Assembly (NCBI GenBank): GCA_047495785.1
Contig: JBLDXI010000020.1
Coordinates: 1,984,001-2,048,000 of the forward strand
Length of the DNA stretch: 64,000 bases
Reading direction: 5' to 3'
DNA from: Lepidodermella squamata
Taxonomy: Eukaryota; Animalia; Gastrotricha
The position numbers and the translations under genes were made by a program. Below, piece by piece: positions 1 through 64,000 of the stretch. Each line of letters begins with the position of its first letter. Positions within the stretch are counted from its first letter, which is position 1. Under the pieces are notes generated by a model. That model saw only the letters and a program-made list of their open reading frames with translations. It ran no database searches and was not told the DNA's origin.

Positions 1-1
1 C

Positions 2-919
2 AGCTGTCTCGACGCCTGTACCACAATTTCACCCCACAAAATCGTCTGCCCACTTGAATTCTGCGATATTTCCACGACACCAGACTGGCTACAACAGACC
101 GGCCTCGTCGCTGATTCCGAGCACGCCTTAGCTCTCGACCCCGTTATCAGCTCGAAAGCCGAGTTCAACTGGTGCGAACAAGCCAGCGATGTTGTGCGAC
201 TCAACCACAGCTCGTTCCTCCTTCAAAAACCGGCGGCTGTCTCACTCTGGCGCGTTAATGGCACCGCCAGAAAACAAATTTTTAGCCGAAAATATTCGCA
301 AAGTGGCCACATTTTCCACCTCTCTTGCAACCACATCATTAAAATTGGCGACCTCGAATTACACCCATCGGCCTTTGAATGCGACGAGGATCTGCGCCAA
401 GAGATACTAACGGTCACCGAGTCGGGTCGATTAAAGCTACTTGACCCCAATACCAGCGACTACCCGACCCAACACAGCAAAAATATCGATAAAATCGTCG
501 CCAGCCTTAAGGATTCAACCATGCGTGACGAGTTCAACCGGAATGATGCTACAACACTGCAGCTCGTCGAAAATATCAGCGCCAGCTCGGCCCAATTAGG
601 TCTCTTCACGCAGCTGATGAGTATCTACGTTGGACAAATCGGCTCCTCCAACGACACCAACTCAGCGCTGCTATCGATTCTCCCAACCGGAGCGAATTCT
701 CTCATACTGACACTGAACACCGTCGCAATCATTTACCTCATCTGCAATAGAAATCGCCCTTCAAACCCGCTCCAAATCCAGACAATAATGCCGACACTTC
801 AAGTCCCAACCGCCCCACAACCGCCAGGATACGAAATACCGTCAACGGCCATTCCGCTCGACAAAGCCAACGAAGCGGAACCAAAACCACAGCCGCGCAA
901 AAAGCGCTTCTACTATTGA
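2..919 (+). CDS. C-terminal part of a probable retroelement envelope-like (type I membrane) glycoprotein, 5'-truncated by the window edge
   Basis: The frame of ORF 194..919 is open back to base 2 (SCLDACTTISPHKIVCPLEFC...). It reads as a Cys-rich ectodomain with N-glycosylation sequons (NHS, NGT, NIS, NDT), a helical region, a hydrophobic segment (LILTLNTVAIIYLIC) and a Pro-rich tail. It is intronless, A/C-rich and followed by an LTR-like sequence. Confidence 0.5.
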   Translation, partial: SCLDACTTISPHKIVCPLEFCDISTTPDWLQQTGLVADSEHALALDPVISSKAEFNWCEQASDVVRLNHSSFLLQKPAAVSLWRVNGTARKQIFSRKYSQSGHIFHLSCNHIIKIGDLELHPSAFECDEDLRQEILTVTESGRLKLLDPNTSDYPTQHSKNIDKIVASLKDSTMRDEFNRNDATTLQLVENISASSAQLGLFTQLMSIYVGQIGSSNDTNSALLSILPTGANSLILTLNTVAIIYLICNRNRPSNPLQIQTIMPTLQVPTAPQPPGYEIPSTAIPLDKANEAEPKPQPRKKRFYY

Positions 920-1071
920 AAATCAAAATCACGAAGTTTTGTATATATATTTATCAGTGATCTTAATTATTGTAAATTCTCTCACAATACCATTTTCGAA
1001 TTTTTCTCTTGCCGTTATACTCCTTGCGTTTTCCCGCTTTCCAGGAGTAAAGCACCATTTCACCTGGGGAA

Positions 1072-1266
1072 TGTGCTATGCGGACGCGCGACACGCAAGT
1101 CGAGCGCGATTGGTCCGCATACCAACCAATAAGCGGCCTGCGTGCCGCAGTATAAATACCGAAACACAATAACAATAAAATGAGGAGTTTTGGATCATTT
1201 CTGCCTGACTGTTATTTACTCTTTATATCGAACCCGTGTGGTATCCGTACCGTGCCGGATATTACA
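1072..1266 (+). mobile_element. Putative 3' LTR of an LTR retrotransposon
   Basis: Begins TGT directly after a short purine run (GGGGAA, 1066-1071) and ends ...ATTACA. It contains TATAAATA (1151-1158) and AATAAA (1174-1179) in LTR order. The 5' LTR is outside the window, so the pair cannot be compared. Confidence 0.45.
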
Positions 1267-1386
1267 ATAATATAGGCTATACTACTAATTAATTTCGCCT
1301 CATTAAACTCTCCGGTCAACTCAATTATCGCAATATAAAACAGACAAATTCAAATTTATTCACAGAAATGCATATAAAAGTCTAAA

Positions 1387-1647
1387 CTAAGAGCGAAATA
1401 AAAATATTTTTCGGCCGGATCGTTTGCTTGGGATTGCTCGCGCGAAAATCGAGGACGCTCCAAGATCGGCTCCAGGATCAGCCTGCGGGACGTAGCCGTC
1501 GTCCTCCTCGCTGACTCTTATAGGCAAAGATTTCTCCGAATTGTCTTCATAGTCTTCGTATTCCATGTCATCATAAGAGCAGTAAGCGGGATGAATTGCA
1601 ATGAACGAGAACAAAAATAAAACCGTTAATAAAATGGAAAAATGCAT
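1387..1647 (-). CDS. Small secreted acidic peptide precursor, paralog 1 (86 aa)
   Basis: The ATG at 1647 gives a signal-like MHFSILLTVLFLFSFIAIHPAYC, then an acidic Tyr-rich segment, the motif VSEEDDGYVPQADPGADLG and a basic tail. The motif is shared with the ORF at 2041-2319. Confidence 0.7.
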   Translation of the reverse strand: MHFSILLTVLFLFSFIAIHPAYCSYDDMEYEDYEDNSEKSLPIRVSEEDDGYVPQADPGADLGASSIFARAIPSKRSGRKIFLFRS

Positions 1648-2040
1648 TTTTTTCGACAAAAACCTTCGCAAAAAACTGGCTAAAGTGACCTTGAAATGAG
1701 AGTGCCAGCGATGTCTAAACTTCAGGTGACCACGCATTATTAAAACTATACCCGCGAGAGTCATAAAAACGTAGAAAAACAGGGATATTGGGGAACTGTC
1801 CACCTGTAAATGAAACCTCGGGAGAGGTAATGACGGTAGCCTTTTCTTAATTTTATGCATAGGTACAAAGTAATTGAAAAAGGGATGGCTCTTCTGAAGC
1901 CCACTGAAATTTTCAAAAAGAATGGTCAGGAGTCAGGAAAATTACCCAGAAAGGCTGGTGACCAAAATTTTCTCTAAATTTATTTTATTTTTCAAAAAAA
2001 AAACGATCACAATTTTGCCGAATTTTGAGCAGCGGAGTTA

Positions 2041-2319
2041 TTATACATTGCCTTTGAAGATGTTTCTGAAGCGATTGCGCGGATTGTTAGGGGCGAAAAT
2101 TGAAAATATTCCGAAGTCGACACCTGTATCGGCTTGTGGCACGTAGCCATCATCTTCCTCACTTACAGCGACAGGCTTCAAACTGTTGTTGTTGACGTCG
2201 TCTTCGTAGCTAGGGTCATCGTCGTAATAATATTCCGAATCATCTTCCTTATCATCAGCAGCCGAAATTAGGCGGAATAAAACAGATGAAACAACAAGTA
2301 AAAGCCTAATTTGAATCAT
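2041..2319 (-). CDS. Small secreted acidic peptide precursor, paralog 2 (92 aa)
   Basis: Signal-like MIQIRLLLVVSSVLFRLISA, acidic DDKEDDSEYYYDDD, the motif VSEEDDGYVPQADTGVDFG..SIFA and an Arg-rich tail. Confidence 0.7.
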   Translation of the reverse strand: MIQIRLLLVVSSVLFRLISAADDKEDDSEYYYDDDPSYEDDVNNNSLKPVAVSEEDDGYVPQADTGVDFGIFSIFAPNNPRNRFRNIFKGNV

Positions 2320-2586
2320 GTTTTTCGAGAATTTTCCTCTTTTGTAAACATAAGAAATTGAATGGCTATGTCGACCTGAATAATTAATAGCTTTATGTGA
2401 CCTCCATCTTTATGATTATCCACAAAGGTTCGGTCATTATATTGCCCTCATGGGTATCATTAAACAACAATTTGGGTCAAATCACATTTCTTAACAACAT
2501 TGCGTTCATCTTCAAGTGCAAAAAGCAATGGGGAAAATAGGATCGAAAAAATAGTGACTCATCGAAATTAAACAATAATATTATTT

Positions 2587-3588
2587 TTATTGCATCTTTT
2601 TAGCATAAACATCAATAAGTTCCATTTGTTCAGAAATAACCGTCCAAAAAGCTGTCAGACTCGCGTCATCAATCTCTGACTGAAATCCACCACGATGTTC
2701 GATAATTTCAATGAAAAATGAAGTACCATCGATCAACGGATGGCATAATTTCTGTAAAATGGTTTCTTGGGGTCTTTTATCATTTAAATCAATCAGGACA
2801 CCAAGATCTTTCAATTTTTCGAAATCCGATAGCTCGCTAAAATTCTTGTTATCATAGTAGGATTCAGGTGGAATTGATTGAAAGGAGACTCCGCCTTGCT
2901 TCAACGCTGAGATGGCATAGGTAATATTCTTCACTCCCATTGCAATGTGGTAGAGCCCAAGTTCTTTGGTTGTTAGCTCAGTGAGAACAATTGAGAACGA
3001 CTTGTTACACCCAGGTGCAATTAGGATTTGTTGATGAGCGCCGGTATCTCCTTCAATTGCTTTGAAGCCGAAAACTCGCTGATACCAAGCGATAACTTGC
3101 GGCGAGCTTCCTTTACTCAGGGCAAAAGCAATGTGGTCGATATGCGTAAATGTACCCTCGAACGATAGATTTGAGTGGGTTTGGTCGAAATTCGGTGAAA
3201 AAGAGCCTTTGTAAGAGCCTTTCTCAATGAGCGAATGAGTGACATTCTTGACGCAAGATTCAACACTCAGTTTTCGAACTAGTCCATTGTTATCTTCGAT
3301 AGTCTCCGAATTGATGATTTCGATATTTTCACATCTTAGATGGCCATCCATAGCTGCCAGATCGTTGACCTCAAACGTCACATCGATCATCAAGTCGTTA
3401 GACCATTGACTCTTCGGATTGAATTCCGAAATCACAAAATAAATTTCATTGCTTGCCAAAACAGTTTGACGTAGCCCTGAACTGTCTCGACGAGCGACAG
3501 CCGTGAAGGCGTACTGATTCGTGAGCTGTTCGACGACAGTGTCGGCTTGAGTTGTTGCAATCTCGACGTGGTGCAGTCTAGTTATCAT
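2587..3588 (-). CDS. Divergent HPPD/HPDL-family (VOC fold) dioxygenase paralog, 333 aa, intronless
   Basis: Collinear with the adjacent HPDL-like ORF (RLHHVEI, HIDHIAF, YHIAM, FFIEIIE). It has internal deletions and lacks the GFGxGN motif. Confidence 0.85.
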   Translation of the reverse strand: MITRLHHVEIATTQADTVVEQLTNQYAFTAVARRDSSGLRQTVLASNEIYFVISEFNPKSQWSNDLMIDVTFEVNDLAAMDGHLRCENIEIINSETIEDNNGLVRKLSVESCVKNVTHSLIEKGSYKGSFSPNFDQTHSNLSFEGTFTHIDHIAFALSKGSSPQVIAWYQRVFGFKAIEGDTGAHQQILIAPGCNKSFSIVLTELTTKELGLYHIAMGVKNITYAISALKQGGVSFQSIPPESYYDNKNFSELSDFEKLKDLGVLIDLNDKRPQETILQKLCHPLIDGTSFFIEIIEHRGGFQSEIDDASLTAFWTVISEQMELIDVYAKKMQ

Positions 3589-3992
3589 TTAACACGATTG
3601 CGGTCTCAGAATTATTACGAAAAAACTGGGGGAGAGTTTTTGTAAGTAGAACGTGGCCGTTAAATCTCCTAATTCTATTAAGAATTCGCGTGGTACCTAT
3701 GTTTATGACAATTTCCAGGCTTTATTCTCGGCCTAAGTAAAGAGGAGTAGCTGTGCTATATGGTAGCCAACTCGATTTGACGGCTTCAACAACAACACGT
3801 ATTACACGGCGATTGTAGCCCTTTCATATGACATGTCACAGGGTCATGAGTATAAGGCGTATGAAATGAAAAAGCACTATAATGGTACCGTGTAAAAGCC
3901 CTTATTCACAATAAGCGGGTAACTAAACAGTCCGAAAGCGAACTTAAAAATCAAATCGTTTCAGTTAATTAGAAGATGGGTCTAATAATTCA

Positions 3993-5102
3993 TTAATCCT
4001 GTATAGCTTCAGCCCGCTCCAGTTGAGTGACCAAAGCCCTCCACAGAGCCGCGACATTGCCAGCCCCGAATCCCTTCGCGCCACCACGTCGCTCGATAAT
4101 CTCGAAGAAAAACGTCTCCCCAGTTCCTTCGTTCAAAGGTCGGCAAAACCTCTGCAAGATGAACTGACCAAATATGTCGCCCAACTGTTCGACGTCAATC
4201 AAAACCCCGAGCCTTATCAATTCAGCAACGTGGTTGAATTCCGAAAATGCCGTTTCCAGAGCTGTGTAATAAGCGTCAGGGGGATTAGGGACAAATTTCA
4301 CCCCAGCCTGCTCCAGCCAAGATAGTGTTTTCAAAATATTCGGAGCAGCCAAAGCAACGTGATGAACTCCAGGACCGCCATGGTGTTTTAAAAACAAATT
4401 TATGTTATTTTTCTCCCCATCTCCATTCGTTAAAACCGGCTCAGATAAGGCGAATGAAAAGGCAGGCTTGCAACGAGGTGCGATGATAGCTCGTAGCCTT
4501 AGTCCAGTATCTCCAGCCATTACGACATAACCATCCTTCTCAGTATCTTCAGGGTTAGCCAACATTCGCTTGAAACCTAGAACTCGACCGTACCATCTGA
4601 TGACTTCGTCCGATGCGCCTTCAGGCAATCCAAGCGCAACATGATCGATGTGCGAGTACAAATCTGATCTTGGTCTTGGATCTATAGAGCCAAAATAAGG
4701 CAAAAATCGTCCTTTATATTTTCTTTTGTCGATGAGAGTATGAACGACATCACCGACGCAAGATTGTATCGTGAGTTGTTGAACTATTCCATTTTCATCG
4801 AAATTCGTTTCGGAATGGATGATGTCGACATTTTGCGATTTCAAATGACTTTCTACTTCCGATAGGTCATCGACTTCGAACGCCACATTGTAGACAGAAT
4901 TGGGAGCTGCAAATGGGTAGAATTTTCCTGTATTAGCCTCGGTCACGATGACGTAGACTTTGTTGTAGGCCAAGACAGCTTGATGAATTCCTGAAACAGT
5001 ACGATGACCTATCGGAGTTAGGCCATACTGCCTAATCAATTGATCGATAACAAGTCCAGGCTCGGACGCTCCGATCTCAATGTGGTGCAATTTTTGGATC
5101 AT
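3993..5102 (-). CDS. HPDL: 4-hydroxyphenylpyruvate dioxygenase-like protein, intronless
   Basis: Fe-ligand motifs HIDHV, GGPGVHHVA and FFFEIIER, with C-terminal GFGAGNVAALWRAL typical of the HPDL branch. Met at 5102 aligns with the paralog start; the ORF extends upstream to 5267. Confidence 0.88.
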   Translation of the reverse strand: MIQKLHHIEIGASEPGLVIDQLIRQYGLTPIGHRTVSGIHQAVLAYNKVYVIVTEANTGKFYPFAAPNSVYNVAFEVDDLSEVESHLKSQNVDIIHSETNFDENGIVQQLTIQSCVGDVVHTLIDKRKYKGRFLPYFGSIDPRPRSDLYSHIDHVALGLPEGASDEVIRWYGRVLGFKRMLANPEDTEKDGYVVMAGDTGLRLRAIIAPRCKPAFSFALSEPVLTNGDGEKNNINLFLKHHGGPGVHHVALAAPNILKTLSWLEQAGVKFVPNPPDAYYTALETAFSEFNHVAELIRLGVLIDVEQLGDIFGQFILQRFCRPLNEGTGETFFFEIIERRGGAKGFGAGNVAALWRALVTQLERAEAIQD

Positions 5103-5359
5103 AGCTGAACAATGTAATAATTCACGCCCCAATTTTTGCCCTGGACAGAACTCGGTCACTTTTTTTAGCCTAATGCCTGCCAAAATTTTAGATGTTGACA
5201 TTCCAGCGTTTTCTCGCCCATTCTGTTTTCGACTTGTTGACATTTCAAAATGTAGACTTGAGAACAAACAAGGGCTTTGAAAAGATCGCGCACCTGGAAA
5301 AGTTCTCCAATTCTAGTAAATCAACTGAGGTGCCCAGGGTTGTGCAAACACATTTTTTG

Positions 5360-5380
5360 CCGGAAGTTGGTGTATAAAAG
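5360..5380 (+). promoter_or_regulatory. TATA box (TATAAAAG, 5373-5380) and ETS-like CCGGAAGT in the short divergent intergenic region
   Basis: Consensus TATA about 65 nt upstream of the methyltransferase ATG. Only about 340 bp separate the head-to-head HPDL and methyltransferase starts. Confidence 0.5.
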
Positions 5381-5444
5381 CGGGCGAAATCTTGATTTTC
5401 GAACATACCAACATCCTCGCAAGTCAAATTTTCAGCCTTGAAGA

Positions 5445-6509
5445 ATGGTGCTCGACCATCCGCCGCATGCCTCTATGCGAGAGGACTACAATGACAACTC
5501 GAAGAACCAGCTTGTCATGCTTAAAGACACGGCCGATTTCATCCGACTTGGTGTTAGGAGCCACAAGGGCCAGCTCCCGCCAAGCGACTTCCCATTCGTC
5601 ATCGTTGACTTTGGGGCAAGTACTGGCGAGAACAGCTCATGGGGCATGAATCTGATCATCTCGAAGCTGCGAGAAAAGTACGGTGAAGCTGCGATTCCGT
5701 CGATTCTGGTTATCCAAGAAGATGTCCCGCGTAACTATTGGGAGACGCTGTTCGACTACAACAACAAAAACATCACTTCTCTGACCCATCAAAATGCTGG
5801 TGTGATCCCTCTGGCAGCTGGTCGAAGCTTCTATTACAAGGTTCTGCCGGATAACTACGTTCAATTCGCGCTTTGCACGACTTCGGTTCACTGGATGTCG
5901 AAGAACCCGGTTAGCAGGATGCCCGCTGATTACATCTACAACGACGAGATTGTGGCTAAGTTCAAGAAACAAGCCGACCACGATTGGCGTAAATTTGTGA
6001 CCCTGCGATCGAAAGAGCTTGTCAAGGGTGGTATTTTGGTTGCCAGCGTCCTGACGTGCCGCGATGTTCAGCATCGAATGTACGAAGTTGCCTACAACGC
6101 TGCTGAGGAACTTGTTAAGCAAGGCGTCATGAATAAGGAAGAACATGAAAGGTTCCACGTCCCCTTCGTTTGGCGAACGGTAGAAGATATTGCGAGTTGC
6201 AGTGATCTCTACAAAGAACTTGGTCTCGAGGTTCTGGCTCTAGGCAATCTACCGGATAAGCCTCATTTCCTGTACGAACGATACCAGAAGCACCAAGACC
6301 GTAAGCTGTTTGCCGAGGAGTATGGAGATGCACTTGCTGCGATTATGGAGGAGTTCTTTGAGGATGCGCACGATGACTCGCGAGCTGAACATCACATGGC
6401 GGAGATCAGTGCCAAGTTGTGGGTGATTGTCAAGCAGAAGATCTACGAGGATCCTGAGCGCTTCGGTATTCCGTGGAGTTTGCTGGGCGTGGTTTTCCGC
6501 AAGCTTTGA
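5445..6509 (+). CDS. SABATH-family SAM-dependent carboxyl/N-methyltransferase (Methyltransf_7), intronless
   Basis: Family motifs IVDFGASTGENS, EDVPRNYWETLF, AGRSFYYKVLPDN, SVHWMSK and QADHDWRKFVTLRSKELVKGG. Confidence 0.92.
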   Translation: MVLDHPPHASMREDYNDNSKNQLVMLKDTADFIRLGVRSHKGQLPPSDFPFVIVDFGASTGENSSWGMNLIISKLREKYGEAAIPSILVIQEDVPRNYWETLFDYNNKNITSLTHQNAGVIPLAAGRSFYYKVLPDNYVQFALCTTSVHWMSKNPVSRMPADYIYNDEIVAKFKKQADHDWRKFVTLRSKELVKGGILVASVLTCRDVQHRMYEVAYNAAEELVKQGVMNKEEHERFHVPFVWRTVEDIASCSDLYKELGLEVLALGNLPDKPHFLYERYQKHQDRKLFAEEYGDALAAIMEEFFEDAHDDSRAEHHMAEISAKLWVIVKQKIYEDPERFGIPWSLLGVVFRKL

Positions 6510-7544
6510 AAAAAATCGAATCAATGCCTGAAAAACAGACAGAAGAAACTGATGACAAATGCTATTTTCACATATGTTTTCTGCCTATCTCATTTTATAA
6601 TTGATCGCACCCCTTAGAGAAAATCAACGGTAACTGACTTATAGATAGTGGAAATAAATAATAGAATAGTATTAGTAGCTCTTTCAGCCTGTTTGACAAT
6701 TTCATTATGTAGGTATCGTTTGAAGTCCACGCGTACCAAGAGGAACTTGCAACATCAATGTTATGTGTTGGCTACATGTTAATCAAGTCCAAAACGTGCT
6801 CTTTAGCTCTCTGGCATGCCCGCGCCCGACTGGGGAGCTCTGTTTTGTCTGTATGTATCGGGTCGCTTCAAATTCTGCCCGTACGCAACGTCTATGCCAG
6901 AGTTGTCAAAGGGCATGGCCGGGTTCGGGCGAGTACGGGTCTGGCTTCCGAAACCCGTCTTAAATTTCAAGTTATTCCGTAGCAAAACTTGATCTTGTAT
7001 CATCAACAATGCAAATTTTGAGTAGATTGTCTCTTTGAAGTTTTTGAGCAACGAGAACCAGACTTTCGTGTGATTTTTCTCTATCGGGCCGGGCCTCGAT
7101 TATTTGACCAATGATTTTTCGATAACCCTGGTCTATGCTAAATCGACTGATTTTAAACAACTCTCGCACGAGTGAACTCAAGCAACCGCAGGTGCCAACA
7201 TATTATATAACAAAAATAATAGAAGTAATATAGGATTAATATATACCAATAATAGTAGGTAAATATTATTGGTTAAACTAATAGATTATAGAAAATGTTC
7301 TTAATAAGTGAGATTTGTCTGCAATCGGGAGAAAACCCCTTACATTTTTGAACTAGTCTGTAATATTAAGACGGACACCGTGCCATTGCTCGCAAAAGCA
7401 GCTGGGCTGAGAAAGCCACGCAAATTAAAGCAAATATTAAAGCGCGCACAAATGTTCGCCGGCGTGCACAACAATGCAGTCCTATTAGGACAGAACATGT
7501 ATTTGGCCTAGGTCATAGAGAAAAAGTCGTGTCTTGTCAATGTC

Positions 7545-7835
7545 TTTTTTAATCCGACCAATGTCGTATTTCATTCGACAACCAAAAATGTGACTAAAAC
7601 CTGCCGACTTGCTTTTTCATATTTTCAAACAATTACAGTAAAAAAGTGACAACTCGGATCGCCATAAATCTTTCACCGAAAAATGCTGCCGGTTCAGAGG
7701 CCATAATAGTGTGCAGAAAGGGGTATGCCCCTACGGAAAAATCAAGAAAATCGATATTTTCATGTCGGATGATTTTAGTCACATTTTTGGTATTGTCGGA
7801 TGAAATAAGACATTGGTCGGATGAAAAAAGTCACA
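7545..7835. mobile_element. Foldback/MITE-like element
   Basis: Imperfect inverted arms: atccgaccaatgtcgtatttcattcgacaaccaaaaatgtgactaaaa and ttttagtcacatttttggtattgtcggatgaaataagacattggtcggat. Confidence 0.65.
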
Positions 7836-7867
7836 CCCGAATAAAATCGAGTGCTTCTCAAAACGAA

Positions 7868-8093
7868 TCTCCGTTGTTCACCAAATTTTGCACGCATATA
7901 GAACGCGAGCCGCTCTTTCACGTGGTATAAGAATTGAGGCGGGTAATTGCTGCTCAGTCTTGATCAAACTAATGAAACCATAGTGAAAAAGGAGTTCTTG
8001 TATCGTTACAAAGGTAGGGTTGCCCACCTCAAATCGTATACCACGTGAAAGAGCAGCTCGCTATGCATGCAAAATTTGGTGAACAGCGGAGAT
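7868..8093. mobile_element. Foldback/MITE-like element
   Basis: About 60-bp inverted arms: tctccgttgttcaccaaattttgca...tttcacgtggtata and tataccacgtgaaa...tgcaaaatttggtgaacagcggaga. Confidence 0.65.
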
Positions 8094-10610
8094 ATCCTTT
8101 TTCAGAAACTCAACTCTGAATAAAACAACAACGCGACATTCGCGTGGGTTGTCGCGTCGAATCCGCCGACGGCAGCCGAACGATAGGCGCAGCAGCGCGC
8201 GCACGAAACAATGCAGCTGTGCGACGGAATAAACAGCGGGCGATGAGGTTTTAGAGCCAGCTACCGATCACTTTCTTTACTCTACTCTTTATTCTACCAT
8301 GAAATGAAAAATTTAAAATAAAATAATGATAATTTAAAATGATTTTATTCACTCAGTATTACCCAAGTCGACTACGATATTCATGTCTTGCGGGCTGAGC
8401 TTATGGCTGAGTATTACATGGCGGAGAAAATGATGGTGATTGTTTAGGAGAAGATCCCGAGTGCTTCAGATTTCCAGATGGGGTTAAATCGGTGTCGTCT
8501 TTCGGAAGCTGTGTACGTTTCGGAATTCTGAACACTATAGATAATTAACTAATATTTTATATAGGTAATATTAGTATCTTTCTTGTACTTTAAATTACTA
8601 ATATAGGTGAAATCTCAATTATTAGCCTACGAATTTAAACATTTTCGAGTCCCGATCATATTAGGTATAGCTCGCCATCATTAGCTTAGAATTTAGGAAT
8701 TCGGTTATATTTATCCCGAGAGAAAATGTCTTCAAGGGCTCTATGAATATACCCACAATTAAGGTATCACTTTTTGCTTTTTAAAAATAATAAGAACTTG
8801 GCGTATTCTTAGCATTTTCCCGATATTTCCGCCCTCGCGAAATCATTCATTCAACCACTTTTCCAAATACAATGTTACTGAATGTTTTTTTATTTATAAA
8901 ACTCAAGGACTAAAGGCTCGCGACGGCTCGTCGCCGATTTGAGAACAATGTACACAGGTGAGGGCGGCTATGAAGTATATACAATAAAGCTCAGAAGTGA
9001 AAAAAAACGAAACCAATCAATGGTCAGCAGCCAATTTCTTTTTCGCACGCCGATATTATTATGCTTATATATACAGGTACGCAGTGAAAATCGCAACTTT
9101 GTACTAAATGAATGTGTTTACTATACCACTCGACACTTCAATTAGCATCAAAAAATTTGCGTCAATTTTTTAGCCACATGAGGACGCAAAGTGTAATAAA
9201 TGCATAACTTTTTTTGACTTTGCACCGCTATAAAACATTTAGTTTTATTTTCATCCTACTACCACACCAAGCAATAAATCGCTACGCACCTGAGACTGAT
9301 GAATGTAGCCTATGCTCGTGCCACTTTTGCTTGACATGCCCACGAGAATTCCCTGATGTGTCTTATATGAGGCTGGCGGGATTTTGTGCTTGGCAACATC
9401 AAAAGAATCGCCCGTCTTTCAGTTTTCAATGTGTCGATCATCTTTCAGCCAGCGTGAATGGGCCGTTACGTATAACCTAATAATTAAGCTGCATCAGCCG
9501 TCTACAGTACTGTGGGATTTTTTCTATTAGGATTGTTTATGAGTTTTATAATCGCGCCACTTGATAAATTTCTTTGGAGTAAGTAACCAACGTCTAGAAA
9601 AGATAAAATCTAGGATTCCTGGTTTTGGAAAATGAAGATTTTGCCATTGATAATTAATTGCGAAAATTTAGCGGTTGCTTAATTAGGTGAATTTAGGTTT
9701 TCCAGTTTTTACATAGCCCAGTCTCGCCCGAACACCGTGATGACCTTGAAAATTAAACGGAATTTTTCGGCGAAAATTATTCATTTAGGAAATGAAAAAT
9801 ATTTGCTCTTCTTCTTCCTTGGCGAGAATTGTTACTGAACTAATATGCGATTTTCTCCTCTTTGGAAAAAACTGGCTGGAAATTATTAATTTAGTTGATC
9901 CAACCTACACTTTACGAGTCCCAAAAGTTATTTCGGCCTGGGCCTGGGAGAATTTTTCGTTTCTCGGCAAGAGGCAAATTTTAAACTATTTCGAACTATT
10001 TCGAACTATTTGGATTTCCTCTTTCGTTGAAATTCCAGGAATTTCAACTTTTTATGCATTAGCTTTCAAGCGATTTTCCGAATTTTTTGAAAATTACTCA
10101 CTTGATGACCTAGGTTTCATTATTTATGTTTCATGTCAGATCCAGGATGAATAATTAACATTAAATGTCTTCGCTGCTAGCTCGCAGCTCGCAATCAATT
10201 TTTCAAGTCCGATAATGGCAGATATGGGCCATTTTTCGATGACCAGGGCCAACATTTCTGAATTTCAGGCGAAGCTCGTTCTGAATAGGTGGCCGTTTTA
10301 TTGCCTAATATCAAAAGCGCCTGCAGGTGTAGCTGAACACTGTCTTTTCATATCATTTTTTCGGCTGAATCGGTGAACTGTATTGTTCAATTTTTCTATT
10401 TACAAGTTGTTTTTCTCGCTTTCATTCTAGAGTGATTTTTTTACTCATCAATAATTTACCGGTATGAACGACCAAGGTGTCTGTAAACGCGCCGTTTTTC
10501 TCGTACTCGACAACCTCCTAGCTTAATTAATTGCTAAAATTTATTACTGAAAAGCGAAATTCGCCCCAGTTTACGAGGTCATTCCTGACGTGGAATAGCT
10601 TCAAATTACC

Positions 10611-13447
10611 ATGGATCTGCAGCTCAACATCGCGTTGACCACGCTTCAGATGCAGCCGGCTGATCGGCCGGATGCTTCCGTTGAATCTGTGGCTAGTTGG
10701 CTGCGTGAAAAAAGCAAGGTGTTCAAGCCTCTCGATGAAAGTGAGCAGAATTTTGATTGATTAATTCCTAATTTCGACTCATTTATTTCAGCAATTTTAA
10801 TGGACGTTGCTCGCAATTGTTCGCTTCAGATGTTCCCGGCTAACCATGTCCTAATCCGCCAGGGCGAAATCGGTGACTGGTTCGTTTCAAACCTTTTCGA
10901 ATTCGATTTGAAATTTCTAAGTTTTTTCTAGTTTTTACATCATTTTACAAGGCCAAGTTGCCGTTTACATTCACACCGACCTCGAACCCGGAAAATTAGC
11001 CGGTATTAAAGACGAACCTGTTAAGGAGGACACGAAACTTGGCCGGAAAAGTCACAGTCACGACGAGCCTGAGAAGAAGAAGGAGGAGAAACTTGATAGA
11101 AATCTATTTGGCAAGCACATCGTGACGTTGAGCATTGGCGCGAGTTTCGGCGAGTTGGCGCTCATCAATGATGATTGTATTCGTAACGCCTCGGTTATCA
11201 CCGACGAACCCTGTCACTTCATTTGCATCGATAGATCGCTTTATAATCGGTAAGGAAAAAATCATAAATTTTTACATTTTCGTGTGATTTGAATTTTCGG
11301 CTTTTCTCGGCTGAAAGATGACAGATTTAGGCAGCTACTTTATGAAAATTAAAAAAATTTAAAGCTGAATATTGAAATGTTTTTTTGTCAATTTTATTGA
11401 AAAATTAGGTCGCTAAAGGGCTTTCAGAAGCGAGATTTCGAAGATCGTAACAACTTCGTTGAAACACATCCGATATTTTCGCAATGGCCGTGGCGGCTCA
11501 AGCGGCAAGTGGCGATGAGTTTGGAGCGCGCAACTTTCGATTTCGACAGCTTGATTGCGAAACAAGGCAAACCTGCTAACACAGTCTTCTTCATTTTCAG
11601 GTAAATTTTCAACATATTTTACATTTAAATTACCGTATTTGTTCCAATAGTAGCCCATTGGACTACTACTAGTCACTAATAATCGCCCATCCCTAATAGT
11701 AGCCCAGGGTTGAGGGGTCAAGTTGGTTCGAAAACATGAAAAATGAACGATTCTTCACGGGAAATTAAATTTTCAAAATTTTCAAAACTTCGAGGTTGAA
11801 ATTTTAATAGCCCGGGCTGCTATAGGAACAAATACGGTACCTATTTAAGTGTGAGAAATTCAGAAAAATTCGATATTTGCTGTGTGCGCACCCTAAATTT
11901 TGGTTCCAGCACTGAATTTGACGTTCCAGCAATTATTGATCCGATATCGATTGCAGTGATTTTTCCGATATTGCCAATGTTAAAAATTTATCTTAAATCA
12001 AATGGGGTTCCAAAAGGCTCTGGTGGAATCATTATCGATCAAGGCAGATAGATAAAAATCGGAAAAATTCAGTGCTCGAACCTCAATTTGAGTTGGGCAA
12101 ATTTCATCCAATTTTATGATTTTAAAAGTATTAAGCTGGATTTTTTATTTTTCCAACATTTTTTGTATTTTGTATTCCGTTTTAAGGGGAACAGCGAGAA
12201 TGAGCTACAACACTGCCGTGATGCATGCGTCTAGTGGCGGCATAGTACCTCGACCCTCGATCAACTACGACACCGGTTCCAGTTCCAGCAACTCGTTAAT
12301 GGTGAATGGCAACGCGATGCGCGGGCGCACTGGTTCCACCGCCGGCACCTCCCTCAACACGCAATCCCCCAACAGCAGCGGCACCCCATCGACGCAGCAG
12401 CGCATCATCGAACTGTGCTCGATCACAAACGGCGAGGCTATTGGCGATTTAGAAATGTTCTACCCCATCGATTTTTACCTGTTTACAACAGTAGCGGCGG
12501 CGCCGACGGAAGTGCTGTCGCTAAGCCAGAAAAACATGACCCGATTCCTGGAGAATAAGACAATATCGAAAATGATGTGCGAGCTGTTATCGCACGCTTA
12601 TTACCGGCTGGCAGATCGCGTCGATCGCAATATCAAATGCTCGATTTTGAACGTGATTTTCGCCAATATGAAGCAGATTGTTGACTGTTACGAGGCGAAG
12701 CGTGAACAAGAGGCGGCGAATAGACTGAAGCGGCAAGCTCGCAAGGCGAACCTGCAATCGGCCGGCGCCAAGGGCACGGCTACGCCGCGCGCCGGCTCTT
12801 ATTCGCAGGCGAGTAATCGCAACACAGTAACACCTGTTGCACCCGCCTCGAGTGCGTTCCGGCGATTTTTGACGAAGGACGACGATGCTGAAACAACGCT
12901 ACAATACGTGCCAGTTCAGCATGATAGTAACAACAACAACAACAACAATGATGACGATGAGGATGACATCCCGCCCGAGGCTAGGGAACGCGTTTTCCCC
13001 GACTGGGAGACCAGTGATGAAAGGTTAACCGCTCTTGAGGAGCGAATTAGAAGGTTCAATACCGAATTATTCGCGGAAGACGAGGGCGGGCCGAGCACGA
13101 GGCTGCCGATTAACATCACGCAGCCGGGTGCCAAGTTGAAAATTCCGTCGATTGAAGCGTCGAATAAGGTGGTGGAAATGCGGCGTTATACAGTGTCGGG
13201 CCAGCAGGGTGCACCCAGGGCTGGCACCCTGGTCAAGGTGCGCCTTGCTAAGCCTGGCGGTGTTGGCGTTGTTAGGTCGCATACGCCATCGCCGCCGAGT
13301 GAAACCAACAGCGCTAGTGGCAAAAGGCCGACGACGAACAACCAGCCAGTAGCTCAGCGTAATGTTACGTTTTCTCGCGAAGTCACTGTCAATGCGATCG
13401 ATGAAGAACGGCCTCGCAGTTTTTCGCTATCTGGGCGTCAAAAATAG
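10611..13447 (+). CDS. Cyclic-nucleotide-binding domain-containing protein (CNBD1/2-like, two cNMP domains), 5 exons
   Basis: Exons at about 10611-10740, 10792-10879, 10932-11249, 11409-11600 and 12187-13447 join in frame through GT-AG introns. They give LIRQGEIGDCFYIILQGQV and SFGELALINDDCIRNASV, plus a second domain IAKQGKPANTVFFIFRG...GEAIGDLE. Confidence 0.85.
11633..11837. mobile_element. MITE with CCGTA termini and TA target-site duplication (Tc1/mariner/pogo-type), intronic
   Basis: TA-ccgtatttgttccaatagtagccc ... gggctgctataggaacaaatacgg-TA. Confidence 0.75.
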
Positions 13448-13834
13448 CGCGTTTCACATTAAAATTATTATTATGTAAATAATTTAACTTTCAAATTTAA
13501 AAAGCTTCCGTGTATCATTAAAAAAACTGAGCGTTACAATCATTCAATCTTTTATTCTTCTTTATATTATCTATTGTTACTGTGATAGACATGAAAATTC
13601 GCATTTTTTCCATTTTAATGACTAAACTGTTACCTAGTAAATGGGTCCAGCACTAAATTTAACCTCTAATTTTCCTGATTTTTTGTAATTTCCTCATCTT
13701 GTCTAATAGACTGATATTATTGATGCACCCCCTTGTTTGTAGGAAAAAAAAATTATTTTGGGAAACTATTTCAAGATGAAATCTAGCTCGTGAACTGATT
13801 GCCGATAGCGCAAACGGGAAAAAAACAATTTCTA

Positions 13835-14155
13835 CAGCGTGTCCCGTATAATTTGCGTAATTTAAAAAAATATTGGAGGAAATAAAGCCCACGGCGAGAA
13901 TCTTCCATCATTTATCCACGATTTTACCGAAAAAATTGAAAATTTACCGGAGAAAACCCTGAAAACCCCGATGGTAACTGGTTGGATCGAATTTCTTCGG
14001 ATGTCTTTAATCCTATTCGCGAGAGACATTCTTACGGCTTTTTAGAGTTTTCCAAGATTTTTCTGGCCATGAGATATGACTTCTTCTCTCATTTTAGAGT
14101 TAAAGATTCCTTTTCCGCGCATTTTCTTTGTTTGCGTTACTTGTGGGACACGCTA
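13835..14155. mobile_element. Tc1-like MITE (CAGCGTGTCCC termini), nested inside another inverted-repeat element (about 13640-14185)
   Basis: TA-cagcgtgtccc ... gggacacgct-a-TA. The internal aaaatttaccggagaaaaccc is shared with the copy at 34695-34990. Outer arms gggtccagcactaaatt / aatttagtgttggaccc resemble those at about 11895-12090. Confidence 0.65.
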
Positions 14156-17100
14156 TATTAGGGGCAATTTAGTGTTGGACCCTTATAATTTAGGATGCGC
14201 ACTTGGAACACCCAAAGGAAATAGGATTTAAATGCGCACTCGCATTAGGTTGTGTATTGAAATTCTAGCAAATTAATTAAATAAACTCATTTATTTGTGA
14301 AAAAAAAATCATGTGATGGGAAAAATATTCTAACCGGTTATTCAGTGATCTCATTTTTTTGTCTGCAGATATTTTAATATTATTACGACTTTTATGTGCA
14401 TTGCGGCGACTTATTTTCACGTTTCTGTTATAATATTTTTCGTGACCCTTTCGCACGATGTTATCCCACCTTTAATTTCACCGTTCAGTTATTGATGGAT
14501 CGACTTTAACCGCATATTTGAAAAAGTGAAATAAAGCTGAAATAATACAAAAAATTGTCTTTTTTAGTGCAAATTTCGAAAAAAATCAAAGGTTGTCGCG
14601 GGCCAGATTTCAGGCAACATTGACTCGCCCGAGTTCTATTAAAAATTGATCATTATTAATTTTATAAGACACAGCCGATTTGATTGTATCGCAATTGATT
14701 TATCTGCATCATTGATAGACCACACGGCTGTGAATAAAAACGCATTATTCCACTCAATGAAAATCCGAGACATCATCCGCGACGGACGCACACGCATTGA
14801 ATGGGGGTGCAGTTGCCACGGATTTCTTCTTTTTTTCATGTCATTTTTCACTCGCAGCTTTTTTTTTATAACATACAAATTTCCTGCTGTCCGCCGTAAT
14901 GAATTTGGCGCCGAAAACTGATTGACATGCGATTGACGGCGAGCGGGCGCGCGCGCGCACTTCGTCTATAACAGAGAGAGTCGTATAATATTTATATCTA
15001 ATAATGGCCATTTAATGCGCGCAAAATTTTTGCCGCGGATATCCTGTGCTATCTTGTGGCTGAAAGAAACGCCTAGCTTCTTGCATTGTACTGCATATAA
15101 CATTAAAAACAGGCGTTCGTTGATACGGCGACGGGACGCAGATATGACGGAGCTGAGCTAAGTTTTCCGTATATAAAATATTATCGCTGCTTCCATTATT
15201 ATATAATCATCATTCATCGGCGGCGCGGCGAAAGAAAAGTGGAAGCAGAGGAGAGTGGTTGGTGCCCGTGCTGGCGCGCAAAAAGGCGAGCGAGTTAAGC
15301 GAGCGACATCAATAGCAACAATAAATAAAAATATCTACCAGACGAACAAAAAGAACCCGGAACGCAGAGATTTTAAATTTTATTGTATATATATATAATA
15401 TAACGCATGTAGCAGCGAAGTAGCACACGGCAATTTAGATCGACATCCGGGAATTTTATTTTTAACAACAATATAATACATTATTATGTACATATAGTTA
15501 ATTTTGCAGGGTGAGAGCGATGCGCAAATATGAGCCCTGTCAATTTCTACTACTCAATTTCAATGTCCGTAAGAGTCTATAAACAGAATTAAAATTTTGT
15601 AAACACCTCAACGAGTCGGCGAAATATACGCTAGAAGATTATAGTATTTCAAACTTGATTTCCGCGATTTTTCGCTTGGCCTGGAAAATGACTCCCTATA
15701 ACTTTGCACCTGGTTTCAGGAAAAAAATTGATAATATTCGAGATGTAGCTATTTGCGACCTTCCAATTTTAGTTCATATTTGCATTCATAAATTGCTAAT
15801 AAATTCATGACCGTCGATAAAGTGGCTAGTAACTTTGAACAACGTACCTAATTGCTTTTTCGCCAAAGTGTGCGGCAAATAATTTTTTGCATTTATTAAT
15901 TCCCTAATAGACCTCATACCTATCAGTCAATCAATATCGCACTCACAAATGATTCTAGCCTGATGTATTCGAATTTCTTCCCCGTGTCCGAATTAAGAAA
16001 AAAAGATATAATTAAACTTATGATCAGGCTTCTAATCCCGGTCCCATTTTTAGCCGTCCTTCTACCCTTGATTTTAGGTTTTTTTCCTCTTTGCTTGCGC
16101 GTTATATTTTATTGGAAAAATCACACTTCATACATCGGTAATTGCATGCGATTCATTACAAATTTATCAACGCGGCATTTTCGTAGGATGCGACCCCCTC
16201 CTGTTGCTCGCCTTCATCCACTAGATAATAATGACCACAAAAAAACGTTTAATTTTTTCACCATTGCATTCGCATATATGCGCGGCATTCCAACGGAAAA
16301 AGAACTTTTTTTTTATATACAAATTTCTCCATGTTATTTCGGTTCTTACCTCTTGCGGATATAATACTTCCGGCGTCGAGTGAAATTCGGTATAAATAGG
16401 TATATAGTCTCAAGTTTTCTCATTAGAAAAAACCGCCAGCTTTCATGTGGAATAATACTGATTTCGCCTATATCGAACTGTTATATTATTGAGACAGCCT
16501 ATAATGTGTTTTGTTTTAGCCGCTGATGCTTATTTATTTCACCGCAACTCATAGCTCTTTTCCGATCAATCATCGGCCTTAACAGATTATTCTATCAACT
16601 ATGTCTGAAGTATGTCTGAATTAAACATACTTATACATCCATCCTTGATTTCTTCTCATAAAAGTAACTCGCCTTATAACTACTTGTATATAACTCGAAA
16701 TTTTGAGCTCAAGATGTTATGCTTATTTATATTGAATAATTATTGAAATCGACCGACCAATTTTTTTTTCATCAAAAATTCAGCCCCTCGGGAGTTTTTA
16801 GTGTACAGCGCGCGGCTGAAAATTTGCCTATCCATCATTTGGCAGCCTTGAGAGTAAACACTGGACATTTTATCATTGGTTATTATTTGGTAAAAAGAAG
16901 GCGGCTTGTTCTTCAACAATTTTCACACGCGTTTATCGAGTTGGACAAGAAAATTTCCACCACAGATAAATTTTAATATCGCAAAGTGCAGCGAAGATTT
17001 TTTTCAATTTTCCCGCCTTTAAAATTGATAGTATCGCGTAGGATAATTTTTTTCACGCTTGAGTGAGTACACGCCGCAAGCGCACGCGTAAAAATTATTC

Positions 17101-17831
17101 CGATCATTATTACTATTACTATTATATATGATGATCTTCGCTATTTAACTCTGATATATACTACAATATATTATCACTGCGGTCGGAAATGCGCGCGGCT
17201 ACATGTGTCATCATCGCCATAGTATATATTGAAATTACAGTGCATTAAAAAAATGCAGCTATTGCGAAAAAACACACTTTTTTCATAATATGGCCTAGTT
17301 AAAAAAATCGCCTTTTCACTCAATTTCTTCAAGCGGAATGATCATCGCCTTTGTATTTGACACTTTTCGAATTCAATTTCAACATCCTGCAATCTTATAC
17401 CTATAGCTAGTGCTTTCATGCTTTCCGACCCTTGAATAAATTACTCTGATGCGTTGTGTTCGATTTTTGTCCGCGCGTTTTTAGTCGCATATTTTTTTTG
17501 TTGCCGTGCAGCTAGCAGTGAAGCGAAAGCGTTTCGACTATTAATCTCGCAAAAAACCGGCGCACTAGCAGCTGGCAACTTTTCGAGTCTCAAAGCAGAA
17601 AAAGTCGGTTTTTATTCGAGGTGCTCTTTTAATTTCCTGTTTTTTTATTGTATAGGTTTTTACCAAATGAAATGGCAACATTTCCCTCAGAGCCGGTATG
17701 ATATTAGGTTATGATCACCTGAGGGAAAATTCATCGATCAATAGCCTATCCACTACCACATCGAGATGTTTTCTATCATCGCATCGCTTGAGATCACCGC
17801 GGCGACCTGTAATAAATAGGGCGGTCGCCGA

Positions 17832-20800
17832 ATGTCGGCCAGCAGCGGCGGCTGGTGCCGAGCCGCGTCGAGCAATAATTCTTACAACGATCAAACCTTA
17901 TTCATAACTGCCTATTATTTTTCAACGAAATTTCCACATTCACCACCATCATCAACGCCGAATTATTTCCTCAAAACTGCTGCAGTCAATTTTTTGTTGT
18001 TACTCATCCTGGTTTTGTCTACGCCTGTTCAAGCTGGCATTCCTGTGTTGCAACCAACTGGCGCCGATGACCTGATTCGATTGTCGATCGGCCCGACGCC
18101 TGTTACCGGGCGCAATTTTTCATCGGCGCCTATCGACCAAAACACGTTGCCAGGCGTTGTCGTATTCGTCTCACCGCGAACCGCCCTCATTTCTCACGAG
18201 TTAGCCAACCGTGTCGTGGCTGATCTCCGCCAGAGGAATGAAGTCGAATTTCCTATCCGATTACGGAAAGTGAAGGTAAAAATTCAATTATTTTAAGGTG
18301 GAATTTTTAATATTTTTTTAATTTTTGATAATTTAATTCTAATATTTTAATATTTTTAATAATTAATAATTTTTTATTTTTTTAGTGCGATTTTGCCGAG
18401 GCTGTGAAAGCGGTGTATGAAATGTCGACGCTTGAATTTCGGACCTCTTTTTTGTTAACCGACCTTTGCCCCGATGTCAACTTCCGCCTCAGTCAAGTGC
18501 TCAAATACCGAAATATTGCTTTGGTAAAAAAAATTACAAATTTGTGAGTGTTTTTTTCTTGAGGACTCGATTTTTTTTTTCAGATTACTGCTTCCGACAA
18601 TAACCCGGCTTTCCGTGATCGATCCATGTATGCGAATACGTTTTCTGTTGTCCCGTCGACCGAGTCGCTCAGCAAGGCTACGCTCAAATTTTTGCAGTTG
18701 AACGCGTGGAAAAAAATGCTACTCGTTTACGATGCACATACTCCGTCGTCAAGTTATTACTCACTCGTAAGTCTTAGTTTTGCTTTTATCCCTGGCGACG
18801 TCGGTTTTCTCTCAGCTGAACTAGTGCAAATTTATCGGGATTTTAATTTCGCCTGATTGCGATAGCTAAAATATGCGTGTGGGATGCGGGCAAAATGAAG
18901 ACAAATTTTACAGATGAGAAGCCATGTCAGTAAAATAATGTCCGCATGAGCCAGATTCAATATACCGGTCGAATGAAAATATAACATTGGGATAAAAATT
19001 AATGAAAATTTTAAAATGGTTAATGAAACAATGACTTCTAAGATTAAAATCAAACGTTAACGAAAAATTCGTGAATTTTCAAAAAAATTCCAATTACCAT
19101 AATGAAAAATATCAAATGAGGCTCCGGGACTAAATTCAAGTGTGCAATAAAAGGTGCGTCGCGAAACGTAATTTAAAGTGTCGCGCAAGTGCGTATTACG
19201 TGTCGCGCTTTCTTTAATTTGCGCGCATCTTTCTGTTTTGCGCGAAGCTTGTCTGAGACCCATTTTTTGCGATCTCTGCTGGTGTCATTTTTTGATCATT
19301 AATGATGCGACGTATACATTTTGTATTCTAGCTACATTTGAATATAAACATCTGTTGTATCGGAAAAATCACTGATTTGTTAAAATCGATACGAGAAATC
19401 GATATCGAATTGTAAATTGTAAAGTAACCGCCGATATTTCAGCTGGGTCGGATATTTAAGGATTTTTAGATTTTAAGGAGACATTAAAATTTACTATAGA
19501 AAACCCATTCCAGTCCTGAAACCCTAATTTAAGGTGGGCGCTATTCATACCTATCCAATATTCATTTCGATGAATTCATCAAAAATTGCGCAGAAAATGA
19601 AAAAAATGAGTTTGTCCTCTCTATTCTATTGATTTATTGTTTTTTCAGATTTCCTCTTCTTTATTGAGATATCTGGAATATCAAGATGTCGAAGTAGCGC
19701 GACCAATTGAGAATAAAGTGTTCGAAAGCACGATCGAACGCATCCAACAAAGCGGCTTTAAGGTCATTTTTCTACTCATGCCATCCGATGAAATCGCCGA
19801 ATTTTTGTGCCGCTACCTGCGCAACACGCCCGATGTCGCTGTAGCGCGTTTCGCTTGGCTGATTCACTCGGACGTGGCTGATATTCCTATCGAAATCATG
19901 CTGCAAGAAACATGCCCCGGTGTAGATAATTTGAAATTACTGACCGCTTTTGCGATTCGATACGCGCCGTACGATATGATGAACAACGAAACTACCGTAG
20001 TCCTGCCCCATCCGAGTCGAATCATGTGCTCAGACCGCGGCCGGTTGCGGCCTCGCGACACGATGGCAGAGCAGTCAGGCGGGCTTGAATTTGTCACCCA
20101 TCCTGATGTGTCCCATTTTTACCAGACTAATACATCGCAGTTGATGTCGCACTACTACCGTTGCTACTACTACGACGGTTTGATATCGATTTTCAAGGCC
20201 CTTCGAGCCACCCTGGTCTTCAACAGCGGCAATGAACTGCACGACCCGACGGCTCAGATGTCAAATTACATGAATTTACGCATCGATGGCCGAACGGGTG
20301 CGATAAGGTTCAGCCGCACGACTAGCGAACGTTTGGGACAAGTTGAAGTTGTTCAGTTGGCGAATGGTAGACCAAGGTGGATTGTGGTCTATGACTTATC
20401 GGGGACAGCTATTGCAGCCCGGCATTTCCGTCAAATCCGCTGGCCTCGTGAGTTTTTTTACCGAATTTGTCAAAAGGGAATCAACATTTTAAAAAAATCG
20501 ATATTCTCAGATAATTACGAAAAATATATTTTTTAGAAAAAAATCGAAAATTTTAATTTCTTATATATTAAGTACATTCTTTGACTTCGTTGCCTTTATG
20601 TTTCATTCCAGAATTATCTAAAATAATTAGCGGCTTGAATAGCGTGGCGTCTCGCAGCGTGGCTGAGTCACTGACTGAACGCTTGTGGGTCTTAATTAAT
20701 TAACAATTGGTAGCTCAGATGAATTTAATTGCTTACAAGCGATGAAGTTATATTTTTTGCTAAATTACTGCCCTGGCTATATTTTTCACCAACAGGTATC

Positions 20801-23800
20801 TAATAATTTAATTGATTTTTTATAAATTTTTCCAATTATTTCCTAGCAATATTCAAGATACCAAATTCCAGTTAAAATTCGAGCTAAATTTCTTGTTTTT
20901 ATTACTGAATTTCTAGCCATAAAGCAGCGTTTTATGTATGAAGAGTCGAAAGTTTAGTCACGCGCCGAAGCCCTTGAAAAATTTATTGCCCAACATGAAA
21001 GTTGTATTCACGCGCACTAAACCTGAGGCGTGCGCGCACTCATTTTTGCGCGCGCCTCGTTGACCCATTTAAACTGAGAGCGTTTATTGTATTGTTTATT
21101 TATTGTCGTTATTCTTTATTTTGCGCGCCCGCGCAATAAAACCAGGCGGCCGTCCACCGCTCGACAGCGTCATCCGCCGCGACGAACTGCTGTCAGTGCC
21201 GCTCGAACTTTTAGCGGCTTTTTCAGCCGCGGCCCTGCTCGGCATCGCCGCGTCCATCGGCATTCTCATAACCAACATTCGCTTTCGTGGCCACAGGTAA
21301 GAATGGCTAAAACTCGAAAAATACTTGCATAAACCATTCATATGAATTGGCCATCGTCACAATTAAAAACGCACCTGTTCATCCACCTTATGATTTTTAT
21401 TTTTCATACACTGCAACAAATCGCGTGGAATTAAATATGGGCCATCAAAGTTACATCAAAATGAGCAGCCCTAATTTGAACAATTTCATACTCATCGGAT
21501 CGTGCCTCTGCTATACGAACGTATTCTTCCACGGACTTGGCTCTGATCTGCTGGCGTCAACGCGGCTTTTCGAGGCTGTTTGCACCCTTGAGGCTTGGAC
21601 CTTACCTGTAGGATTCTCACTCGCTTTCGGCGCCATGTTAACAAAAACGTGGCGGGTTAATACGATTTTTCACAGCAGCGGCTTTAAACGCCAGGCGATA
21701 CCCGACAGCCGGCTAATTATGGTCATTTCGGGCTTTGTCGCCATCGATGTTGCGCTCAACATCATGTGGGTGCTGCTTGACCCACTACAACGCGAGGTGG
21801 CCATCACGCAAGCTCCGGTGCTGGCTAATGATGCCTACGAGACGACTTCCTTCATTGAGTACTGCTCGTCAAATTACGCACTCTGGTGGACGCTAGCCAT
21901 GTGGATTCCTAAAGGCGCACTACTCGTAAGTAAAATGTTACGAAAAACTCACTGACAAGTGAAAAATGGGTTTTTCAATTTCCGAAAAATGATTTTTAAG
22001 GTATATATCAATCGAATCGTCTTGTCTCGCTGATTCGTTTGATATATATCTCTAGTTACATGTGAAACACCCATTTTTCACTTATCAGTGCGTGATAGGT
22101 AGCTAATTAATCGATTTTGATCCTCATCAACGATGATTGCTGATTTGTGTGTATGTGTGCGATTTAATATTTTATAGATTTACGGCCTTGTGTTGGCGTG
22201 GAAGACGCGCGGCGTGCGTTTGGCCGCACTTAACGACTCTTATCAAATCGGCGTCTCAATTTACATCATCGTCGTGTTGTGCACGATCGGCGCGACAGCT
22301 CAGCCTATCTTCAAGACGAAAGTTATAATATCCTACTGCGTCCTGTCGACAACGCTCATTTTGTGTACCGTCATACCTGAAATAGTCATTTTTGTACCCA
22401 AAGTGAGTTTATATAGCGATTATATGCTTATTTTTACACATTAATTTATCGGCGATCTCAGCGCATCAACAACTAGTAAACAAGTAAACAAATCAGTCCC
22501 GCTAATCATCACTTTTGGCTCTATAGACTAAGGGAAAAGTGTGAATCAATTGCAAAATTGATTAATCTGTCGCTTTTGACCTTCAGGCTGAGCTACAGAA
22601 AATAAGCAATATTCTCTGCCAATTTTTTTATTTCTGTAATAATAAACATGGGCAGATTGTCTATTCTTGAAATTGTCTCCGCCTTCGTTAATCCTACCTA
22701 GACTACCCAGAAAGCCTGTTTTGTCTCTCCACGTCAGAAAATCGGGATAATTTATGGAAAATGACCCCCATCTGTAATATTTATAATTTTTATATTTTAA
22801 ATGATTTTGCATACATTTGTTAGTCTCATCAGCTTTCGGTTTAAATTATTGAACAGATTTTCGGAAAAATTCAACTTATTCCGATGCCGTTTTATCAGGA
22901 CACTCTAATAACTTATTAATTAGCATATATTTTTTAGAAGCTATTCATTGTCTATGATTTATAAAATCGAAAGCAGAATAACAAATTTTTGGAAGGTGAA
23001 AAATCGGGTAAATTCGGCCTGCATGAGAAAAACGCAAAAAGTGAACGCCTAAAATTGAGTTTTAGTTATCCAGGCCAGAAAATTAAAAAAAAATTGAAAA
23101 ATGAGAGGAAATCCTAAATTTACTGGGAAACTCAGAATTACCTTTTCCACATTTTTTTTTAAATTCAGAAATCTTTCTTTAACAATCTAAATCAAAATGA
23201 AAAAATTCTAAAAAAATCGCCAGCAATTTTTTAGCCAGCAATAGGGTCAAAAGAGTTTTCGGTTAAATTTCAAATTATACTCTCGCAGGTTTTGCCTCAA
23301 AGAGCGAGTATAAACAAGTTGTTTTCTTATCAGATCAAAAGCTCGCACCCCCTCTTGAACAAATTACAATATTTCTACGCGAATAAACATCGTGTATATC
23401 ATCGCTTTAAAAATTTAATTTTGTTCTATAGCTACTACGACTTTGGAAAGACCCGATTGGAGACCAGCGTATGTTGCGCGAAGAGATGAAACGAGCGACG
23501 AAATCGACGAACAGCGTCGCTAACGAGCTCGCTCGTCGTTACATTTCAAGCGAGGTACGATCACGGCGGCTTCGGCTAACCGAAGTCAACGACGATATCG
23601 GCAAACTTGAAACGCAACTGGCTCAACTCAACGACCCAGACGTGAAGACCGACATCTCGATATCACTGGCTATGGTCGCGATAGGGCCATCGCTTTTCAA
23701 CGTGACAATACCGCAGGCGAGTCACGTGCCGAGTGAGGCGACAATTGCGCATGAAACCACTGATCGGCCGCTTGTAGAATGTCCCTCATCGAATGGCTTA

Positions 23801-25250
23801 GTAATGGCAACTATTCTCAACGAAGAATTGCATGTTGAAGTTGACGAGAAAGTCGCGGATAACCGGCAAGAAATCAACTTGGACGAAGTTCACCCGCTAT
23901 TAACCCACGATGACCCAGTTCTCTCGGACGTGTCAGAGGGTGACGATGAGGAGGAGGATTTGGGCGATGATTCAACTCCGCGGCGGAAGAAACGGCATCG
24001 GAAAACTCGGGAAGAAAACCGGTTATTAACAACGTCCGCCACGCCGGAAATGAACGAAACTGATCGGTATTTATTATTAATTAATTTTTTAGAAATTAAT
24101 TAGAATTTTTCCGATAATTCTTTAGGATTTATAATTTTTTCGTTGTGATTGTCTCATTCCTTTATTACGTTTACAGTTGATGATGAGGGGCATTGAGAGA
24201 AAGACAGGTAAAGCTCATCTAACGATTAATCACAGATAACGACAATCATAAATATTATGGTAGTGACCTATTTTTTTCATATAACAAGTACTTGGTCTTC
24301 GTAAATCTATGCCGTGTTTTATTGATGTCATAAAAATAATACGCTCTTCTAACAAAAATTAACCGCATCCTGGCATTTTATTGAATAATTATCTTATAGG
24401 TAAGGAATTTCCATCTTATTCATAGCCGTTTTTGTGAAATTTTTCAAGCGAAAAATCATGCACAGGTTATGTGTTAAGACGTCATTCTACAGCACACATA
24501 GAGACGGGCGAAATAAATCGTCGAAAACAATGTGGATTAATTTACGTAAATAAATTGAAAAAATAGGAGTCAAAATTCTGGCAGTTCGTAAGTTGATACC
24601 AATGGGGGAAATATTCTTTGTTAACTCAGGCATGCTATGATGCTTTTATCAGCAATATAATCGACACTGAAAATTAACCAGCATGGTGCTTTTCAAATCT
24701 TGCTGCCTTCAAACCTGAACTTTTCCCCGACAGAACAATCAATTTTCCCTATTCCTTCGATTTCGATTTTCTTGTTTGCTATTTTTATTTAAATAATTAG
24801 TTGATTATTGTTTTTTTTTTTTAAAGCGAGGTATCGTTGGCTAAACCGGAGATCAGCAGTGACGAGGAGGGGCTCGATAATTCGATAGTCATGGTTTTAC
24901 GGAAATCTTCAACCACTTTATCATCGCCAGGTCGCAAGGTCGGTCCTCTGGTTGTTATGGCTACAAATAATCAAATCCTTCGAAACGGGCGAGTCAGCTC
25001 GGCCCTGAGCAGTCACGACATTGAGGGTGCGTCCAAGTTTCCGATGATGAATCACGTGTTCGGGTCAACGGTTGGAAGCAACCGGCGCCGTAGTCGCCAC
25101 TCGTCGAGCAGCACCAAGCTAAGCTCCGCCCACTCGCCGCACTGGCAGCCGTCCTCGCTAACGCCGTCCATTTCAACGTACAGCGGCCAGCCTCGAACAA
25201 CTTCGGGGTCTTGCGTCAACATCTACTGTGATACTGAGACGTTTTTATAG
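17832..25250 (+). CDS. GABA-B receptor-like class C GPCR (Venus flytrap + 7TM + coiled-coil tail), about 9 exons
   Basis: 7TM_3 motifs YIKMSSPNLNNFILIGSCLCY, GFSLAFGAMLTKTWRV, LAWKTRGVRLAALNDSYQIGVSIY and IFVPK. Also an ANF-receptor-like ectodomain (NTFSVVPS, IDGRTGAIRF) and a C-terminal heptad RRLRLTEVNDDIGKLETQLAQL. The start codon and the subtype are uncertain. Confidence 0.88.
21951..22090. repeat. Intronic hairpin / small foldback element
   Basis: Outer arms cactgacaagtgaaaaatgggt and acccatttttcacttatcagtg; inner arms atatatcaatcgaatc and gattcgtttgatatat. Confidence 0.6.
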
Positions 25251-25832
25251 GGTTCTTTGACTTATTATCGGATTTCGGAAAAAGCTTCGATTTCGAACTA
25301 ATTTGGGACATTTTTTCCTTGAGTCAATCGCTTATCAGGTTAAAATGAAAAAAATAGAACATAGCACGTGACTGGTTTTCTAAGCCGACTTAATATCATT
25401 GATTGATTCCTCTAAGTTCAATAAATTAATTATTGAGCGTCTCTCTGAAAAAAAATCGATGTCCCAAAAAAGTGTAAATCGAAGCTTTTTTTCTTAATCA
25501 TGTGAAGCACCAAGATCACTCTGGTTTCTGCCAAAAATAGACAAAACCCTTGGACTTGTATTTGAAAAATTTATTATACCATGATACGTATAAAAACACT
25601 CGATTTTTAATACTGTAACCAATTATTATTGTTTTTTCTGATATACAACAAAATTTCGCTGCCACTTGAGGTATATCGGCGCTATAATAATTCGGACTAA
25701 AAACGAGTGATTACAATTATTAATATTACAGAAATGTCATGATTTACGGTTATAAAACACAATGAGAGGAAGAGAAAAAGACAATCACTTCAATAAAAAA
25801 TTTGATTAATAATTTTTAAGCTGGATTTTTTT

Positions 25833-27358
25833 CTAATAATTTTCCTCCGAGTTATTGAGACCTGGTAATATAATAGCAGCATCCTCTCCCTCGATAAGAA
25901 ACGGTGATGACTCATCAATATTATCGTCTTCATCATGATCGGAAGACAGCGACGGAGTATGATCAGTGAATCTTGGCTCGTTGTTGTTCGCAATTGAAAA
26001 TGACTCATCTACATCGTTGATGATCGGTTGTTGCAAGTCGGCTGATATTTCACCCGGCTGATTGATGATTGCTGAATTTCGAGAAACCGCCGCGGCCGCT
26101 GCGGCGGCGTTGACTAGAAAATGCCGGCGAATGTGAACTTGAGCGTGGTCGCTTCGGCTGAAAGCTCGCCGGCAGACGGTACAAGTGAACGGCCGATAGC
26201 CGGAGTGGAGGCGTAAATGCCGTTGAAGACCGTCCGATCGCGTGAAACCTCGCCCGCATTGGTTGCAGTGGAACCGCTTTGGCGTCTTGTTATGCCCGGC
26301 TCCGCGAACTCGGCCTGCAGGTGTTGTTGATTGGTCACCCGATGTCCTTTCATTTGACTGCTCGCCATTTTCTGAGCTTAACCGCTCCAGTTTCGGACAA
26401 TCGACCACAAAGTTGCTCTCAGACGATTTTTGTCGCTGAAATTCGCTCGCCGATGGCCTTCCTCGTTTCCTGTAAAAATGGTAAAAAAACCATTTTATAA
26501 GGCAATTATCCACAATCATTAAAATTTATAAATCAAATTTTCATTGGCATCATTCCTATATGATTTAATGATGTAGGAGGTCACTCTTTAAATATTTTCC
26601 AAATGAGAAACAATTTTTAAGGGGAATTTCAAGGGAATTTAAAAAAAGGGCTTTTAAAAGAGAGCATTTTTTCGATTTTTTAGCATCCTTAAAAAATCCT
26701 CAAAAATCCTCAAAATCTTGTTCGATATCAGTTTTTATGTTATTGAAGAAATTTAAATTTTTTAGAATTTTTCAAAATTTTAAGTAAAATTTTTGAATTT
26801 TTTTAAATATTTAAAAATTTCAACCCTCAAGAAATTTGAAATTTAAGCTAATAATTCCTTGAAATTAAGGTGGATTCATATTTACCTGCTGACTAAAGGT
26901 GAGATCGACAATGATTTTTCGATCAGATCGTCGATCACCATAGGACTAGCAGTAGTTGTCATTGATGGTCGCGCAGAACTCGAGGTAGTCCTTGTCCCGC
27001 CAGATTTCCTCTTCGTCGACAAATTAAGCGGCTCATCGTCGTTGACTGAAATAACAGGTGATGGTTGCTGAACTGGTTTTTGTAACGAAACCACCTGGAG
27101 TTGAGATGCCTGTTGGGCTTGCTTCATTGTCGTAAGCCAACTGTTGAGAATCAGCGGCATTAAAAGATCGTTTTGCTGCTGTGTTGGAGGCAGTACCAAA
27201 TTGGTACCCGGCGACAGATTCGCCAGCAAACTGGAACCAGACGATGACGATGCGCCTATGGCGGCCAGGAGGAGCTGGGCCACGTTGGTTCCAGCGCTGG
27301 AACCGGCGGCTAACATTGGCAATTGTTGAAGAAATTGCTGTTGATGGTTATTAGCCAT
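25833..27358 (-). CDS. C2H2 zinc-finger transcription factor (two KLF/EGR-like fingers, PLNLS CtBP-type motif), 2 exons
   Basis: Exon 1 (27358 to about 26886) is Gln/Ser-rich and contains [10 protein letters not shown]. Exon 2 (about 26471-25833) contains [49 protein letters not shown]. Confidence 0.88.
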
Positions 27359-29160
27359 AGGTATTAGTAATTTTCGAGGTTGAATTTTGATAAGAATGAT
27401 TTGCCTCGCCGTCGCCTCGTCAGCCAACCGCACCAGCCGTTGTCCTTTCCCGGCTCATCACGCAAGGGGTGTCTTCACGGCGCTTCTTAATGGCCGGCCA
27501 AATTACGTTGTTTTTATACATGTTGTCTTAAAGTTAGGCATTTATGCGCGTATATAGGTATAATGGCGATGGCACTGGTGCCGCGTTAGAGGCGGCGGCG
27601 GCGGGCGCCAATTTGTGCAAGCTGAGACACCGCCGGGTCGTAAATATATGCGCGCGCCCGATGATCGCGCGCTCGCGCAAAAGGTGCCGGCAAATTTTAG
27701 CATTTCTTGATACTTCTTATATTATTACTATACTTACCTACCTATAAGCGCAGATGATAATTTGCGTGAGATGCGCGGAGACCAGGCGGCTAAGCGGCGT
27801 TTTGCACCTGATGATCAACCGCGCGCGCAGCCCATTAGCATCGATTATCAGCGGCCCGCCTCGAGGTCGCGCGCGCACACCCGCTTCAGGTCGAAAATGG
27901 CCCGTTGGCACGCAAAGTGGATGATGCGCGTAAACAAGAAAGCGGATTTTAGCCGCAGCAACTCTCGCCTCGCATGGGCACTCGATTCTGGCCATATCGT
28001 CAGCCCAAACAACAAGAAAAATCAGCAACATTCGAAATTTATTCCGTTCAATTAATTTTTTTTTAATTTCAAAATTAATCAAGCTTTTTACTGCGAGCTT
28101 TTTAAAAAAATCACAGAGTAGACAAAGTAGCTCCTGCCACTTCTAAGGGTCTTAGGGTTACGCATCAATATGAAAAAATTCAATTCAAATTAAAAAAAAT
28201 CGACTTTTAAGACAAATTCGTTTTGGGACATCCGCTCTAATTACTTACTTATACCCATTCAAACTTTTTTTGAGGTGATTTTATCGGCTTGTCCCACCCG
28301 AAATTAAGATGAATTGGAACGTTCCAGGTCACCGCATTATTTGCAAATTAGCACCATTAAACAAGTCATAGTCAATAGTCAATAGTCCCGAGTCATATAT
28401 TTTTTTAATTGCCGAGTGCCGAGAATGAGATGAAAGTAGCTTGAAATTTCAAAATTTTCGAGCTTATAGATGCTGAATGTCAAAAGTTATCCCAAACATT
28501 AGCATAAAACAATTATCCTTGTCACGAAATTTTCCGAGTCTTTAAAACAAGCGTATTATAATAGCTGTGTCTCTTAATCATCGCCAAAATAGATTTGAAA
28601 TAAAGGGGATGAGCATGGCTTGTTTTTACCACTCATATCAGCGAGAAGAAAATAATTCAATGACCTCATCCTTCATTCATTGCGATCCACTACCACATCA
28701 TTCCAATTCTATCAGCAGCTTTCATAGTTTATATCTCTATTTAAGCGATTCGAGAAATCTCAATGATCGCCGCCAAAGTCTTCTCATTTAATTGAAGTTG
28801 CCCTCCTTTGTAGAAGTTTCTACGCTAAACCCGCTGCCATTTGCGTGGATCCTGATGCGGGCGCTCGCCACCGGACCAAAAGTTGGACATAAATTATATC
28901 ATAAACATGTTCAGTCCCATTTTATTCAATGAAACAGGTGCCATATGCGCAGGTGGAAAAGGTAAATACTGTCATTATTGGCATACAGGAAAAAGCACCG
29001 AAAGTTAGACGTCTCGGAGATCTTTCTGGATTTTTACAAAACAAGCGATAATTACGGCACAATGTCACTCATCAATCGAATTACATAGCCTAGTGAACTG
29101 AGGAAAGACGAAAATATAATTTAACAATTGTTACAAAGTCCAGCTCAGCTGGGTATCAGC

Positions 29161-30235
29161 TCATGCGTCTGAATGATTTTCGATCCGTAACATTACGACT
29201 AAATATGGAAAAATGTTCGAAATTTGATGAAAAGATGTAAAATATCTCATTACCGGGATTGTTGTCCCTTGGTTGTTGCGCTCGGTCAAATACTTAGCCA
29301 TAACTTGTTGAATAATGTTCATTCGATCAGAAGCGGACAGGGATGAAAATCCTAGTTTAAGAAAATGAAAAAAATTTGAAATTAATTCAGCAAAAAAATC
29401 ATAATAAATAATGATTATAGGAATGGTCTCAAATTTTCTCCCATTAAAAAACCAAATTTTCCGAACTCCCAACTGACCTCTCTATATATCCTTGACCTGC
29501 CTCATAATATAAAGGGGTGTTTTGATACATTGCATAAAACTAGACGAATCTAAATTCAAAAAATATTAATACCAGGCAGATTATGAGCGAAACTAATGAC
29601 GTCATGCACGAGACCACCCAAGCTGCCTAAAGTCACCATTCCATCGCCAAGCGAAACGCTTTCAAGTAATTGAGGGGCGGATCCTGATGTCGAATCACCG
29701 AAGTCATCAACGCGTGCGACACCTGAGGCCGAATCACTCCTCATACTTGCATCTGATCCGTTCAAACTGCGCCTTATTACATCACGAGCAGGCGATTTTT
29801 TGCTTCCGGTAGATTTCTTAAGATTTGCTTGTGGTTTTGATTTTATCATGCGATCTTAAAAAAATTGAAATTAAATTAAAAAGTTATAGAAATTTGCTTA
29901 AAAATACCAGAAATTCTCATGCCGATTGAGTAGCATTTTTGAAGCCGGCATTTTGGGCAGTTGAGCCTGAGCACGGAGCCTGAACTCGTGAGAACAGCGC
30001 GTTCGCTTGAAATCGAACACCCAGATGACCCTTCGATGCACCGAAGCGAATCCGAGGCCGAATAATTGCGCAGGAAAAACTTTTTACACGCCTCGCAAGC
30101 TTGAACCCCGCATCGGATTCGATTTCCCGTTGGAATATTGCACACCTTGGTAAAAAAAATGAAATAAATTTGATACTAATAAAAAAATCGTCTTACTTTG
30201 CACGTAATTGAAGTATTTTTTAAAATTGAAACCAT
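29161..30235 (-). CDS. Atypical nuclear receptor 1 of the array; LBD apparently truncated or with an unresolved 3' end
   Basis: MVSILKNTSITCK|VCNIPTGNRIRCGVQACEACKKFFLRN...CPKCRLQKCYSIGM, with LBD signature VISFAHNLPG|FSSLSASDRMNII. There is a stop at 29161 and no recognisable WxP/AF-2 exons were found downstream. Confidence 0.75.
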
Positions 30236-30689
30236 TGAAAATCAACGAATTTAGACAATTTCAAAATATATAGGACAGCGAAACAAAATTTCGAACAATT
30301 TTTTTTCAGGACCAGGGACGCATAATTATGACACGGGGCGAGGTACAAGGCACAACTCTCTTCGCGGCTAAACTGTCGCATTAAATTAGCTGTCTCACAA
30401 ATTAGTGTCACTTTTTTGCGGAGAAAACGTACGAAAATATTGACGTCATTTGGCCATGTCTGTGGCGCATAATTTGCGACGCGCTGTCTGAAAAAAATGG
30501 AAGGTGATGTGTACCAATGTCTTCAGTAAAATCATGGACCCCTTGTAAGTCTATATTGATATAATAAAAAGTCGGTGATGATTAAGCGCAAAATAGATGG
30601 ATCTGTCGCAAGTATAAACGGATTATTTCACACGCCCAGACTAAGATGTAATGCCGATGAGGCATTCCTGTAAATAAAAAACATTTCGA

Positions 30690-33058
30690 ACAATTGGTCA
30701 AGCCACATGAATGTTGATTGAAGAGTCTGTTTCAAGCCGATGGCGATGTTAGATGAAGAAAGTGATAGCCGGCACTTCGACCTCCGACGTCTGTGAAGCC
30801 AACTTGGACGTGGGTGGGCGAGATCACGAGTTGGAAAACAACTGAGAAAAAGTATTAGGTCTTTAGCTTTGCAACTTGATTATCGGCACGGCACAGTCAG
30901 CAAGAAAGTAGGTATCCAGCAAAGGGATGACAGCTATTCTTAAAAAATGATTCTATAAGCAGAGGATGAAGAAATTTTTGGGAGAATTATCGAGAACCGT
31001 GGTCAGACTTTTCAGCAGTGACACTTCAGCAAATGAGGGTCAAATCATCACTGACTTTTCATCAGTGACACCTTGTCAGTAAAAAATTCATAAAAATCAT
31101 ATTTTTGTATTAATTTAAATAACTCCTGCAGACAAGTGAGCAGTGACTTTTCAGCAGCGACAAATGAGCAAGTGACACTTCATCAATTTTCATTAATTTA
31201 TCTCGGGCATTGAACTTGCACTTTTTGAGCTCAACTTCAATGCAGCGCATAGTCCCCCTGCTGAATACGGCTGAAATTCTGTTGATGAAATGTCTCCGCT
31301 GAAATGTGACTGCGCAAATGTCACCGAGATAATAAAGATAATAAATTTGGAAAAATTTAGGATAAATTATCAAAAATCACTGCTGACTTGTCACTGATGA
31401 TTTATCTGCTAATGTCGCTGCTCATTTGTCACTGATGAAAAGTCACTGCTCATTTGACCCTCATTTGCTGAATTGTCACTGCTGAAAAGTCTTACAACCA
31501 TTGAGAACAAAGGATTTTATGTCTTTTATTCATTCATTCTTTTAATTAGCTACGAGCGATTGGCAGCAATTTCCAAGTGAATTTGTGTCTCAAGATTTTA
31601 CAAGTTCAATTTTTCATCGAATATTTAATATTTTGGTTCGATTTTTTAAAGGCGCGATTTTGCCTGGTCAAATTAAAGTTTTTCTGTATGCCCAGTTGAA
31701 TTTCATCCTAACTATTAGCTTTCTGCATGGAATTTCCTTATTCAATTTTTTATGATTTGCCACCTGTCTATTTGTCACTCGGAAGACACCCTAAATTGTC
31801 ACTTCCTAATACATTTTCTGAAGAAAAATTAGCTTAGTACGTCAGTAGTTGAAATTGATGAAAATTGTCCGTGGACAATATGTCACTAAAGGATTAAAAC
31901 GCGAGTAAGAAGGTCACTTTGTTGATATGTACGATGGACATCGGCAATGGAAAAGCATTCCTTAAAATTCGCTAAGTAATTGGTGCGGACATGTCTGTCA
32001 TTAGTCAAACAGGGCTGTTATGATAAATGAGAATACTTTCACCTTCGAATTTACAGTTTGAATCACGTCCATCCGAATTAAAGGTACTTTCATCGTCGCA
32101 TTCCTCGCCAAGTCCGGGCTCATTAAAATTGTCATACCATAATGTAAGGTACCCATTGTCTCAGATACGGTCGTCTCAACTCAACTTCTTGATATCGAGA
32201 CAGACCAATTAGTTACAGTCAAGCTTGTGAGTTGAAGAATTTGACCCTGAAATTGAGGTCGTAATGGACGTTTCAGTCAAAGACGAAGTTTGATTTGATG
32301 AATCTTCATTGGATATATCTTAGTATTACAGATAGGTAATTTTTGAAGTAACAGCTGAAGTAAATAACCGTAAATTCCCAAATACAAGCCCAGGCGGCAC
32401 TACAAAGAAGACCGTAATTCAAAATTAAGTAGCAGGCACTGTAAGTGTAACCAGCCACGTGGCAAGCCGCTGAACAGAACAGAAAAACATGTATAAATGA
32501 ATCTGAAAGGAGCAAAGTGAACTTCCAATTCAAACATTGGCATTCAGTTTATGCCTTTAGAGTAATCGGGATTCGAGGAACTAGGGACCTTGTGAATGTT
32601 GGGGTTTTCACCAGCAGATTCCTCTCGATAACGCCTCGGACTTTAGGGGAGCTATAGCCGACTGAATTTTTTGGGGTAACTAGTCAGATCGCTCATCGAT
32701 ATAGCACAGACGCCAATTTTCCCGATTTCTTGAACTTGGTTAGGACGGAACGAATTGAACCCAACAATATATAATTTGACATGATAAGTTCCCGGATGAC
32801 TTTAAAAACTATTTTCCGGCCAAGTTCCCCTATATCGCTGTATTGGTGCCATACATAAGCTTAGCATTGATGTGTTTTCTTTAAACTTACGCGTTGCACT
32901 GCAGTTGTAATTGACGCACCCCGATGCCACAAATTCCTGAAAATTATAAATATAGTTTTTCGAAAATAACTACCGATTCTTTCTTAGGTGTTAGGCACCA
33001 AGTCTGAGAAGACAATGAAAATCCAGTCAGCTAATCCCTGGTAATTTCTCGCGGCCAT
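30690..33058 (-). pseudogene. Degenerate tandem copy of the lectin-mucin-vWA gene
   Basis: Exons 1-3 match the intact gene (MAARNYQGLADWIFIVFSDL|EFVASGCVNYNCSAT|ACHVAGYTYSACY). The CTL domains are largely deleted with stops. A remnant EPGLGEECDDESTFNSDGRDSNCKFEG lies at about 32040-32125, and an indel-ridden vWA remnant at about 30740-30940 matches 34370-34580. Confidence 0.85.
31005..31492. mobile_element. Foldback element with internally repeated CAGTGAC subunits
   Basis: Arms agacttttcagcagtgacacttcagcaaatgagggtcaaat and atttgaccctcatttgctgaattgtcactgctgaaaagtct, with many cagtgac/gtcactg copies pointing inward. Confidence 0.75.
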
Positions 33059-33998
33059 TTTTATTTTTTAAATTTGTTTTTAATTTCACTGCTCCCAATT
33101 GCGGATTTCACTGTTGGAGTCGAAAGCGTGTCCCTGCCCGCAAAATGACAACACATCTCGGTTGAAAGTTGGTTCAGAATATTTGTAAACTGACCGTGAA
33201 TCTGACAGCGTGGACCTATGCATATTTTCAATATTTCAGGCATTGTTTGTTAATATAACGAACTCTTCATCAATAGTAGATCTAAAACTGTTATCGCCAG
33301 CAAAACAACTATTAGCTAATGAATTTTAGATATTACTGAACGTTGAACTCATGCGGAGTGTTGAAAATATCAATAAAACGAAGCTGGAAGATCCATTGAT
33401 ATCGTAGTCCTATGTTCATGAATTAGCCAGAGCGACTCCATTAGTTCAGTCAGTCAGTCTAGCTTCTCACTGCAATCTCGTTTCAAACTGTCAGCTACAA
33501 GGTGCGATGGTAACTGGTTCGGTAATTTTCGGTATTTTACCCGATTGCCCCAAATTTCTCTGGACTTGCTTAATCCCAGTAACGAGTGACATATTTGATT
33601 TGACATATTCTCGAGATTTTTGTAATTTTTCAAACATTTTTCTGGACACGAGACACAAAATTTGAGATGAGATTCGTCTCTCATTTCAGATTTTCTGAAC
33701 CCTTTTACGTGTATTTTCTTTGCTTGTGTTACTATTTTTTTCCCATTTTTGGACAACTTTATCATGAGAAAGGTCCTGGGGAGTGGAGCCCAGCAAAGTA
33801 ATAGTCTAGGTCCACTGTTATTGGGCTGTTATGGGTAATACCCCGCAACCTGAAACCTTTCGTGAAGTTCTGTGTCTAATTCCAGGCTGTCAGTCCTAGA
33901 ACTAGACTCTGGGAATATGAAATGACTACGTAGCATTCCCGAAAACAAACTGGACATTGTGGAAGAATTGATTTCAGTTTATTTATAAAATGACATAA

Positions 33999-36900
33999 TC
34001 AAACTACCGTGTTTAAATATCCAAGAATGGGATAAATGTTCGCCATTAATTGATTAAAATGCTGCAGGACTAGATATTTTATGTTTTCCAGGTTCAGCAT
34101 ATATTCGACTTTTCTAGTAACTGCATTGCTCTCGATGGACAGGATGAACAATCGCCTGGCCAAGTTTTGACTTTGAACCAACGCATCGTGGAAATGCTGA
34201 GTGTCTACAACTTTGGAGGACGTTATGAAAATTGAAACAGCAACAGTGCCGATGCGATGCCCAGAAGTAGGACTGAAAGCCTTCAGATCTGAAATGCGAG
34301 CTATTCCATTGGTCAAATTAGCCGATCCGCCTAGATACAGCATTGATTGAAGGGTCTGGTTCAAGCTGATGGCAATGTTAGATGAAGAAAGTGGTGTCGC
34401 GTGATAGCCTGCACTTCGACCTCCAAAGACAATGAAGCCAACTTGGACCTGGGTGGGCGAGATCAAGAGTTGGGAAACAACTGATCGAAGGTAGGCCTTG
34501 AGCTTAGCAACTTGGATTATTGGCACGGATAAAGATACGTCGATGAGAAAGTAGATATCCAGCAACCGGTTGACAACTGTTGACAAAATTTGCAAAACAC
34601 ATACTCATTAACAAGATGGTTAGGTTGCTATGTTTTACCAAGTTCAACTGATTTTAATTGCGTTGAAAAATCACCCTGAAAAATCCACCCTATACAGGGT
34701 GTCCCAAACGTTGCGCAACTATTTTTTATTTTGCAACTATTTGTAGGAAATTCAACTACCGGGAGAATATTCAACCTTTTATCTGCGGTTTAACGAAAGA
34801 AATTAAAAATTTACCGGAGAAAACCCGGAAACCCCCAATGGTAAGCCAATGATAACTGGTTCAGTAAATTTTGTTATTTTACTCGGTTTGACCAATTTTC
34901 TCCGGACTTTAATAATCCCCATAACAAGTGACATACTTGATTACTATGCTCGTCTATTTTCTTTGCTTGCTTTACTTATGGGACACGCTGTATTAGTGTA
35001 ATCAGAGTTATTCAACAAAGCTAACTAGGGCTATCCTTATTCCTGATATATCCTAAAATGCGACAAAATTAGAGTTCCTGGTCTTTTAGAATAGACAAAA
35101 ACACAGGTTCAATTCAGAACCGTGACATGACTTATCGATGATTATTTACCTTCAAATTGACAATCCACATTGCAACCGTCACCATTAATCGAGTTACCAT
35201 CATCGCATTGTTCTCCTGATAGAGGCTCCAGAACGCCATTGCCGCATTGCCTGCTTGATGACGTGGCTGGGATAGACGCAGTTGTATTCTGTATGACAAA
35301 TGTCGTCGATACTGAATTAGAAGTGGCTGTTGATGTTGTTATCGAGGACGACACTGATGTAGTGCTAGTTGATTGAACTTTCGTAGATTCTGAAGTTGTC
35401 TGGGGTGTTTGCGTTGTCGAAGTTGGTGACGTGGTGGACGTAGAACTCGAAGTCGAGACTGAAGTGCTAGATGAAGTCTGAATTGAAGTTGTGCTCGTTG
35501 GAGCAGCTGTAGGCAGTTCCGTAGTTATAGTAGTTGTCGTGGTTGAAGGGGAGGTTGTCGTAGTACTCGTAGTACTGCTGGACGTTGACGTTGAGACAGA
35601 AGTGCTAGATGAAGTTGTGCTTGTTGGAGCAGTTGTTGTGGTTGTAGTAGTAGTAGATGTGGTGGAAGGCGTGGTTGTAGTAGTAGTCGAAGTTGAGCTG
35701 GTGCTTGTGGTTATCACACTCCCACTAGTTGCAGCCCTCTGACATGCGTATCCATTGTTCCAATTCGACCCATCGCCACTGTTTGTCGACGTCCAGCCGG
35801 TTGTTGAAGAAATCCCATCCTGCACCCCATGAAGTACGCCAGTATCTTTCTGAAGTCGAAACGCAGTATCAGCTGCTCGCGGCATGCCCGCTCCGATGTC
35901 GAGCGCGTCCGACGTTGAAACGTAACTCCCGTCATCCTCCCATCGCCAACCTTGCGCTGTCTTACTAAGCCCTATCCACATGTTAGCTGGGATAGCCAAC
36001 ATAGCCGTTCTAGCTAAAATTAGCGTTGCTTCGTCACGCGGTGTCCAAACGTAAGCACCTAATGTCGAGCAGGCAGACACTGCTGCTGAAAAATTGACCA
36101 AACTGCCAGTGAAGTAATACAAGCATTTGTCCAAAAACTGCCTCCAAGACGTGCTAGGGCAGTCCAAACAGGCCATTGAAAACTCGCAAATGTAGTAATT
36201 TACAGCGGCGAAATCGCTGCCCGGGACAACAGTCCACTGCCCGCCGGACCTAGCAAGACTCGCGATGAATTGCGTCGAGGCTGGAACAGATTGCCAGTAA
36301 AGCCATGATGCTGAAGACTGAACCTGGACGAACGGCCCTATTGGTGGTAGGTAGGTTGGCATGAAGACACCAGTTCGATCCACAGTTATCGGGCTGTTGT
36401 CGAAAAATCGCCAAATCCCGTCTGAATCTGTTACGTAATTCTGCGTCACGTTCCAGACGGAACTCGCGGTTCCAGCGCTACGTCTCGCCCAATCTTGGAT
36501 GCCGAAGAAATAAGATCGAATTACATCCACGCCAGGCAGCGACATGACATAGGCCAACTCGTCTGAGCTGTTTGGAACGAAAAGATGGGCCCCGTTAACT
36601 GAACATGTCTTGGCGGCATTCAAATAATCAGACGTAGTGCTAGATTTGACAATTTGAGCGATAATAATTGAAATTTCGGGAAAATTATCTTACGTCGAAA
36701 TTAAGTAGCAGCTGTCGTAGCAGGCGCTGTAGGTGTATCCAGCCACGGGGCAAGCCGCTGAGTGGAATAGGAAAACAAGTGTAAATAATGACTCTGAAAG
36801 GAGCCAAGTGAATTTCCCGATTCGAAAACTTGGGTTTTTTTGGAATTCATTTTATGCCTTTAGATGAATTCAAGCCTTTTGGAGATTTCGCTTGCAGATT

Positions 36901-37363
36901 CCTCAAGATAGCACCTTGGAATTCTAAGTCGTTTGCGAGAAGCTTTTTAGTCGACCGAATTTTACTGAGGTAACTCAGGCTTAGCCAGACTGTTCATCAT
37001 CATGAAATATTAGTTCGTTCAACCAATTACCAAGGTTTGGCCAATTGAACAAGGTTGAATTTGAATTTGAACATTTTGGGCATGAGAGTAGAACAGCTCA
37101 CGGGTGACTTTAAAAAGCTCTTTTCCAGCCAATTTTACCCTACACCTTTGTATGATGTTGGTGCCATATAACTAAGATTTCTTTTTTTTTTTAACTTACG
37201 CGTTGCACTGCAGTTGTAATTGACGCATCCCGATGCCACAAATTCCTGAAAATTACAGATAATGTTTCCAGATAGGTATAAGGTACTGATTCTTAGGTCA
37301 TACCAAGTCTGAGAAGGCGAAAAAAATCCAGTAAACTAATGCCGGGTAATTTGCTGCGGGCAT
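33999..37363 (-). CDS. Secreted mosaic protein: 2 C-type lectin domains + Thr/Ser mucin stalk + Cys-rich CGNG..CDDGN repeat + vWA domain, 5 exons
   Basis: Exons at about 37363-37304 (MPAANYPALVYWIFFAFSDL), 37246-37201, 36759-36694, 36640-35150 and 34577-33999 join in phase. Motifs include MWIGLS, YYICEF, CGNGVLEPLSGEQCDDGNSINGDGC and DIYFLIDVSLS. Confidence 0.85.
34695..34990. mobile_element. Tc1-like MITE, intronic, same family as 13835-14155
   Basis: TA-cagggtgtccca ... tgggacacgctg-TA. Confidence 0.75.
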
Positions 37364-38142
37364 TTTTAGTTGTATAATTTTTTATAATTTCACTGAACAG
37401 GACTGATTTTTCGCTTTTTCGATTGCGTTTCGCACTCGTTGTACGTTACACACGCGCGGCTGTCGGAGTCGAAAGTGTGACCCTGCTCGTAGCATGACAA
37501 CGCAACTGTTATGAAAGCTAGTTCAGAATATTTTTCAACCATCCGCGATCTGACAGCGTGGACCTATGCATATTTTAAATATTTCAGGCATTGTTTGTTA
37601 ACATATCAGGAACTATTTATCAATAGATATAAAGCTTTTATCGCCAGCAAAACAACTATTAGCTAATGAATTAGATATTACTGATGTTGAACTCGTGACA
37701 GACTGAATACTATACAACTCTTTCGGCGTGAGTAAAATCGAAGCTGGAAGATTGATTGATCTCGTAATCCTATTTTTATGAATTTGTTAGAATGACTCAT
37801 ATCCATTAGCTCGTTCAGTCCTAGCTTCAGTGAAATCAAACTTTCAAACTGTCAGCAACAAGGTCAATAAGAATATAATATTGAACCCAAAATGTATCGA
37901 ATCGACATAAATTGTCTTATTCAGTCCTTGAAAGTTATCCCTTCCCTCGCTTTTTTTAATAAATTTACTCCAATCAATGGGTACATAATTGTTATCCCAG
38001 CGGTGAAGGTGACAATTAAATCAAGGTATGAGCTGTTAATAACAATAACCTCGCTCTTTTTCTGAAGCAATCGATATCCTATTGCAAGGTGCGTGACGAA
38101 GAAAAACGTCATGAAATTAAAATGACGCAAAATTTCGCTTAT

Positions 38143-39789
38143 TTATGTCTTCGAATCTGGATCATCTGCTTTAGGTGGGCTGTTGACTCGAGCGTAGACG
38201 CGACCTTTCGCTGCAAGATCGGGCTTTCGAGCTTTTACCTCGGCGAAAGTGTCCTTGCGGCGGTCTGTTGATGAGATGATGAAAGTCAAAACCTGGGATA
38301 ATTGACTGACGCGACTCTCGACGCAGCTCGGCTCGTTCGGATATTGCTGAGATAAGTAGAGCAGGTGAATTTTTCGAAGCTTATCGCCAATTTCCTGAAC
38401 AACTTCAGTGTTTTTTAGGTTGGGGTGATCTGAAACAATTTGAATTTAATTTAAAAAACTCGCATTTAAAATTGAGGGTCCAGATTTGAATTTTTTTTTT
38501 AAATTTCATGAGCTCACTTCGGAAAACTAGGAGAGCCATCAGGAGGCAATATTCAGCGTTCGAAGGGTCCCATTTATTCAGCATTTTATTGACGTCTTCA
38601 GTTTCACGCTGCATGAACTAAAAAAAATGAAAATTTCAATTTTCAAAAATTTATGAATTTTTAATAAATTGCGCTTACGGAATATTCTGGAAAATGGCGC
38701 ATGAAAGCTTGCGCGTTAACGTTGTTCATACTCATCGGATGTACGGTGTGGCGATTTTGAACGACTGACATGGCACTGCCGCATTGGCCGACCAAAATGC
38801 TGCGATCACTGATATCAAGCCGGTCCAAGTCTGGTACAGCGTCTTGCATGAAGCAACTCGACACATTTCTAACAACTTGTTCGTGATGCTTTATGCCGTT
38901 TATCCAAGCCCTCTCGTCCGTACTAAAATCGAGAATTTCGGTTTTCAATGGAAGCTAAAAAATGATAAAAAGATAGTAATGAAACCACAATAATAATAAA
39001 AAATATTCACAATTTTCAGAATAATTCATAATTTTAGGCAAAGTTTCAAAAAATTAATGGATGGCTAATTAAAAAAGTTTAAAGTCATGTCATCAGAAAA
39101 TTTTATCAGAATCCGTCATCTTATGGTCATCTTGATAATTCTGGAAAATTTCAAAACTTCAAATTCGAAAAAATTATTAAAATTTTCAAACTGCAGAATA
39201 ATAACCTTTTCCATTTTTGAATTGAAATTCCTCCCGGCCGCGGTCACGAGTCTTAAAAAATCCTCATTTGACACCATTTGATGATCAATCGGGCTAGCCA
39301 AAGGTGCTCGTATCAAGCTCGTCGAGCTCAGCGAAGAAGATGATACCCTAGCGGCAGGGCTAATTAAGCCTTCAGTTGAACTACTCGGCTCCGCATTGGT
39401 CGAAATAGTCGCTGTTTTCTTCAGTTTTCGACCAAGATGTCGCATTCCAACAGCCAGGCATTTATCGAGTCGACAACGGGGGCAAACCAGGCGCCAAACC
39501 GTGCCTGAACTAGTCAGAACAGCCCGATCTTTCGAACATGGGCAATCGCGCTGGCCTGATAAACACTGAAGTGCTTCAATTTGGCTGCGATTTCGTTGAA
39601 AAAATTTCTGAAATTTTTTTATTAATTTTTTAATAATTTTAGACATTTAATTTTTACCTTGCAAGCTTCACAGGCCTGAACGCCGCATCGAATGCGGTTG
39701 TCGGTGATCTGATTGCAAACTTTGCAAAGTTGCATCTTTTTACCACTTGGATCGGTGCTGTCTTGAATTTGGCCTCTATCTTCGGTCAT
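38143..39789 (-). CDS. Atypical nuclear receptor 2 of the array, 5 exons
   Basis: MTEDRG...LCKVCNQITDNRIRCGVQACEACK|KFFQRN...CPRCRLDKCLAVGM. LBD exons LPLKTEI...VPDLDRLDISDRSILV...FPEYS|...WDPSNAEYCLLMALLVFR|NHPNL...QQYPNEP...KPDL, ending at TAA 38143. Confidence 0.85.
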
Positions 39790-40822
39790 TTTCAAAAAAT
39801 TCGAAATTGTAATGCACTGTCTTGAATTGAAACGTAATTGGCTTCAGTCGCGCTTCATACTGTCCCCAGTCACAGTTGACATGCTGTAAAATGAAACCTG
39901 GCTTAATTCGACCACAACAACTTGTCTCTATCAATTAGAATCGATGAATCAAGCGTCCATAAAATGTCACGCGAGTCCTGATGTGTCTCAGCTAATCATT
40001 TGATCCCTAGAATGGCGAGGACATTTTATGCGCCTAGACAACGCCACTGATGCGTAACGCGTATAGGTGACAACAAATTAACCCGAATTTTACACTAATA
40101 AACAAAGTCATCGCAAATAAAAATGTCCTCAAAAATCGCAAGTTTTCATGAATTTTGCGCGGGCACCAATTTGACCTCATTGTGGACAATGCAAAATGCG
40201 CTCTCGATTGCGACTCTAAAATGTGGTCACCATGGTGATCTTTGAAAGTTATTGCTTTAGACCTCACAGTGCGATTTCGATGCTCAGATTTTCACTGAAA
40301 TTATTGTCCTCCTTTCATTCATCGTTTTCCCCATAATAACGTCCTCGTAGCTGGATTAATATTGGGTATTTAGTCCGTTCTAAAGACAGTCCCTCGAGTA
40401 GACGTTTTACCTTGACTTAATTAGGCGGAAATGTCTACGCTATATCAAAATTTATTAGTCGTGACCGAATTACGCACGAGAAACGAAAATCCGCCGTAAA
40501 CAAATTAGTCGATTTTTCGAGGCTCAAAATGTTTATTTTTATATCTCCATAATCGCTGAGCAACAACAATGAGCAAGAGAAGCAAAATATCAAACAGATC
40601 GATGATAATAAGAGGAAAGAATTCCGAATCAATCTCTAAAACTATCCTGACAACGTATATCTTCTTATATCACAATTTATAAGGACAATAAGTATCTTTT
40701 ATTTCAGGCTAATTCTATGCAAAGTTAAGGATTTCTATTTTTCTCACCGCTCATTCATCTTTTTGATAATAAAATATACAGATATTTACGATGGGACAGT
40801 CAAGGGCTTGAAAGGGTTCCGA

Positions 40823-43800
40823 TCACCTGGTCATCGCAGAGCCAGGAGATGGCGGCGGCGGTGATCGGTTTTTGTTGCTATTTGTCGAAAAATCGTAAGG
40901 ATGGCAAGTCGGGTTGGTCGCATTTTGAGTAGTATCGGCGACGCTCGACTCGCTGTTCGAGCTAATATTCAACGTATCGCTGCTGCTGTTGCTCCGGTTC
41001 ATGCCCTGACTAGCCCCGTTTGAGTAAACAGTATTATACAACTTATTGCCAACGCCCATTTGTAGAAGGTCCGGTCGCCGTGATCGCAGTGACTCGAATG
41101 ATTCTAGCCGATTTGGGACAGTTGACCGAATTATGTCGGCAACTTGAGATAATTGACGCATTCGAGCTTCGGCAGCTGTTGGATCGTTCGGATACTGCTG
41201 ATTAACCACGGAGTGATGAACAGTGCCCAGTTGCGAAACTATGTCCTGAACTTGAGCGGGATTCGAAAGACCTGGTGCGTCTGAAAACATAAAATTTTCA
41301 ATTGAAAATAAAAAAAATCCAGCTTAAAACAATTTTCAAGATTTTGAAAGGGTAACTTTGGGCACATCAGCTTTGCATGCGAATAGCTTTAAAAAACCGT
41401 ACAGTGAAAGCACAGGGTTTGTTGTTTGAAAGATTTCTATCTTTCGAATTTCCCAAGTCCCAAGGCGATTGAAGCAATTCTCGATTTTTTTTCAATTTTT
41501 GGCGAGACAACTCAAATCCCTCATATCGTCAAAACAATAGATTATTTCGGGTATTCGCATGAAGTTCAGGTGAAAATCGGGTAACCTTGGTTACCAACGC
41601 GGCTTCGAAATCGATTTTCTCAATTTATTTGAAATTAGTTTACTTGATGATCCGCCACCTACTGCTCAAAATTTTTCCGAAATTTGACCCAAGGGTCAAT
41701 AAAAACTAAAAATATGCCAATGCGTATGCAAATGAGCAGCCCAATTTACCTAATAATTGTTTACAAATAGGTATGTTCCATCGCCAAAAATCAGGTAAGA
41801 ATCGAAATATCAGAGATATTCGCAACAAAAATCGGGAATCCCCGTAAGGTTAGGGTTTAGGGATAGGTTTAGTGTTAGAATTGGAATTTTGTTTAAAATA
41901 TCAGAAATTTCTGAATTAACACTCATTTTTAAACCCAAAAAACTTTGTTTTGTGCAAAATTAAGCCAATTCTAAAAGAATTAAAAAGGCCACATCGCTTA
42001 CTTTGATACAACAGCATCGCCATCAGCAAGCTGTATTCGGCTGGAGAAGGGTTCCAAGCGTTCAGAGTTTGGTTGATAGCCGCCGATTCAGGAGCAGAAT
42101 ACTAAAACAAAAATATTCAATAAATTAGTCACAATAGTGATAACACTGAATTTGTTTGATAAAATGTGTAATTTTGTAGCGTGCTTACTGAGAATTCAGG
42201 GAATAATCGTAAAAAATTGGTGGCATTAAGTGAATTCATGCCGAATGGCGCCGGTGCCTGAAGATTTTGCGCGACCGACAGCGGCGATATCGCCTTAGAG
42301 TAAAGAAGGCACCGGTCTTCGGCGCTCAGCTGTTCGAAGCCTGGCAGCTGATGGGCAAAGTTCATCACCGATCGTGAGACCTCGGTATAATGACGCATCG
42401 TATCCTGCCAGGCCTTAGTTTCGTTTGTAAATGAAGCTATATTCGCTCGAAGAGGTAGCTTCAAAAACAAATTATTTAGTGATTTGTTCAAATTTAAACG
42501 ATTTTAGGGTGTTTGAAATGATGGATGATAGGTAGCAAAAACGTTTCATTACCGATTCATAGCGTTGTGAAAGCTCGCGAGCCGCGTGAACAGTGAGATT
42601 CAGCATTTCTTCCTGTCTAGCTCCTTCCAGTGTCATCGGGCTTTTCGGCGTCATTGTTAAAGGCGTTAAAGGCACCGCCGGACCTTGCTGCATCATCGCC
42701 GCCAGCCAGGCTGGGTTCGGCGGCGGCGGCGCCATCGCAACGGGCCGAATCGGTGGTTTACTCGCCAAATCCAGCGGCGTCGGCGGTCCGGCGGCAAGAT
42801 TCGAACCAGACATTTCATTCGACGCTAATAGGCCACTCGAGCCAGCCGCCATGGCCCGCAACAGGTTTTGATGGGCCGGGGTAAGCTGCGCGAAACTCAA
42901 CCCCATCGGCAGCGAGTCCGGGCTGTTTTTGTTCCGGCTACCCGGCCGGCTACCGGGTTTCTTCACATCGGCCGGCGATCGGCGGCTATCACTGCTTTCA
43001 TTCAAGTTACGAGGCGAACTCGACGACGATCGAGTTGTCGAGTCGAAGGAGTCGATATTGCTCGTTGACGGTTGGTCGTTGCTCGAGGCCGATCGGTTCA
43101 GGTTCAAATGCTTTGATTGGTTCGATGATTTCACACTCGCAGATCCAGCTAGGGGTGATTTACTCGTTTTGCGGCCGAGAACTCGCATGCCGACCGCGAG
43201 ACATTTAGTCAGGCGGCATCTAGGGCAAACCAGCCGCCAAACGGTTCCTGAACTCGTCAGGGCAGCTCGGTCGTCCGATAACGGACAGTCGAATGTCCCG
43301 GACACGCATCGCAAGCCATCGGCATTTTCGCGATTTCGTTGAAAAAATTTCTGAGAAAAAAATATAATTAATTTTGCGAAAAATTAATCAATTTTGTATT
43401 GTTCTTGGAACTTGAATTTTGAACACTCTAGGTTGTCTTACGACTGTAACTAATTAGGTATGTCCCCATGTTCCCTTCGAGAATAGGACAGCCTAGAGAA
43501 CACCCAAGCGAAAAATTGCATTAAGAATTGAATTTGGGCAAAATGTTCCGAATGACTCGTTTCGGTCAGTAATTAACAGGGACCTAGTAGGGAAATTATA
43601 GAGGTATACCTTGCAAGCTTCGCATGCCAAAACGCCACATCGGATGCGATTCACGGTAGGCTGATTGCAAACCTATAAATCGTTAGATGAAATAAATTGA
43701 ATAAAAAATGAAATAACTGGTTCATACTTTGCAAAAGACAAGCTCGAAGTTCGACGGTGTTGACGTTTGATTGACCATTATTTTATTGCTAGTAGCACCA

Positions 43801-43856
43801 GAGTCTGAATTCGCTTCGACTGTTTCACTTTTTTCTTCTTGATCGACACCAGTCAT
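40823..43856 (-). CDS. Atypical nuclear receptor 3 of the array, 6 exons
   Basis: MTGVDQ...FCK|VCNQPTVNRIRCGVLACEACK|KFFQRN...CPRCRLTKCLAVGM. LBD signature VMNFAHQLPGFEQLSAEDRCLL, then WNPSPAEYSLLMAML and a last exon DAPGLSNPAQVQ. Confidence 0.9.
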
Positions 43857-46800
43857 GTCACAGAGTCACTTATCGCCGTTATTCACAAAGATAAAAATAG
43901 TCTCCCTAAAAAATCAAAGGCGTTGACGACATTATTCCGCAAGGAAACCCAGCAAAAAATGAGCAAGACATGCTAGTAGTGTTGTGAAACATAATTGCCA
44001 ATTAGACATGGAAGGGCCGTGGCGTCCGTCGTCGTCGCATTCGCGGGTCATGTTGTCCTCGCTTTATTGCTGCAAATGAGTGCAAAAACAAGCCACACGT
44101 GGTAATAATACTACCACTTGTCTGGCTGCAATAAAAAGCAAAGCTCTAAGTGTCCTTTAGTCGCGTTACACAGAAGGTATTCGATTTTAGCGATTAGATG
44201 GGCGAAATAAGAAAATTATCCGGCTAAAAAATGTCGCAAGATAAGAAAATAAATATCGCGACTGAGTTAACAAAAATCCTCCTCAAAACTTAATTAAGAG
44301 GCGTTTTGGCTTGCTTGCGCGTCATTACGACACCATAATTCGATTGGACAGGACTTATCTTTATGATATACGATGAATGTATTAAAACTGCGGGTAGATA
44401 CTGAGTACTACCTTGCCACTTTCAATTAATTCCTAGTAATTGGGCTGATGTCGAAAGCATAAAAAGCGACACATCGAGGGAGAGAATAATGTCCTGAACA
44501 ATTGTCAGTATTTGACCGCGCCGCAAGAATGCACAAGTTAGATGACTCAAACTGGGCGAAATCTAGGCGCTGATACTGAAACAGACACACGATATAGTGA
44601 CAAACTTAATCGAATTTACAGCGAAGGGCAGGCCGAGTTGTCCACTCAACTTTTCACCTGGGTTGATTTTACAGTAAACCGAAGTTTTTCCCCGAAATAT
44701 GAGATTGGGCCAAGAAACTGAACTAGAAAACTGCGGTCAACAAAATAGCTTCAGTGTTCAAAATATTCCGCTATAAACTATAGCCCCCGACAAATCAGTT
44801 GTTGCAGTATGTTTTCAAAGCTTTCTATAAGGACAAGATGAGTAGCTTATCTATTGTTTTCGACAAATGCGGCTCGTTAGAAGTGTCTTCTCGCACACAT
44901 CTCGCCGTTCAAAGCAAGTTATCGAGAAAAACAATTAGTTCAAGCTGTTCAAGTCGCCTCCAATTTGACAACACGTCCGTTGGAATGAAGCTTTTTGAGT
45001 TTAATTACGGAGTGTGTGGCTATTTTCAAGGAGAAAAAAGGGTCGTCGCAATGGAAATTCAACAACAAAAAATCGAGAGGTCAGAAGATGATGACAGGTT
45101 AATTTAATTTAACAAATAAGAGAAATTTACCTGATCTTTCGGTTAACAGTATCTATGTGGCGAATAAGACGCTTCCTCTCAAGAATCAAAATTTGGAATC
45201 GATTCGAAAATCGAGAATTAATTTGAGAAAAAGTCACACATTTTATTTTAATATTTCTCACTTTTTGCTAAACGTCGCAGAGTTGTCCCCAGGTTATATC
45301 CGGGTCTATGACATAGCGCGTCCATTGAGTAGCAAGAAACATACCTCATCATAAATATCCTTTTATTAAATGACTAGTTTCAGAGGTAAAATCGGAGAAA
45401 ACTCGATGTCCGCGAGGTTGGAGTGAATAACCGAATTTTCTTCCTTGAGCGGAATAGAACTCAGAAATAGCGCCTGGTTTTAAACCCGTTATGGGGTTCC
45501 CAAGTCCGGGTCCGAAATTTTGGACACGAGGGCAACTCCGCTTCGTCGAATTTTTAGCGTTTAATTATATTAATTTTTCATAGGAAATTAGAAAATTATT
45601 ATTAGAAAATATACTAGAAAATTAAAAAATCACGGACCATTATTGCTAGTTAGTCGGAATACTTACCAACTGTAAAAATGCTTCGATTTTTTCTGAATTT
45701 TTCTAACCTCATGAAAAGCGACTAGAATTTGCGTATTGCGGGGCCGAATCATGAAACTTTCTGCTTGAAATGAGACATGCAGCATGAAAAGGGACAGTAA
45801 TTTTTCTGTTGCACCACAAAAAAGGTGACTAGGCGCTAATAAACAATAAACTTAATACTATTCAACAATCAAATTTTAAATTTCAAATTTCTGGCAGTGA
45901 TACGGAACCTACGGCGCGTCTCAAATATGATAAAATAATTTGTGAAAATTGATAATAAATCGCGAAATCTTTGAAAATTCGCGCACAATAAATTTATTTG
46001 TAATTTGGCTCGGCTTCCAGCCAAATTTGGCCAGAATTACTAGCCAGCTTGCGTATAAATCAAAATTTTCATTAATCGCATGTCTCATTAGGAAATTTAG
46101 GTAGCAGAATTAAAGTAAAAAATGCGCGAATATGGGTTGATTAATTCAACTCGCCTAATTAATGGTTAATTATTGAAGCCGTTCTGCCTTGGAAACTTAC
46201 TATAATTCCTTCGCGACCTCCCAGCTTGAAGCCATTGAAGTATCACAGAAAGGGACAGAAGTAAGCCACAGAAAATCGTCAATTTTCTCAGTTTTACCAA
46301 TTGCTAGTAAAAATTAATTGCAAATAATTTCGGAGCGTAAAAGGTAGAAGATTTGGCAGATAAATCATGTTCGAACAATGAACATCAGTATCGTATAGCA
46401 GTATCGTGAATAACTCGTCCTTTAATGTGTCGTAGTAACAATTTTCATGTGGGCTCAAATTGTCCTCTTTGCAAGTCACGTGGTTTCTATTTTAATGACG
46501 CACTTGTTATTATTTAAAGGACGATGTGCCCCATATCACTTGCAACGCCTTATCCGGACCATCGCCGTGTTTTTTCTTGGTCACATGAGCCGGGAAAATT
46601 TCATTCAGTTAGGACGTTTACTTAATTATAAACATTTTAACAGCAGAAATGCTTCAAAATTCGCAAAAGCAGATACATTTTTTAATGCCGAGTATGTGTC
46701 CATGCTGCTAGGTAGCCAAGATTTTATAATGGAATTTAGGTATTTTATTTATTATAATTCGATTAAAACATTTTTTACTTTAGAAATTATATAAATTTAT

Positions 46801-48382
46801 ACGTATCCTGGTATTCTAATGAGTCAACAATACTGTTTGTCGCTGATGGCATTAGGTCGAAAGTCACGTGCTTATCGCTCGTGATTGGTGGTCAAGCAGG
46901 CGTTCGAGTCACATGATTGTAACCCGCAGCTTAAAAATCACGGGGTTGACTTGGCCTTATTCGCAATCGCAGTTCTTGATGCGTGATTTTTATTTCCGGC
47001 ACCTTTTTTCATCGAACAAATAATTTTTTCATCAATAACTAGGTTTTTCATTTTTTTCGTCTAACCACGGATCTTTTCCAACCAATCAATCAGGGCTAGA
47101 GACAAACTGGTTTTTTCGACTAAAGAAGCTTGGGGTGATGAATCCAACTCTCGCTGTACGTGTCCAGTCACATGGATTAATTTTTTGCAGCATTTTTCAC
47201 TCCGGTAAGAAATACCATAGACCTCGTTAGCAGGGTAGTTGAACGGCCAAGCCGAAGCACTTTCGATAGAAAAATCAAATGTGGCCGAATTGAGGCCTGT
47301 AATGGCGTATTACATCTTAGAGGACACTTGGGCAATGGCCAATATTTTAGAACAGTAGCTAAATAGTTGAAAACGAACGGAATAAACAAAAAATTAAACA
47401 TTTATTTATTTTCGCGACAGCAATTTTGGCTAGATGAAATTTGTTTGGCACAAAGACAGCATAGCCGCACCTTTTGGCGAAGAGCGTTGATTGGATTCTT
47501 GAATGGTGCATAAATCAATACAAGGGCTCATGCCAAAATTATAGGATTTTTTCCGAATTATAGCATCCATCTTGATTTTACGGAGAATTTTCTAACAGTT
47601 TACTTCGAAATTAGTGTCTGGAAAATGAAGTTAAAACGAATCATAAAAAATCGAGGATAGCTAAATGCTGGCACGCCATTTCTTTGTTGACCTAATTTTT
47701 TTAAAGTGTGACTGGGGACACCAAAAACGTGTATGATGACGTTGAAATGGCACGGCAAAGAGAGATAGCTAAAAGCCAGCTTAAAAATAAGTTTGTTGAA
47801 ATATATTCTACATTTTCAGCAAAGTTTGGGGTGATGTCTAGTTTTCTGCAATTTTGAGAATTTCTATATTTTTTTACCTGATTAATGCGGCGCCTTAAAT
47901 TGAGTTTGGCTTTCTCTGGAATATTAGCGGATAATTTTGGGCACCCATTTGTAGAGCATCCTTGCCACTTCTTGGGTTTTTCTTACTGTGCCAGCCATAG
48001 GTGACATTTTAGAAAATATTGGGCTATCGAATGCCGGTTTCCGCAAGTCCAGCCGATTTTACATTGGTTAATGGTTAATTTTATAGACACCTGGACTCCT
48101 CGCCGGAATTGGGAATACCGGGTGCCGTAATTTCGGCTACCTCATCTAGTTACGCGATTTCGAGAGTGCAAATCGCGTTTCAAAAATCACCCTTCATGTT
48201 TTTTGGCACATGCTTGCATATTATGCATATCTTTTTCCTCGAGTCACGTTTCATGACGTTCTTGAACCTGGTGACCCAACAGATAATTTAATTAATTTAA
48301 TTAACTTTATTTAACTGCGCTTTTTTATTAAGCTCACAAAAATTGATAGAAACCAAAATAATACATGCATGTATGCGCATGT

Positions 48383-50862
48383 TTAGCCATTTTCAGTTTT
48401 TATATTGGCAATTTCTTTGCTTTTCTGCTTCGACGAATGTATTTCACTGTACAGCTTATTCATCGCGAGCAAATGGGGACATCGCTGAGTCATCCGCTTG
48501 AAGGAATCAACCCGACGGAAAGACGCCTCCCGCAACTTGATCAACGCGACCATCATTCGATTTCGTCGATCAGCAATGGCACTGGAATCGAAATTCTGGC
48601 TGAGATAAGCCTCGTAAGATTTCTTGAGTCGGCTAATTGATTCTTCGATTTTAGCAGGATCGATTAGCAGCGGATCGGGTTGGTAAAACAGAAAGGCTAG
48701 GAGATAGCCGAACTCAGCCTGAGACATTGGCGGTTTCCAGTCATGGAACATTGACCAAAGATCACGAGCCTCTGGAACTGCATACTTTGATAGGGAAATA
48801 ATTGTAAAAAATGTTTAGAAAATTTTGAAGCGTACAGAAAATTCTGGGAAATTGTGCAATAATCCAACTAAATTATTGCTCGAAATTCCAAAACTGCAAG
48901 GCTCTCCTTGTTGGTAATTACTATCAGCAGCCAAAATCGATGAAATCGAATTTGAGAAGAGGACACAACGATCCCTGACGTCAATGTCCTTATAGCCTGT
49001 CAAAAATGAGATCAAATAATAATGAATTTCGAGCGAAAAAATGGTTGTCCGAAACCGGGTAATAATCGCGAGAAATCGGTCACGTGACGCGCAATGCACT
49101 CGAATTGATGCATCGATGTCAACCAGGCGGTGACTTGATCGCTGAAATCGCCAATGTTTACTTTGAGAGGCAGAGAAGCGAGGGCGTGGCGGATAAAGCC
49201 GCCGGCATTCGCGACAAACGTCAAATTCTCCTCAGCTTCGTGGCTTTCTGATTGAATCGGGTTGCGGATAATTCGATCACCAGTATTTATCCGTTTGCGA
49301 TTTTCTGAAGAGGGATCCTTTTTCGCGGCTATACTTTTCCTTCCTAGAAGATCATAATTCAGCCCAATTAAATATCAATGAGGTGCTTGGTTTGATTTAA
49401 TTTACCTTGAATTCGCATTCCAACCTGCAAACATTTCCGGAAGCGACAACGTGGGCAAGAAAATCTAAGGGTAAAACGCAGAATTTGAAGTAAGGTTGCT
49501 GTTTAATGTAAATTACCGCCAAACCGCTCCAGTTCCGGTGACTACGGCACTTTCGTCGCTTTCAACCGGGCAGTCATTGGTTCCAGAAAAGCAGCACAAA
49601 GAGGCCTCGGATTTACGATTTCGAAGGTAGAAGCGCTAAAAGAATAGGAATAAATTATGATCGTAAGCACAAATGCAAGATCCAAATTTGTTACATTATT
49701 TCCGCTACTGGTATGTCTATTTATGCAGCCGAAGATTGAAATGGAATCAATATTGGCCTATGCCATATACCTGAGGAGCTAACTACGACACTTTGACACG
49801 TGGAATATTTCTGATATTGGATAATTATATTTTCAAATTGACCGTTGACAAGTGAAAAGTGGGGCTTATCGAAATTGTTGACATCGTGAAATGTTGATGC
49901 CACTTTCAAGATCAACGAACGAGGAGTCGAACAATATCAAAAAGAGGTTGATAGTCATCTCAGAGTTACTGATGAGGTTACTGATGGAATCAAGCTACAG
50001 CTTCCGCGTCAACCTAAATCGATAAAACCCTTTTCGACGACACTTTGTTGTCTTTTGAGCTGGATGGGAGTATGAAAATTCAAACTTCTCAAGAAAAAAC
50101 TGAGTAAGTACATCTAGGATTCCGAGAATCGACCATCTTCAAGCCAATATACACATTTTTCCATATGCAGGAAAATACAGAAAAAAGCGTTTGGCCACTT
50201 TTCACTTGTTGACGGTCAATTTATAATTCTATTTAAAATCGATATCGGCTCGTCGGGAAAAAATTCGGGAAAAACGTAATATCAATGAAAAAATTCGAAA
50301 ACTGATAGTTTTGTGCCAGTTTTTGAAATCTTTTATTTCATTCGAATCCGGTTTCTCTAAAAAATATTTCTCTAAAAGAAATTATCTAAAAAATACAATA
50401 GTGAATTAAAATTCGAATCCTTGGAAGAAAAACAGAATTTTGGACAGCAATTGATATAGGGTGGTGGGATATAAAATTAAGGCGGGCTCTCAACTAATTA
50501 TTCCTCCAGTTATCACACCAAAATCAGAACTCGGAGTCATTCAACCGCAAATTAAACATTTTGATGGTTTCCTAAAAATTCAAACTTATACCTTGCAAGC
50601 TTCGCAAACCATTGCCCCGCATCGAACTTGCTTTGAAGTCGGCAAATTGCATACCTTGATATAGGTTATTTTACTTTTAAGAAATAGATTCTAACATTTT
50701 GTAACTTACTTGGCACTTCACATTGGTAATAGTGCTACCATCCTCTTCCGGCTTACTCCCATTGTTTTTCCAAGCGCTTTCGCGCCCATCTTCATCGCTC
50801 GCTTCAGTCATCGCGTCATACAAATCCTCTTCGTCTCTCAATAATTCGAGCAGGCTATACAT
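48383..50862 (-). CDS. Atypical nuclear receptor 4 of the array, 7 exons
   Basis: ...VKCQ|VCNLPTSKQVRCGAMVCEACK|RFYLRN...GAVWR|FSCPRCRFRKCLQVGM. LBD signature VTDFSRLLPG|YKDIDVRDRCVLF, then WKPPMSQAEFGYLLAFLFYQP and AF-2-like KLYSEIH. Confidence 0.88.
49836..50221. mobile_element. Intronic foldback/MITE-like element
   Basis: aaattgaccgttgacaagtgaaaagtgg and ccacttttcacttgttgacggtcaattt. Confidence 0.6.
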
Positions 50863-51316
50863 CACCTGCTGTCACTATTTATCGGCTTTCGAACCGCGGA
50901 CAAATGAAAAATTAGATTACTTTACAAGGTGTTGATCGAATTCCTAAGCTGATGATGATGTTAATTATTCTTCGTAGTAAATGCAATGCTTCTTCTTAGC
51001 ATTTTCATTCAATAAACGTCAACATCTGATAATATATAATGTGACCGTGACCTAAAAAGACCACTTCTCATAGCAATTATGAGTCCTACTTTTATCACGC
51101 ACGTGCTGTCTGCGGGTTTCGTCTAGAAAAAATATGTTCCATCAAAATAATAGAATAGGTAGAAGTGACAAAAAAATTTAGAAATTTCCAGCCAATTATT
51201 TATTTTCAAGTAAATATATAACATCAAATTTATACACGTCTAAAACATTGCAATAAATTCGAAAAACTCGAAACTGAAAGAAATGAATATAAACTGATTT
51301 TTCCAGGTCTTTGATT

Positions 51317-53942
51317 TCACTCCAGTTGTTCCACCCCATCGTTGTTAGCGTTCGTTGCTAATGATAGAATTTCCTGTAGCATTTTGTTGCTATTTGTCGC
51401 TTGCGGCAAACGGCTGCACATAATGCCCGTCGCATGGGTCATTCGAGGAGTTGCTTCCATAAGTTTAACGACCGCATGCTGCATCAGAGCCATGCGAGAG
51501 CGCGCGATTTCTCTGTCGCCAGATGAATTTTGAGCTAAATAGGCGGCGTACGTGGCGTAGAGCTGCCGAACGTGAGCATGCAACTGGCTTCTGTCCATGG
51601 TAGACGAAGAACCCTCGCCTGAACATCGGAAAAAATTAGTGAAATTTCAATATTTGCTGACCTACATTTTTCAGGTTCAAGTTCACCGTTTTGAAATATC
51701 AGGAAAGCAAACAGGAAAGATAGATCGACTTTCGAAGGTTTCCAGTGATTGAAAAATTGAGCTGCATCAGCCGCCTCTTTTTGAAGGTACTGCAAAAAAT
51801 GAGAAAATTAAATTGAAATTGAAGAATTTTCATTTTTTGCTCGACATTTTTCAAATTAATTAAAAATAATAATTCAATTAATAATTGAAAAATTAATTTG
51901 AAAAATTATTAAATCTGGGTAATCCTAATAAAAAGCTGAGCAATATTTTGCATTTGAAAATTTCTTGGCCAAAATTTCTAATTTTTTTGAAGCTATATCC
52001 TTCAAGTTATACCGAAAATTCCGGTAGATAGGTGACCAGTTGAGTAACGCCATCCGGACTGATGTTGCAGCAGTAGGCTGGACCTTTTAAGCTTGCGGAG
52101 CTAGCAACGTTTAATGCTGGAAGGGCTAGTGACAACAGCTGGCAGCGATCCAGCAACGGCAGTGAGGTGAAGCCTGGAACTTGCTTCGTATAAGCCATGA
52201 CAGAGACGGCTATCTTTTCGAAATGCGGCATGAGCGTGCCGATGGCTGAGAAAGTGTCGCGAAAGTAGCCTCTGAATTCACTCAATGGGAGATCGCGTAA
52301 ATTTTCGGTCAAATCCGAGCCAGCATGAACGATAGCAGTTATCGTATTTTCGGCGATTGGGCATTCGCGGTGAATCGGGTATTTTACGAGCTGATCGTTT
52401 GACACTTTGACCAGTGAAGTTCGCTGCTCTTCACTAGAGGGCGATTTCGCTTTGGTGAGAATATAAAGGATACAAAACTTAAGAATGGAATCCTGTATAT
52501 TATGCTCATTTTGAGAACTAAGCTTTAGTCTGAAGAGCCATTTTTATCGATGTCTTTCATCGATTTTACAAATCAGGGATTTTTCTGATCAGCAATCAGC
52601 ATTCTGGGAAACCAACCAAGAAAAAGGTCATGCATGGGGCTAAAAAATTAAATAAAAAATGACAGGGTTATAAAAAATAGAGTGCGTCTGCTCGTACATA
52701 CAATATATGTATGCGATTTTTGCTGCTCGTACATATTATATTCGAGTACAAATATAGAATTTCAGCCTTGTACTCAATTTTGACCCGGCAAGTTTATTTT
52801 TTGAGGGCAAATGCCTTTAAAATAGGGTTAGACTCACCGGCAAATTTTTACCGGCCCATCGGTTTTGGTTCCTGATATTACAGACTTAGGGTATTTTCGA
52901 TTTTCAGGATGGCTAATATGAATATTTACCCCATGCATGCTAAACTTTGAGGGGAGGTTGGTCACGCAATTGCACGCAAAAGTCGATGCAATTATGATTA
53001 AAATTTGGAACATTTGCGATCAAAATTGATCAATCCGTACAAATTCAAAGTTAAGTATAAATAATTTTGAAATATATGTACGATTAGCAAAAATCCCGTA
53101 CATATTATATATGTACGAGCAGCCATTCCGTAAAAAATAAGAAAGGGAACTGTGAAATTTGAGAAACTTGAAAAAAGTTTAGTTCTAGGGCCTCAATTTC
53201 ACTAATGAATTAAGAAATAAAAAATCGCATTAAAAAATTCTCTGCGATTACTTATCGTCGATATTAGCTTTTTGACCCACTTTCAATTTTCAAACGAGGA
53301 GGACAGAAAGGATCATCTTCTCGCAATCACGTCATGATTGAGATCTTTTGAATTCAAGTGAAAAAGATCTTGTAAGGAGGAAATCTTGCTGTGAATCATA
53401 AGAAAAATCATTACGAAAATTTCAAAAATTCTAGAAAATTCCAGAACTCAAAGATACGGGCAATAGAAAGTCGCGCACGTTTTCAGCACTGAAGAAACTG
53501 CAAAAAATTAGCGCAAATTAGGTCCCTACAAGTATTTTAGCAGAGGAATCCTTTCCCAGCCCATTTTACAGGAATCGTTGACGAATTTATGGGCGCATAT
53601 AAAATAATTACGTTTTCCGCTGTGAAGCAGTTCGACCTGTTGGCATTTTACGTAGCGGCAAAGCGGGCAGAGGGATCTCCAAACCGAACCGGCATTCGTC
53701 AACGTTGAATTGACGTTGCTATCTATCAAACACTGATTCTGGCCGGTTAAGCACCGCAAAGACGTTGATCCTTTGATGCATCGCAATTGAAATCTCTTGA
53801 TTAAAAATTTGATTCCAATTAAAAAATTAAACTCTTGGAATTGTGTACATACCTTGCATGCCTCACACATCGGAACCTTGTAACGCCGCCTGGTCAATAC
53901 CAGTTGACAGACCTCGCAAAAGTTCATGCTTTGGTTGGACAT
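51317..53942 (-). CDS. Atypical nuclear receptor 5 of the array, 5 exons
   Basis: MSNQSMNFCEVCQLVLTRRRYKVPMCEACK|RFQLR...CPLCRYVKC. LBD signature VMAYTKQVPGFTSLPLLDRCQLL, then WKPSKVDLSFLFAFLIFQ and AF-2-like KMLQEIL. Confidence 0.88.
52688..53121. mobile_element. Intronic foldback/MITE-like element
   Basis: ctgctcgtacatacaatatatgtatgcgatttttgct and agcaaaaatcccgtacatattatatatgtacgagcag. Confidence 0.65.
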
Positions 53943-54603
53943 ATTAAAGGCCCTAGCTGCTAAAACCTATGAGTCTTTGATGTGTATTATTTCCGACGAT
54001 GAAAATCAAGTGAGAAGCATTCAGCAGCAATGTGAGAGCGTGTCGCTAATGTAAGGAATCCTAACGTCACCCGAAAAAATCGATAAAATATCCCTCATTT
54101 ACGTTAAAATTATCGAGCGTCTCTAAAACAGAGCATCACATTCCACAGACCGGTGGGCGGACAGGTAAATCTGCTTTTCGCCATGTTGTTGTTGCTAGCA
54201 TCGAACTTTGTGCCATATCCGCATGTTTCCAGCTCATAACATTGATCTGAAAAACGCAGACGCTGAAGAGTGGACGTTAGGACTATTACTGCAAGCCATT
54301 ACAGGTGCTTTAAAAGAGACATGAAAATATTGATTGTTTTAATGATCTCGATTCATGAGGAAGTTGACAGCCGTAGTCATTTTATTACTTCAACGGTGAA
54401 TGCGATGATGTCGAAGAACCGACAACGGCGCACTTGAACACGTGATATGGCTAATGCGGAAACTGGGCTAACATAGCTGATCGTTTATTATTAGCTTATT
54501 GTGAGATTCCGGAAAGTTCGCGGGCAAAAGTGCGGAATGTCCACATTAAAACGAATTTTCGAGATGTAAACCAAATAAAGGTATTTTCTCAACTTTGAGG
54601 ATA

Positions 54604-55411
54604 CCGTAAGGCGGTCTTACTTCGGACAAAAACGTGTTTTTGGGGCTTAGTTTTTCGAGGTGAACGAATTTTTTGACGGGCTTTATGTCAAAAGATGCGC
54701 CTTGAAAAACTGCATATTCTAGTATCAACTCCGGAAAACAATTAATTTTTCCTGTAAAGGTATTAAAGGAAAACTGGTCCGGCTAACTTCGGACACAACT
54801 GGGGTAACTTCGGACAGCTCAATGTGAATATTTAGATTGGGTCAAAGTTCACATTAAAGCAAGATAAAATTTGTGAGCAGATTTAAGAACAAAAAACTAA
54901 AAAAAAAACCAAAATGCATGATGAGGGATGCGAACCCACGATTATTGAATTGTGCTCTCAACGCAGCTTAGTGCTGTTCTCAATAAAATATGGAGTTTAA
55001 AAAATGTCAAGGTCAATTGACATCTTTTTGAATTTCCCGTAGTTTGAAGCTGTCCGAACTTACCCGGGACAAAATTTGTTTTCTAAAGTATTTCCTGGTC
55101 ACAATTTTCGTTAAAAATTGGTTTGAATATGACAGCATTACTAAATCGATGGTGCTCTATCTTTTCCGCTTCTAACCAGCAAAAAATACCTATCTGGTGA
55201 AAAGTTAGCAATTTTGGGTCGCGGGACATGACTGCCAAGAAGTTGGACTGTTCTTCGCATACTTATGTTTCTGGTGTCATTTGAAAGCCAAGACTCAGGG
55301 CTATCTTTTGCAATTTGAACGGTCTCTATATTCACCGGGGTTGAGGAGAAATTCCAGTTCAAAGTCAAAAGTGTCCGAAGTTACCCTGTCCGAAGTAAGA
55401 CCGCCTTACGG
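54604..55411. mobile_element. Non-autonomous DNA transposon, perfect ~25-bp TIRs (CCGTA...), TA TSD
   Basis: TA-ccgtaaggcggtcttacttcggaca ... tgtccgaagtaagaccgccttacgg-TA, with internal copies of taacttcggaca. Confidence 0.85.
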
Positions 55412-55518
55412 TATCGCAACATGGAAAATACCGCGAAATTAGCGCCCAGACCACGATCCCGCGTCCTGACTCAAAAATGGATGTGATTCTAGGAATTTAC
55501 GGTGAAATAAAAGGTATA

Positions 55519-56198
55519 CCGTAGTGTGGGGTAACTTGACCGGGGGTAATTTGGCCGGAAAAGTCGATTCACCATCGATATCACAACTAAATCAAATCTT
55601 TTCTCCGCGTTTTTTTTTCCATTGAGTCGATCTATGGCACTTGGGCTACATTGTGCACTTTTCCGAATTTTAAAATTATTGACGATTCAAAATCGATAAT
55701 CGATAATAACTGATCGATTTTGATTGTTGAAACTTTGCCATTGAAAATCTCGGCATTGAGGAAGTTTCAGACGACGCTGTTTCGCAGTTCAGATTCGGAA
55801 TTCTCTCGTTGAGATCTTTCAAAATACACCTCAAACTTGAAAATCAGCACTTGAAGTTTGTTGGGTAACTTGGCCGATTTTTAACGTGCGAAATGCGCAC
55901 TAAAATTTGGCCTGGACACGGAGAGGGCGTGATGAATCATCGCCCGAGTTTCTGCCAGATGGTTCATCGCCAGGTGAAATGCGGCCAAGTTGCCCCACTT
56001 GGACCCGATGCTTCAAACCCTGATAAAACCGACCAGGTGCATCGGCTTTTGACGGGGTTTGCGGCTATCGCTAGATCATCAAACGAGGAATCTGTTGATA
56101 TTAAATTTGCGGGGGGGGGGGGGGGGGGGGGGTTTACTATAAAAGCTCGTTTTGAGACGCTGAAAACTGTTTTCCGGCCAAGTAACCCCACACTACGG
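55519..56198. mobile_element. Non-autonomous DNA transposon, CCGTA TIRs, TA TSD, containing a 22-nt G run
   Basis: TA-ccgtagtgtggggtaacttgaccgg ... ccggccaagtaaccccacactacgg-TA, with internal gggtaacttggcc copies and poly-G at 56111-56132. Confidence 0.85.
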
Positions 56199-57337
56199 TA
56201 TTCCAAGTTCATCGACGAAGTTATAAGGTACTTTTCCTTCCATTCGATATTAGGTATCTCACTAATACATCAACAATAGGCTGGAAAAAGTACTGGAAAA
56301 AATCGACAAATTATTTTTGACAAGAATACCATTTTCAAAAGGAGACCGAATATGTATAGGCAAGTGTCTAGCGCATCAAAAAATAATGACCAGCACGCCC
56401 TATTGCTAACAATGTTGGGCGGAATCCCATTCTAAGGGCTTGTCAGAGGCCATTTTTTAGTGCTACGGCTGGCAACAATTTTGGCCACTGCACACCTAGT
56501 TTTCATCATCTGTGCGATCTTTTGTGTTCCAAACGCGTGAAATTACTTATTTTATCAGCTAAGAATGATTGCAATAGAAATGCTTTCGAAAAAATCGGTG
56601 AAACCATGCTAAAACGTGTTTTTTACCCACCGGCCAGAAGTTTTGTCCGAAAGTGTATGTTTGATCGGCTTAGCTATGTGGAATTGGACCTTCGGAAAAT
56701 GACTACGACATAAAAAGCGTAACACGTCGACCGCAGTGGACTCTATTTGATCCCTAAGAAATGTTGAAACCGGGGTTTCAAATTAGAGTAGGAATTCCTA
56801 ATAGGCTGCTATGACCTAACTTCGGCCAGCGGCCAAAATTGGGACTTCGGACATAAAGCAGTTTATTTTGCACGCAGTCATGTGTATGAGAGATCTTAGG
56901 ATACCCCTGCCGCAATATTATTCGTCCCAAAATGATTATTTGTTCAAGAGACAAGAGGGGTTCCCCAAATCAAAGTTTAAGTTGGCTTGCTTATAACATT
57001 TCTTAACAATGAAGTATTGCTCCAATCAAACGTGTGTCAGATTCAGATCACTTTATATGCGTTTTTCATAATATCTGCCAACTTGCCAAAAAAATTCCGA
57101 AATCGTTCAACAATAATGCAATTGTTATCGTCAGATGGAATAAGCCTCTCGCAGTCGGTTATTTGACGCCATTGCTTGCTCGGCACCACTTTCACCCTTG
57201 TAAATATTATCCTATTCTATTAAAATATAAGACTATGGTTGTTATGGCTGTATGTTGTATATCGGAAATTTGATGTCGAACGGCAAACACGCCCAGTTTG
57301 CATGAAAGTTTCCAGATCTTACTGATATTCGTCTGCT

Positions 57338-58450
57338 ATGTTATCGATTATTTTTCTATCAGGTATTTTATTCCAACCCGCATTCTCTTATGCGAACACG
57401 TCATCGATGCAGAGGGCTCGACGCCTTCTGTCGCTTTGTCCCCACCTCAGTGCCGAAAGCCCGGGCCCAATATGTGAAAATTGCTCAAGAGTAAACGTAA
57501 AAATTATCTCATACACCGCAACAGTTGGTGCCATCAACGATCAGCTACAAAGTTTCTCGGCAACAATGGATTTCAAAATACACTGGGATGGTTCGTGCAA
57601 CTGGCCAACTGTCGCTGCAAAGCTCAAAAACTCGGAAAAAGTGACATTTCCGGTTCACGATTCCATTTTCTGGCGGCCTAAATTTATCCATCTCAACCCA
57701 TTCGTAACTCACATGAGCGACAGCAACGCCGCAAGAATAAGCGTGGTAATCAGGCCTGATGGTGTCTTTTTTGTCTGGCTGTTCATGGTTAAACTAACGT
57801 CAACTTGCGATCTAAATGTGGCAATGTTCCCATTTGATACTCAAATTTGCAGTATCAAACTTAAAATCGCCACTCATCAGAGAAGGTTCTATAATCTGGT
57901 ATCTTCCGGAGGCACGTATGCTTACGGGCTTTTCGAGCACAATATTGACAATTGGCTAATCGTCGACAGATCAGCTACGGTCAGCAATAGGACGACTTAC
58001 AAGTATTCAATCACATTTCGGAGGAAACCGGCGTTTTACATGTGGAATCTCATTCTACCATTTGTTGTTCTGACATTCCTGGTATTCATCGTCCTAATCT
58101 TGGAACCTCGTCTGTCCGACCGGCCAGTTCTGGCTGTAACAATACTCTTAGCTCTCGTTTTCATGGAAGCCGACTCTCTGAAATATCTGCCGTTGAAACC
58201 TGGCTTCATTATGATGTCTGTATTCATGAAATGTTGCCAATTTAACACCTGCTTTATAACATTTTATTGCTTGGTCACTTGCGGGTTAGCTAACTCTTAC
58301 CCTGATTGGTATGACACTATTCTGCTCGAGAATTCGTTCTTCAAACTTGGAAATGGCCGTGCCTTGGATATTGCTGCTTTTACCATTCTTCTATTGGCCT
58401 ACGGTGTCTGCTTTGCATTCTTTTTACTTGTGCTGTTTTCTAATACTTAA
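57338..58450 (+). CDS. Divergent nicotinic-acetylcholine-receptor-like Cys-loop ligand-gated ion channel subunit, intronless
   Basis: Signal peptide, FWRPKF (loop A region), Cys-loop CDLNVAMFPFDTQIC, pre-M1 FRRKPAFYMWNLILP, four TM segments and a very short M3-M4 loop. No vicinal Cys in loop C. Confidence 0.9.
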   Translation: MLSIIFLSGILFQPAFSYANTSSMQRARRLLSLCPHLSAESPGPICENCSRVNVKIISYTATVGAINDQLQSFSATMDFKIHWDGSCNWPTVAAKLKNSEKVTFPVHDSIFWRPKFIHLNPFVTHMSDSNAARISVVIRPDGVFFVWLFMVKLTSTCDLNVAMFPFDTQICSIKLKIATHQRRFYNLVSSGGTYAYGLFEHNIDNWLIVDRSATVSNRTTYKYSITFRRKPAFYMWNLILPFVVLTFLVFIVLILEPRLSDRPVLAVTILLALVFMEADSLKYLPLKPGFIMMSVFMKCCQFNTCFITFYCLVTCGLANSYPDWYDTILLENSFFKLGNGRALDIAAFTILLLAYGVCFAFFLLVLFSNT

Positions 58451-59169
58451 CACATCATAAAAGAAACCAAACAGAAAATTCGCCTTTCTGCGGCTGTTTT
58501 GCCCATCCTGCATATACCTAGAATAAAAAATCTTCAAGAAGCACCCTCTCTCGTATAATAGAGCGCACCTAAGAATCTGCCAATCTGCAAAGTTTGAGCT
58601 AAAATTCAGGAAGTACGCGAATATTTGAATTTTTTTTGAATTTTTTCAGTTTTTCTGATTTTCTGGAAACTTTAATGGATTCCGCCTAGAGAAAAACAAA
58701 GCAAAACCAGTGACTCGCCGAACCTTAACCTTTGCCTGGCAATCTTCGATTCAATCCTCCAGTGCGCGAAGTAGAATCCTCGAACTAGGGGGTATTTTCG
58801 GGCCCCAATTTTATGAGCTTGTGGTTTTTTGGGGGTTTTTCCACTTTGACCTGCCGAACTGGGGGTACGATACCCCTCGTTTGTGCTTGGCTTGATTACG
58901 GTGAAGGTTCCAGAAATTTCTTTGACGAAAATCAAATTCGAAAATCACCTTTTCAGTGACCAACCGAAGAGACCAGAAGAAACTCTGGGATTTGTTTAGT
59001 TATCCTGTGGTTGGCAGCTGATGTCTCGCACCTGTATCGTTCAAAGCCTGCAAGCCGATGAATCGTCCCTCAGCATCATGTCTCACGAGCTTCACAAATT
59101 TTTGACAACATCAATGTCGCTATCAATTTTAAAATTTCTACAGCTTCCCGCCCTATATCGCGAGTTGGC

Positions 59170-59325
59170 GAGTGGGCGACAGAATGACTTGCCTAGAATA
59201 GAAATAGATGGCGTAATGCTTTTGATGCACCGAGAAACGGGCGCTGCAGGCACGCGACTGACTTGTCGAAGATGCAACCACTTAGTATACGCCATCTATT
59301 CTAGGCGAGTTGTATCGCCTAACCC
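59170..59325. repeat. Degenerate copy of the palindromic element at 62289-62464
   Basis: gtgggcgacagaatgacttgcctagaatagaaatagatggcgta ... tacgccatctattctaggcgagtt. Confidence 0.65.
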
Positions 59326-60030
59326 GCGATATGTAGCGGTGACCTAGTTTGCCGTGACCTTGTAAACTCGAGCACTCATCGATGTCCTTATTCGAGACGC
59401 AAGAGATCTTTTAATTTCCTAAATCGAAAGCCATCCATGTATCATGGTCATCAATGAAAAAAGTAATTCTATGAATAAGGAAAAATAGGCGATCAGAGCC
59501 GTATAAGTGGGCAGATGCGGGGTAAAATTTGCCCGCATATATAACGAAGACTGAACAGTGATTCATATTGCTCAGGGACGTTCAATGCACTAATTATTAT
59601 AATGATCAATTTACAAACTAAAATAAGGCGCCAGGCATTCAAGTAATCGCGAGCCACGGGGGAGGGAGGTCCAATGTCCGTCTACGCAATTTTCGTAGTG
59701 CGTGACTATATGCGAGGTCATTTCTTTCATGCCGCCTCACGCATTTTAATATCCACTAAAAATTAAGTCTTATGTACAGAACTTTTACTTTTTTCATTAG
59801 CTGGTTCGGAATATTTCACACAGACGACAGATTTCGTTCAAAAAATAAAGAAATTAAAAAATATTTATAACATCAAGTTGAGACATGAGATTTAAAAATT
59901 GAAAAAGTCGAACCTAAAAAATATCGCCGAGAGAGACAAGAAAATAATTTCTTGAAAGACCATGCAAGTGTCTCAACATATTTACGAATATAATAATTAA
60001 AAGACCGGATGAGCAGGTAAAAAAAGCTGG

Positions 60031-60931
60031 TTATTTTTCAACATTTCCAGGGCTGACGAAGATGTTGCTTTTTGAGCTTTGTTCTGAAATCAAAAGCGGG
60101 GTTCATTAAATAAGTTAATCAGTGACGTGAAGGATTTCGAACCTTGGTAAAACACTGCGGCAAACAAAAAATTAGCTATTTCTTCAACAGACGGCTTCCA
60201 GTATTGACTCAACTCGGGAGATGAGCTTGCCACAAAATTATTCTAGGGAAAATAATTTAGTAAAATATAAAATTCGATAAATCATTGTTACCAATTGTAT
60301 GTAATTGTTGTAGCTTGGGAAATGAAGCTGATCGGGCAAATTCATCGTCGATTGGGCGAGATTGTTTGACGGAGAAGAAAACGCACTTGCGGGCTTGTTA
60401 TTGTCATCGCTGTTGCGCCGTTTCATCAAAATCGCATCCGCATCGGCTGAAGTCGCTGAAAATGACTTCAACGGCGTTCTCACTATAATACCGGCAAAAT
60501 TATATCGTAAAATTCATTAAATTTATGCTGTACCTTGTGTATTCATTTCTACGGCCTGGCATTTCGTGAACCGACATTTGGGACACATGACTCGAAGCAC
60601 AGAGCCAGCTTTTGACAAAGCAAATTCATCATTGGCAAGCCCGGATAGGCAATCATTTCGGCCTGTGAAACATTGAAGTTCGTCCGTACCTTTACAATTT
60701 CTTAAGTAAAATCGCTGCGAAAATTTGAAATTGTTTAAGGAGGATTTTTTTCAAGGTTAACGAATTTACTTTGCAAGCCTCGCAAATTGGAGCCTTATAA
60801 CGCCGCTTGGTTGTTACCGCAATTTTGCAAACCTGTATTAGACAAATCCAATTATTATATTAGCTCGAAATGTTTTTTTTTACTTGGCAGTTGAAGCAGG
60901 ATTTGACCTCGGCAGTTTGCATGGGATTCAT
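60031..60931 (-). CDS. Atypical nuclear receptor 6 of the array with an internally deleted and truncated LBD, 6 exons
   Basis: MNPMQTAEVKSCFNCQ|VCKIAVTTKRRYKAPICEACK|RFYLRN...CPKCRFTKCQAVEM. A short hinge is spliced in phase to YWKPSVEEIANFLFAAVFYQ and then a ~17-aa last exon. No LPGF signature exon is present. Confidence 0.75.
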
Positions 60932-62288
60932 GGTCGAAGAAAAAACGCAAAAGTTTTTGGATCAGATATTATAAAAAGTGTAATATCGATAATAGGTGAG
61001 ACTATTTTCGTACGACAACTGATGTTTTGCGCTGTGATTTCTAGCGCCGCCGTCTGTCATGTTCCTCTCTCATTTCGACATCTTTTTTTTGTCCTGGGCG
61101 CGCTGCGCAACTGTACGTGGCGAAAAAAGTGTAACGCGCCACGGCACTCCCGCATCGCCTACGTGATGATGATGATGATAGAGCATTCCTATCTCTCGGC
61201 TTGTAGAAATTAGTTCAAATCGACTAAGCGCATTACGTTTTTTTCAATGGATCACCACCTGGACGCGTAGACAAGTTGTCGTAGCAATAAGTGAGTCGTT
61301 GCTATCTTGTTATTAGAAGTGTCACGTCGTACGTGAGGTCTATTTATTACTGCGTATTATCGCAGCTTAATCACCGTACATCGCCCACTCTGAAAAAGTA
61401 AAAAAATAATAGGCAACTTTTAATGTCTTCACGAAGCCGCTTATTATTATTATGATCAGAAAAATGTCGTGCGTCTCTTTCTCTATGTTTTGATGTCCAG
61501 GTGAAATCGTCCAACGCCCGCATGTCCCCACCGCTTCAACGCAAAACATCGCTCGCAATTTGTCCTGTTAGATGTTCTACGCCATAACAAATTGGGATTC
61601 AACAATAATTTATTGTCTTCATGTATGCGGAAAAAATTGAATCACGCCAAAACGTCGCAAAACAGATACACGCTGCGTTAATACAACAGACCGTACGTGA
61701 AAATCGATAAATTTGAAATTGAATATACTCACCTTATTATTGTGTTAACGGGTTTTAATTAAGGTGGGTCGAACTGGCGCGGTGCGCGTCATAACGTCAT
61801 GTCCCCTAGATGAAAGCCAAACTGTTGAACTGAATTTTGCCATCGTAGTTCGATGTTTTATCGATCGTCTGGATTTACAGAGCCTCTAATTTTGTCACCT
61901 TCCAACATTCGACCGTCCGGTCGAAATTTGAACATTATAATGATGGCCCTGCAGCAGTTGTTTTTTGTTCAAAATTCATGAAATTTGCACTCAATCTGTT
62001 TCATGATTTTTCTAACGTGTGATCACTAAAAAAATGCATTTTATTTGGGCGAGAAGATGATGTAAAAGGGGCCTGGGTAATTTTCACATCCTGGTCGCCA
62101 ATTTGCAGGTAAAAATATACAAAAAGACCACTTATTACAGCCTCACTACTATCTAGTCTAATACTACGTAACATTAATACCAACATTTTTCCAAATGTAA
62201 GTGCAAGTTTAGGGGCGCCTATGGAACCTGAAACACCGGATATCGCTATCTACGTCACATGGATATCGCGAGAAAATGAATAAATATT

Positions 62289-62464
62289 ATTTATTTATTT
62301 ATCTGTGGGTGGGCGACAGAACGACTTGCCTATAATAGAAACAAATGGCGTAAAACTAATAAAATTGTGCACTTAACGTCGAGTGAGTCGATTTTCATTA
62401 TAGGCCATTTGTTTCTATTCTAAGGAAGTCGTTCTGTCGCCCACCCACAGATAAATAAATAATA
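62289..62464. repeat. Near-perfect hairpin (palindromic MITE-like element)
   Basis: ttatttatttatctgtgggtgggcgacagaacgacttgcctataatagaaacaaatggc and gccatttgtttctattctaaggaagtcgttctgtcgcccacccacagataaataaataa. Confidence 0.8.
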
Positions 62465-64000
62465 CTATAAATAACGCTAATTTAGACGAAAATTGTTTAA
62501 TACGCAGACTGGTCGAAACCGGACCATATTTTGGGTGGAGAGGTTCGAAATGATCATTTGTATTGTCTAAACCGGACTAGTCGTACAAACCGGACCGATA
62601 TGGCGGTCTGAGTCCGGTTTCCGGTTAGACATGAAAATGGCCGATTTTACTGAAGATTTTGGAGAAACATCCACGCACCCGGCACCTCAATAAAAAGTGA
62701 ATTTTTTTAAATCGGCCAATCACCCGGGATATATTGGCATCGTTCAATCGTTCAATCACATAAAAATGTATGCCTTGAATGATTTGAAAGCTCGGAAAAT
62801 GTGTAAAATCCTAAAATCAGCGTTATATTTACCGGTAAATGCTTCGGACTCGGTCCAGTAGGCAATAATCAGGAATTCATCTATCTCGGACCAGTTTGAT
62901 ATTTTCGCTGGCGAAGATTCAGCTGATCAACTCTAGCTAAGCTATACGCGCATCGAGAAGTTCCTGCTATTAGGGAACTAAACTGCGGTAGGTTTACAAT
63001 CCAGATTCGGGCTAAAATGTCATTGGCTGGTTTGTCTCCCATCTGAATTGACGAAAACTGTTTGATCTAAATGAATAGCTGAAAACGATCTCACAGAAAA
63101 CGGTGTGCTCAATTCCGGGCCCATTAGTTCCGTCCGGCCTCCAAGCGTCGGTTGCGCAATAAGTCGGAATTAAGCATAATATTTTTACCTGCAACATAAA
63201 AATCTGAGCTTCATCACAGTAAACATATCAGAGGTTCATGCTACATCAGGTAAAGCAACACGGGCGAGTTCCTATTCGTCTTGCTGAGACGAATGAAATA
63301 ATACCAAACGCAAAATATTTTAGATTGAGGTGGCCAAAATTAGGGCAGCCGTTTCTAATTCCGTCCTGGGTGACAACAAAATTAACCATAAATCAAGCTA
63401 AATTCGTCCGGACTTGCAAAGACCGACGCACTCGATAGCCCAATATAACTCCTCGAAATTTATTTCTTCTTCGATTTTTTCAAAAGATTCACTTGGCTGG
63501 CAAAGTGCGACAAACCTAGCCGAAATGAGCGCGAGGTGCTAATTGGGATGTCCATCTTAATCGGAAGTTTTGCCCTGCTTTAAAATCTTCAACGAACCTT
63601 TCAATTTTTTTTATTCGATTTGACCTACTAGCAAATTCAGGTGTGAAATATATCTGCTATTAGATTTCTATTTATGTCTATGGATTTCAGCCTTGATTAT
63701 TTACAACAACTCGCCCTGATCGCGTTGTGGCTAATTCAACCGTTGATGCGGATTAATGATTCGGCGGGGCGTGAATTTTCGAGGATATAGTTCAAACCCT
63801 TGATTCCTATAAGTTATCGCTCGGACTTCGCCAGGCCCAATTATCGTCTAGGGTTCCAAATTATGAGTCCGTAAGTTCGTTTAAACCAAATCCAACCGCA
63901 CTGTTTTTCGGCTACATCTCAGAGACTATTTGAATATTATATTAATGTTATTTAAACAGATTTTGTAAGATGAGTCTCGGCAATGAAAGGAGGCCTATCA

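Follow-up and report, generated by a model that had tools for sequence, protein, structure and literature searches.

Three uninterrupted ORFs lie within positions 2587-6509 of the window, the 64,000-nucleotide stretch of Lepidodermella squamata DNA analysed here, bearing out the first-pass annotation of three intronless enzyme genes. Two encode HPDL paralogues (HPDL1 and HPDL2) and the third, divergently oriented, a SAM-dependent methyltransferase (Table 1). The middle ORF was listed as 3993-5267 on the minus strand (424 aa), and homology supports a start at the Met at 5102. With this start, 342 bases separate the divergent start codons of HPDL1 and the methyltransferase (5445-5102 = 343), matching the ~340 bp noted earlier. 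The HPDL1 reading frame continues without a stop up to 5267 and contains in-frame ATGs at both 5201 and 5243, such that the sequence upstream of Met-5102 could encode an N-terminal extension of 33-47 aa; with either of these starts, the gap to the methyltransferase would shrink to about 200-240 bp.

Table 1. Coordinates of the genes and the intergenic region at the HPDL-methyltransferase locus (positions in the window).
Feature	Coordinates	Strand	Description	Basis
HPDL2	2587..3588	-	Uninterrupted ORF, 333 aa; strongly derived HPDL paralogue	
HPDL1	3993..5102	-	369-aa HPDL paralogue; start = Met at 5102	
Divergent intergenic region	5103..5444	.	342 bp; TATA box inside	Sequence read
Methyltransf_7 (SABATH-like) SAM-dependent carboxyl methyltransferase	5445..6509	+	354 aa, uninterrupted, transcribed	

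Most genes of the region had been described as intron-containing and, indeed, the neighbours are broken into several ORF pieces; among these spliced genes are nuclear receptors, an upstream pLGIC and, at 19.6-22 kb, a class-C GPCR. A zinc-finger gene and a gypsy-type retroelement are also found nearby, the latter with an intact reverse-transcriptase/integrase ORF only a few kb from the locus (L022:4999-8712). Within about 30 kb of the locus, we detected no metabolic genes besides the three, and no aminotransferase, oxidase or decarboxylase was seen over this distance. Contamination was ruled out by the location of the locus inside a 3.26-Mb contig with animal genes around it and by an independent DNA-type run that covers the region at normal depth.

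HPDL1 aligned over its whole length with the TIGR01263 4HPPD model (173.7 bits, below the equivalog cut-off of 277), HPDL2 also scored below this cut-off (108.9 bits), and both proteins gave Pfam Glyoxalase/VOC domain matches in the family scan. The best database matches of HPDL1 were animal HPDL proteins (31-35 % identity), with no closer relative in a word-index protein search, and comparison with canonical HPPD/hydroxymandelate synthase structures gave sequence E-values of 1e-20 to 1e-26. All family motifs are retained in the HPDL1 alignment (IDH, GGPGVHH, FFEIIERRG and GFGAGNVAALW, the last corresponding to the C-terminal GFGxGN[IV]xALW), as are the NQIxxFLxxHGGPGxQH segment, present as NNINLFLKHHGGPGVHH, and the Fe(II) facial triad His-His-Glu (H154, H248 and E334). 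By homology, HPDL1 most likely acts as an Fe(II)-dependent dioxygenase on alpha-keto acids of the 4-hydroxyphenylpyruvate type and would give a mandelate-type product, like human HPDL, whose 4-hydroxymandelate goes into the CoQ10 headgroup (PMC12422950, PMC13111500). The residues alone do not allow a confident call between mandelate- and homogentisate-type predicted products.

For HPDL2, the triad (H152, H214 and E294) is found in invariant columns of a 25-sequence alignment, and the AF2 model (pLDDT 86.6) matched HPPD structures in Foldseek with a TM of about 0.8. Two segments, roughly 19 and 20 aa long, are missing from the protein. Its losses include the NQIxxFLxxHGGPG segment before the second His ligand; it also reads EIDDASLTAFW where the family has the C-terminal gating motif GFGxGN[IV]xALW, and has Leu in place of the family Phe in the LLQxF motif. 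Variants in the gene were 10 nonsynonymous and 9 synonymous. HPDL2 is thus evolving fast under relaxed constraint and is either shifting its substrate or function or in slow decay, with the fold and metal ligands kept. Both proteins had been called HPDL-type, an assignment that holds at the level of the clade, although the 333-aa copy is strongly derived.

In the tree, HPDL1 and HPDL2 formed one clade (100/100) with an HPDL encoded on another contig of the same genome (C74) and with the HPDL of a related species, the latter two being represented by exon 1 only (about 230-260 residues; exons unjoined). This clade nests within the animal HPDL clade (100/100), with HPPD and the bacterial enzymes outside. 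A sister relationship of HPDL1 and HPDL2 was not rejected by an AU test (p 0.226). The canonical HPPD is separately encoded on contig C9, carries the NEP, QH and GNF motifs and falls outside the HPDL clade. Contig C74 is collinear with the related species' contig over about 11 kb, and its HPDL gene, for which synteny is conserved in that species, bears one ancient intron. An intron after "..AExLPxxG" is common to the HPDL genes of Actinia, Elysia, Lineus and C74, a range that extends from cnidarians to molluscs, and has been lost in both HPDL1 and HPDL2. On this sequence comparison, HPDL1 and HPDL2 are gastrotrich-specific paralogues of the C74 HPDL. They share with animal HPDL the two-VOC-domain fold and the His-His-Glu triad and, in HPDL1 though not in HPDL2, the C-terminal motif, but differ in being extra, lineage-specific and intronless, with only the low identity given above to the HPDL of other animals. 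Canonical HPPD (PDB 1T47, 1SQI, 3ISQ) and bacterial hydroxymandelate synthase (2R5V) have the same fold and the same metal ligands; HPDL1 and HPDL2, however, branch with animal HPDL instead.

The methyltransferase matched PF03492 Methyltransf_7 with 108.3 bits (cut-off 29.8). The best structural matches of its AF2 model (pLDDT 90.3) were all Methyltransf_7 enzymes (TM 0.75-0.87), led among PDB entries by the M. marinum fatty-acid O-methyltransferase (PDB 5F2K/5F2N; TM 0.87 to 5F2O, 24 % identity over the Foldseek alignment), while plant SABATH enzymes (SAMT 1M6E, IAMT 3B5I, LAMT 6C8R) gave TM 0.75-0.80 at 16-23 % identity. The SAM-binding residues D55, G57, G61, D93, N97 and S128, which are invariant in a 30-sequence alignment, are all present in the methyltransferase (motifs DxGxxxGxNS, DxPxN and GRSFY). 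In the same alignment, the carboxylate position Q22 is nearly invariant (YNxxSxxQ) and W150 is invariant (HW[LM]S), the latter aligning with the Trp following Q154 of the mycobacterial enzyme. We take Q22 and W150 to be the equivalents of SAMT Gln25 and Trp151. The assignment to SABATH made in the first-pass annotation is therefore upheld by the Methyltransf_7 match, by the fold, and by SAM motifs and carboxylate-holding Gln and Trp positions like those of SABATH enzymes. Sequence and structure comparisons gave no indication of benzoate or salicylate specificity; the closest solved relative acts on fatty and 3-hydroxy acids (3-hydroxydecanoate), not benzoates, and no characterised enzyme is more than 24 % identical to the methyltransferase.

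When used as a query, the methyltransferase had 32 matches across its own genome. Seventeen intact copies (the genome has at least 17) form one clade that is sister to bdelloid rotifer proteins, and the gastrotrich and rotifer clade, in which no characterised member was found, stands apart from a mainly bacterial clade. Outside the genome, a word-index protein search gave no match at E <= 0.001, and an exhaustive protein search that included JGI metagenome data gave relatives at best 34 % identical, none of them close; no relevant report of SABATH enzymes from rotifers or other invertebrates was found in the literature searched. All 11 variants in the methyltransferase (11/11) are synonymous, and comparison with the 84 %-identical paralogue on contig C1 gave a dN/dS of 0.06-0.08 (dS >1). 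The methyltransferase is under strong purifying selection. The similarity to C1 ends exactly at the ORF boundaries; with only the methyltransferase ORF similar there, C1 was rejected as a duplicate of the whole locus.

We also considered the divergent region and the transcription of the three genes. A TATA box, TATAAAAG, is found at 5373-5380 on the plus strand. It precedes the ATG of the methyltransferase by 72 bp and, as read from the intergenic sequence, is unidirectional and faces this gene. Contigs of a cDNA-type run span 5437-6618 with 0-1 differences at a depth of 18-34, indicating that the methyltransferase is transcribed. No contigs from this one assembled run, which is of modest size, fell within 2482-5436, covering both HPDL genes. 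As a case against co-expression the missing HPDL contigs are weak evidence, and the co-expression that had been anticipated is disfavoured by the run only to that degree.

Conserved linkage of the two enzyme families was absent at all HPDL and methyltransferase loci examined, which comprised paralogous loci, the related species' C74 counterpart and loci from other genomes. No HPDL lies beside the C1 paralogue or beside any other methyltransferase paralogue in the genome, and no methyltransferase lies beside the C74 HPDL or its counterpart in the related species, or beside the HPDL genes of Lineus, Elysia and Actinia. HPDL linkage was likewise not found at the loci of methyltransferase relatives in the other genomes examined. 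In total, no other HPDL-methyltransferase pair was detected in eleven further loci and the whole L. squamata genome. The proposal of a co-regulated tyrosine-derived pathway thus found no support in linkage, in the cDNA run or among the neighbouring genes.

Collectively, these data somewhat favour a reading in which three independent animal genes were joined by duplication history rather than as a demonstrated pathway unit. An HPDL of ordinary animal descent would have been copied in the gastrotrich lineage, with C74 as the ancestral copy, and the new copy would have shed all introns, via retroposition or cDNA-mediated intron loss. The intronless copy was then most likely tandem-duplicated to give HPDL1 and HPDL2, and the pair would have come to lie upstream of a gene from the SABATH-fold carboxyl O-methyltransferase family that has expanded in this lineage, the adjacency itself probably being non-functional.

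A coupling between HPDL and the methyltransferase seems improbable, though the chemistry is plausible: the HPDL product class (an aromatic 2-hydroxy acid, then 4-hydroxybenzoate) suits the substrate class of a carboxyl methyltransferase, successive pathway steps by the two adjacent enzyme families are chemically possible, and the 342-bp head-to-head spacing would allow shared regulation. In this reading, which we consider unlikely, HPDL1, and perhaps HPDL2, would convert 4-hydroxyphenylpyruvate or a related aryl-pyruvate to a mandelate-type acid, and the methyltransferase, expressed with it from a shared divergent promoter, would esterify this acid or the benzoate formed from it, giving a methyl ester, volatile or membrane-permeant, for signalling or defence. 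The more specific form, an animal-encoded, lineage-specific two-step module, is quite unlikely. Here neofunctionalised HPDL paralogues would turn tyrosine-derived 4-hydroxyphenylpyruvate into a mandelate-type aromatic hydroxy-acid, and the methyltransferase, expressed from the shared 342-bp divergent region, would make a methyl-ester signal or defence compound from that acid or from a benzoate derived from it; the locus would then be a gastrotrich metabolic gene cluster of native rather than horizontal origin. Such a module would fit the short distance between the head-to-head starts, the full set of catalytic motifs in HPDL1, the Gln22 and Trp150 positions of an expressed and constrained methyltransferase, and the binding of a hydroxy-acid by its nearest solved relative; the HPDL copies here are also surplus to a conserved, housekeeping-type C74 HPDL and therefore free for a new role. 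The pairing is found at no other locus examined, however, and the C1 methyltransferase is equally constrained without an HPDL neighbour. The module is also at odds with cDNA contigs for the methyltransferase and none for either HPDL, a TATA box pointing one way, relaxed constraint on HPDL2 and the lack of an aminotransferase, oxidase or decarboxylase nearby and, with at least 17 methyltransferase copies, it would be no surprise for one of them to adjoin an enzyme that produces an acid.

The transcribed methyltransferase could instead matter to the HPDL genes only by position: an intronless HPDL retrocopy may have inserted immediately before the active methyltransferase promoter region and survived by borrowing its open chromatin, with any co-expression a by-product that involves no shared chemistry. 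The absence from HPDL1 and HPDL2 of the intron ancestral to animal HPDL, the gypsy-type ORF a few kb away and the methyltransferase being the demonstrably active gene among the three are all consistent with this possibility, but neither a poly(A) remnant nor a target-site duplication is visible at HPDL1 or HPDL2, and the cDNA-type run contained no HPDL contigs. Retroposition and intron loss are indistinguishable here because the event is old (dS is saturated), and we regard borrowing of the neighbour's promoter as doubtful. By far the least probable origin is a bacterial or fungal gene cluster acquired horizontally. Three intronless genes among spliced neighbours, a bacterial enzyme as the methyltransferase's best solved relative and the location of some relatives on bacterial contigs could be taken to suggest this, and bdelloid rotifers do carry horizontally acquired biosynthetic clusters (PMC11258130). 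Those clusters resemble the present locus in occurring in a small freshwater invertebrate and in having unusual small-molecule enzymes, some intronless, but here the dioxygenases are animal-descended, an NRPS/PKS core is lacking and only two enzyme families are present. Tree placement and intron history effectively refute a transfer of the dioxygenases, both of which lie inside the animal HPDL clade (100/100) beside an intron-bearing paralogue. For the methyltransferase, transfer is unsupported, given a family of at least 17 copies across the host genome that groups with rotifer proteins. The normal depth in the independent DNA-type run and the 3.26-Mb contig with its animal genes also argue against a foreign cluster.

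Two smaller results are solid. HPDL, a human disease gene that functions in CoQ headgroup synthesis, is triplicated in a gastrotrich, with one copy stripped of conserved active-site-lid elements and predicted still to fold, and the SABATH-fold methyltransferases of this animal are a transcribed family that has expanded and is maintained by selection. Each offers enzymology a useful starting point, though neither is surprising in kind. A true pathway would be among the very few metabolic gene clusters built in an animal lineage from its own genes, and would provide the first substrate lead for the large SABATH-like methyltransferase family of gastrotrichs and rotifers. As a counterpoint to chance adjacency, we noted that the a priori odds of such a pairing are about 1 %, a rough estimate based on about 40 neighbour slots, 4 HPDL-like genes and an assumed 20,000 genes.

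The best-supported reading of this locus is a lineage-specific pair of intronless HPDL duplicates adjoining one gene from a carboxyl-methyltransferase family that is both expanded and active. An ORF scan recovered three uninterrupted reading frames (see table) at exactly the positions claimed in the first-pass annotation, and the identities proposed there, two HPDL-type dioxygenases and a SABATH-type methyltransferase, agree with Pfam and NCBIfam scans. Because HPDL1 homologues begin at the Met at 5102 (MIQKLHHIEIG), the divergent starts of HPDL1 and the methyltransferase are 342 bases apart, close to the ~340 bp claimed; two more in-frame ATGs (5201 and 5243) give a possible N-terminal extension of 33-47 residues. 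Neighbouring genes, among them a pLGIC, a class-C GPCR (19.6-22 kb), nuclear receptors and a zinc-finger gene, are broken up into multiple ORFs, which bears out the description of intronless genes among spliced ones. The GC content of the window is ~40 %.

Coordinates of features in and around the window (window positions unless another locus is named)
Feature	Position	Strand	Remarks
HPDL2 ORF	2587-3588	minus	333 aa, uninterrupted
HPDL1 ORF	3993-5267	minus	424 aa from first possible start, uninterrupted
Methyltransferase ORF (C20)	5445-6509	plus	354 aa, uninterrupted
Consensus TATA box TATAAAAG	5373-5380		72 bases ahead of methyltransferase ATG
Small ORF	1387-1860	minus	157 aa
Small ORF, paralogous	2041-2319	minus	92 aa
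ORF without Pfam family	12116-13447	plus	443 aa, uninterrupted
ANF-receptor/class-C GPCR-type gene	19637-21955		downstream of C20 methyltransferase
ANF-receptor/class-C GPCR-type gene	L021:2823-4046 (C1)		downstream of C1 methyltransferase
Ty3/gypsy-type pol ORF	L022:4999-8712 (C20:1,978,999-1,982,712)		1237 aa, intact; RT, RNase H, integrase
Near-identical methyltransferase pairs	L003/L004, L005/L006, L032/L033, L035/L036		own genome (G000)

Both minus-strand proteins were assigned the glyoxalase/VOC fold by Pfam and scored 174 and 109 bits with the NCBIfam 4-hydroxyphenylpyruvate dioxygenase model; neither score reaches the model's equivalog threshold (277), as one would expect of HPPD relatives of the HPDL type. 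The top database matches of HPDL1 were HPDL-annotated proteins from a nemertean, molluscs, fishes, frogs and a sea anemone (31-35 % identity). Searches of the species' own genome, covering the 121.2-Mb assembly (151 contigs), found four HPPD-family genes: the two in the window, an HPDL with a single intron on contig C74, and a canonical HPPD with the classic NEP, QH and GNF motifs on contig C9. In a maximum-likelihood tree all animal HPDLs formed one clade (100/100), inside which a gastrotrich clade (100/100) united HPDL1 and HPDL2 with the C74 gene and one encoded on an ENA metagenome contig, the C74 and metagenome genes being sisters (98/97); the spliced HPDL genes of C74 and the related species were handled exon by exon. 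Collinearity between the metagenome contig and C74 extends over ~11 kb and takes in an upstream kinase gene; C74 is therefore the conserved, ancestral HPDL locus. From this collinearity and the sister pairing, the duplications yielding HPDL1 and HPDL2 are older than the split of Lepidodermella from the related metagenomic species. Sisterhood of HPDL1 and HPDL2 was not rejected by the AU test (p = 0.226), which makes one origin with a later tandem duplication tenable. Three environmental metagenome contigs of 38 % GC, L014 (ENA ERZ23486764 scaffold_4846), L015 and L016, align collinearly with C74:639-651 kb (translated identity 50-84 %); public metagenomes thus contain a related gastrotrich-like animal, which might lend itself to synteny comparisons.

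The HPDL genes of Actinia, Elysia and Lineus carry an intron directly after the "..AExLPxxG" strand and ahead of "xNQIxxFLxxH". The sole intron of the C74 gene lies at this same site, which is therefore ancestral to animal HPDL. This intron is gone from HPDL1 and HPDL2, which are derived copies of processed appearance, made presumably by retroposition or cDNA-mediated intron loss. No poly(A) or target-site traces were found at either copy, because the events are too old (dS is saturated). Horizontal transfer was considered as a cause of the intronless state and is ruled out by the loss of the ancestral animal intron. In HPDL2, a deletion of ~20 residues starts precisely where the ancient intron lay (codons ~205-210), and we conjecture that HPDL2 could derive from an alternatively spliced message.

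HPDL1 is intact, and its alignment keeps every conserved element: IDH (first His), GGPGVHH (second His), FFEIIERRG (Glu), LQRF and the HPDL-type C-terminus GFGAGNVAALW. HPDL2 is trimmed and fast-evolving. It lacks ~19 residues following FGFK as well as the ~20 residues that form the near-universal NQIxxFLxxHGGPG segment, has Leu for the family Phe in LLQxF, and carries EIDDAS in place of GFGxGN. Its metal ligands H152, H214 and E294 fall in invariant alignment columns, and its predicted model (pLDDT 86.6) has an HPPD-like structure (TM ~0.8) with low confidence in the C-terminal helix only. Compared with a diverged haplotype in run X1, HPDL2 differed at 10 nonsynonymous and 9 synonymous sites over 652 bases and by one in-frame 3-base indel; the rough ratio near 0.4 indicates that constraint is relaxed, not absent. 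Between HPDL1 and HPDL2, dN/dS is ~0.22, at saturated dS.

The methyltransferase matched PF03492 (Methyltransf_7) at 108 bits, and its predicted model (pLDDT 90.3) had as top match, by structure and sequence, the Mycobacterium marinum fatty-acid O-methyltransferase (TM 0.87, E 2e-24), followed by plant loganic-acid, IAA, salicylate and xanthine methyltransferases. The SAM-binding residues are kept in the alignment, and so are the two carboxylate-holding residues of this family, the N-terminal Gln and the Trp of the HW motif. The enzyme is likely a carboxyl O-methyltransferase; these sequence and structure comparisons held no pointer to aromatic over aliphatic acids. The TATA box faces the gene, and contigs of the cDNA-type run X2, a loose end of which we take to be SMART cDNA adapter sequence, span the whole ORF (5437-6618) with 0-1 differences, so it is this copy that is transcribed, not the 79 %-identical copy on contig C1. 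All variants listed within the ORF (11/11) are synonymous.

With the methyltransferase as query, the own genome returned 32 matches. Seventeen intact copies fell with one metagenome protein into one clade (98). Its sister group (97) consists of bdelloid rotifer proteins, and a mostly bacterial clade stands apart. The clade common to gastrotrichs and rotifers is uncharacterised. An exhaustive search of 1.8 billion representatives found no protein above 34 % identity to the C20 enzyme. An amoebozoan transcript (P0096, Arcella intermedia transcriptome), nested in the gastrotrich clade with weak support, might stem from prey or contamination of that transcriptome, or from a transfer. Near-identical paralogue pairs on separate contigs (C30/C50, C2/C135 and C30/C60; identical for C2 and C135, terminal branches <=0.04 for the others, ORFs of 356 and 355 aa for C30a and C50a) suggest uncollapsed haplotigs or very recent segmental duplications.

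A functional pathway from the HPDL pair to the methyltransferase, proposed in the first-pass annotation as a co-regulated cluster, is chemically reasonable, and adjacency to an HPDL specifically is a priori rare (roughly 1 %, a crude estimate). All tests run were neutral or unfavourable, and we regard such a pathway as unlikely. Conservation of the linkage was absent at the paralogous loci and in the other genomes' loci examined. The closest paralogue, on C1 (84 % aa identity, with similarity to the C20 locus confined to the ORF), is flanked by an IIGP-type GTPase gene and an ANF-receptor gene, and C1 contains no HPDL. As the C20/C1 pair is constrained (dN/dS 0.06-0.08) at dS above 1, a near-identical enzyme has long been maintained without an HPDL neighbour. 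No HPDL was found at the contig position of any other methyltransferase copy in the own genome or next to the methyltransferase relatives on three further contigs, and no methyltransferase adjoins the HPDL of C74, the related species, Lineus, Elysia or Actinia. Contigs of X2, a single assembled run and hence weak evidence, cover the methyltransferase at word depth 18-34 and neither HPDL, which leans against tight co-expression. The flanks, covered over 10 kb upstream and 24 kb downstream, contain no metabolic gene, whether aminotransferase, hydroxy-acid oxidase, decarboxylase or any other. With ~20 methyltransferase loci, adjacency to some acid-forming enzyme is not remarkable. The features and gene identities of the earlier proposal stand, and its pathway reading is unlikely; HPDL1, HPDL2 and the methyltransferase are best classed as additional members of known enzyme families, HPDL2 being a derived paralogue of mild interest.

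The receptor-type genes downstream of both methyltransferases may just reflect two expanded families. The Ty3/gypsy-type pol ORF, possibly an active retroelement, lies 1.3-5 kb ahead of the window start, near the intronless HPDL copies. The two small paralogous ORFs, without Pfam family, have hydrophobic N-termini and a common acidic motif, SEEDDGYVPQAD.G.D.G..SIFA; low-depth X2 contigs, ~91 % identical, cover 1419-1552 in this region, and the ORFs may encode a family of secreted acidic peptides or proteins.

What the first reader, a model, noticed from the sequence alone, without database searches (positions are those of the whole stretch)
29161..60931. Tandem array of six atypical nuclear receptors with a remodelled DNA-binding domain
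Seen: six same-strand, multi-exon NR genes that the ORF track shows only as fragments. Zinc finger 2 is C-x6-C-x19..21-C-x2-C in all six, with a conserved inserted block (RAVLTSSGSVLR, RAVLTSSGTVWR, RAALTSSGTVWR, SAVVTGTGAVWR, STLTNAGSVWR, FALSKAGSVLR). Finger 1 has a 14-residue loop in five of six, and the usual HYG is replaced by RCG or RYK. Established: the canonical spacing is C-x2-C-x13-C-x2-C and C-x5-C-x9-C-x2-C, and the D-box region controls dimer geometry. Inference: a lineage-specific, possibly undescribed NR subfamily whose conserved insert forms a new dimerisation or DNA-contact element, expanded locally in the manner of nematode supplementary NHRs.
Basis: partly seen in the sequence, partly recalled or inferred. 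Interest (0 to 1): 0.9.

Follow-up and report, generated by a model that had tools for sequence, protein, structure and literature searches.

The report
Nuclear receptors with extended second finger
Six neighbouring genes encode gene-switch proteins (nuclear receptors) whose second DNA-gripping zinc finger carries a conserved extra loop; they belong to a large family (about 60 genes in this animal) that I found described nowhere and that looks like a one-grip offshoot of the rare two-grip receptors.

Summary
Six minus-strand, multi-exon nuclear-receptor (NR) genes lie at 29.2-60.9 kb. All have a second zinc finger of C-x6-C-x19..21-C-x2-C, the quoted insert peptides, and a 14-residue first-finger loop in five of six.

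Copies 2, 3 and 4 give intact 398, 605 and 382 aa proteins with DBD and LBD. Copy 5 is intact apart from one unresolved junction. The LBDs of copies 1 and 6 are only partly found. A spliced transcript contig confirms three introns of copy 3 and shows that the insert is retained; copy 2 is also transcribed. The finger exon is under purifying selection (dN/dS 0.09-0.19).

The six are not a private local invention. About 60 such finger exons are scattered in clusters over this genome. About 70 protein clusters in public data share the extended finger; the ten I checked were all unnamed metagenome proteins. Two AlphaFold models place the insert as a beta-hairpin (low to moderate confidence) just before the second-finger helix, not in the D-box.

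P-box (CEACKK), DBD tree and LBD profile all point to the two-DBD receptors (NR7) as nearest kin. The hairpin's role is untested. The scan has noted other NR expansions elsewhere in this genome. Verdict: a real, apparently undescribed variant of a known kind.

The parts
29197..30235 (-). Copy 1, partial model. Exons 30235-30197, 30145-29908, 29854-29573, 29351-29197. DBD plus the N-terminal half of the LBD; the C-terminal LBD exons were not found.
   Evidence: Pfam zf-C4 36.6 bits
29933..30040 (-). Copy 1 second zinc finger, C-x6-C-x19-C-x2-C, insert ...RAVLTSSGSVLR
   Evidence: AlphaFold model of this DBD shows a hairpin AVL / TSSGS / VLR
38143..39789 (-). Copy 2, complete 398-aa NR. Exons 39789-39658, 39607-39206, 38954-38679, 38617-38518, 38429-38143.
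   Evidence: The 251-bp intron 39205-38955 is confirmed by an RNA contig joint, and contig 39442-39580 covers the finger
39458..39565 (-). Copy 2 second zinc finger, x6/x19, insert RAVLTSSGTVWR
40823..43856 (-). Copy 3, complete 605-aa NR. Exons 43856-43728, 43672-43610, 43350-42553, 42458-42189, 42101-42002, 41280-40823. Long low-complexity hinge.
   Evidence: Spliced 1392-nt contig X1 record 6 confirms introns 43727-43673, 43609-43351 and 42552-42459
43201..43308 (-). Copy 3 second zinc finger, x6/x19, insert RAALTSSGTVWR, inside exon 3
   Evidence: dN/dS 0.19 against the paralogue on contig C4
48383..50862 (-). Copy 4, complete 382-aa NR. Exons 50862-50710, 50654-50592, 49635-49517, 49464-49406, 49247-49056, 48996-48836, 48784-48383. 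Splice sites are predicted, not RNA-confirmed.
   Evidence: Run X1 holds 26% of the words of 48383-53942, a hint only
49431..49593 (-). Copy 4 second zinc finger, x6/x20, insert SAVVTGTGAVWR, split by a 52-bp intron (49516-49465)
51317..53942 (-). Copy 5. DBD exons 53942-53853 and 53795-53612; LBD exons 52405-52013, 51789-51687 and 51618-51317. All are open; the junction between DBD and LBD (about 1.2 kb) is unresolved.
53643..53753 (-). Copy 5 second zinc finger, x6/x20, insert STLTNAGSVWR; GM motif after the finger replaced by VEL
60093..60931 (-). Copy 6. DBD exons 60931-60884, 60832-60770 and 60714-60534, plus an LBD-like remnant at 60242-60093 (...YWKPSVEEIANFLFAAVFYQ). No full LBD was recognised, so it may be degenerate.
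60559..60672 (-). Copy 6 second zinc finger, x6/x21, insert FALSKAGSVLR

Best explanation
These are six members, at least three or four of them intact and at least two transcribed, of a large lineage-restricted subfamily of nuclear-receptor transcription factors. Each has one DBD, a hinge and an LBD. The DBD keeps all eight zinc-binding cysteines and the recognition helix. [quoted passage not shown] The second finger carries a conserved 10-12-residue insert between Cys6 and Cys7, with consensus ...[S/T]-x-x-G-x-[V/I]-W-R-x-x-C. The insert is predicted to form a beta-hairpin just before the second-finger helix. Shown here: gene structure, expression of copies 2 and 3, retention of the insert in mRNA, purifying selection, family size and the NR fold. 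Inferred: the family arose from an NR7-type ancestor by loss of the second DBD. Also inferred: the proteins bind AGGTCA-like half-sites through the P-box helix. Also inferred: the hairpin, with its invariant Arg three residues before Cys7 where canonical DBDs touch the phosphate backbone, adds a DNA-backbone or partner-contact surface that changes response-element geometry.
For: Six DBDs with conserved cysteines and the insert. zf-C4 hit. A profile of full-length relatives aligns over DBD and LBD to RXR-alpha (E 5e-19), with a 13-residue gap in RXR exactly at the insert. A spliced RNA contig confirms three copy-3 introns and carries the insert; copy 2 is also transcribed. dN/dS of the finger exon is 0.19 (copy 3 against its paralogue) and 0.09 (copy 2 against copy 3). 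About 60 such exons in the genome. 108 public representatives match the finger profile, and 64 aligned DBDs have Cys6-Cys7 spacings of 17-25 with R at -3 in 63/65, G in 62/65 and W in 48/65. Two AlphaFold models both give a hairpin at the insert, and Foldseek hits are NR DBDs only. NR7 affinity: the DBD tree splits {family + all 2DBD-NR first DBDs} from the rest at 97/89 support, with this genome's own 2DBD-NR first DBD nearest. The family LBD HMM scores 55-56 bits on a cestode 2DBD-NR and on a hemichordate protein whose single DBD groups with 2DBD-NR second DBDs, against 30 bits or less on all other NRs sampled. [quoted passage not shown]
Against: Hairpin confidence is only pLDDT 54-67. No DNA-bound model or binding data exist, so the hairpin's role is inference. 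The DBD tree uses 67 columns, and its references cover NR1, NR2 and 2DBD-NRs only; NR3/ERR (P-box EACKA) and NR4-6 were not sampled. Divergent sequences can attract each other in such a tree. A mollusc 2DBD-NR LBD scores only 21.5 bits. Pfam LBD hits are below threshold on single proteins. The LBDs of copies 1 and 6 are incomplete. The copy 4-6 models lack read-level RNA support.
Confidence: 0.6

Rival explanations
1. The family is an independently diverged NR lineage, for example from an NR1, NR2 or ERR-like ancestor in the manner of nematode supplementary NHRs. [quoted passage not shown]
For: The tree rests on few columns and on limited reference sampling. The ESM Atlas places the copy-1 DBD nearest to nematode NR clusters. 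Against PDB, the best DBD-only chain for the family profile is ERR-gamma by a small margin. Copies 4-6 and most metagenome relatives have other P-boxes (CEACKR, CQACKS, CSACGS).
Against: Three independent signals agree on NR7: the P-box in copies 1-3, the starred tree split at 97/89, and an LBD HMM score nearly double that of any other sampled NR. The genome's HNF4-like DBD (L002) sits far from the family in the tree.
Confidence: 0.25
2. The insert is a tolerated structural loop. The Trp packs on the zinc module and the Gly makes a turn. It gives no new DNA or partner contact, and the proteins act like ordinary monomeric or dimeric orphan NRs.
For: Insert length varies from 17 to 25 residues between Cys6 and Cys7 across the family, and only G, W and R are conserved. 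Model confidence at the hairpin is low. The homodimer prediction gave no answer (not evidence either way).
Against: The insert has been kept in every one of about 130 family DBDs seen, with no reversion to x9. It is under purifying selection. It sits next to the residues that contact the phosphate backbone and the DR-type dimer interfaces in canonical DBDs (established knowledge of GR, ER and RXR DBD structures).
Confidence: 0.3
3. The six loci are decaying pseudogene relics of an NR expansion and have no present function.
For: The LBDs of copies 1 and 6 could not be completed. Copy 5 has lost the GM motif after the finger. Copies 4, 5 and 6 have no read-level RNA evidence.
Against: Copies 2, 3 and 4 have complete open frames with canonical GT-AG introns. 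Copies 2 and 3 are transcribed and spliced. dN/dS is well below 1. No DBD exon of any copy has a stop or frameshift.
Confidence: 0.05

Closest known systems
Two-DBD nuclear receptors (2DBD-NR, subfamily NR7), first DBD, group A
   Same: P-box CEACKK followed by FF-x-RN in copies 1-3. HYG is lost in this lineage's own 2DBD-NR first DBD, whose second finger is already slightly lengthened (x11-12). The DBD tree groups the two, and the LBD profile scores best on 2DBD-NR LBDs.
   Different: Only one DBD is present (RNA-confirmed for copy 3). The second finger is x6/x19-21 instead of x5/x9, and the first-finger loop is 14 residues. Copies 4-6 have CEACKR.
Nematode supplementary nuclear receptors (HNF4-derived supnrs)
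   Same: A large lineage-specific expansion in tandem clusters, fast-diverging DBDs with unusual P-boxes, and weak Pfam LBD scores.
   Different: There is no affinity to the genome's HNF4-like DBD in the tree. I found no paper reporting a long conserved insert between Cys6 and Cys7 in supnrs; their own spacing was not examined here. The host's own 2DBD-NR is closest to flatworm and mollusc proteins, not nematode ones.
Parasitic flatworm HR96b with the CHC2 second finger (C-X6-C-X9-H-X2-C; PMC8363021)
   Same: A remodelled second zinc finger with a six-residue D-box region in a spiralian NR.
   Different: HR96b keeps x9 and replaces a Cys with His. Here all four cysteines are kept and x9 becomes x19-21.
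Canonical NR DBDs (RXR, RAR, GR, ERR; solved structures)
   Same: Same fold (Foldseek TM up to 0.85 on the target). Eight cysteines, a recognition helix, the C-x2-C-R-x2-K-C second helix, and an Arg three residues before Cys7.
   Different: A 10-12 residue hairpin insert before the second helix, a D-box region longer by one residue, a first-finger loop longer by one residue, and no HYG.
Four-residue inserts between the two fingers of corticoid/mineralocorticoid receptor DBDs (abstracts of PMC10446182 and bioRxiv 10.1101/2024.03.14.585051, seen)
   Same: A natural insertion inside an NR DBD that changes transcriptional output.
   Different: Those are four-residue inserts. Per the abstracts the human MR one arises by alternative splicing, and lamprey CR1 and CR2 differ only by theirs. 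Here the insert is constitutive, 10-12 residues long, inside the second finger, and defines a whole family.

Membership tests
Nuclear receptor superfamily | zf-C4 DBD: two modules of four cysteines with a recognition helix after Cys3-Cys4 | tested here: met
   All eight cysteines are present in all six copies. PF00105 scores 36.6 bits on copy 1. AlphaFold models match only NR DBDs.
Nuclear receptor superfamily | Canonical spacing C-x2-C-x13-C-x2-C and C-x5-C-x9-C-x2-C | tested here: not met
   The first-finger loop is 14 residues (13 in copy 5). The second finger is x6 and x19-21. This is a departure in spacing, not in fold.
Nuclear receptor superfamily | C-terminal ligand-binding domain (Hormone_recep fold) | tested here: met
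   The family profile aligns to RXR-alpha, RAR, HNF4 and PPAR across DBD and LBD (E 5e-19). LBD exons are found in copies 2-5. Pfam PF00104 gives only 17-22 bits on single sequences, below its 23.5-bit cut-off. The LBDs of copies 1 and 6 are incomplete.
Nuclear receptor superfamily | AF-2 helix (hydrophobic-hydrophobic-x-E-hydrophobic-hydrophobic) at the LBD C-terminus | tested here: inconclusive
   Copy 5 has ...KMLQEILS and copy 4 has ...KLYSEIH. Copies 2 and 3 lack the Glu. No LBD structure model was made.
2DBD-NR (NR7) | Two DBDs in tandem before one LBD | tested here: not met
   Copies 2, 3 and 4 have one DBD in a complete frame. The spliced RNA contig of copy 3 runs from exon 1 into the LBD exon with no second DBD.
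2DBD-NR (NR7) | P-box CEACKK in the first DBD, stated to be unique to 2DBD-NRs (PMC1810520) | tested here: met
   Copies 1-3 have CEACKK; copies 4-6 have CEACKR. Literature.
2DBD-NR (NR7) | Phylogenetic grouping of DBD and LBD with NR7 members | tested here: inconclusive
   The DBD split {family + 2DBD first DBDs} has 97/89 support. The LBD HMM scores best on a cestode 2DBD-NR and a hemichordate relative (55-56 bits, against 30 or less for others). However, NR3-NR6 references are missing and a mollusc 2DBD-NR scores low.
Nematode supnr (HNF4-derived) | Descent from HNF4 (NR2A) | tested here: not met
   The genome's HNF4-like DBD (L002, P-box CDGCKG) lies among NR2 sequences, far from the family.
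Flatworm HR96b CHC2 type | C-X6-C-X9-H-X2-C second finger | tested here: not met
   The family has Cys, not His, at that position, and x19-21, not x9.

The most novel reading that the evidence does not exclude
The hairpin is a new functional element of the NR DNA-binding domain. It would be a backbone, minor-groove or partner-contact module that arose when an NR7-type receptor lost its second DBD, and it would give this roughly 60-gene family response-element geometries that no canonical NR uses. The family would then be the first recognised single-DBD branch of NR7.
Probability: 0.3. Interest if true: 0.7.

Novelty: new variant of a known kind. Interest (0 to 1): 0.55.

Why it matters
The NR DBD is one of the most rigidly conserved DNA-binding modules in animals, and its x5/x9 second finger is used as a search filter in NR surveys (for example the methods of PMC1810520). 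A large, expressed, selected family that keeps the fold but adds a conserved hairpin shows that the module can take a sizeable addition. Because Pfam scores sit at or below threshold, such genes are easily missed. The family also offers a natural experiment on how half-site spacing and dimer geometry are set. If the link to NR7 holds, it shows what becomes of two-DBD receptors when one DBD is lost. All of this is directly testable with DBD constructs with and without the hairpin.

Tried and rejected
(1) Homodimer prediction of the DBD returned no answer. It is not evidence for or against dimerisation.

(2) A word-indexed homology search with a profile of ten full-length relatives found only the seeds and one weak nematode hit, so it gave no named relatives.

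(3) A cluster look-up of ten representatives found only ENA metagenome members, with no names or accessions. Contigs encoding P0002 gave no organism.

(4) Naming the host failed. Earlier notes guess 'rotifer'. However, the genome's own 2DBD-NR is closest to a cestode (46%) and a mussel (41%) protein, and no rotifer protein appears among the hits. I leave it as an unidentified, probably spiralian, small-intron animal.

(5) A degenerate DNA pattern for an ERR-type P-box (CEACKAFF) found nothing in the genome, so no NR3 reference could be added to the tree.

(6) The LBD exons of copies 1 and 6 and the hinge junction of copy 5 could not be completed by similarity.

(7) The idea that these are mis-modelled 2DBD-NRs was rejected by the RNA contig and the complete frames.

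(8) The idea that the insert is an unspliced intron was rejected: it is in the mRNA contig and is conserved at the protein level.

(9) The tardigrade C4 zinc-finger paper is not relevant. It reports 36-57 genes and canonical motifs.

(10) Spliced proteins of the window could not be passed to the search and fold tools by reference. A metagenome orthologue (P0002, 53% identical to copy 3 over 140 residues; it groups with copies 2 and 3 in the DBD tree) and the contiguous copy-1 DBD were used instead.


Full report
OBSERVATION

A six-frame scan of the window finds six nuclear-receptor (NR) second-finger modules, all on the minus strand. They lie at 30040-29933, 39565-39458, 43308-43201, about 49593-49431, 53753-53643 and 60672-60559.

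The first finger is C-x2-C-x14-C-x2-C in five copies and x13 in copy 5. HYG is replaced by RCG (copies 1-4) or RYK (copies 5 and 6). Pfam zf-C4 scores 36.6 bits on the only copy whose DBD is almost contiguous, copy 1. Canonical NRs of the same genome keep x5-7/x9. The spacing is therefore a property of this family.

GENE MODELS AND EXPRESSION

Introns are short GT-AG introns, mostly 50-260 bp. I built the models by paralogue-guided splicing.
- Copy 2 (39789-38143) gives 398 aa.
- Copy 3 (43856-40823) gives 605 aa.
- Copy 4 (50862-48383) gives 382 aa.
- All three are complete, with DBD, hinge and LBD.
- Copy 5 has open DBD and LBD exons, but the junction across about 1.2 kb is unresolved.
- Copies 1 and 6 have intact DBDs, but only part of an LBD could be recognised.

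A public run that behaves as RNA (X1) has no coverage in the intergenic stretch 39637-40782, and its contigs cross GT-AG introns. It holds a 1392-nt contig that joins 43918-43726, 43670-43610, 43350-42553 and 42458-42198. These are exactly my introns 1-3 of copy 3, and the insert-coding part of exon 3 is retained. The same run has a contig over the copy 2 finger (39442-39580) and the 251-bp copy 2 intron joint. X1 also holds 26% of the sampled words of 48383-53942, where copies 4 and 5 lie. That is only a hint.

SELECTION

dN/dS for the finger exon is 0.19 between copy 3 and its paralogue on contig C4 (dS 0.46). It is 0.09 between copies 2 and 3, where dS is saturated.

HOW BIG IS THE FAMILY

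One finger exon used as a query finds 51 matches in the genome. A profile of 31 such exons finds about 60 with the extended length. They lie in clusters on at least ten contigs, and Cys6-Cys7 spacings of 18-23 were seen directly in about 35 of them. The genome has at least 153 zf-C4 matches in all.

The same profile searched against 1.84 billion representative proteins gives 108 hits at E of 0.001 or better. In 64 aligned DBDs the counts are as follows.
- The Cys5-Cys6 distance is 6 in 58.
- The Cys6-Cys7 distance is 17-25, never 9.
- Arg stands three residues before Cys7 in 63 of 65.
- A Gly stands in the turn in 62 of 65.
- Trp stands before the Arg in 48 of 65.

All ten representatives I looked up are unnamed ENA metagenome proteins. 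Contigs of the closest one carry ordinary animal genes such as kinesin, C2H2 zinc-finger and family-C GPCR genes.

The six genes are thus one old cluster of a widespread family. Copy 3 is closer to the C4 paralogues (81-85% in the exon) than to its neighbour copy 2 (75%). A metagenome protein from another organism (P0002) groups with copies 2 and 3 in the tree. Unrelated genes sit between the copies: a VWA gene, a C-type lectin/mucin gene and a Cys-loop channel gene.

FOLD AND POSITION OF THE INSERT

A profile of ten full-length relatives aligns over DBD and LBD to RXR-alpha (E 5e-19), RAR, HNF4-alpha, PPAR-gamma and GR. HMMER opens a 13-residue gap in RXR between LIDKR and QRNRC, which is after the D-box and before Cys7.

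I made two AlphaFold2 models: the orthologue-like P0002 DBD (pLDDT 76) and the window's own copy 1 DBD (pLDDT 73). Both show the recognition helix, the second-finger helix and, at the insert, a two-stranded hairpin. In P0002 it is AAL / TVSGA / VWR; in copy 1 it is AVL / TSSGS / VLR. Local pLDDT there is 54-67. Foldseek returns only NR DBDs.

KINSHIP

Copies 1-3 have the P-box CEACKK followed by FF-x-RN. [quoted passage not shown] This genome's own 2DBD-NR (locus L007) has a first DBD with CEACKKFFMRNY, no HYG, and a second finger already lengthened to x11. Its metagenome relative has x12.

I built an IQ-TREE of 80 DBDs over 67 columns.
- The family separates from all canonical DBDs at 99/95 support.
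- The split {family + all six 2DBD-NR first DBDs} against all other DBDs, 2DBD second DBDs included, has 97/89 support.
- The L007 first DBD is nearest to the family.

An HMM of the family's LBDs scores 55.8 bits on the Mesocestoides 2DBD-NR. It scores 55.1 bits on a Saccoglossus protein whose DBD groups with 2DBD second DBDs. It scores 30 bits or less on E78, E75, HR3, RAR, NR1D, EcR/LXR and NR2C1, and only 21.5 bits on a Mytilus 2DBD-NR.

There are caveats. The tree has few columns, no NR3-NR6 references were available, and divergent rows may attract each other. I rate the NR7 affinity at about 0.6.

MECHANISM (INFERENCE)

The proteins should act as sequence-specific transcription factors that read a half-site with the P-box helix. 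Alvite et al. propose AGG(C/G)CA for the EAK triad of EACKK (PMC6844482). The hairpin emerges next to the conserved Arg at the position where canonical DBDs contact the phosphate backbone. That region also forms part of direct-repeat dimer interfaces in RXR-type DBDs (established structural knowledge, not tested here). It most likely adds a backbone, minor-groove or partner contact. It may instead be purely structural. A homodimer prediction gave no answer.

LITERATURE

Full-text searches turned up nothing that describes a long conserved insert between Cys6 and Cys7, or single-DBD receptors with the NR7 P-box. The searches covered inserts in the second finger, rotifer and flatworm NRs, the EACKK P-box and C-X6-C. 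The nearest reports are the flatworm CHC2 finger and four-residue inserts in corticoid-receptor DBDs. Other readers of this scan have noted further NR expansions elsewhere in this genome. I did not test those.

VERDICT

This is a real, expressed, selected and apparently undescribed NR subfamily with an extended second finger: a new variant of a known kind, not a new kind of system.

Noticed in passing
Public proteins P0003 (878 aa), P0006 (875 aa), P0049 (876 aa); also P0001 (991 aa): Single open frames from metagenome contigs carry five or six complete NR-type DBD units (first and second finger) in tandem. That is well beyond the two of 2DBD-NRs. P0001 has ten second-finger helix motifs and no first fingers. 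They could be multi-DBD receptors, or read-through of tandem arrays by a prokaryotic gene caller.
   Followed up: partly
window 57338-58450 (+): An intronless 370-aa open frame with a Neur_chan_LBD domain (56 bits) and a hydrophobic N-terminus. It is a Cys-loop channel gene lying between NR copies 5 and 6.
   Followed up: partly
window 35142-36623 (-) and 33999-34595 (-): A 493-aa open frame with a C-type lectin domain, a long Thr/Ser mucin-like tract and a DUF4215 tail. Next to it is a 198-aa VWA-domain open frame. Both lie between NR copies 1 and 2.
   Followed up: partly
L031 and L032 (G000:C4:582000-599500), L033 (C4:991500-999500): Three close paralogues of copy 3 on another contig. Two form an inverted pair about 9 kb apart. 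In L031, exon 3 is interrupted by about 3.2 kb (4294 to 7537), possibly an inserted element.
   Followed up: no
window 49636-50591 and 41281-42001: Copy 4 has a 956-bp intron and copy 3 a 721-bp intron, ten times the usual 50-90 bp in this locus. They may hold inserted repeats.
   Followed up: no
window 38300-44000, run X2: The DNA run X2 holds, besides near-identical contigs, a second set of contigs 5-10% divergent over copies 2 and 3 (25 of 53 laid contigs are 90-95% alike). This fits a divergent haplotype, a homeologue or the C4 paralogues.
   Followed up: no
G000 contigs C25/C26, C15/C105, C28/C33, C26/C49: Many zf-C4 matches come in pairs with identical scores on two different contigs. 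This suggests large duplicated or uncollapsed regions in the assembly.
   Followed up: no
G000:C54:2.52-2.67 Mb: A very dense run of more than 40 zf-C4 matches on one strand. Its first-DBD-like units have yet another finger shape, for example CEACRKFYSRHK...C-x-C. It is not the family studied here.
   Followed up: partly
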